NCBI GenBank assembly: GCA_016235455.1
Contig: JACRKZ010000103.1
Span: 1-32,478, forward strand
Reading direction: 5' to 3'
DNA: 32,478 nucleotides
Origin: Armatimonadota bacterium
Lineage (GTDB): Bacteria > Armatimonadota > UBA10988
Part shown: piece by piece, positions 1-32,478 of the stretch
Layout: each line of letters starts with the position of its first letter
How positions within the stretch are numbered: the first letter of the stretch is position 1
Program-made: the position numbers and the translations under genes
Notes under the pieces: model-generated
The model's input: only the letters and a program-made list of their open reading frames with translations
Database searches by the model: none
What the model was told of the DNA's origin: nothing

Positions 1-2462
1 TCGCGCAAGGTCGTGGCCGTGGCGGTGTCGCCATCGAAGGCGCGCCGTTGGTCGAGCACCGTGGCCGCCGCGGTCAGGTCGTCGTCGTCGCGCACCTGGG
101 TATCGGAGGTCTGGCTCTGCGTGCCAGCGTTGTTGTGCGAGCGGTGGATGTCGTACCAGTAGATCAGGCTGGCGTCCGGGTTGTTGGTCGCCGAGAGGGC
201 GCTGAAGTTGTAGCCCAGATAGTCGTCGGGCGTGCCCTTGCGGACATCGCGCGGCCCTTCCATCAGCCGGTCGGCCGCGGTCCACACCTGGTTGCCGCCG
301 CCCGCGCCGCCGTCGAGCATGGTCTGCACGTAGAAGCGCAGCATGGGTGACTTGGCGCCGGGGCTAACCGGCAGGAAGTAGTCCTCCACCGGGTTCAGCA
401 CGCCGCCATCGGGCAGGTAGCCGAGCAGGAAGTTCGGCCGCTCGTGGTCGCCGCTGACATCACGCGGGGTGCCGACGGTGCTCATCACCGGCAGCAGCGT
501 CTTGAGCTGGGGGTACAGGCCGCCATTGGCGGGGTCATACTGCGCCAGCTTGCTCAGCGTGGCGCTGGCGGACGACGCCGTGTCGGCATCTTGGGGCAGC
601 ACCTGCACCGAGGAGACCATGTAGCGGCAGACCAGTGGGCCGCCTTGGTACGAGCCGGTGGTGCCGAGCAGGTTCCCGTTGTAGGGCCACGAACAGAACC
701 GGCGCACCTTCCAGACGTTGGTGTCCGCCGCGGCCTCCCAGTTGTTGCCGTTACGGCGAACGTTCAGCGGGTCTCGTGCGTATGTTGCGCCGACGGTCTG
801 TCCGCTGACCACGTGCATCTTGGTGGGTGCATGGGCCGCCAGGTCGGAGGCCAAGATGACCTGGTCGTCCGCGCTGCCCTTGTTACCATCCGGGCCGGGC
901 AGATTCCAGGAAGCGACGGCCAGGGCGTCGTCGTTGCCGCCGAGCCGGTCGTCCCAGCCGAACGGCCAGGGGCCGCCATTGTTGGCGACAATCGGCGCGT
1001 CCGTGACGGTGCCCGACCACTGCGTGTGGGCCAGGTCATTGATGCTTTCCACGGGCACGCCGGTCTCATACTCGAACTGCAGTTCGACCATGCCCACGCC
1101 GGCATAGGCCGGCCGGCGTACGGCCGTGCCCAGCCAAGCGGCGGTACCGCTCAGGCGGTACAGCCCGTTGAGCAGGTTGACCTCGATCACCGGCGCGTTG
1201 ACCGGCGCGGGATAGTAGGAAAAGCCGTTGGTGGTGCTGAGGGTGCCGGCGGTGGGCAGTACCATCGTGGCGTCCACCGAGGCCTGGGTCGCTTCGGCCG
1301 TGCTGTGGATGCCGCGCAGGTACCAGTTCGCCGCGCCCGGATCCGCCGCGGCGGCGAACCTGAACAGCACTTCGATGGGTCGGGCGGCCGGGGCATCGAC
1401 CTCGGGCAGTTCCGTCGGCCGGCGCTTGATCCAATCGACCGCGTTGGTCAGATCGGCGGCGGGGTCGACGATGGTGCCGTCGGCGTCCAGTCGCCGGTTC
1501 TCCCACATGGCATTGGGGTCGAAGAACATGGTGCCCAGGCAGATGTCGCGGTCGCCGGTGCCCGTGGTCAGCAGCCGGTTGACGCCGCCGTTGTTCTCCG
1601 CGATGCGCGCGAAGTTCGGGTCCTTGACATAGAAGGGCAGCGGAATGACACCGTTGACCACACTCGCGGCGACGTGGCAGGCCTGGTTGCCGTTGACCCA
1701 GGCGTTGCGCACCCAGTCGCTCCAGCCGGTGTAGCGGAATTCCAGGCTGTTACTGGGGCTGGCGCCAGCCGCGCGGCGCCCCCAAAACTCGCGGATGGCA
1801 TTGACATGAGGCGCGGTGGTAAAGGCCGCGTCGGCCTGCGCCTTGGTCATGCTGGGCGTCACCGCGCCGATGGCCTCGGGGTAGTAGACGCCGGGCGCCG
1901 GCGGCGCGCCCTTGCCCGCCGGCGGGTGGACCAGGATACGCCAGTTGCCGGTGGCCGCCGCGTCGAAGCTCATGGGCTTGGCGCCATCGAGCTTGGAGGC
2001 CAGACCGAGGTTGCGCAGGTTCTCCACGACCTTGTCGCAGGTAGCCTGGAGCGGCAGCTTGCGCAACTCGACGTACAAAATCAGCTCGTCGTCGTTGGTG
2101 CCATAGATCCCGTCGGGCCCAGCCCGGCGCACGAGCGGCATGGCCGGCATGCGCTCGGAGGAGGTCAGCTGCGGCGCGGTGACCGGATAGGGCTGCGTGG
2201 CGCTGTTGAGGCCGAAGGTGCCGGTGGCGTCGGGCACGCCCTGCATGGTGCCGGCAATATAGCAGCGGTAGGTCAGCTCGCGCACCTGGTCGGCGCTCAG
2301 GCTGAACGTCGCCGCGCCGTGGGTGCGCGAGATGCCCGCCGCCTCCAGCGGATTGGCACGGTAGGTGTTGATGATGGCCGGCACTTCGGTCTGCGCCCAC
2401 AGCGGCCCGCAGGTCGCGGCGGCGGCGAAGATCAGTGCGGCTCGGTAGGTCCAGCGTGTCAT
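1..2462 (-). CDS. Large secreted protein of unknown function (partial, >820 aa, continues beyond the left edge)
   Basis: Translated by hand; absent from the ORF track because no stop lies in the window. ATG at 2462 follows a strong SD (GGAGGTG, about 2478-2472). An in-frame ATG at 2492 overlaps the upstream stop. N-terminus MTRWTYRAALIFAAAATCGPLWA|QTEVP is a Sec signal peptide. The frame is open to base 1 with strong GC3 bias. It contains two GPDGxxG[TS]xDD motifs. Confidence 0.88.
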   Translation of the reverse strand, partial: MTRWTYRAALIFAAAATCGPLWAQTEVPAIINTYRANPLEAAGISRTHGAATFSLSADQVRELTYRCYIAGTMQGVPDATGTFGLNSATQPYPVTAPQLTSSERMPAMPLVRRAGPDGIYGTNDDELILYVELRKLPLQATCDKVVENLRNLGLASKLDGAKPMSFDAAATGNWRILVHPPAGKGAPPAPGVYYPEAIGAVTPSMTKAQADAAFTTAPHVNAIREFWGRRAAGASPSNSLEFRYTGWSDWVRNAWVNGNQACHVAASVVNGVIPLPFYVKDPNFARIAENNGGVNRLLTTGTGDRDICLGTMFFDPNAMWENRRLDADGTIVDPAADLTNAVDWIKRRPTELPEVDAPAARPIEVLFRFAAAADPGAANWYLRGIHSTAEATQASVDATMVLPTAGTLSTTNGFSYYPAPVNAPVIEVNLLNGLYRLSGTAAWLGTAVRRPAYAGVGMVELQFEYETGVPVESINDLAHTQWSGTVTDAPIVANNGGPWPFGWDDRLGGNDDALAVASWNLPGPDGNKGSADDQVILASDLAAHAPTKMHVVSGQTVGATYARDPLNVRRNGNNWEAAADTNVWKVRRFCSWPYNGNLLGTTGSYQGGPLVCRYMVSSVQVLPQDADTASSASATLSKLAQYDPANGGLYPQLKTLLPVMSTVGTPRDVSGDHERPNFLLGYLPDGGVLNPVEDYFLPVSPGAKSPMLRFYVQTMLDGGAGGGNQVWTAADRLMEGPRDVRKGTPDDYLGYNFSALSATNNPDASLIYWYDIHRSHNNAGTQSQTSDTQVRDDDDLTAAATVLDQRRAFDGDTATATTLR

Positions 2463-2488
2463 GGTGCCGTTCACCTCCATGCGCCGTG

Positions 2489-5400
2489 TCATTGCGCTGC
2501 GTAGACCGGCGAGCTGACAGGGTAGCTTCCGGTGCTCGGCCGGCGCTGGGTAGCGCCCGCGCTGGCCGGATAGGTCCTGGTTGTGCTCAGGTCGGGCAGC
2601 ATGGTCTCAACCCGCTTGTTGGCCAGATTGGCGGGGTCAAAGCGGACCAGCAGCACCTCGGAGTTCGAGGCTGTCTGGTTCACGCTGTTGGCCGCGCCAT
2701 TGACCAGCGCCAGCAAGTTGTCCGAGGCCAGGCGGCTGATTGACGTCGGGTTGAAGCCCTTGTCCCCGGAGTTCCACCAGTTGTCGCGCTGGGTCTGGCC
2801 GACGCCGGCGCGCTCGTAGTAGCTGTCGTTGGCGGCATTGTCGTAGACCAGGTCGTGGTAGTCGCTCTTGGTGAACGTCCACGGCCCGGTCAGGCCCGTA
2901 GGCCATTTCAGATAGGTGCCCACCAGACCGTTGGCCGCGCTGGCGATGAGCGTGGTGCTCAGTTCGTAGACGCAGACCCGCGACCCGCCGGCCGGATCGG
3001 CGCAGACCACCGCCAGGAACATGCGGTTGCCGACCTTGAAGCGGCTGAAGCTGCGCAGCCCGCGGAAGCTCATGTCCTTGGCCCAGCGGTCGGTCATCGA
3101 GGCCAGGCTGAGCTTGACGCCGTCGGCCTGACCGTCGTTGTTGGCGTCGATCTTGCCGTCATGCGCGGCGAACAGGTCGACGTTGAACAGCTGGTCGTAG
3201 CCGTCAACGCGCGCCACCACATAGGAGTCCAGCGCATCGCCCGTGTTGGCCGCTTCGCCGGCGTTGGTCGGCTCGGCCGGCGAGGTACCCGGGTTCCACA
3301 CCTGCACCTCGGCGAACGGCAACTCGACCCACTGCTTGGTGACCGGGTTGTAGACCTGCGGCGCGGTGAGCGGGATGCCATGGCCGCCCGCGCTGTCCAC
3401 CGTCTGTCCGGCCAGCGCATCGTAGTAGGTCTGCGTGCCACTGCCCTGGGCCCGGTCGTGGCTGCTGACCAGCAGCAGTCGGCGGTTGCCGCGGTCGGCC
3501 ACCACGGTCAAGTCCCGCGTCGCCGCGGGATCCGGCGTAGCCGCCGGCCAGGGCAGGACCGCCTGGAAGCGACCGGCGTCCGAGGGCCGGTTGAGCCCGA
3601 AGTCGCGCAAGCCCCAGTAGACCAGTTGGGCGCCATTGAGCCGTGTGTCGAAGGGCCAGACAGCCGCCCCGGTGCTCGTCGCCTGGACCACGCGGTCGTT
3701 GCCGGTGTCCACCACCAGCACCTGGTCGCCGGTCAGGTTGTAGGCACGGCTGGGCCGGTTGAGCGCCGAGGTCAGCAGTTCGCTCGGCGGAGGATTGTAG
3801 ACCACTGCCTGCGACGGCCGCGCGGCACCGTTCTGCACCCTCACGCCGGTCAACTGCCAGCGCACGCCGCCCGAGAAGTCGAGCCGCGACAGCCGCATGC
3901 TCTCGGTCACCAGCAACTGCGAGCCGCCGATGCCGTACAGCGCGTTGAGCACGTTGGCGCCCTGCACCATGTTGAAACTGACGTAGACACCGTCATCGGT
4001 GGGCAACGGCGTGCCGCGCACGTAGCTGGCATCGACCGTGCTCTGCGCCACGTTCGACCAGCCGGTCACCGAGTCCGGGCGCAGACTAGTCATCTCCACC
4101 ACGCGGTCTTCCTGACCGAAGCGGAAGGACAGCAGGCCACCCGTGCCCACGCCGTTGACGGCCAGTGCCGTCGCGGCGCCGGTGCCAGCGACGGTGCCGG
4201 AGACGTACAGGCGGTCGCCGGCCACCACCGGCGAGAACGACAGCGCCGGCAAGCGGCCGCCGATGGTGTACTTGTGGGTGTATGTGCTGCCATTGCAGGT
4301 GAACCGCACCCAGGCCGTCTTGCCCCAGTCGCCCGCGGCGAAGGTCATCACCTGCGGCTGGCTGGCATTGATCGTCGGGGTCAGCGGGCCGCCGCCGTTG
4401 GCGTCGGTCACCGTGATCGCGCTGGGCACGCCAGGGCTGTCGATGACCACCTCACCGGGCAGGTATGTCCAGCGCACGGGCACGGGGATGTAGACCCCGT
4501 AGACGAAGCCGGCCGGCTCGTTGAACAGACCGTCGCCGTTGTCCTCGACCAGCCACAGCGGTCGGCCGTAGAGCGGACGGCGCGAGGTCGGCATATCGGC
4601 CTGCGCCGGCTGCGCGAAGCGCGTGAGATGCGCCAGATCGGGCCGCAGCGACAGCGTCGCGCTGGCGAAGTCGAGCGTGTACTGGCTGGGGTCGATGACA
4701 TGGGCGCGCAGGTTCGTGGCCGACGGCCCGCTGGCCGGATAGGCGGCCAGGTTGTTCGAGCCCGCGGCGAAGGTGGTCGGATCGGCGTCCACCAGGTAGT
4801 GCCGACGATCGCGGTTCGGCGCGGTCCCGCGCAGCGCCATGCTGAAGCCCGGGTTGGCGTCCAGGGCGATGATGCCGCCGCTCTGCGGCGCGAAGCTGCC
4901 GTTCACCACACGGCCGGCGACCACGATGCTGTTGCCGTACTTGACCGGCGAGCCGTAAGCGCCAAAGTGGCCGCCGCCGAGCACGCTGTCGGCATCGAAC
5001 TGCCAGCGCACGGTCTCGTAGTTGTTGGGGTTCGGGTCGCCCAACTGCAGGCTGTCGCCACCCGCCTGATAGAAGACCACCGGGCCCGAGCTCAGCGCGT
5101 TGCCGACAGGAGTACCGGACAGCGTGTTGGCGCTCCACAGCGCCGAACTCACGCCGACCAGGGTCTCGTTGTCCAGCAGCATGGGCGCCGCGTTGCCGTT
5201 GGCCAGCAACTCCATCGACCCGTTGACCGCGGGCTCGTAACCGCTGTCGCGGTTGGCGCGCAGCAGCCGCTGACGCGGGAACACCTTGCGCCGGTCGGTG
5301 ATGGCCTGGCCGGCCACCGTGTAGCTCAGCACGGCGTCGGCGTAGACCTGCGCGTCGCGGTAGAAGCCGACGGCCGTGCCGCGCATCAGCACGTCGACGG

Positions 5401-7873
5401 CCACCACATTGCCGGAGATGTCCTTGACCTGTCGCCATTCACAGCCGTCGGTGGGATTGGCCGTGGTGATGCGGTTCAGCACGTTCCCGCCGATCGTCAC
5501 CGTGGGCGTCGCCGCCGGGGCCAGATCGACATCGGCGTTGATCCGCCAGCCCATGGACTGTGCGTCGGCGGTCACGGCCCAGCAGTCGCCGTTGGCGCGA
5601 CCGATGAACACGGTGGGCGCGGTCAGCCCGGTGCGCTGGTCGGTGACCAGGCCGACCACCGAGGTCAGCCGCGTGGTGTCACCCAGCGCCAGTTGCATGC
5701 CGGGGCCGCCATGCGTGGCCAGCGTATCCGCCGGCCCACCAAAGCTCGGGTGCAATTGCAGTTCGACCTGCTTGAGCGCCTCGGCCATCAGGTAGGCGCG
5801 TTTGGAGGGCGTGCTGGTCCACAGACCGTAGGCGGTGTCCACGTTCTCGCCGCCGTAGGTGAAGTCGGGGAACGACCACTTCAGCGCGCCCGCGATGGCC
5901 GATGTGGCCGGATCAGGCACCGCGCGGACCGCGTAGACGCGGGTCCAGCCGCCCGTCTCACTGGCGCTCGGCGGGCAGTAGGAGGTGGTCACATAGACCG
6001 TGTCGCCGTAGACCACCGGCGCGCCGACCAGCGCCGGGTCGAGCCCGACGGCCGGCAGGTTGACGAAGCCACCACCACCGAACGCGGTGGCCGTGGCCGT
6101 GGCGCGGGTGCGGTCGGCACCGGCGGCGAAGGCCGTCAGGCGGACCGCGCCGCCGATCACCTGGGTGGCCAGCAGCAGGTCGACCGCCGACTTGTCGGGG
6201 TCGCGTGCCACGCTGGCCACGGTGGCACCACAGATGGGCGCGCTGAGCGGCTGCACCCAGATGGTGTCGAACGGCGCGCCGGTGGCATAGTCCGGAATAC
6301 CGTCGTCGGCCGCGCCGTCACCGTCGCGGTCCGCGCTCGGGGCGCTGTCGATGGCCACCAGGAAGTAGTTGCCGCCGCTCTGGCACTGCAGGTAGACCAG
6401 GCCGTTGGCGGCGCACAGCGGCTCCTTGAGCCCGGCGTTCATGTCGGTGTCCAGCGCGCCGTAGCCGCTGGTCTGGATGGACCCGTCGCCCAGATTGGTG
6501 CCAGCCGCGGTGAGCCCGGAGGAGGGAGCGTTCCACACGAACTTGGGGGTCAGGTTGCTGACCGTGGTGCTGGACAGAATGCCCTTGTTGGTCGGGCCGC
6601 CGCGGCGGTTGCCGCCAAAGCTGCTGTGCCAGCCGAGCACGTTGAGCATGAATTTGACGTCCGGCAGGTAGGCGCCCGTGTTGGAGCCGGTGTAGCCAAC
6701 CTTGTGCACGTCCTCCATGATGTCGATGCCGGACAGGATGAGCTTGCCCGAGCCCATGCGCACCACGGCCACGGCCGCGTCCTTCTGGCCGCTGAAGTCG
6801 GTCCAGTTCTCGGCGTAGTTGACGCGCAGGACCTGCTCGGCCAGGTAGGCGCCCGAGCCGCGATTGAGGATCAACTGCTCCGCCGACAACACGTCGCCCA
6901 GACTGCCCACTTCGCTGGCGCCGATCGTCTGCACGGCCGTCAGCAACGGATGGTTGAGGTTGGGCGCCGTCCAGGCCGGCGGCGTCACAGGCGCCACGCC
7001 GTTCGGCGGTGCGTTGTTCAGGGGATAGCCGTCCGGACGGGTGTTGTTGGTGGCGTTCGAGTAGGGAAAGCCATCGCAGAACTGCACCGGCAGCAGGAAC
7101 TCCTGGTCGGTGGGCAGCGTGGTCTTGTCAGCCGCGCCGACCTCGATGCGCAGGCCGTGCGAGTTCTCCATGTACAGCGTGCCGCCAAGGTCCAGGAACT
7201 GGCGCAGCAGGTCGAGCTCCTGGCTGGTGAAGGTCAGGTTGCGCTGCGTATTGAGCAGCACCACGTCGAAGTTGGCCAACTGCGTGACCGTACGCGGCGT
7301 GAGCGGCACCTCCCAGTAGGCGGGATGCGTGCGCGGCAACGGCTGGCCCACCGGAGGCAGCGCCTGTTTGGTGCCGCCAGGACCATACTCACCGAGAATC
7401 TGCGGGTCTGCGTGCGCCTTGTAGTAGTTCGGGCCGCCGCTGTTCGGTGGCCAGCCCTTGTAGTACTCGGAATTCGTGAAGCCGCTCCAGCCATAGGCGG
7501 TGATGCCGTCGTTGGTCACCTGCGCGGTCAAGCCATCGAAGCTGACCGCGCCGTTGTACGCCGGGTCCCACAGGTTGGCCAGATCCTGGGTGACATACGG
7601 CATGGCCAAGGGGTTGCTGAGCTGCCAGTTGCTGGGACGCAGGCCGTCGACCGCGGAAATGCCCGACAGCCCCGAGAGCGCGGGCAGCACGAAGGGCTCG
7701 GAGTTCTCCCACTGGTTGGCTTTGAGCATCAGCACGCAGACCTTGATCTCGCGTGTTGAGCCGCCGCCGTCGTTGGTGAACGCCGGATCCAGGGCCTGTG
7801 CGCGCCCGACCAGCAGGCCCAGGAGCAGCCCCGCCCGCAGGAACGTCTTGTGCCACAGCCTCAGCTTGCCCAT
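2489..7873 (-). CDS. Giant secreted protein (1794 aa) with a DUF4159-like N-terminal domain and PQQ/NHL-like beta-propeller repeats; candidate PilY1-like tip adhesin
   Basis: ATG 7873 follows SD GAGGTG. Signal peptide MGKLRLWHKTFLRAGLLLGLLVGRAQA|L. DUF4159-like segment FDVVLLNTQRNLTFTSQELDLLRQFLDLGGTLYME. Propeller-blade motifs GAPVVYGDTVYV, GSPVKYGNSIVV and FSPVVAGDRLYV. NHL-like LNRPSRA...VLVVDTGNDRVV. Ca-loop motifs DRDGDGAAD and DANNDGQAD. Lies directly after the PilX-like gene. Confidence 0.85.
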   Translation of the reverse strand: MGKLRLWHKTFLRAGLLLGLLVGRAQALDPAFTNDGGGSTREIKVCVLMLKANQWENSEPFVLPALSGLSGISAVDGLRPSNWQLSNPLAMPYVTQDLANLWDPAYNGAVSFDGLTAQVTNDGITAYGWSGFTNSEYYKGWPPNSGGPNYYKAHADPQILGEYGPGGTKQALPPVGQPLPRTHPAYWEVPLTPRTVTQLANFDVVLLNTQRNLTFTSQELDLLRQFLDLGGTLYMENSHGLRIEVGAADKTTLPTDQEFLLPVQFCDGFPYSNATNNTRPDGYPLNNAPPNGVAPVTPPAWTAPNLNHPLLTAVQTIGASEVGSLGDVLSAEQLILNRGSGAYLAEQVLRVNYAENWTDFSGQKDAAVAVVRMGSGKLILSGIDIMEDVHKVGYTGSNTGAYLPDVKFMLNVLGWHSSFGGNRRGGPTNKGILSSTTVSNLTPKFVWNAPSSGLTAAGTNLGDGSIQTSGYGALDTDMNAGLKEPLCAANGLVYLQCQSGGNYFLVAIDSAPSADRDGDGAADDGIPDYATGAPFDTIWVQPLSAPICGATVASVARDPDKSAVDLLLATQVIGGAVRLTAFAAGADRTRATATATAFGGGGFVNLPAVGLDPALVGAPVVYGDTVYVTTSYCPPSASETGGWTRVYAVRAVPDPATSAIAGALKWSFPDFTYGGENVDTAYGLWTSTPSKRAYLMAEALKQVELQLHPSFGGPADTLATHGGPGMQLALGDTTRLTSVVGLVTDQRTGLTAPTVFIGRANGDCWAVTADAQSMGWRINADVDLAPAATPTVTIGGNVLNRITTANPTDGCEWRQVKDISGNVVAVDVLMRGTAVGFYRDAQVYADAVLSYTVAGQAITDRRKVFPRQRLLRANRDSGYEPAVNGSMELLANGNAAPMLLDNETLVGVSSALWSANTLSGTPVGNALSSGPVVFYQAGGDSLQLGDPNPNNYETVRWQFDADSVLGGGHFGAYGSPVKYGNSIVVAGRVVNGSFAPQSGGIIALDANPGFSMALRGTAPNRDRRHYLVDADPTTFAAGSNNLAAYPASGPSATNLRAHVIDPSQYTLDFASATLSLRPDLAHLTRFAQPAQADMPTSRRPLYGRPLWLVEDNGDGLFNEPAGFVYGVYIPVPVRWTYLPGEVVIDSPGVPSAITVTDANGGGPLTPTINASQPQVMTFAAGDWGKTAWVRFTCNGSTYTHKYTIGGRLPALSFSPVVAGDRLYVSGTVAGTGAATALAVNGVGTGGLLSFRFGQEDRVVEMTSLRPDSVTGWSNVAQSTVDASYVRGTPLPTDDGVYVSFNMVQGANVLNALYGIGGSQLLVTESMRLSRLDFSGGVRWQLTGVRVQNGAARPSQAVVYNPPPSELLTSALNRPSRAYNLTGDQVLVVDTGNDRVVQATSTGAAVWPFDTRLNGAQLVYWGLRDFGLNRPSDAGRFQAVLPWPAATPDPAATRDLTVVADRGNRRLLLVSSHDRAQGSGTQTYYDALAGQTVDSAGGHGIPLTAPQVYNPVTKQWVELPFAEVQVWNPGTSPAEPTNAGEAANTGDALDSYVVARVDGYDQLFNVDLFAAHDGKIDANNDGQADGVKLSLASMTDRWAKDMSFRGLRSFSRFKVGNRMFLAVVCADPAGGSRVCVYELSTTLIASAANGLVGTYLKWPTGLTGPWTFTKSDYHDLVYDNAANDSYYERAGVGQTQRDNWWNSGDKGFNPTSISRLASDNLLALVNGAANSVNQTASNSEVLLVRFDPANLANKRVETMLPDLSTTRTYPASAGATQRRPSTGSYPVSSPVYAAQ

Positions 7874-7889
7874 CACCGTCACCTCAGCG

Positions 7890-10646
7890 CTATTTCTCTT
7901 CGCCCACGTACGCCAGGCCCGTGCTCAGCGGCAACGCCGGCAGCAGGGGCAGGTTGGCCCGCGGCGTACCGGTCGGCCAGACACCGCGCAGACCCCAGTC
8001 GTAGGAGTAGCGCAGCGTGTTGTAATCGTTGTACAGCGTGGCGCCCGCGCCATTGACCGGATAGGCCCACTTGTCGGACCACTGGGCCACATCGGACAGC
8101 TCGGCCAGGTTGTTGACGGCCACCGCGCCGTTGACCTGCACCTGGTAGTTGTAGCGCTTGAGCCGCGCCAGCCGGTCGGCCGCGTTGGTCGTCGAGGCGT
8201 TGCCCGCGGTGCCGTCCTTGACGTCGGTCAGCAACTGCGCGCGCGCGTCGAACCAGTCGCCGGGAATGACGAAGAAGCTGCCGCGCTCGGCATACATCAG
8301 CGCGCTGACCGTCATCGTCACACCGGGGTTGAGCGTGCCGCCGTTGTTGCGCTCGACCTTCAGGTTCTTGAGCAGCACATCGCTCTGGCTGCCGCCCTGA
8401 CCGTTGGCCTGCAGGCCGGCCTGCACGGTCAGCCAGTTGGGTCGGCCGTTAGCGGCCCAAGCCACGGCGCCCATGGCCCAGGTGTCGGGCATGTACTCCT
8501 GCGTGCCCTGGCCGCCGGCGTTGGGCAGGTACAGCGCCCGCGCCAAGTTGGCCAGGTCAGCGAAGAAGGTCGGCGTCTGGCATGCCTGCTGGCCGGGCAC
8601 TTGCGGGCTGCCCGTGCCGTCGGGGCTCAACAGCCACGGCCCCGCCGCAGCGTAGGGCTGGCCCAGCTGGGCTCGGTTGTTGTGGAACAGCACCGAGGCG
8701 CGCGCCGCCAGGCCGTCGTTCTGGTCACCGTCCACCGCCTCGGCCAGCACCTGCAGGTTGGCGGTGTTGGCGTCGGTGGGCAGTTCGATACCGACCGTCT
8801 GGGTGCCGGCGGCGTCGAGCCGATAGTGCGCGTCCATGGGGCTGTTGCGCGGCGAGTCGAAGGACCCGGGCGTCAGGCCCGACAGGGGGCCCGGCGCGTA
8901 GACGGTCGGGTTGAGCACCACATGGTCACGCGCCAGCAGGGCGATGCGCGTGTTGTCCGGCCCGTTGGGGTTGGCCACCGCACCGTAGTCGCTGGGCCGC
9001 AGCAGCGAGCCCTCGATGTAGATGCTGCCGCGGCTGACCACGGTCAGATGGTAGTCGAGCGCGGCGGAGCTGACCGGCAGCCGGCCACGGATGCGCACGT
9101 TGCCATCGGCCATGACCAGGCCGTTGTCAGCCAGCGGGCTGGTGGTCGGCACATCGCTCGTGCCGGTCCAGGCCGGTCGCGTGTAGGTACCGGTCTTGGC
9201 CGGCCAACGGAAGGCCAGCGTGGTCGAACCGCTGAGCTGACCGGTGGTCAGGTTGGTCCAGGTGCTGCCGTCGGTGCGCGTGATGACGATGGCCGGCCCG
9301 GCTGGTCCGCTGGGGAAGGTGTAGCTGTCGTACAGGTCGATGATCGCGCCGTTGGGCACATAGCGTCGGCCGCCCCAGTTCTCAGGCGCCAGCCAGGCCT
9401 GCCGCGCGCCGTCGAGGTTGTCGCGCTGGGCCGTGTTGTCGAGATAGATGCCGCGGCCATAGCCGAGCTCGCCGGAATTGACCGTGGTGCTCACGCCGCC
9501 GGGCGTCACCGTCACGTTGTCACCCGAGTAGCGGGTCAGCCGTTCAAAGCGCGAAACGCCCGTGGCCGGCTCGGCGGCATCCAGATCCGGCGCCTCCAGG
9601 CGCGGCGCGCCCAGCGCCACGCGCAGGCCGGTGCCGGTGGCATTGGTGGTGGGGTCCCAGGCGGTGGGCAGGCCGGCGGTGTTGCTGACCAGCAGCTCGG
9701 TGTTGCCCGCGGTCTGGGCGGCGGTGAGCTGGCGGCGCACGGCGCCCGACACCTCGAGGCTGTCGTTCCAGGCGTTGCCCGTCGTCACGATGCGCACCGG
9801 CGGATGGACATCCAGGTCCAGGTTCGAGCGCACCGGCCCGTCAAGATAGAGCGGCAGGAAGTCGTTGGCGCCGGTCGCGGTCCAAACGCCGCCGGCGGCC
9901 GCGGAGCGGTTGCTGGCCGAGACGGTGCCGTCGCCGTTGATGTCCACTCCGGGCACGCCCAGCGGCGCGGCCGCGGCGCGGCGGGTGCGGTCGTGGACGA
10001 ACAGCAGATAGTTCTGGATGCCGATGGGCTTGTAAGCCACGAGCTGGTCAAACACGTTGGTGTTGGCGCCCGGCCGGCCGATGGCGGTGATCTTGATGGC
10101 CTTGGACTCGGGGTTGGCCGGGTTGGGCGCGTACTCGATGCGCAGCAGGAAGTGATCGTGCGGCGCGGTGATTTCGCTGTTCTCCACCGGCATGTTCTTG
10201 TCGGGGTCGGTGAAGTCCTGGCTCGGATCGACGGTCGGGTTCTGGCTCGGCGCGTCGGGGTCCATGGCGAAGCGGAACTTGACGTAGTACGGCGCGCCCG
10301 ACGCCACGGGATCCCAGCCGCGCAGCTTCTCGAACGAGTCGTAGGTGTTGTCGTAGGCCTGCTGCGTGAAGGCGGGATTGGCCGGCGTGAGGTAGTCCGC
10401 CAGCGCCGGGCGCCAGTCGGCGCCTTCGGTGGCCGAGGTCAGCATCTCGTCGGCATACCGGATGCCCGCCAAGGCCAACGAGTGGGCGTGCGCGGACGCT
10501 TCGTCGCGCTCGGTGTCACGCGCGCTGCCAGCCACCACGGCGACCACGGAGGCCGCAAGCATGGCCAGCATCAGCAGCACGATCACCGCCAGCAGCAGCG
10601 CCTGACCGGCGCTGCGCCGTCGCCGACCCATCGTCATTTGCCTCAT
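7890..10646 (-). CDS. PilX/GspK-like minor pilin, unusually large (918 aa)
   Basis: Basic leader RRRRSAG|QALLLAVIVLLMLAMLA lacks Glu5, as is typical of the PilX/GspK class. It is followed by the A..LALAGI.YA helix. Ca-loop DINGDGTV. The start could be ATG 10646, 10637 or 10631. Confidence 0.85.
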   Translation of the reverse strand: MRQMTMGRRRRSAGQALLLAVIVLLMLAMLAASVVAVVAGSARDTERDEASAHAHSLALAGIRYADEMLTSATEGADWRPALADYLTPANPAFTQQAYDNTYDSFEKLRGWDPVASGAPYYVKFRFAMDPDAPSQNPTVDPSQDFTDPDKNMPVENSEITAPHDHFLLRIEYAPNPANPESKAIKITAIGRPGANTNVFDQLVAYKPIGIQNYLLFVHDRTRRAAAAPLGVPGVDINGDGTVSASNRSAAAGGVWTATGANDFLPLYLDGPVRSNLDLDVHPPVRIVTTGNAWNDSLEVSGAVRRQLTAAQTAGNTELLVSNTAGLPTAWDPTTNATGTGLRVALGAPRLEAPDLDAAEPATGVSRFERLTRYSGDNVTVTPGGVSTTVNSGELGYGRGIYLDNTAQRDNLDGARQAWLAPENWGGRRYVPNGAIIDLYDSYTFPSGPAGPAIVITRTDGSTWTNLTTGQLSGSTTLAFRWPAKTGTYTRPAWTGTSDVPTTSPLADNGLVMADGNVRIRGRLPVSSAALDYHLTVVSRGSIYIEGSLLRPSDYGAVANPNGPDNTRIALLARDHVVLNPTVYAPGPLSGLTPGSFDSPRNSPMDAHYRLDAAGTQTVGIELPTDANTANLQVLAEAVDGDQNDGLAARASVLFHNNRAQLGQPYAAAGPWLLSPDGTGSPQVPGQQACQTPTFFADLANLARALYLPNAGGQGTQEYMPDTWAMGAVAWAANGRPNWLTVQAGLQANGQGGSQSDVLLKNLKVERNNGGTLNPGVTMTVSALMYAERGSFFVIPGDWFDARAQLLTDVKDGTAGNASTTNAADRLARLKRYNYQVQVNGAVAVNNLAELSDVAQWSDKWAYPVNGAGATLYNDYNTLRYSYDWGLRGVWPTGTPRANLPLLPALPLSTGLAYVGEEK

Positions 10647-10773
10647 GGCTCGCCCTCGTCTCATCACGGGCTCCCCGCCGGTCGCGGCTGTGTGGCCGCC
10701 CGGCTCCCAGGTTGTTCCCGCTCCAGCGCGCCGCTAAGCAGCGCGTCATTTGGCCAGAATGTAACCAGGCCGC

Positions 10774-12930
10774 CTATTTCGCTCCGACGGTCAGCCGCTG
10801 CTGCACCGTCACCCGGCGCCGAGCACCGGTGGGCCGCTCGCTGGTCGGCACCGAGGCGTCCGCCGGATCGCCCACGGCCTCGGTCAGGCCGTGCGTCGAG
10901 TCCGCCGGTACGTCCAGGGTCAGGTTGAGCACGAGCGACTCCTGCGAGCGGTAGGTCATTTCGACCACATCGCGGTTGGAGTCGTTGCCGGCCAGCATCT
11001 GCAGCACGGTGGGCAGATTGTTGCGATACTCATAGGTCACATGGATGACGGTCCGCACGGGCACGCCGCCGATGGTCTCGTTGTCCGTGTCTTGGGGCGG
11101 GTTGTAACCGTCGCGCGCGGCGACCGCGTCGCCCGAGAGCTGCGGATCATAGAAGACCAGCTTGCCCGACCCGGGATCGCAGTAGCACTGGAAGGGACGC
11201 AGCGCCGGCGGCGCGCCCGGCGCCACCGATTCCACCACCTGGTAGCTGCGGCTGGCCAACGGCTGCCCCGTCAGGTTGGCGGCCGGCCGCTTCTCCACGA
11301 CCACATGCAGGCTGCCGAGCACCAGCGACATGTTGATCTGCGCCAGCGACAGGTTGGGCAGGCCCAGCGCGCCGGTCTGCAGCCGCTCGGGTCGGAAGGC
11401 CGAGAGCGTGTAGCCGGTCCACACGCTGCGGTTGGTACCGTTGTCGTTGACCACGTAATGGTCGTCGATGACGAACCCGTTGCTGCCGGCGTTGCCGCCC
11501 TGGCACAGCGGCAGCGACTGCCAGACCGCGGCCGGCGCGGGGCTGCCGGCGGCAAACAGCGGCGGGGCCGGCACCGTGCCCTGGTGGTCGTGATTGTTCA
11601 GCGCGACGACCGCGGCGTTGCTGCCATCACCCGAGGGGCAGATGAAGTCCTCCTGCGGGAAGGTGGTCAACACCTCGCCGGTCGACCAGTCGATGCCACA
11701 GGCCATCTCGCCGCTACCCACCGCGGGCGAGCCGGCCGGCGCCGTGCCGGGCGCCGTGCCGAAGACGCGCTTGGGGTAGTCGGTCACGTCGTAGACGGGG
11801 ATGGCCACGCCGCCGACGGCGGTCGGCATGCGGTAGAGGATGACGTGCCCGACGGTCAGCGAGGCCGGATCCTGGTCCAGCGACAGGAAGTAGTTGAGTT
11901 CCAGCGGGCCGGCGCCATCGCGCACGTCCTGCACCCGGAACATGCCGATCAGCGGCTTGGCCCCCGTGGAGGTGGCCACCACGCCGGTGGCCGGCGCGGT
12001 CCACAGCGCGTCGCTGGTGCGCTGATAGGGCTCCTGCCAGCGGCGCAGCGTACCGTGGTAGGCGCCGAACGAGCGGTTCGGCGTCAGCTGCTCCTGGTCC
12101 AGGCGATAGGGCAGGAACTGCGCCTCGCGCACATCGGTGCCAGCCTCCGTGATGGGACTGATGCCCAGCATTGCCGAGGCGTGGGTGTAGGTGTCCGGCG
12201 TGCCGGTCGGCTGCGCCTCGGGCGAGCGCATGATGCGCTCTGCGGCCGTGGCCGGCGCGGCGGCGTAGCTGCGGTCGGTGTTGGCCACCAGCCAGTCGAA
12301 GGCGCGGCCTTGGTCGAACAGCAGCGGCCACACGGTGGGCCCGAAGCTCTGCAGCGAGCCGCCGCCGGTCAGGCGCAGGCGCCGCACGGCATAGCCGTAG
12401 AGGTCGTCGGGCGAGGTGACCGACAGCGTCTGACCGCCCTGGTTCTCGCTGAACGGCTGGTAGTAGGAGACCGCGCGAAACACCCGGCGCGGGTTCTTCA
12501 TGGGGTCATAGGGCTGCGTGACGTCGCCGCGCATGACCCAGTAGGTGACCACCATGGGCCGACCGGTGCTGTCGGTGGCCGGCTGCACCGGCGACAGCAC
12601 CTTGCCGCGGTTGTCCACCGCCGCCGGCACGAAGCTGACGCGCTCGGGCTGCGCGGTGTGCCACTTGGAGTTGTTGCCCGCCGTGGCGCCCGTGGGCAGG
12701 TCGAAGGTGCCGAGGTTGGAGTAGACCTTGACCGCGGTGCGCAGCTCGCCGGCCATGCGGTCGACGACCTGCTGCGCGGTGGCCTGGGCCTCACGCTCCG
12801 CGCGGCCGATACTGAGCACTTCGATGCCCATGAGCAACGGCTTGAAGATCATGCCCAGCAGGATCGCCAGGATGGCCACGGCGACCAGAATCTCGACCAG
12901 GGTGAAGGCTCTCGCGCGCTGTCTCGGCAT
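10774..12930 (-). CDS. Prepilin-type N-terminal cleavage/methylation protein, PilW/GspJ-like (718 aa)
   Basis: MPRQRARA|FTLVEILVAVAILAILLGMIF class III signal. Helix AQATAQQVVDRMAGELRTA is typical of PilW/GspJ. SD GAGGGAG precedes ATG 12930; an alternative ATG at 12945 overlaps the upstream stop. Confidence 0.88.
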   Translation of the reverse strand: MPRQRARAFTLVEILVAVAILAILLGMIFKPLLMGIEVLSIGRAEREAQATAQQVVDRMAGELRTAVKVYSNLGTFDLPTGATAGNNSKWHTAQPERVSFVPAAVDNRGKVLSPVQPATDSTGRPMVVTYWVMRGDVTQPYDPMKNPRRVFRAVSYYQPFSENQGGQTLSVTSPDDLYGYAVRRLRLTGGGSLQSFGPTVWPLLFDQGRAFDWLVANTDRSYAAAPATAAERIMRSPEAQPTGTPDTYTHASAMLGISPITEAGTDVREAQFLPYRLDQEQLTPNRSFGAYHGTLRRWQEPYQRTSDALWTAPATGVVATSTGAKPLIGMFRVQDVRDGAGPLELNYFLSLDQDPASLTVGHVILYRMPTAVGGVAIPVYDVTDYPKRVFGTAPGTAPAGSPAVGSGEMACGIDWSTGEVLTTFPQEDFICPSGDGSNAAVVALNNHDHQGTVPAPPLFAAGSPAPAAVWQSLPLCQGGNAGSNGFVIDDHYVVNDNGTNRSVWTGYTLSAFRPERLQTGALGLPNLSLAQINMSLVLGSLHVVVEKRPAANLTGQPLASRSYQVVESVAPGAPPALRPFQCYCDPGSGKLVFYDPQLSGDAVAARDGYNPPQDTDNETIGGVPVRTVIHVTYEYRNNLPTVLQMLAGNDSNRDVVEMTYRSQESLVLNLTLDVPADSTHGLTEAVGDPADASVPTSERPTGARRRVTVQQRLTVGAK

Positions 12931-12941
12931 GGTCGTCTCCC

Positions 12942-13853
12942 TCATCCCCGCGGGGCGCGCAGCTCGGCGCGCGGCGGCGCCCAGCCGCTGTTGTCCGGCG
13001 CCGGCACGACGGCCGCATGGCCGTCGGCGAACAGGACGATGTCGACGCCCCAGGCAGCCTTGTTGTACTGCGGCGCGGGCACCGTCTGCTTGGTGCGGAA
13101 CGCCGTGGACCAGGTGACCACGGTGTCACTGGCCGGCAGGTAGCGGCTCGACGGATCGTCGGTGCCCACGCGCGACAGCTGGCGGCGGTAGTAGGTGCCG
13201 TTGCCAGGGTTGTCCACGGGCCAGGCGGAACTCGTCTTGCGCACCGGCTGGTAGCGCCACTCCCGAGTGAACGGATCCTGCATCATCCAGGAGCACCAGT
13301 TCTCGTTCAGGTCGTCCTGATAGTCGGCGAAGGCGGTAGTCACGGCGGTCGTGCTGTGCGCCGCCGGGTCGGCCAGGGCGGCGAACGCGCGGTACTTCTG
13401 GGCCGGCGTCAGCGGCGCGGTCTGCGAGCCGCCGGTGGCGTTGTTGTAGACCTCCAGCAGGCCGGCCTCGCTGTCCACGTCCATGCCCGGCACCCGGCCG
13501 CCGCCAGCGATAATCCAGGGCGCCTCGGGGTCGGGATAGCCGGCATCATGCAGGTAGCGGCTGCTCTGCAGGTAGTCGAGCATGACCAGCGTCCACAGGC
13601 CCGCGCCGTCGGGCACACCCACCTCGCCGGTCGGGTTGTACGGCGGCACATCGCCCCAGTCGGCGCGATAGACGCTCAGCGCGCGGGCCACGGCGTGCAG
13701 CCGGCCCATGGTCTCGCCGCGGTGCTGCGACACTTCCAGGCGTCGCACCGCGCCGACCACGATGCCCAGCAGCATGACCATGATGATGATGACTACCAGC
13801 AACTCGATCAGAGAGAAGCCCGACCGAGCGCCACAACGTCGTGTTGGTTTCAT
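12942..13853 (-). CDS. Prepilin-type protein (303 aa) with a degenerate H-X9-DG-like C-terminal motif
   Basis: MKPTRRCGARSG|FSLIELLVVIIIMVMLLGIVV. C-terminal VLFADGHA. ATGA overlap with the upstream stop at 13850-13853. Confidence 0.88.
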   Translation of the reverse strand: MKPTRRCGARSGFSLIELLVVIIIMVMLLGIVVGAVRRLEVSQHRGETMGRLHAVARALSVYRADWGDVPPYNPTGEVGVPDGAGLWTLVMLDYLQSSRYLHDAGYPDPEAPWIIAGGGRVPGMDVDSEAGLLEVYNNATGGSQTAPLTPAQKYRAFAALADPAAHSTTAVTTAFADYQDDLNENWCSWMMQDPFTREWRYQPVRKTSSAWPVDNPGNGTYYRRQLSRVGTDDPSSRYLPASDTVVTWSTAFRTKQTVPAPQYNKAAWGVDIVLFADGHAAVVPAPDNSGWAPPRAELRAPRG

Positions 13854-15619
13854 CGGTGTCGCCTCACCAGCCAATTGAGCTCGTAGAGCCGCTGCCGGGT
13901 ATCGCCAGCGGGCTGTCCGGTCACCACCGGCACCGACGGCCGCACCAGGTTCTGGTCGTTGTAGACCACCCGCACGGCCATCGACACGCCCTCGACCGTA
14001 TGCAGATAGGGTCGCACGTCGGCGCCCACGCCCAGCGTGCCGCCGGGTTCCAGCGGGCGTTGCAGCCGGATGGCATGACGCAGGGCGCCGGCCACGCCGG
14101 CATTGGCCTGCGGCGGCACCACGTGCGGTTCACCACTGACTGTCTTGTGCCCGGTGGGCGTGTTGTACTCGTAGCTCACCAGCACCGTGCGGCCGGCCTC
14201 GCTGGGCCGGAAGCGCAGTTCGCAGTAGCTGTCGACGGCGTTGACCACGACCGGCTCGACGACCATCGACTGCACGGGATAGTTGGCCAGCGAACCGCCG
14301 GCCAGGCTCTGCGCATCGGCGGCCAGGATGTAACTGGCCGGCGCGATGCTCGGCGCCACGGCCCAGTTGCCCTGCCGACGGAACCAGACCACGACCTCGT
14401 AGGTGCCGTCGGCCAGGCCGGTCAGGCCGGTGGCCAACTGCAGTGGCACGCGGCCGGACTTGGCCACATCGGGGGCCCACAGCGCCGTGTTGAGTGGGAT
14501 TTGCTGACCCGTCTGCCGGATGACCAGCAGCGGCTGGAAGGTGTCGTCCAGGTCGGTGGTGCGCAACTGCAGCATGCCGCCGGTGACCACGCCGCCCGCG
14601 GGCTGCAGCACGTTGCCGCCGGCGTCCATGGCCAGGGTGACCGTCTCGTGCAGCAGGCGCCAGTCGCGGGCCACGTACTCGAGCGAGATGTCCTCGCCGG
14701 CCAGGCTGGTGCTCATGCGCACATAGCCCAGATTGGCGCCGGAGTCGTCGAACGAGAAGCGGCCGCCGCCACCATGCGTCAGCGCCTGTCGCACGCTGAC
14801 CGAGCCGGGGATGACGTTGGCGTTGGTCAGCACCACCTCCTGGTACAGACTGGCCGGGGTGCCGGCGGTGGCGGCCAGCGCCGTGGTGCCGGCCGGCGCC
14901 TGGACCCAGGCGGCGCGGCCCTGGTTGTTGTAGGCGTAGCGCACGATGAGCTGGCGAGCGCGCGCGTCGAGTTCGAACAGCAGGCGGTCATTGGCCGGCT
15001 GCCGGGTGAACGAGTCGATGCCGCCATCAAGGAAGGCGAACACCGGGCGGTCCTGGTAGCCGCCCGCGGCCTGGGTGACGCGCAGGTCGGCCGGGTCCAC
15101 CTGGGTGAACTCGCGGAACGCCTCCACCACCGCGCCGGCCGTGGTGTCGATCGGTCCGAACAGCGTGTAGGTCGGCTCGGCGCCACTGCTCGTGCCACGC
15201 GGCACCAGGGCGCGCTCGCCGACCACCAGGCGGTTGGCGGCCAGGAAGCGGTAGAGCGCTTGCGGGTCGTTGACGTCCGTCCAGCCGTTGGGGCCAGCGA
15301 AGGCGGTGAAGTCATAGGGCCGATTGGCGTCGATCCCGGCGCCCAGGCGCAGGAACCCGAAATCGGGCTGCGCCGGGTCGGTCTGCGTGGGCAGGCCGGC
15401 GGGCAGGATGGCGTCGGGCAACCGGCTCTCGTCGGCGCGCAGTTCCTCCAGGCGAGCCTGGGCCATACGCACCGCGTCCGCTCGATCGCGGTTGGTGGTG
15501 ATGATGCCCAGGCTCTTGGGGAAGATGCGTAGCACCGCCAAGATGCCAATCACGAAGATCGCCATCGCGATCAGGACTTCGATCAGCGATAGACCGCTGT
15601 TCCGCCGCTTGTTCGCCAT
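13850..15619 (-). CDS. Prepilin-type protein, PilV/GspI-like (589 aa)
   Basis: MANKRRNSG|LSLIEVLIAMAIFVIGILAVL, followed by the AVRMAQARLEELRA helix typical of PilV/GspI-class pilins. ATG 15619 follows GGGAAG. Confidence 0.87.
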   Translation of the reverse strand: MANKRRNSGLSLIEVLIAMAIFVIGILAVLRIFPKSLGIITTNRDRADAVRMAQARLEELRADESRLPDAILPAGLPTQTDPAQPDFGFLRLGAGIDANRPYDFTAFAGPNGWTDVNDPQALYRFLAANRLVVGERALVPRGTSSGAEPTYTLFGPIDTTAGAVVEAFREFTQVDPADLRVTQAAGGYQDRPVFAFLDGGIDSFTRQPANDRLLFELDARARQLIVRYAYNNQGRAAWVQAPAGTTALAATAGTPASLYQEVVLTNANVIPGSVSVRQALTHGGGGRFSFDDSGANLGYVRMSTSLAGEDISLEYVARDWRLLHETVTLAMDAGGNVLQPAGGVVTGGMLQLRTTDLDDTFQPLLVIRQTGQQIPLNTALWAPDVAKSGRVPLQLATGLTGLADGTYEVVVWFRRQGNWAVAPSIAPASYILAADAQSLAGGSLANYPVQSMVVEPVVVNAVDSYCELRFRPSEAGRTVLVSYEYNTPTGHKTVSGEPHVVPPQANAGVAGALRHAIRLQRPLEPGGTLGVGADVRPYLHTVEGVSMAVRVVYNDQNLVRPSVPVVTGQPAGDTRQRLYELNWLVRRHR

Positions 15620-15681
15620 CGTCGTCTTCCCAACGACCCGCCCAGGCCAGCCGCGAGGCTGACGCGGTCGATGCCGCACTG

Positions 15682-15701
15682 CCACTGGCCGTGGCCAGTG
15701 G
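15682..15701. promoter_or_regulatory. Intergenic stem-loop after the first pilin gene, without a U-tract
   Basis: Inverted repeat CCACTGGCC-gt-GGCCAGTGG, starting 7 nt past the stop at 15708. Confidence 0.45.
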
Positions 15702-15707
15702 GCCGGT

Positions 15708-16466
15708 CTACTGGTTGGCCAACTCGGGTTGGGTGGCCCACTTGTAGCTCTTGGTCGGGGTGATGTTCCCCGAGCCGCCCAGGCGCAAGATCAGGCACAG
15801 TTCCTTGCCGGGCTCTTCGTGGTCGCGGCAGACTGTCACGACCGTGCTGTCGGGCGCGTAGAGATTGGCCAGCATCTTGTCGTTGCGGGTTCGCGCGGCG
15901 GGCGGTGCGGTCAACAACGTCGGTTCCCCGTTGTTCACGCCATAGCCGTAGTAGTTGTAGTAATCGTCGTAAGTGCTGGAGGTGAAATTGGCGTCGCCGG
16001 TCACGGTCAGCGCTTCCTCATCCACCGTGCCGTTGTACTGCACCGGCGTCTCGGCACTGGCCCGCGGCGCGAGATATCGGCTGGCCCCGTCCTCCTCGGG
16101 GCAGATGAAGGTCACCTGCTCCTGGACGTAGTTGGGGTACAGCGCGCCCAGACGGCTCTTGCGGCCCGAGAGAGTGTCGAATGTCTTGTAGGCGACCGTG
16201 CCGGGCGACAGGCCGGCGATGTCCTTCAGACCGTTCTGAACAGCTGCCGAGCAGCCCAGCGGATAGGCCTTGAAGTCCTGCTTGTACTGCTTGAGCCCCA
16301 GGCCCAGCTGGTGCATGTTGGCCTTGCAGGCCGCCAGTCGCGCCTTGCGCTGCGCCGTGTGGATGACCGGCAGCAGGATCGCCGCCAGCACCGCGATGAT
16401 GGCAATGACGACCAGCATCTCCACGAGGGTGAAGCCGCGCCGTCCGCCGAACCGGATTTTCATCAT
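15708..16466 (-). CDS. Prepilin-type protein, DUF1559-like (252 aa); first gene of the operon
   Basis: MMKIRFGGRRG|FTLVEMLVVIAIIAVLAAILLPV...ARLAACKANMHQLGLGLKQYKQD matches the DUF1559-type N-terminus. FICPE motif. SD GGGAGG lies 6 nt before ATG 16466. Confidence 0.92.
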   Translation of the reverse strand: MMKIRFGGRRGFTLVEMLVVIAIIAVLAAILLPVIHTAQRKARLAACKANMHQLGLGLKQYKQDFKAYPLGCSAAVQNGLKDIAGLSPGTVAYKTFDTLSGRKSRLGALYPNYVQEQVTFICPEEDGASRYLAPRASAETPVQYNGTVDEEALTVTGDANFTSSTYDDYYNYYGYGVNNGEPTLLTAPPAARTRNDKMLANLYAPDSTVVTVCRDHEEPGKELCLILRLGGSGNITPTKSYKWATQPELANQ

Positions 16467-16555
16467 GACATGCCTCCCTAGCCCGCGTCGGCCGGGATGA
16501 AGGCGGCCTGATCGCCGCCGCTCACTACATCGTTTTCCCAACCGCCCACAGCACT

Positions 16556-16590
16556 AAACAACCCGCCGGCTTGGTCTTGCCCCGGCGGGT
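16556..16590 (-). terminator. Probable intrinsic terminator downstream of the histidine kinase
   Basis: Minus strand reads ACCCGCCGG-N12-CCGGCGGGT followed by TGTTT. Confidence 0.55.
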
Positions 16591-16642
16591 CTCATCTCGT
16601 GTTACACCACGCTTAACAGGTGATCCTGGCCCGCGCTCTCTC

Positions 16643-17983
16643 CTAGTCTGGCCGCATCAGCGGGAAGCGCAAGGTGAAGACGGTGCCGACGCCCTGCTCG
16701 CTGGCCACGCTGATCTGGCCGTCGTGGGCGGCCACCACGTTGCCCACGATCTTGGTGCCCAGGCCGGTGCCACCGGGCTTGGTGCTGACCGCGTCCTTGG
16801 TGAACAGCTTGGCGCGCACATGCTCCGGCATGCCGCGGCCCGTATCGCCCACTTCGAGCACCAGGTGTTCGTCGCCATCATGGAAGTCGGCGGCGCGGTC
16901 CAGGCGCGTGCGCACGAAGATACTGCCGCCCTCGGGCGTCTCGGGGATGGCGTTGTTGACCAGGTTGTACACGCAGTTGTAGACCTGCTTCTGGTCCATG
17001 GGCACCAGCGGCAGGTCGTCGGTCAGGCCGCTCAGATCGATGACCAGCCCGGCCCGCTCGGCCACCAGGCGCAGTGGTGTGGCCACGCTCTGCACCACGT
17101 CATTGATGGCCGACGGCTCGAAGGTCGGCTCGGCCACGATGCCCTTGACGCAGTCGGCGATCTCGCGCACTCGGGCCTGCACCTGGTCCGAGCCGTCGAG
17201 GAACATGCGCACCGCTTCGGGATAGAAGTCGCGCAGGCTGGACGTCGCCGACTCCAGCTCGGCCGCCAGCGGCGCGGGCAGTTTGCCGCTCACGTCGTCG
17301 AGCCGGTCGTAGAGGTCCTCGAACATGAACTCCAGGGTCTGCGCGCAGACGCTGACCGGGGTCACCATGTTCTTCACATCGTGGCTGATGTCGCCCATCA
17401 GGTTGACCACCACCGCCAACTGCGCCTCGCGGAACAGCCGCGAGTTCTCGATGGCGCTGGCGGCCTGGGCGGAGAGGATCATCAGGGTGTCGATGTCGTT
17501 CTCATCGAAGAACCCCGTGCCCTCCTTGTTGAGGATCTGCATGACGCCCACGGGGTCGCCGTGGATGGCCTTGATCGGCACGGTGACCATGTTGCGGGTG
17601 TGGAAGTGGGTCATCTGGTCGATGCCCCGGAAATGGCTCTTGTCCTGGGTGACATCCTCGGTGATCTTGGGCTCGCCGGTGCGATAGACCTCGCCGGCAA
17701 TGCCCTTCTGCGGGTCCAGCAGCTTGCCGGTGAGCACGGGCGCCGCCTCGCCCACCACGTAGCGGAACTGCAGCTGTTGCTCGGCTTCGACGAAAATCAG
17801 AATCGATCCGGCGTTGGCGCGTACGGCTTCCAGGCAGCTGGTCAGGGCCGAGCGCAGGATCTCGTCCAGGTCGGTCTTGGAGGAAAGGGCAGCGGTGATC
17901 AACCGTACAGCGTGCAGTTGCGAGGTGCGCTCGGCCAACTGCGCGCGCAGCAGGTCGAGTTCGGAGATGTCGTTCATGCCCAT
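16643..17983 (-). CDS. GAF domain sensor histidine kinase (about 446 aa, cytoplasmic)
   Basis: GAF motifs GIAGEVYRTGEP, TVPI, QILNK and F...DIDTL. H-box ISHDVKN, N-box NLVNNA, G1 DTGRGM, G2 GTGLG. No transmembrane segment. Start ATG 17983 or 17977. Confidence 0.93.
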   Translation of the reverse strand: MGMNDISELDLLRAQLAERTSQLHAVRLITAALSSKTDLDEILRSALTSCLEAVRANAGSILIFVEAEQQLQFRYVVGEAAPVLTGKLLDPQKGIAGEVYRTGEPKITEDVTQDKSHFRGIDQMTHFHTRNMVTVPIKAIHGDPVGVMQILNKEGTGFFDENDIDTLMILSAQAASAIENSRLFREAQLAVVVNLMGDISHDVKNMVTPVSVCAQTLEFMFEDLYDRLDDVSGKLPAPLAAELESATSSLRDFYPEAVRMFLDGSDQVQARVREIADCVKGIVAEPTFEPSAINDVVQSVATPLRLVAERAGLVIDLSGLTDDLPLVPMDQKQVYNCVYNLVNNAIPETPEGGSIFVRTRLDRAADFHDGDEHLVLEVGDTGRGMPEHVRAKLFTKDAVSTKPGGTGLGTKIVGNVVAAHDGQISVASEQGVGTVFTLRFPLMRPD

Positions 17984-18096
17984 GAGTGCGTTTTCCGAGC
18001 GAGCCGCAACCTGACACCAACGGCGGCCCACCGTTGACGACAGCGGCGCCGGCCCACTATGATCGACACCACCGCGGCTAGTCTACCGCAAGCGCT

Positions 18097-18126
18097 ATAG
18101 TGCCGCAGCGAGGCGGCCACTGTCAA
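18097..18126 (-). promoter_or_regulatory. Possible sigma70-type promoter for the kinase
   Basis: Minus strand reads TTGACA (18126-18121)-N18-CACTAT (18102-18097). It overlaps a plus-strand TATAGT at 18096-18101. Confidence 0.35.
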
Positions 18127-18181
18127 GGCGGCGCGTCGCGTCGCACCGCGCCGAACAGCGGCAGCACAGGAGCCACGACCT

Positions 18182-18625
18182 ATGTTCCCCGATGAGGCGC
18201 TGACCAATCAGTTCCGCCGCGTAGGCCTGGCCCTCGGGCGCGATGAGCGGCGCGGCTGCCTGCGCGCGGACCTGGATGTGGAGAGCGGTCACTGGGAGCT
18301 GCTGGTGTGGTTGGACACTCAAGACGGCGATCTGCTCCTGCTCGTGCCGCATTACCTGCGCGCGCCGCGCCGCGAGCAGGATAGCGCGGCGCGCGCCCGG
18401 CTCTGTGAGCGGCTGCTGGCCCTCAACTACGACCTGGCCCTGGGCTGTTTCGAGCTCGACCCGGCAGATGGCGAGGTGCGCTTCCGGCTGGCCGTGCCGC
18501 TGGGTGACCAGCCGGCCGGCGAGGCGGCCCTGGCGCGCGCGGTGGCGGCGGTACGGTATGCGCTGGACGAAGCCTGGGCGCCCTGCCAGCGCGCGCTCTT
18601 CGCGCTCGACGAACCTGCCGCCTAA
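18182..18625 (+). CDS. YbjN-domain / CesT chaperone-fold protein (147 aa)
   Basis: SD AGGAG upstream. Motif LLALNYDLALGCFELDPADGEVRFRLAVPL is characteristic of the YbjN/T3SS-chaperone fold. Confidence 0.75.
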   Translation: MFPDEALTNQFRRVGLALGRDERRGCLRADLDVESGHWELLVWLDTQDGDLLLLVPHYLRAPRREQDSAARARLCERLLALNYDLALGCFELDPADGEVRFRLAVPLGDQPAGEAALARAVAAVRYALDEAWAPCQRALFALDEPAA

Positions 18626-20121
18626 CGCACGGTGAGCGCGCCCAGCGGATACCACGGGCCCTCGGCGGGCACGCGCAGCGCCAGCTTCAGGTCGGGCAGG
18701 CCGGTGCCGGTGGTGTTGACGATGCCCACCGCCAGCCGGTACTCGCCCGCCGGTACCTGCGTCGCGGGCAGCGCCGCGTCCAGCCGGTACGCATGGGCTG
18801 CGCCGGCCAGCCACTCGCCGGGCTCGGCGGCCGCGTCGACCCAGTGGACCACGGGCTGGCCGCCGTCGCGGGGCAAAAGCGCCAGCGCCGGCCGATAGCA
18901 CTGACCCCAGCGCTGGTTGAGATTAGGCAGCACGCCCTGGGCCAGGTTGGCCCAGACATGACGCACGGTCAGCCGCCCGCCGCGTGCCACCGCGCGCGGC
19001 CAGGCGACCTCGACCGGCGCCAGCCGATAGCCGCCCTCGCGCACGAAGCGCTGCACCAGGTCCGGGTAGCTCAGCCACAGCTTCGCGTCGGCCACGGTGC
19101 GCAGGTCCAGCGTGTTGGCGTGGTAAGCCAGCGCGTCGGCCAGCGCGGCACCGTCGATGTCGCGCCAGGTCTTCCAGTCGCGGCCGTAGCGCTTGTCCAG
19201 GCCGGCCGGATAGGCCGGGTCGCCACCACCCCAGTAGCATTTTTCGCCAAACAGCGGATGCCGCGGCCATAAGGCTCGGAAGCGCTCCTTCTCGTGGTCG
19301 CCGAACCACATGCTGCCCAGCCCATCGCGGCGGATGACGTAGTCGCCGCCGACCAATGCCTCCGACTCGTCCTGCTGCCAGCCGAAGCCGGTGTTGTACT
19401 GCCAGCCGAGCAGCACCCGGTCGAACGGCCGGTAGGCGTCCAGGATCCAGCGCAGCACCGCCGGCGCGCTGGCCGGGTCGCGCAGCGTCAGGTGATGGCC
19501 CTCGCCCCACCAGCCCAGGCCCATCGCGTCGACGAAGTCGACCCGCGTCGGATCGTTGTACTTCCTGGCAAAGGCCGCCGCGAACGCGGCAAACTTGGCC
19601 TGGAAGACCGGGTCGTCCAAGTACGGAGTCCACAGCGACCGGCCCCCGGCGCCGCCTTCGGACACGCCCTGGGCGCCGGCGGCCCGGACATACTCAGGGG
19701 TGGCCTGAGCGGCGTTGTCCTGCGAGGCCACGTACACCCGGAAGGCCAGCCGCAGTCCACGGTCCAGCGCGCCCTGCACCAGTGCCTGGAAATTGGCGTC
19801 GTGGTCCCAGGCGTACTGCCCCTCGGTCGGCTCGAGTTCGGCCCAGCGCCAGCGCACATAGAAGATGGAGGCATAGCGGCGCGCCGCCTGGTCCTGGTCG
19901 CGCCAGTAGTCGGCGGCGCGGGCCACGGGGCCGCAGGCGTCGTCGTACAGCACCCAGCCGCTGCCGGGATTGCGCAACAGGCTGTCGCGGTCCAGCTCGG
20001 GCTCGACGCGGGCATCCAGCGCCAGGTTTGAGGCAGCCGCGTGCTCGGTCACCGGCCAGTTGGCGCCATCCACCATGACCCCGGCCAGACAGCCAAGCAG
20101 ACCCATCATTGCCGGTACCAT
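18622..20121 (-). CDS. DUF4832-like putative clan GH-A glycoside hydrolase (499 aa)
   Basis: True start inferred at ATG 20121 (SD GGGAGA); the 1140-aa track ORF includes an antisense extension. Motifs LRNPGSGW, YVRWRWAELEP.EGQY.W, TPEYV, GLGWWGEGH, RRDGLG and GYRL, plus a C-terminal beta-sandwich. Confidence 0.8.
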   Translation of the reverse strand: MVPAMMGLLGCLAGVMVDGANWPVTEHAAASNLALDARVEPELDRDSLLRNPGSGWVLYDDACGPVARAADYWRDQDQAARRYASIFYVRWRWAELEPTEGQYAWDHDANFQALVQGALDRGLRLAFRVYVASQDNAAQATPEYVRAAGAQGVSEGGAGGRSLWTPYLDDPVFQAKFAAFAAAFARKYNDPTRVDFVDAMGLGWWGEGHHLTLRDPASAPAVLRWILDAYRPFDRVLLGWQYNTGFGWQQDESEALVGGDYVIRRDGLGSMWFGDHEKERFRALWPRHPLFGEKCYWGGGDPAYPAGLDKRYGRDWKTWRDIDGAALADALAYHANTLDLRTVADAKLWLSYPDLVQRFVREGGYRLAPVEVAWPRAVARGGRLTVRHVWANLAQGVLPNLNQRWGQCYRPALALLPRDGGQPVVHWVDAAAEPGEWLAGAAHAYRLDAALPATQVPAGEYRLAVGIVNTTGTGLPDLKLALRVPAEGPWYPLGALTVR

Positions 20122-20205
20122 GCCCAGTCTCCCGCCGGGCAGGTTGCTCGGCTTGAGCAGGATTCCTCTGCATTGGGTATCATCTGGGGGCAAGGACCAC
20201 ACACC

Positions 20206-22104
20206 ATGCTGTTCACCGCCCTGTTGGCCTCGCTTCTCGGTCAGGCCGCGCCCGCGCCAATGCCGCTGCTGCTGCGGCCGCCGGCCACGGACCGCATCCT
20301 GCTCAACCCAGGGATGGGTCTGTACGCCCAGTGCGGCGGCAACCCGGCCGTCACGTGGCCGGCGGACGCCTGGTGGCTGCCGGCGGTGGACATCGGCTAC
20401 TTCCGTATGGACTGGGCCGATGTGCAGCCCAACGGGCCGGACGACGACCCGCTGGCCTACTTCGACAAGGCCTTCGACGTGTGGGTGAACAAACTGGGCA
20501 AGCGCGTGGCCATCCGGGTCATGTCCGAGAGCATGCACTCGCGCTACGAGTACGCCACGCCCAAGTGGGTGTTCGACTCCGGCGTGCCGGGGGTCGACCA
20601 TGTCGGCCTCTACGCCAAGCACCAGGTCGACCCCGTGTTCTGGGACGACCGCTACCTCGACGCCGCCTGCCGCTTCATCGCCCGGCTGGGCCAGGCGCTC
20701 GACGGCCGGCCGGACCTGGAGTTTGTGGACATCGGTCAGATCGGCGAGTGGGGCGAGATGCACCTGGGCCAGCACGCGCCGGGCCGCTGGACACCCGAGC
20801 AACTCGAGGCCACCGGCTACACCGAGACGCGTTACGTGGCCGCCTACCGGCGCGTGATCGATGCCTACGCGGCGGCGTTCCCCCGCACGCGGGTCTTCCT
20901 GAATGTGGGCGACCGCGGCCAGATCAACGACTATGCCGCGCTGCGCGGCATGCACTTTCGTCAGGACGGGCTCAATCCTGGCGGCCCGTCGGCCAACGTT
21001 GGCGAACTCTACTACAAGCCGTATGCGCCGCGTGGCGTCATCGGCATGTACGAGTTCTTCGCGTCGTATGACGAGATGGTCCAGCGCAAGTGGGACCTGC
21101 GCCGCACACTCGATGCCGGGCTGTCGGCGCCCATCAGCTACCTCAACACCAACCTGTACGGCGTGAACAGCCTGCACCGGGCGCCGCCCGAAGTGCAGAC
21201 CATGCTGCTGGACACGGCGCGACGCATCGGCTACCGGTTCGGCGTCGACCAGGTGGAGACGCTCGGGCCGGTGCGGTCGGGCGCCAGGCGCGCCGCGCGC
21301 CTGCCGGTGGTCATCACCTTCGCCAACCGCGGCGTGGCCTGGTGCCATGTCAGCTACGCGGTGGAGGTGGGCCTGCTGCCCGCGGACGGCACCACGCCCG
21401 TGGCCAGCGAACTGGTCTACCCGGCCCAGCCGACTACGCGCTGGGAGCCCGGCAAGACGGCCGTGGTGGGCGCGGCGCTGACGATCCCCGCCAACACGGC
21501 GCCGGGCCGCTACCGGTTGGTGGCGCGGCTGCGTGACGCCGACCACCAGGGCAAGCCGATCGCGCTGGACCTGGCGCCCTTGGCGGACGGCTGGCACGAA
21601 CTCGGCTCGATCCCGGTGGTGCTCGGCGCCAGCGACGATCAGACCGCCTACCAGGATGGTTTCGAGGGCGAAGCTCACGCCTGGCGCGCGGCGCCTGGCA
21701 TGACCGCGGCGGTGGCGGCTCCGGGCCGCGAGGGCGGCCACGCCCTGCATCTGACGGGCACCCAACCCGATGCCTGGAGTCTGGCCTCGACGCGCGTGCC
21801 GCTGGCGCCCGGCAGCAAGTGCCGGCTGACCGCCTGGATGAAGGTCGACGACTGGCAGCCGGGCACGGGCCGGCCGTCGGTCAAGATGGGCGCCAACAAC
21901 CGCGAAGGCCGGTGGCTGAACAACTTCACCACGACCGGCTACGACCTGGCCGGCAAAGGCACCTGGCAGCGCCTGGCCATTACCTTTGTCGCCCCGTTCG
22001 AGAGCGCCAATGGCGACATTGCCCTGGAAAAGGGCGGCACGCACCCGGTCACGGCGGACATTTGGATTGACGATGTGTCGGTAGAAGTACTGGAGGCGCC
22101 TTGA
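20206..22104 (+). CDS. Secreted DUF4832-like putative glycoside hydrolase with a C-terminal CBM4/9-like module (632 aa)
   Basis: ATG 20206 follows AAGGA. Signal peptide MLFTALLASLLGQA. Motifs LLNPGMG, YFRMDWADVQP, TPKWV, IGEWGEMH, RQDG and GYRF. C-terminal DGFE...GGHAL...LTAWMK...WQRL..TF...IWIDDVSVE. Confidence 0.82.
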   Translation: MLFTALLASLLGQAAPAPMPLLLRPPATDRILLNPGMGLYAQCGGNPAVTWPADAWWLPAVDIGYFRMDWADVQPNGPDDDPLAYFDKAFDVWVNKLGKRVAIRVMSESMHSRYEYATPKWVFDSGVPGVDHVGLYAKHQVDPVFWDDRYLDAACRFIARLGQALDGRPDLEFVDIGQIGEWGEMHLGQHAPGRWTPEQLEATGYTETRYVAAYRRVIDAYAAAFPRTRVFLNVGDRGQINDYAALRGMHFRQDGLNPGGPSANVGELYYKPYAPRGVIGMYEFFASYDEMVQRKWDLRRTLDAGLSAPISYLNTNLYGVNSLHRAPPEVQTMLLDTARRIGYRFGVDQVETLGPVRSGARRAARLPVVITFANRGVAWCHVSYAVEVGLLPADGTTPVASELVYPAQPTTRWEPGKTAVVGAALTIPANTAPGRYRLVARLRDADHQGKPIALDLAPLADGWHELGSIPVVLGASDDQTAYQDGFEGEAHAWRAAPGMTAAVAAPGREGGHALHLTGTQPDAWSLASTRVPLAPGSKCRLTAWMKVDDWQPGTGRPSVKMGANNREGRWLNNFTTTGYDLAGKGTWQRLAITFVAPFESANGDIALEKGGTHPVTADIWIDDVSVEVLEAP

Positions 22105-23579
22105 GCCCTTGGGTCTGGCTGTTGGCGGCGGCGCTGAGCGCGGCGTTGTGGTGGTTGATGCGCGCCTGGTGGCTGACCAAGGGCGCGCTGGCCCTGGCTG
22201 AGCGCACGTTGCGTCGTGGCCGGCCGGAGTCGGCGCTGTTCTGGCTGGAGCGCCTGCGCGCGCGCCGACCCCGCGATCTGCCGCTGGCGCACCGCCTGGC
22301 GCAGGCCTACTATCAGGCCGGCCACTACGCCTCGGGGCTGCAACTGTGTGACACGCTGCTGACGCAGGTTGATACCGCGCTGACCGGCCCCCTGCAGGCG
22401 CTGCGCGCCGATTGCCTGGACCGCTTGGGCCGGCCCGACGAGGCGGCGGCCGCGCGCGAGGCGGCTGGTGCGGCCTTCCTGACCCGCGATCCGGGCTCGC
22501 TGTTCGCCCGCGAGTTGGCCGTCGACCGCCTCCAGGCGGCCGGTGACTGGTTCGGCGCGCTGCGCGAACTCGAAGGCCTGCTGGACAGCCTGGTCACCTC
22601 GCCGGAGGTGCCCAGCGATCCGGCGGCGTACGCCCAGTTCCTCGCGGCGTTGCGCGTGCGCCTGGCCAAGCTCTACTCGACGCTGGGCCACGACCAGTCG
22701 GCGGTGGCCACACTCGAGCTCGTGCTGGGCCGTGGTGGGCTACCGGAGTCCATCCGGCACGACGCCCACCTGGCCGCCGCGCGCGCCTACCTGGCGCTGG
22801 ATAGCATCGACCAGGCGCAACGCGATGCGCAGGACGCCTTTCGCATCGCCAACCTGGCCCATGAGCCCGAGAAGCTCATCGACGACTGCCTGCTGCTGGG
22901 CGAAGTGGCGGTGCATCGCGGCGACTACGTCGAGGCCATGCGCCAGTACCAGCGCGTGCGCGAGTGTGGCGAGACGGGCCGCTGGCTGGCCTACCTCAGC
23001 GAGGCCCAACTGCTGCACCTGTGGGGCCGTCGCGGCGAAGCCGAGCGGGCCGGTCGTCGCGCCGCGGAGCTGGCGCCGCAAGACCCGGTGACCGGCGCGG
23101 TGGTGGCGCTGGCGCGGGCCGCCATGGCCTACGACAGCGACCCGCGCGCGGCGCGCGCCCTGCTGTTGCCGGCCCTCGACGCGCCGCCGCCCGAGCCCCG
23201 CTTCGGCGCGCGGCGTTCGGCGCTGGCCGCCATGGTGGCCGCCGCCGCGGGCGAGGACCCGACGCCGTTCCTCGACGACATCGCCACGGCGCGCCGCACC
23301 TTCCCGCACGACCGGCATCTGCTCGCCGACCTGGACGACGCGGAAGGCGAGATCGCCTGGCACCGGGGCGACTACCTGGCCGCGGCCGGCTTCTTTCAGG
23401 CGGCCTTGCTGCGCCCCTGTCAGCCGCTGCTGGCGCCGGCCATCCAGGTGCGCATGGCCGACTGCCTGGCCCGCTCCGGCGCGGACGGCACGCCCTGGCT
23501 GCAGCGTGCCGCGAGCTACGGCGTGCCGCTGGCCGCGGTCGAGCAGGCGCGCCGCCGATTGAGCCAGGCTTCCTCTTGA
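22101..23579 (+). CDS. Membrane-anchored tetratricopeptide repeat protein (492 aa)
   Basis: TTG start overlaps the upstream TGA, with SD GGAGG. N-terminal hydrophobic anchor. TPR-like helices LAQAYYQAGHY, LGEVAVHRGDYVEA and GEIAWHRGDYLAA. Confidence 0.8.
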   Translation: MSPWVWLLAAALSAALWWLMRAWWLTKGALALAERTLRRGRPESALFWLERLRARRPRDLPLAHRLAQAYYQAGHYASGLQLCDTLLTQVDTALTGPLQALRADCLDRLGRPDEAAAAREAAGAAFLTRDPGSLFARELAVDRLQAAGDWFGALRELEGLLDSLVTSPEVPSDPAAYAQFLAALRVRLAKLYSTLGHDQSAVATLELVLGRGGLPESIRHDAHLAAARAYLALDSIDQAQRDAQDAFRIANLAHEPEKLIDDCLLLGEVAVHRGDYVEAMRQYQRVRECGETGRWLAYLSEAQLLHLWGRRGEAERAGRRAAELAPQDPVTGAVVALARAAMAYDSDPRAARALLLPALDAPPPEPRFGARRSALAAMVAAAAGEDPTPFLDDIATARRTFPHDRHLLADLDDAEGEIAWHRGDYLAAAGFFQAALLRPCQPLLAPAIQVRMADCLARSGADGTPWLQRAASYGVPLAAVEQARRRLSQASS

Positions 23580-23589
23580 GGTACACGCC

Positions 23590-24516
23590 ATGAACCAGCC
23601 CCCCGGCGTCGAGCGCGGCGCCCTTGTGCCGCCCGAGCCGCGCGTCAGCGTGGTCATCCCCACCTACCGGCCCGCCTACCTCGAGGCCGCCCTGGAGTCG
23701 GTGCGCGCGCAGACGTGGCGCGACTTCGAGATCGTGCTGGTGGACGACGGCTCACCCGAGCCGGTGCGGCCCGGCGTGTGCGACGATCTCGTGCTCGTGC
23801 GCCAGGCCAACGCCGGGCCGGGCGCCGCGCGCAACCGCGGCATCCAGGAAGCCCGCGGCCAGCTGGTGGCGCTGCTGGACCACGACGACCTGTGGCTGCC
23901 CGACAAGCTGCGGCAGCAGGTGGCCTGGCACGACGCGCATCCCGAGACGGTGCTGAGTTGCGTCGATATCGCCACGCTGGGCCGGCCCGAGGCGCCCACC
24001 TTCCTGCACCGCTACCACGGCGCGACGCGCTTGGTGACGCTGGACGATCTGCTGCGCGAGAACGTGCTGGGCACCTGTGGTGTCATGCTGCGGCGCGACG
24101 CTGCCCTGGCCGTGGGCGGCTTCGATGTCGCCCAGCGCTACACCGATGATTACCGCATGTGGTTGGAGCTGGCCACCTACGGCCAACTGGCCTTTATCGA
24201 CGAGGTCCTGGCCCTCTACAGAGTGGACGAGGCCAGCTTGACCGGTCAGGGTCGCAAGGCTGGGGAGTGGCAGACGGCCGAGTTGCAGGTGTACGAGAAG
24301 TTCTACGCGGCCCACCCTGAGTACAGGACACGCCCGGCGGCGCGCGACGGACTGGCCAGAGCCTGGTTTGACAAGGGCTATGCTATGCTTCAGCTTCGAG
24401 AATTCGCCCAGGCTCGCCAGGCCTTTGGCAAGTCGCTGGCGCAGCGCCCACTGCGGCGCCGCGCCTGGCTCAATCTGGGGCGCGCGCTGTTTCGCGTGCC
24501 CGTAGGAGGTAACTGA
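23590..24516 (+). CDS. Glycosyltransferase family 2
   Basis: VSVVIPTY, VDDGS, GAARNRGI, LDHDDLW (DxD) and DDY motifs. Confidence 0.93.
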   Translation: MNQPPGVERGALVPPEPRVSVVIPTYRPAYLEAALESVRAQTWRDFEIVLVDDGSPEPVRPGVCDDLVLVRQANAGPGAARNRGIQEARGQLVALLDHDDLWLPDKLRQQVAWHDAHPETVLSCVDIATLGRPEAPTFLHRYHGATRLVTLDDLLRENVLGTCGVMLRRDAALAVGGFDVAQRYTDDYRMWLELATYGQLAFIDEVLALYRVDEASLTGQGRKAGEWQTAELQVYEKFYAAHPEYRTRPAARDGLARAWFDKGYAMLQLREFAQARQAFGKSLAQRPLRRRAWLNLGRALFRVPVGGN

Positions 24517-24518
24517 AC

Positions 24519-26096
<1,578 letters not shown>

Positions 26097-26102
26097 GCGG
26101 GC

Positions 26103-26134
26103 CGCCGGCTGGGGCCCGCGGGTCCCAGCCGGCG
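26103..26134. terminator. GC-rich hairpin between convergent genes
   Basis: CGCCGGCTGGG (26103-26113) pairs with CCCAGCCGGCG (26124-26134), between the stops at 26096 and 26141. No long U-tract. Confidence 0.6.
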
Positions 26135-26140
26135 CTTGAC

Positions 26141-27641
26141 CTATCTCGGCCGCACCCACTTGATCAGCTGCGGATAGTCGCGCACCTCGACCGGATCGAT
26201 CACCAACTGCTCGCCCTCGACGGTCGCGTCGAGCGCTGTCGCCTCCACCCGACCCTTGTACTCGGGGTTTATCAGCTCGATCAACGCGCCCTGCGCGCGC
26301 GGCGCGGGCATGGCCATCAGATCGATGCCGACGGGCGCCTGCCAGCCGGCCGCGGGCACGCGCAGCACGGCGCGGTGGCGCGCGTGCATGTCGCTCGCGG
26401 GCTCGGTCGACCAGTAGAACACCAGCAGTTCGTCGAACCGCGCCTGCGCCCGGGCGTAGACCTGGACGCGCGCGCCCTGCTCACCCAGTCGGTCGGGCTC
26501 GGCCGGCACCAGCCGGACCGCCACCGTGTCATCGCGCCGGTACGACGAGTCGAGCACCGCGTGCAGGTTGCGCGCGGCGTGGTAGGCCGGCTTGCACTCC
26601 CAGTCGCGAGTGACCAGGTTGAAGCTGGCCTCGCTCTCGTAGAACGGGTCGGGGATGCCGCGGTAGAAACAGAACTGCGTGCGCGGATAGACGCCCAGGT
26701 GGAAGTCGAGCAGCGCGCGGCGCAGTTCGTACTTGGCGCCCACCACCCAGGAGATCGGCTGCTCGCCCAGGGCGTTGATCAGGTTGGGCGCGCCGTCCTC
26801 GGTGCTGGCCAGCGGCACATCATGCCCGGCGGCGCGGCGCAGCCGACCGCGCAGGTCGTCGATCTGCTTGTCGTAGCTGCCCCAGAGGCGCCACGGATGG
26901 AACTCCGAGGCGTGCTCGGGGATGTTCTCGCGCTGGTAGCCCTGGCGGTACGGGTGGAACGAGAAGACATCGATGTGGCGCGTCAGTCCGGCCGCGAGCG
27001 CGCGATCGATCCACGGGTAGGGCGTCGCCGCCAGACACTGCAGCATGGCCGTGGCCGGCCCGTGGATCACCGCCGTGGGCTGCTCGGCGCGCATGGCCGG
27101 AGCGAGTCGCGCCATCAGCCGCACGTAGGCCTCGGGGGTCATCTGCGGTGATTCGTTGCCCAGGTTCGGCTCGTTGCCAATCTGCCAGTGCCGGCAGTAG
27201 GGGCCCAACTGCCGTATCACCCGCCGCGTGTAGGCCTCGGCGCGCTCCAGATGCGCCAGGTCGGGGGCGTCGGGCGCGGTGTACTTGCCGCCGGGCAGCG
27301 GGTCGATGCGCACCAGCAGGTTGATGCCAGCCGCCTGGAGCCGCCGTGCATAGTCCAGCCAGCGCGCGGGCGGGCTGTCCCAGCGTGCGCAGAGCTCGGC
27401 GGTGGTCGCGGTGCCGAACGGGCCGCAGGCCACGTAGTCGACCACCCACTTGTAGCCGGCCGCGCTGATCAGCGCCACCATGCGCTCGATCTGCTCCGGT
27501 CCGGCCCCCTCGTTCAGCACTGTGGTGTGTGTGCCGAACGGGCTGTCGGCGATTTGCGCCCTCGAAGCGCGGCACCGGCGGCGCGGCGCAGGCTGTCACA
27601 CCGAGCACCAGCACCAGGACCAGACCGCCACCAGGAGCCAT
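26141..27641 (-). CDS. Clan GH-A glycoside hydrolase (GH5/GH39-like) with an apparent frameshift near the 5' end (pseudogene or sequence error)
   Basis: The catalytic frame has DSPFG, WQIGNEPN (acid/base), FSFHPY and STEDG (nucleophile). It has a stop at 27596-27598 and no start codon upstream of DSPFG. An SD (GGAGG), ATG 27641 and a hydrophobic lipobox-like leader MAPGGGLVLVLVLGVTA|C lie in another frame. Confidence 0.78.
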
Positions 27642-27710
27642 GCCGCATGCCCTCCAGGCGCCAGCATGGCCGCTGGCCGGCCGGCCGTCAAGTGCCGGCA
27701 CGAGCCACCC

Positions 27711-27747
27711 AAAAACGCTGCCGCCGACCCGGGCGGGTCGGCGGCAG
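27711..27747 (-). terminator. Intrinsic terminator of amt
   Basis: 13-bp perfect stem CTGCCGCCGACCC / GGGTCGGCGGCAG with a 4-nt loop, followed on the minus strand by CGTTTTT. Confidence 0.8.
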
Positions 27748-27784
27748 GCTTGTGTGTTACGGTTGGAGGACCGTTGCGTGGCAA

Positions 27785-29455
27785 TCAGAACAGGTCACGC
27801 GGTGCGGTCAGTGACAGGTCGTTGTAAGCGACCATGCCGACCTCGTGGATGTCCAGACCTTCCAGCTCCTGCTCGGGGGTGACCCGGATGCCCATGACCT
27901 TGTCCTGGATCTTGAAGAAGATGAAGGACAGGCCCCAGGCCCAGAGGACCACCGTGACCATGCCGATGAGCTGCGCCATCAGCTGGCTGGCATCACCGTA
28001 GAACAGGCCCTTGACGCCGCCGGCCACGCCATTCAGGCCGTCACCATACGTGCCGTCGGCGAAGAGGCCGACACACAGCATGCCGAACAGACCGTTCACG
28101 CCGTGCACGGCGATGGCGCCCACCGGGTCGTCGATCTTGAGCTTCTGGTCGATGAAGTACACGGCCCAGACCACCAGCACGCCAGCGATGGCGCCGATGA
28201 TGAAACCGTCGCGGGGGTTGACGAACCCGCTCGGCGCGGTGATGGCAACCAGACCGGCCAACATGCCGTTGATGGCCATGGAGGGATCCGGCTTGCCGTT
28301 CTTGATCCACGTGTACAGCGTCGCCGTGATGGAGCCACTGGCCGAGGCCAGCATGGTGACCACCGCGACGATGGCGATGCGCGTGTTGCCCGCGCCGGCC
28401 GCGCCCAGCGTGCTGCCGGGGTTGAAGCCGAACCAGCCCAGGGCCAGGATAAAGCAGCCCAGGAAGGCCATCGGGATGTGGTGGCCCGGGATGGCGTTGA
28501 TCGAGCCATCCTTGCCGTACTTGCCCAACCGCGGCCCGAGCACCATGGCGCCAGCCAGACCGCACAGACCACCGACCGCGTGCACCACGCCCGAACCGGC
28601 GAAGTCCACATAGCCGTGACCGAGGTGCAGCTTGCCGCCGAGCTGCGACAGCCAGCCGCCGCCCCAGGCCCAGTTGCCGAACAACGGATAGAGCACGCAC
28701 GCCATGAAGAACGCGTAGACGCAGAACGCCGAGAACTTCCAGCGCTCAGCCATGGCGCCCGTCGGGATGGTCACGGCTGTGTCCATGAAGACCATCTGGA
28801 ACAGGAACAGGCCCAGTACCGCCACGTCGTAGTGGCCACTCAGGAAGAACCCGCTGGTGCCCGCGATGTTCCAGCCACCGATAGACAGCGCCGGCGATGC
28901 CGCCAACGGCGCGGTGCCGCCCAGGTTGGCGATGGCGCCAGCGCTACCCATCTGCAACGCGTAGCCGCAGATCCAGTAGCCGGTCATGCCCAACGCGTAG
29001 ACCATGAAGTTCATCATCATGGTATGCGTGGCGTTCTTGGCACGACAGAATCCGGTCTCCACCAGAGCGAAGCCGGCTTGCATGAACATGACCAGGAAGC
29101 CGCAGACCAGCATCCAGACCAGGTTGATGGCCACGCGGTTGGAGCCCACGGTGTCGGCCAACTTGACCGCCAACGGCTCCTTGGCGCTGTCCGCCTTGTA
29201 GGCTTCGAAGCTCTTCTTCTTGGCCGCGAAGTCCTTGTCGTCAGGCTTGGGTTCCGACACCACAAAGGCCGTGCCGGATGCGTCCACAGCGTCTGCCGCG
29301 GTACCCGTCTTGGTGCCGCCGGGATCGGGGTCAGCCAAGACCGGCATCGCCAGCCCGACACACAAGAGCAACATCAGCAGGCCGGGGGCGACCCACGAGT
29401 GACGACCCGTGCGGATCGCCCCGGGTCGCGCGAACCTCGTCCACAACGTCCTCAT
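27785..29455 (-). CDS. amt: Ammonium transporter (Amt family, about 556 aa)
   Basis: FMQAGF, FQMVF, GAMAER, DFAGSGVVH, GWFGFN, NGMLAGLVAIT, DDPVGAIAVH and ELEGLD motifs. SD GGAGG precedes ATG 29458/29455. Confidence 0.96.
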   Translation of the reverse strand: MRTLWTRFARPGAIRTGRHSWVAPGLLMLLLCVGLAMPVLADPDPGGTKTGTAADAVDASGTAFVVSEPKPDDKDFAAKKKSFEAYKADSAKEPLAVKLADTVGSNRVAINLVWMLVCGFLVMFMQAGFALVETGFCRAKNATHTMMMNFMVYALGMTGYWICGYALQMGSAGAIANLGGTAPLAASPALSIGGWNIAGTSGFFLSGHYDVAVLGLFLFQMVFMDTAVTIPTGAMAERWKFSAFCVYAFFMACVLYPLFGNWAWGGGWLSQLGGKLHLGHGYVDFAGSGVVHAVGGLCGLAGAMVLGPRLGKYGKDGSINAIPGHHIPMAFLGCFILALGWFGFNPGSTLGAAGAGNTRIAIVAVVTMLASASGSITATLYTWIKNGKPDPSMAINGMLAGLVAITAPSGFVNPRDGFIIGAIAGVLVVWAVYFIDQKLKIDDPVGAIAVHGVNGLFGMLCVGLFADGTYGDGLNGVAGGVKGLFYGDASQLMAQLIGMVTVVLWAWGLSFIFFKIQDKVMGIRVTPEQELEGLDIHEVGMVAYNDLSLTAPRDLF

Positions 29456-29528
29456 CATCGCCTCCATTCTGCCGGCGGACACGGGCTCTCTCCCCGACAA
29501 CCCGTGTCCGGCGGCCTTGACCACGCGT

Positions 29529-29556
29529 ACTATGCGCCCCGTCCATGTCGCCTCAA
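29529..29556 (-). promoter_or_regulatory. Possible sigma70-type promoter for amt
   Basis: Minus strand reads TTGAGG-N16-CATAGT, directly abutting the tandem repeat. Confidence 0.3.
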
Positions 29557-29636
29557 CATCGCATATGTAACCATTTCATTTCCTGGCATCCAATTCCATC
29601 GCATATGTAACCATTTCATTTCCTGGCATCCAATTC
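29557..29636. repeat. Perfect tandem duplication, 2 x 40 bp, AT-rich
   Basis: CATCGCATATGTAACCATTTCATTTCCTGGCATCCAATTC at 29557-29596 and again at 29597-29636. Confidence 0.97.
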
Positions 29637-29753
29637 GGGAATGTTTCAAGAGAATCGACGCGCGCGGTGGTCCGCGCCGCTGTCAGGCCCCTATCCGCCG
29701 ACTGGTCGGAGCGGCGGCGCCGGGCTCTTGCGCGCGCGAGTACAATGGTGCCC

Positions 29754-31088
29754 ATGCGCCAGCGCCCGAACCAGCCACAACGCCGCGAGACCGCTCGTCG
29801 ATCCGCTCTGAATCAGGAGATTCGGGTCACCGAGGGACAAGCACTGGCACTGCTGTTGGTTCTTCACCTGCTGGCCGCCCTGGCCTACCGACACCTGGTC
29901 CCCCTCGGTCAGGGACCCGACGAGGGCAGTCATGTGCTGTTTGCGCAGTGCCTGGCCGGCGAAGCGCCCGCCGGGACGCTGTGGCGACTCGGCCTGCCCG
30001 TGTTACAAACAGGCTACGAAGATCCGAACTTCGAAGTGCATCAGCCCCCGCTTTATTACATCCTGGCACAGCCCTTCTACCGAGTCGGCGGCGCGGCGGG
30101 CATCGGTTGGTTGTCGCTGCTGGCGTCGCTAGCCACGGTCTGGCTGGTCTGGCGGGGCGCGCGTGAGTTGACGCGGCCGGACCTGGCCTTGGCGGCGGCG
30201 GCGGTGGTGGCGCTGTGGCCGATGCAGACCTTTCTGGCCGGGCGGGTGAACAACGATCTGCTGGCCAATGCACTGTGGGCGGCGCTGCTGTGGCGCTGGG
30301 CGCGCGGGCTGCGGCTGGGGCCGACGGCGCGCGAGGGCGTATGCTGCGGTCTGTTGCTTGGAGCGGCGTTGCTGACCAAGCAGACCAGCCTGGTCCTGGT
30401 GCCCACGGCGTTGGCCGCGGCGACGGTGATCGGTTGGCGCAGTGGCCAGTGGCGCGAGTCGGGGCGACAGGTGGCCGTGACGCTGCTCGTGGCGGCGCTG
30501 GTGGCGGGCTGGTGGTTCGCGCGCAACCACGTAGTGTATGGTGATCTCTTCGCCCAGGCGGCCTTCGACGAGCGCTTCCTGACCCGCCGCATGACACCCG
30601 CGGCGCTGGAGGCGCAGTTCGCCCGCCATCCCCAATGGCGCTACTGGCCGTATGTGCTGGGCTGGACACTGCGCAGCGGCGTCATCTATCTCGATATGGG
30701 CGCGAAGAACATCCTGCCCACTGGCGTTTATCCTCTACATGCGGCGCTGCTGCTGCTGGCCGGCGCAGGTGCCGGCTGGTCGCTGGTCTGTCGGGCGCGG
30801 CATGACCGGCGCGACGCGGGCCTGGCCTATGCCGGACTGGCCGCGTGTGGCGCGGTGGTGCTGACCCTGTTGTACGTGCAGTTCAACCAGAAGTACTTCC
30901 AGGCGCAAGGGCGCTACTTCTTCGGGTTGATGCCGGTGTGGGGTCTGCTGTTGGCCGGTGGCCTGAGCCGGCCTTTTCGCGTAGACTCTGTTCTGCGCCG
31001 CTACGGTGTGCTGATCGCCCCGTTGTGGCTCGGTTTGCTGAACTTGGCGCTGTTGACACGCTATGTACCTGGCCTCTATGAGCACTGA
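29754..31088 (+). CDS. GT-C superfamily membrane glycosyltransferase (ArnT/PMT-like, DUF2142-like; about 444 aa)
   Basis: Multiple transmembrane helices with PDE.SH, HQPPLYY, NND, LLTK, WWFARN and QGRY motifs. Start uncertain (ATG 29745, ATG 29754 or GTG 29667). Confidence 0.82.
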   Translation: MRQRPNQPQRRETARRSALNQEIRVTEGQALALLLVLHLLAALAYRHLVPLGQGPDEGSHVLFAQCLAGEAPAGTLWRLGLPVLQTGYEDPNFEVHQPPLYYILAQPFYRVGGAAGIGWLSLLASLATVWLVWRGARELTRPDLALAAAAVVALWPMQTFLAGRVNNDLLANALWAALLWRWARGLRLGPTAREGVCCGLLLGAALLTKQTSLVLVPTALAAATVIGWRSGQWRESGRQVAVTLLVAALVAGWWFARNHVVYGDLFAQAAFDERFLTRRMTPAALEAQFARHPQWRYWPYVLGWTLRSGVIYLDMGAKNILPTGVYPLHAALLLLAGAGAGWSLVCRARHDRRDAGLAYAGLAACGAVVLTLLYVQFNQKYFQAQGRYFFGLMPVWGLLLAGGLSRPFRVDSVLRRYGVLIAPLWLGLLNLALLTRYVPGLYEH

Positions 31089-32478
31089 TCGCGCATCCTG
31101 CCGCTGGACGCTGCTGGCCCTCCTGGCCTGCGGCTCGTTGCTGCTGGCCCAGCCGGGCGGCGGACCCACCGGCGGCGCGCCGGGCAAGCCCGGCGGGGGC
31201 CCGCCGGCCAAGACGGGCGACAAGCCCAAGCCGACGGAGGAGCCCGACACGGGCGACTACTTCGGCAATGCGCTGGGCGGGCTGTTTGGCGGCGCGCCCT
31301 GGACGCCGCTGACCATCGGCGGCGCCGGCGCGGGCCTGCGCGGGCCGCGCAGCATGTTCCAGCCAGGCCGTCGCGACCGCCGCTTCGAGGTCTCCGGCAA
31401 CGGTGAGCTGTCGCTGAACGTGGGCAGCGTGTCGGGCGCCGACGCCACGTTCAGCAACGACCAGTACAACCGCAACCAGACCATCAGCGAGCAGGCCAGC
31501 CTGCTGCTGAGCGGCCCCATCTGGAAGTGGGCCAACCTCAACGTGCATGCGCAGTTCGACCAGCGCAGTTTCGGCTTCAACGACACCAAGCCGGTGTGGC
31601 GGGTGTTCTGGGAGGACACGAACCACCGCGTCACGCTGGGCGACATCAGCCCGTCGCTGGGCCAGGGCAACACGTTTGTGCAGTTCAACCGGCGGCTCAA
31701 GGGCCTGATGGCCGAGGGCAAGCTGCCGGGCAACGTGGAGTACCTGCTGTTCGGCAGCTTCGTCCAGGGCAGCATCCGCACCGAGACCTTCGCCGGCAAC
31801 GGCACCGCGGGCCCCTACTTCCTGACCTACACGCCCATCGTCGACAGCTCGGCGGTGGTGCTGCTGGATGGCGTGGTGCAGCAGGCCGGCTACGGCGACA
31901 CCGGCGACTACACGCTCAACCCCTCGACCGGCGAACTGAACTTCAATGGCGCCGCGATCGTCACGCCGGCCAACCGCATCGAGGTGCGCTACGAGACGCT
32001 CTCGACCTCGGGTCCCAAGGATCTGCTGGTGGGCAGCCGCATCTCGGCCTCGCCGCTGAGCTGGATGCACCTGGGCGCGAGCTACATGAGCCAGATGGCC
32101 TCCTCGTCGGCGTCCACCGGGCCGGTGGAGCGTCGGGTCACCGACCAGATCACCGTGCCCACGCCGTCCACTGGCCCGTTCACGCTGCGGCCCAGGCCGA
32201 TTCTGCCGGCCAGCGAGTCGGTCACGGTGAACGGCCTGCTGCAGACGCGGGATGTGGACTACCAGATCAACTACACCACGGGTGAGCTGCAATTCTTCCA
32301 GTTGCTGCCTGAGGGCACCAACATCGTGGTGCGGTTCTCGGTCAAGGAGGTCATCGACCTGGGTTCGGGTAACCGCAGTCTGCTGGGCCTGGACACGACG
32401 GTCAACCTGGGCGACCGTCTGTCCCTGCAGATGGAGTTCGCCACCAGCTCGGGCACGCCAAGCACCACCTCCAACCCG
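31078..32478 (+). CDS. Secreted large outer-membrane beta-barrel candidate, SprA-like (partial, >467 aa)
   Basis: Translated by hand; absent from the ORF track. ATG 31078 overlaps the upstream gene. Signal peptide MSTDRASCRWTLLALLACGSLLLA|Q is followed by a Gly/Pro linker and amphipathic strands (VTLGDI, FNRRLKG). Two copies of a GP[YF].L...I...S..V..[DN]G...DY..N..TGEL.F module. Frame open to the window end. Confidence 0.8.
   Translation, partial: MSTDRASCRWTLLALLACGSLLLAQPGGGPTGGAPGKPGGGPPAKTGDKPKPTEEPDTGDYFGNALGGLFGGAPWTPLTIGGAGAGLRGPRSMFQPGRRDRRFEVSGNGELSLNVGSVSGADATFSNDQYNRNQTISEQASLLLSGPIWKWANLNVHAQFDQRSFGFNDTKPVWRVFWEDTNHRVTLGDISPSLGQGNTFVQFNRRLKGLMAEGKLPGNVEYLLFGSFVQGSIRTETFAGNGTAGPYFLTYTPIVDSSAVVLLDGVVQQAGYGDTGDYTLNPSTGELNFNGAAIVTPANRIEVRYETLSTSGPKDLLVGSRISASPLSWMHLGASYMSQMASSSASTGPVERRVTDQITVPTPSTGPFTLRPRPILPASESVTVNGLLQTRDVDYQINYTTGELQFFQLLPEGTNIVVRFSVKEVIDLGSGNRSLLGLDTTVNLGDRLSLQMEFATSSGTPSTTSNP

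Follow-up and report, generated by a model that had tools for sequence, protein, structure and literature searches.

Oversized pilin-like proteins in a conserved Armatimonadota operon: a candidate set for priming and capping a type IVa pilus-like filament

Can giant proteins that begin like prepilins belong to a type IV filament? The question is raised by a block of seven genes in a 32,478-nt stretch of DNA from a Fimbriimonadaceae-like Armatimonadota bacterium (the whole stretch is called the window below), for which a preliminary description had suggested an undescribed filament tip complex. The genes, A-G, all run in the same direction on the minus strand (Table 1), and their coordinates bear out the close or overlapping arrangement reported before: 4-nt overlaps are possible at B/C, C/D and F/G, and the remaining gaps are 7–16 nt (E-F), 22–88 nt (A-B) and 106–127 nt (D-E). 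In 7/7 ORFs, GC3 (0.85–0.93) was higher than GC1, which was higher than GC2, the coding signature of high-GC DNA. Long plus-strand ORFs opposite A-G are antisense artefacts. The likely start of A is the ATG at 16469, with GGGAGG 6 nt before it. As stated earlier, the window lacks genes for an ATPase, platform, secretin or peptidase. Based on the genes and on structural models, we think that the operon probably (at roughly 0.65) supplies Armatimonadota with the pilins for priming and capping a type IVa pilus-like filament.

Table 1. Features of the operon and its upstream region (window positions)
Feature	ORF extent	Position	Strand	Description
ORFs A-G		3..16541	-	Seven ORFs, same direction
A	15708-16541	15708..16469	-	253-aa prepilin; mature 241 aa, 26.2 kDa; Glu5
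B	13850-15685	13850..15619	-	589-aa prepilin; mature 580 aa, 62.2 kDa; Glu5; PilV/GspI position
C	12942-13874	12942..13853	-	303-aa prepilin; mature 291 aa, 31.8 kDa; Glu5
D	10774-12945	10774..12930	-	718-aa prepilin; mature 710 aa, 76.0 kDa; Glu5; PilW/GspJ position
E	7890-10667	7890..10646	-	918-aa pilin-like protein without Glu5; mature 904 aa, 95.9 kDa; PilX/GspK/ComZ position
F	2489-7882	2489..7882	-	1797-aa protein, predicted Sec export; precursor 189.8 kDa
G	3-2492	3..2492	-	Predicted Sec-exported protein, at least 830 aa; incomplete, leaves window at its edge
Hairpin		16560..16591	-	10 bp, GC-rich, then UGUUUAGU; between kinase gene and A
GAF-histidine kinase gene		16643..18031	-	HATPase_c 82.5 bits, GAF_2 66.3 bits

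Four of the seven proteins matched Pfam N_methyl (PF07963, cut-off 21.2 bits), with 33.7 (A), 29.2 (B), 22.1 (C) and 30.4 bits (D), and the same proteins scored above the cut-off of NCBIfam TIGR02532 (16.3 bits) with 34.9, 19.2, 21.7 and 21.1 bits, respectively. A-D carry a class III signal peptide of type IV pilins, i.e., a prepilin motif with Glu5. All five motifs quoted in the preliminary description (G|FTLVE, G|LSLIE, G|FSLIE, A|FTLVE and G|QALLL) were present. Named minor-pilin models stayed below their cut-offs in every case and matched only the N-terminal ~60 residues, and none of A-E reached the NCBIfam equivalog level of the T2SS pseudopilins GspG-K. No Pfam or NCBIfam family matched the head of B, D or E, and the three proteins are mutually unrelated apart from the N-terminal helix. 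Their large size stands; however, the 589, 718 and 918 aa previously given for the heads are precursor lengths (see Table 1 for mature proteins). Sub-threshold NCBIfam names fell in the expected order, with B closest to PilV (31.4 bits, cut-off 52.2) and GspI (27.8 bits, cut-off 44.35), both over the N-terminal ~60 aa only, and a distant D homologue (locus L010) closest to HpsC (39.2 bits, below cut-off).

The operon is real and conserved across Armatimonadota. Wherever upstream sequence was available (12/12 loci), the order was A-B-(C)-D-E, and wherever downstream sequence was available (13/13 loci), E was followed by an F-like gene, as would be expected from the earlier proposal. In five distant Armatimonadota loci (L005, L006, L007, L010 and L011) the genes form a string, pilB-pilT-pilC-pilD-A-B-D-E-F, with A as the first gene after pilD, and the string in L013 is pilD-A-B-D-E-F; a Peptidase_A24 gene was immediately upstream of A in all of these loci. 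The PilT/PilU family gene in the string scored 514.3 bits (cut-off 319.1), which indicates a retractile motor of T4aP type. The position of the block directly behind pilB-pilT-pilC-pilD in five distant loci ties it to such a motor. The pil-type priming logic recognized earlier was largely right. The four closest loci had no motor, secretin or peptidase gene within 10 kb. With such genes missing there and in the window, the link to a pilus machine rests on the more distant relatives, whose E proteins are 26–28% identical to that of the window. For one member of the phylum, Fimbriimonas ginsengisoli, fimbriae, PilB/C/D/Q/M, six PilT and 79 PulG-like genes have been reported (PMC4072686).

Gene E has two features of a PilX/GspK-type cap subunit: Glu is absent at mature position +5, and the gene is last among the pilin genes. 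Among 21 aligned E sequences, two of them truncated at the N-terminus, all 19 intact N-termini start with G|Q(A/T)L and have Leu or Ile at +5, and E was the last pilin gene in 12/12 loci with upstream sequence. The earlier observation that the subunit without Glu5 comes last therefore holds, and we propose that E is the cap subunit. E did not match N_methyl, any Pfam family or, at E<=0.1, any NCBIfam family. PilX_N (PF14341, cut-off 25.5 bits) did not match its N-terminus at E<=1; sub-threshold PilX_N scores were seen for the L010 homologue of E (13.6 bits) and a small protein in L015 (16.5 bits). A profile of 21 E relatives detected nothing among PDB sequences at E<2, ComZ included. Modeled by AlphaFold, E (pLDDT 71.7, pTM 0.73) has a 62-residue N-terminal helix (residues 10–71), and the remainder is predicted to be mainly beta. 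When this model was compared with PDB by Foldseek, a xylanase bearing CBM15 ranked first, and ranks 2 and 3 were occupied by ComZ (6qvi). Chain 6qvi_A had an E-value of 2e-4 and a probability of 0.92 over 489 columns, yet TM-scores of only 0.16 and 0.23, and chain 6qvi_B had an E-value of 7.3e-4 and a probability of 0.66. Low TM-scores are expected for a partial match of a multi-domain protein, but doubt remains. A jelly-roll/CBM15-like match of ~190 columns was also present. Thus, as far as the model can be trusted, the fold of E resembles that of ComZ.

For B and D, Glu5 was conserved in 13/13 B family members and 21/21 aligned D relatives. The B head had no PDB match by profile search. The model of D (pLDDT 78.6, pTM 0.80) shows a predicted helix (residues 11–64), strands (66–171) and then more beta domains; at the level of secondary-structure strings, a long N-terminal helix followed by strands is thus predicted for both D and E, consistent with the pilin-type architecture suggested before. 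The model of D gave no significant fold match in PDB (best E-value 0.036, probability 0.03), and D is therefore assigned to the PilW/GspJ position by its place in the operon and not by fold. Residues ~10–165 of D are common to many pilin-like proteins, both shorter and longer. It might be argued that B, C, D and E are large envelope proteins, which belong to the phylum's very large families of PulG-like paralogues and use the class III signal only for anchoring or processing, and that they neighbor pil genes in some genomes because PilD processes both. The presence of 79 PulG-like genes in one Armatimonadetes genome (PMC4072686) fits this idea, as do the lack of a recognisable pilin-family signature past the helix in B, D and E, the failure to match D to a PDB fold, and the location of the operon in the window's clade, detached from pil motor genes and beside a histidine kinase. 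We consider it very unlikely, however, because the fixed order with a single Glu5-less member in last place, seen in at least 12 loci at 19–30% identity, characterizes a priming set, not random paralogues. The modeled resemblance of E to a proven pilin, ComZ, and the invariant Glu5 in B and D also argue against it. Glu5 is required for subunit-subunit contacts in filaments.

The best NCBIfam match of A was GspG (41.7 bits, cut-off 88.85), and GspJ was also detected (20.7 bits, cut-off 64.85). A matched DUF1559 (PF07596) with 31.6 bits (cut-off 23.3), covering only profile positions 4–39 of 268, and C had no DUF1559 match in Pfam; the two DUF1559-like pilins claimed earlier are thus reduced to a short N-terminal match in one protein. 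A is a candidate for the major pilin or for the first pilin of the set. C was closest to GspG (33.9 bits) and then GspH (23.0 bits, cut-off 80), both sub-threshold. Full-length C homologues were found in L001-L004 (query residues 1–309, 4–293, 7–306 and 1–299 of 310), and matches in L005-L013 were N-terminal only (e.g., residues 18–66 in L005 and 12–78 in L013). C is therefore restricted to the window's clade.

These GspG and GspH matches of A and C would be in line with a secretion-type pseudopilus, similar to T2SS or cyanobacterial Hps, in which the pilin-like proteins serve as a short periplasmic piston or conduit adaptor and F and G (or a WbsX-family protein, see below) are Sec-exported cargo or partners in polysaccharide or enzyme export. 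The HpsC match of the L010 homologue of D points in the same direction, and genes for a DUF4832+CBM_4_9 protein, a GT2 and a PMT_2 glycosyltransferase are among the window's neighbors. In addition, HpsA, which belongs to a polysaccharide-secretion locus, has been described as an enlarged PilX (PMC13759059), and in one survey, systems of Armatimonadetes that had counted as generic type IV filaments were reassigned to T2SS (PMC6668835). Nevertheless, a pseudopilus is unlikely in our view, as a PilT/PilU-family ATPase lies within the gene string of five loci and the Gsp and Hps scores are far under cut-off and limited to the N-terminal helix. To our knowledge, classical T2SS has no retraction ATPase of the PilT/PilU type.

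The distinction between cargo and filament component can be examined further with F and G. Both N-termini, as read from the sequence, combine charged and hydrophobic stretches with an AxA-like site, consistent with the two Sec signals noticed before; such signals would also suit exported cargo. F aligned end to end with distant homologues (20% identity), and its C-terminal tail is conserved in 9/9 aligned sequences with an invariant Pro. It is predicted to contain PQQ/NHL-like propeller repeats: the F profile matched designed propellers (Pizza and Cake) and a PQQ protein in PDB, and the L005 homologue scored 31.9 bits with PQQ_2. DUF4159, which had also been named, exceeded its cut-off (25.9 bits) with two of the distant homologues (32.3 and 34.5 bits), whereas F of the window reached 16.8 bits. 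No PilY1/PilC domain (PF05567, IPR008707) was detected by Pfam in F or in three distant homologues (L005, L010 and L014), and no PilY1 chain was among the 29 PDB profile matches of F. Membership of F in the PilY1 family by sequence was ruled out by these searches, and we propose F as a PilY1-like tip protein by position. Atlas leads for F were PQQ/BamB (0.83) and ThuA (0.80). G had no Pfam, NCBIfam or Atlas match, and its homologues were found only in L001-L004 (907 aa in L001), with one other protein, of two detected, in addition; it is clade-specific and restricted to close relatives. In the distant clade, a secreted WbsX/GH99-like protein follows F in the place of G, which would again agree with enzyme export. 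However, F is conserved end to end alongside the pilins throughout the phylum while G is exchangeable, and a structural partner therefore fits F better than cargo. Thus, of two possible large tip proteins in the preliminary description, F can be retained as a proposal, whereas for G only adjacency speaks.

Several published systems resemble the proposed priming and capping set. In ComZ-PilA2 of Thermus thermophilus, a beta-solenoid is placed within a pilin framework and has been argued to fit the filament tip only (PMC6561018). E, according to its model, likewise combines an N-terminal helix and a large beta part in a pilin. However, it is ~1.8 times longer (904 aa mature versus 498–518 residues in ComZ chains), has the additional jelly-roll/CBM-like module, shows no sequence match to ComZ in the PDB profile search, and shares its operon with two more giant pilins and with F, a secreted protein of 190 kDa; nothing here points to DNA binding by E. 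In cyanobacteria, a core set FimT-PilW-PilV-PilX has been described, in which a beta-solenoid PilX is proposed to be the cap and to replace PilY1, which is generally missing there, and enlarged forms, PilX(EPS)/HpsA, occur (PMC13759059). Shared features are a priming set, a bulky PilX-position subunit proposed as the cap (its solenoid being a prediction in E), larger versions that carry additional domains, a PilW extended by beta insertions, and linked polysaccharide-related genes. Differences are that here a giant F is conserved after E as well, that B and D, too, are large (62 and 76 kDa), that E has no NCBIfam match (E<=0.1) and HpsB and HpsC are far below cut-off for A and D, and that the phylum is different. 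As ComZ and cyanobacterial PilX proteins, including enlarged HpsA, have been published as tip or cap pilins (PMC6561018, PMC13759059), the word undescribed was too strong, and the operon most likely follows, on a larger scale, a design for which Thermus and cyanobacteria provide the precedent. What is unusual is that giant size extends to every one of the subunits in the PilV, PilW and PilX positions (62, 76 and 96 kDa). The Armatimonadota subunits are three to five times the commonly known size of minor pilins.

The sets FimU-PilV-PilW-PilX-PilY1 of Proteobacteria and GspH-I-J-K have a similar composition, with several Glu5 pilins, one without Glu5 and then a large non-pilin protein, but equivalog scores in our operon were below cut-off and PilX_N was not matched. 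F shares with PilY1 a conserved C-terminal tail as well as propeller repeats; docking of PilC/PilY proteins on PilX reportedly occurs through a conserved tail (PMC13711793), and the PilY1 propeller is described as a carrier module (PMC8179133). Unlike PilY1, F has no PilY1/PilC domain and instead has the PQQ/NHL-like repeats and DUF4159, the latter above cut-off only in homologues. A survey of modular type IV pilins counted more than 1,200 proteins with InterPro-recognisable domains in 264 architectures, the most extreme multi-domain example in it being an 860-residue protein (PMC8179133). S. sanguinis PilB and PilC, modular pilins with a bulky extra module that is probably tip-exposed (PMC8179133), also resemble our proteins, but no Pfam or NCBIfam family matches the modules present in B, D and E, and three such pilins occur in one operon. 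Finally, a literature search did not find a paper with the name of the Verru_Chthon cassette. This cassette, from non-proteobacterial soil phyla, contains several prepilin-type proteins and a very large protein, a combination also present here. Verru_Chthon models B, C and D (within TIGR02596-TIGR02600) gave weak N-terminal matches within A-D, all far below threshold (model D with protein A, 26.2 vs 70 bits; model C with protein D, 24.4 vs 256.5; model B with protein B, 14.5 vs 51.4), and the cassette protein A model matched neither E nor F.

If the operon does encode a priming and capping set, A-E would be inserted into the inner membrane via their N-terminal helices and then trimmed by prepilin peptidase. 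E, without Glu5 like the top subunit of GspK/PilX/ComZ type, might nucleate a small complex with D and B, and C might act as an additional linker pilin of the window's clade. A or another major pilin would polymerise below this complex, driven by PilB/PilC, and the E-D-B complex would reach the tip as a consequence. The oversized beta-rich heads, including the ComZ-like solenoid and jelly-roll/CBM-like module predicted for E, could serve in binding, with glycans or other surfaces as the most plausible targets. F would be exported by Sec and could then dock on the pilin complex in the manner of PilY1/PilC.

A bolder version, which we rate as rather improbable, is that the whole priming complex is giant, with unrelated heads on subunits of 62, 76 and 96 kDa under a 190-kDa multi-propeller cap that has no sequence relation to PilY1, and that the resulting tip of ~450 kDa is too bulky for the assumed passage through a secretin. 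Such a tip would imply another outer-membrane route or assembly order, or a permanently exposed, glycan-binding grappling head.

The region upstream of A contains a hairpin that looks like a terminator. It folds into a centroid stem (-24.3 kcal/mol, z = -2.42; 4 of 200 shuffles folded equally well) and was not flagged by the consensus terminator scan. Given this terminator-like element between the kinase gene and A, A would be the first gene of the operon. The GAF-histidine kinase gene is upstream of A in all four loci of the window's clade (L001-L004), and it is possible that its product regulates the operon.

The seven genes A-G form a tight minus-strand set (3-16541), with 4-nt overlaps or small gaps between neighbors; the exception is D-E (106-127 nt). 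The G+C content of the window is 65-74% and, though long ORFs occur on both strands, the GC3 of 0.85-0.93 that marks coding regions in a high-GC genome was observed only in this set. Plus-strand ORFs antisense to the operon (444-2504, 2855-7759, 7500-10928 and 10891-13143; up to 1634 aa) lacked the GC3>GC1>GC2 signature and were rejected as high-GC artefacts. No terminator-like site above chance was detected inside the A-G block.

Features of the window and of related loci in other genomes
Locus	Feature	Coordinates	Strand	Length
Window	Gene A	15708-16469	-	253 aa
Window	Gene B	13850-15619	-	589 aa
Window	Gene C	12942-13853	-	303 aa
Window	Gene D	10774-12930	-	718 aa
Window	Gene E	7890-10646	-	918 aa
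Window	Gene F	2489-7882	-	1797 aa
Window	Gene G (cut by window edge)	3-2492	-	at least 830 aa
Window	GC-rich terminator-like hairpin	16560-16591		10-bp hairpin
Window	GAF-domain histidine kinase	16643-18031	-	
Window	Secreted protein without Pfam match	18622-20250		
Window	Secreted DUF4832+CBM_4_9 protein	20194-22104		
Window	GT2 with TPR tail	23590-24516		
Window	Secreted protein without Pfam match	26141-27520		
Window	PMT_2-type membrane glycosyltransferase	29667-31088		
Window	Secreted protein without Pfam match (runs off window end)	31063-32478	+	
L005	WbsX-family gene after F	17549-20395		
L006	WbsX-family gene after F	18290-21025		
L007	WbsX-family gene after F	17352-20084		
L010	WbsX-family gene after F	17387-20197		
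L011	WbsX-family gene after F	17386-20121		
L006	F homologue, two overlapping ORFs	12916-13758 and 13535-17515		
L015	Small protein sharing the N-terminal helix of E	9980-10408		142 aa
L015	PilM-PilN fusion, PilO, small protein, secretin	12567-16656		

The preliminary description had read these genes as an operon of oversized pilins, and its observation of class III signals in A-E (with Glu at mature position 5, Glu5, in A-D and lacking in E) and Sec-like N-termini in F and G was borne out with small corrections. A, B, C and D all exceeded the Pfam N_methyl cut-off and each has Glu5, which was invariant in B relatives (13/13) and D relatives (21/21). E matched neither N_methyl nor PilX_N; its N-terminus has a basic stretch, Gly, Q-A-L-L-L and then a long hydrophobic helix, and all 19 intact N-termini in the 21-sequence alignment of the E family had Q(A/T)L following the Gly cleavage point, with Leu or Ile at +5. 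In mature form, A, B, C, D and E have masses of 26.2, 62.2, 31.8, 76.0 and 95.9 kDa, respectively. Family signals in B, C and D were confined to the N-terminus, and the best names were all below cut-off: PilV and GspI for B, GspG and GspH for C, and a mix for D (HpsC, also below cut-off, for the D homologue in the related locus L010). That these are envelope proteins which merely borrow a class III signal appears very unlikely.

A search of a word-indexed protein set yielded 27 relatives of E at E<=1e-3, and the four with a named organism were all from Armatimonadetes or Armatimonadia. Scanning for E with one genome per species gave 15 loci, titled Armatimonadota, Armatimonadetes or Fimbriimonadaceae (11), "uncultured bacterium" (2), candidate division WS1 (1) and Omnitrophota (1). 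The same kind of protein search found six relatives of F and two of G, the window's own included. For D, a search of 1.84 billion cluster representatives detected 159 relatives at E<=1e-3, nine of them at E<=1e-30; in most of the others the common region covered only residues ~10-165. Some 150 further prepilin-like proteins, between 70 and 827 aa long, share this N-terminal part of D (~160 residues), which may represent a broader, still unnamed PilW-like family with many other large pilins among its members.

Gene order is conserved among homologues, a point that the preliminary description had left to a synteny comparison: A-B-(C)-D-E was found in 12/12 loci with enough flanking sequence, and E was followed by an F-like gene in 13/13. 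The four closest loci (E 44-67% identical) have the order kinase-A-B-C-D-E-F-G, the same as the window, and more distant loci (E 24-28% identical) have A-B-D-E-F, without C. In five of the distant loci (L005, L006, L007, L010 and L011) the block lies directly after pilB, a PilT/PilU-family gene, pilC and a peptidase gene, and in another (L013) a peptidase gene precedes it. PilB in these distant loci contains T2SSE and MshEN and scored 616.6 bits, just under the PilB equivalog cut-off of 675.65; the PilT/PilU-family ATPase scored 514.3 bits against a cut-off of 319.1, PilC was identified by T2SSF and the prepilin peptidase by Peptidase_A24. No relatives of PilB, PilT, PilC or PilD were detected in the window or within 10 kb of the block in the four closest loci.

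We consider it fairly probable (roughly 0.65) that the operon supplies a type IVa pilus-like filament with its priming/tip set. E would be the Glu5-less cap, with D and B as its partners; C might serve as an extra, clade-specific pilin, A as the major or first pilin and F as a docked non-pilin protein. In the main alternative, the genes would specify a pseudopilus of the secretion type, comparable to the Hps system of cyanobacteria, and F together with G (or with the WbsX-family protein) would be its cargo or its partners. Glycan-related genes in the neighborhood favor this possibility, but the PilT-family gene adjoining the block in relatives argues against it, and we regard it as rather unlikely. 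If it were correct, Hps-type logic would extend beyond cyanobacteria.

The region at 18622-31088 of the window is rich in glycan-related genes; besides the proteins listed in the table, it encodes a TPR protein, a citramalate/isopropylmalate synthase-like gene and an ammonium transporter. The secreted protein at the window end has a Gly/Pro-rich N-terminal region. In the same five distant loci, a secreted WbsX-family protein of ~910-950 aa with a Glyco_tran_WbsX (GH99-like) domain takes the place of G. This protein and the window's G are not homologous; the position after F is therefore exchangeable, and it may be linked to polysaccharide.

In profile searches of PDB sequences, B and D matched over the first ~25-30 residues only, and E matched nothing. 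Comparison of the B, D and E profiles by hhalign recovered no shared part beyond the N-terminal helix; the heads, i.e., the parts that follow this helix, are unrelated to each other, and a reading of them as paralogous modules was therefore rejected. An AlphaFold model of E (21-row alignment; pLDDT 71.7, pTM 0.73) has a helix at residues 10-71 and is then mostly beta. When it was compared with PDB by Foldseek, ranks 2 and 3 were two chains of Thermus thermophilus ComZ (E 2e-4 and 7.3e-4, probability 0.92 and 0.66, 489-583 columns, TM only 0.14-0.23), and rank 1 and many later matches were jelly-roll binding modules (CBM15 and ephrin-receptor ligand-binding domains; ~190 columns, probability ~0.98). 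In the model of D (pLDDT 78.6, pTM 0.80), a helix at 11-64 is followed by strands at 66-171 and by additional beta domains; Foldseek gave no significant match for it in PDB (best E 0.036, probability 0.03). In the Omnitrophota locus (L015), a 142-aa protein shares only the N-terminal helix and the AG[IL]RYAD motif of E (PilX_N 16.5 bits, below cut-off), and genes for a PilM-PilN fusion, PilO, a small protein and a secretin are located downstream. This suggests that the N-terminal ~80 residues of E derived from an ordinary small PilX-type pilin.

The N-termini of F (189.8 kDa as precursor) and G resemble Sec substrates as read from their sequences. F aligned with its distant homologues from end to end at 20% identity, and all of them keep a short C-terminal tail in which a proline is invariant. 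DUF4159 was sub-threshold in the window's F and above cut-off in the L005 and L010 homologues, and PQQ_2 was above cut-off in L005. The F homologue of L006 is split in two overlapping ORFs, which reflects a frameshift or an assembly error. The F profile matched designed propellers (Pizza and Cake) and a PQQ-repeat protein in PDB; ESM Atlas results for F, which are leads only (all below 0.9), pointed the same way. No PilY1/PilC domain was detected in F. It is therefore analogous to PilY1 in its position and overall architecture and does not belong to that family. In PilC/PilY proteins, a conserved C-terminal tail was reported as the means of docking on PilX (PMC13711793). Complex prediction for mature E (residues 15-918) with the last 58 residues of F gave no answer (score 0.00 in two runs without controls), which speaks neither for nor against binding. 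Docking of F on the pilin complex, taken alone, is proposed tentatively, at somewhat below even odds. G had no recognizable feature in Pfam, NCBIfam or ESM Atlas and is conserved only in the window's clade; a role for it in the complex is unlikely.

Priming and tip complexes determine when a type IV pilus starts and what the pilus binds. To our knowledge, they have been studied almost exclusively in Proteobacteria, Thermus, Firmicutes and, recently, cyanobacteria. Armatimonadota are a poorly studied phylum of soil and water whose type species was named for fimbriae. The preliminary description had proposed an undescribed tip complex. A search of the accessible literature, which also covered pili/pilin, DUF4159 and the Verru_Chthon cassette, turned up no account of this operon in Armatimonadota, and the available part of the Fimbriimonas genome paper goes no further than to count pil and PulG-like genes (PMC4072686); however, the priming-set logic and a solenoid-bearing cap pilin are already known. 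ComZ is a pilin with a beta-solenoid inside the pilin framework, and the tip has been argued to be the only place where it fits (PMC6561018), and cyanobacterial PilX proteins, whose enlarged subfamily holds HpsA, are described as having the same design and were proposed to be filament caps (PMC13759059). A modular pilin survey gave an 860-residue protein as its most extreme multi-domain case (PMC8179133); mature E has 904 residues. What is unusual is that the subunits in the PilV, PilW and PilX positions are all very large, that the heads of B, D and E have no family match, and that the adhesin position is occupied across the phylum by a conserved 190-kDa propeller protein without sequence relationship to PilY1. 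The operon is a defined phylum-wide gene set with three enlarged core positions and a non-PilY1 giant in the adhesin position. If its location at the tip is confirmed, the type IV pilus machine and secretin would have to handle a wider size range, a propeller protein with no relation to PilY1 would prove able to take its role, and three new head folds would become available for ligand tests.

With regard to regulation, consensus promoter and terminator scans of the window did not exceed shuffles, and an Rfam search, in which a riboswitch ahead of the pilin genes was among the things tested, found no family. The terminator-like hairpin lies between A and the gene for a GAF-domain histidine kinase. 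This gene is located directly upstream of A, also in the four closest loci, and the kinase may be a regulator of the operon in the window's clade, whose pil motor genes lie away from the operon.
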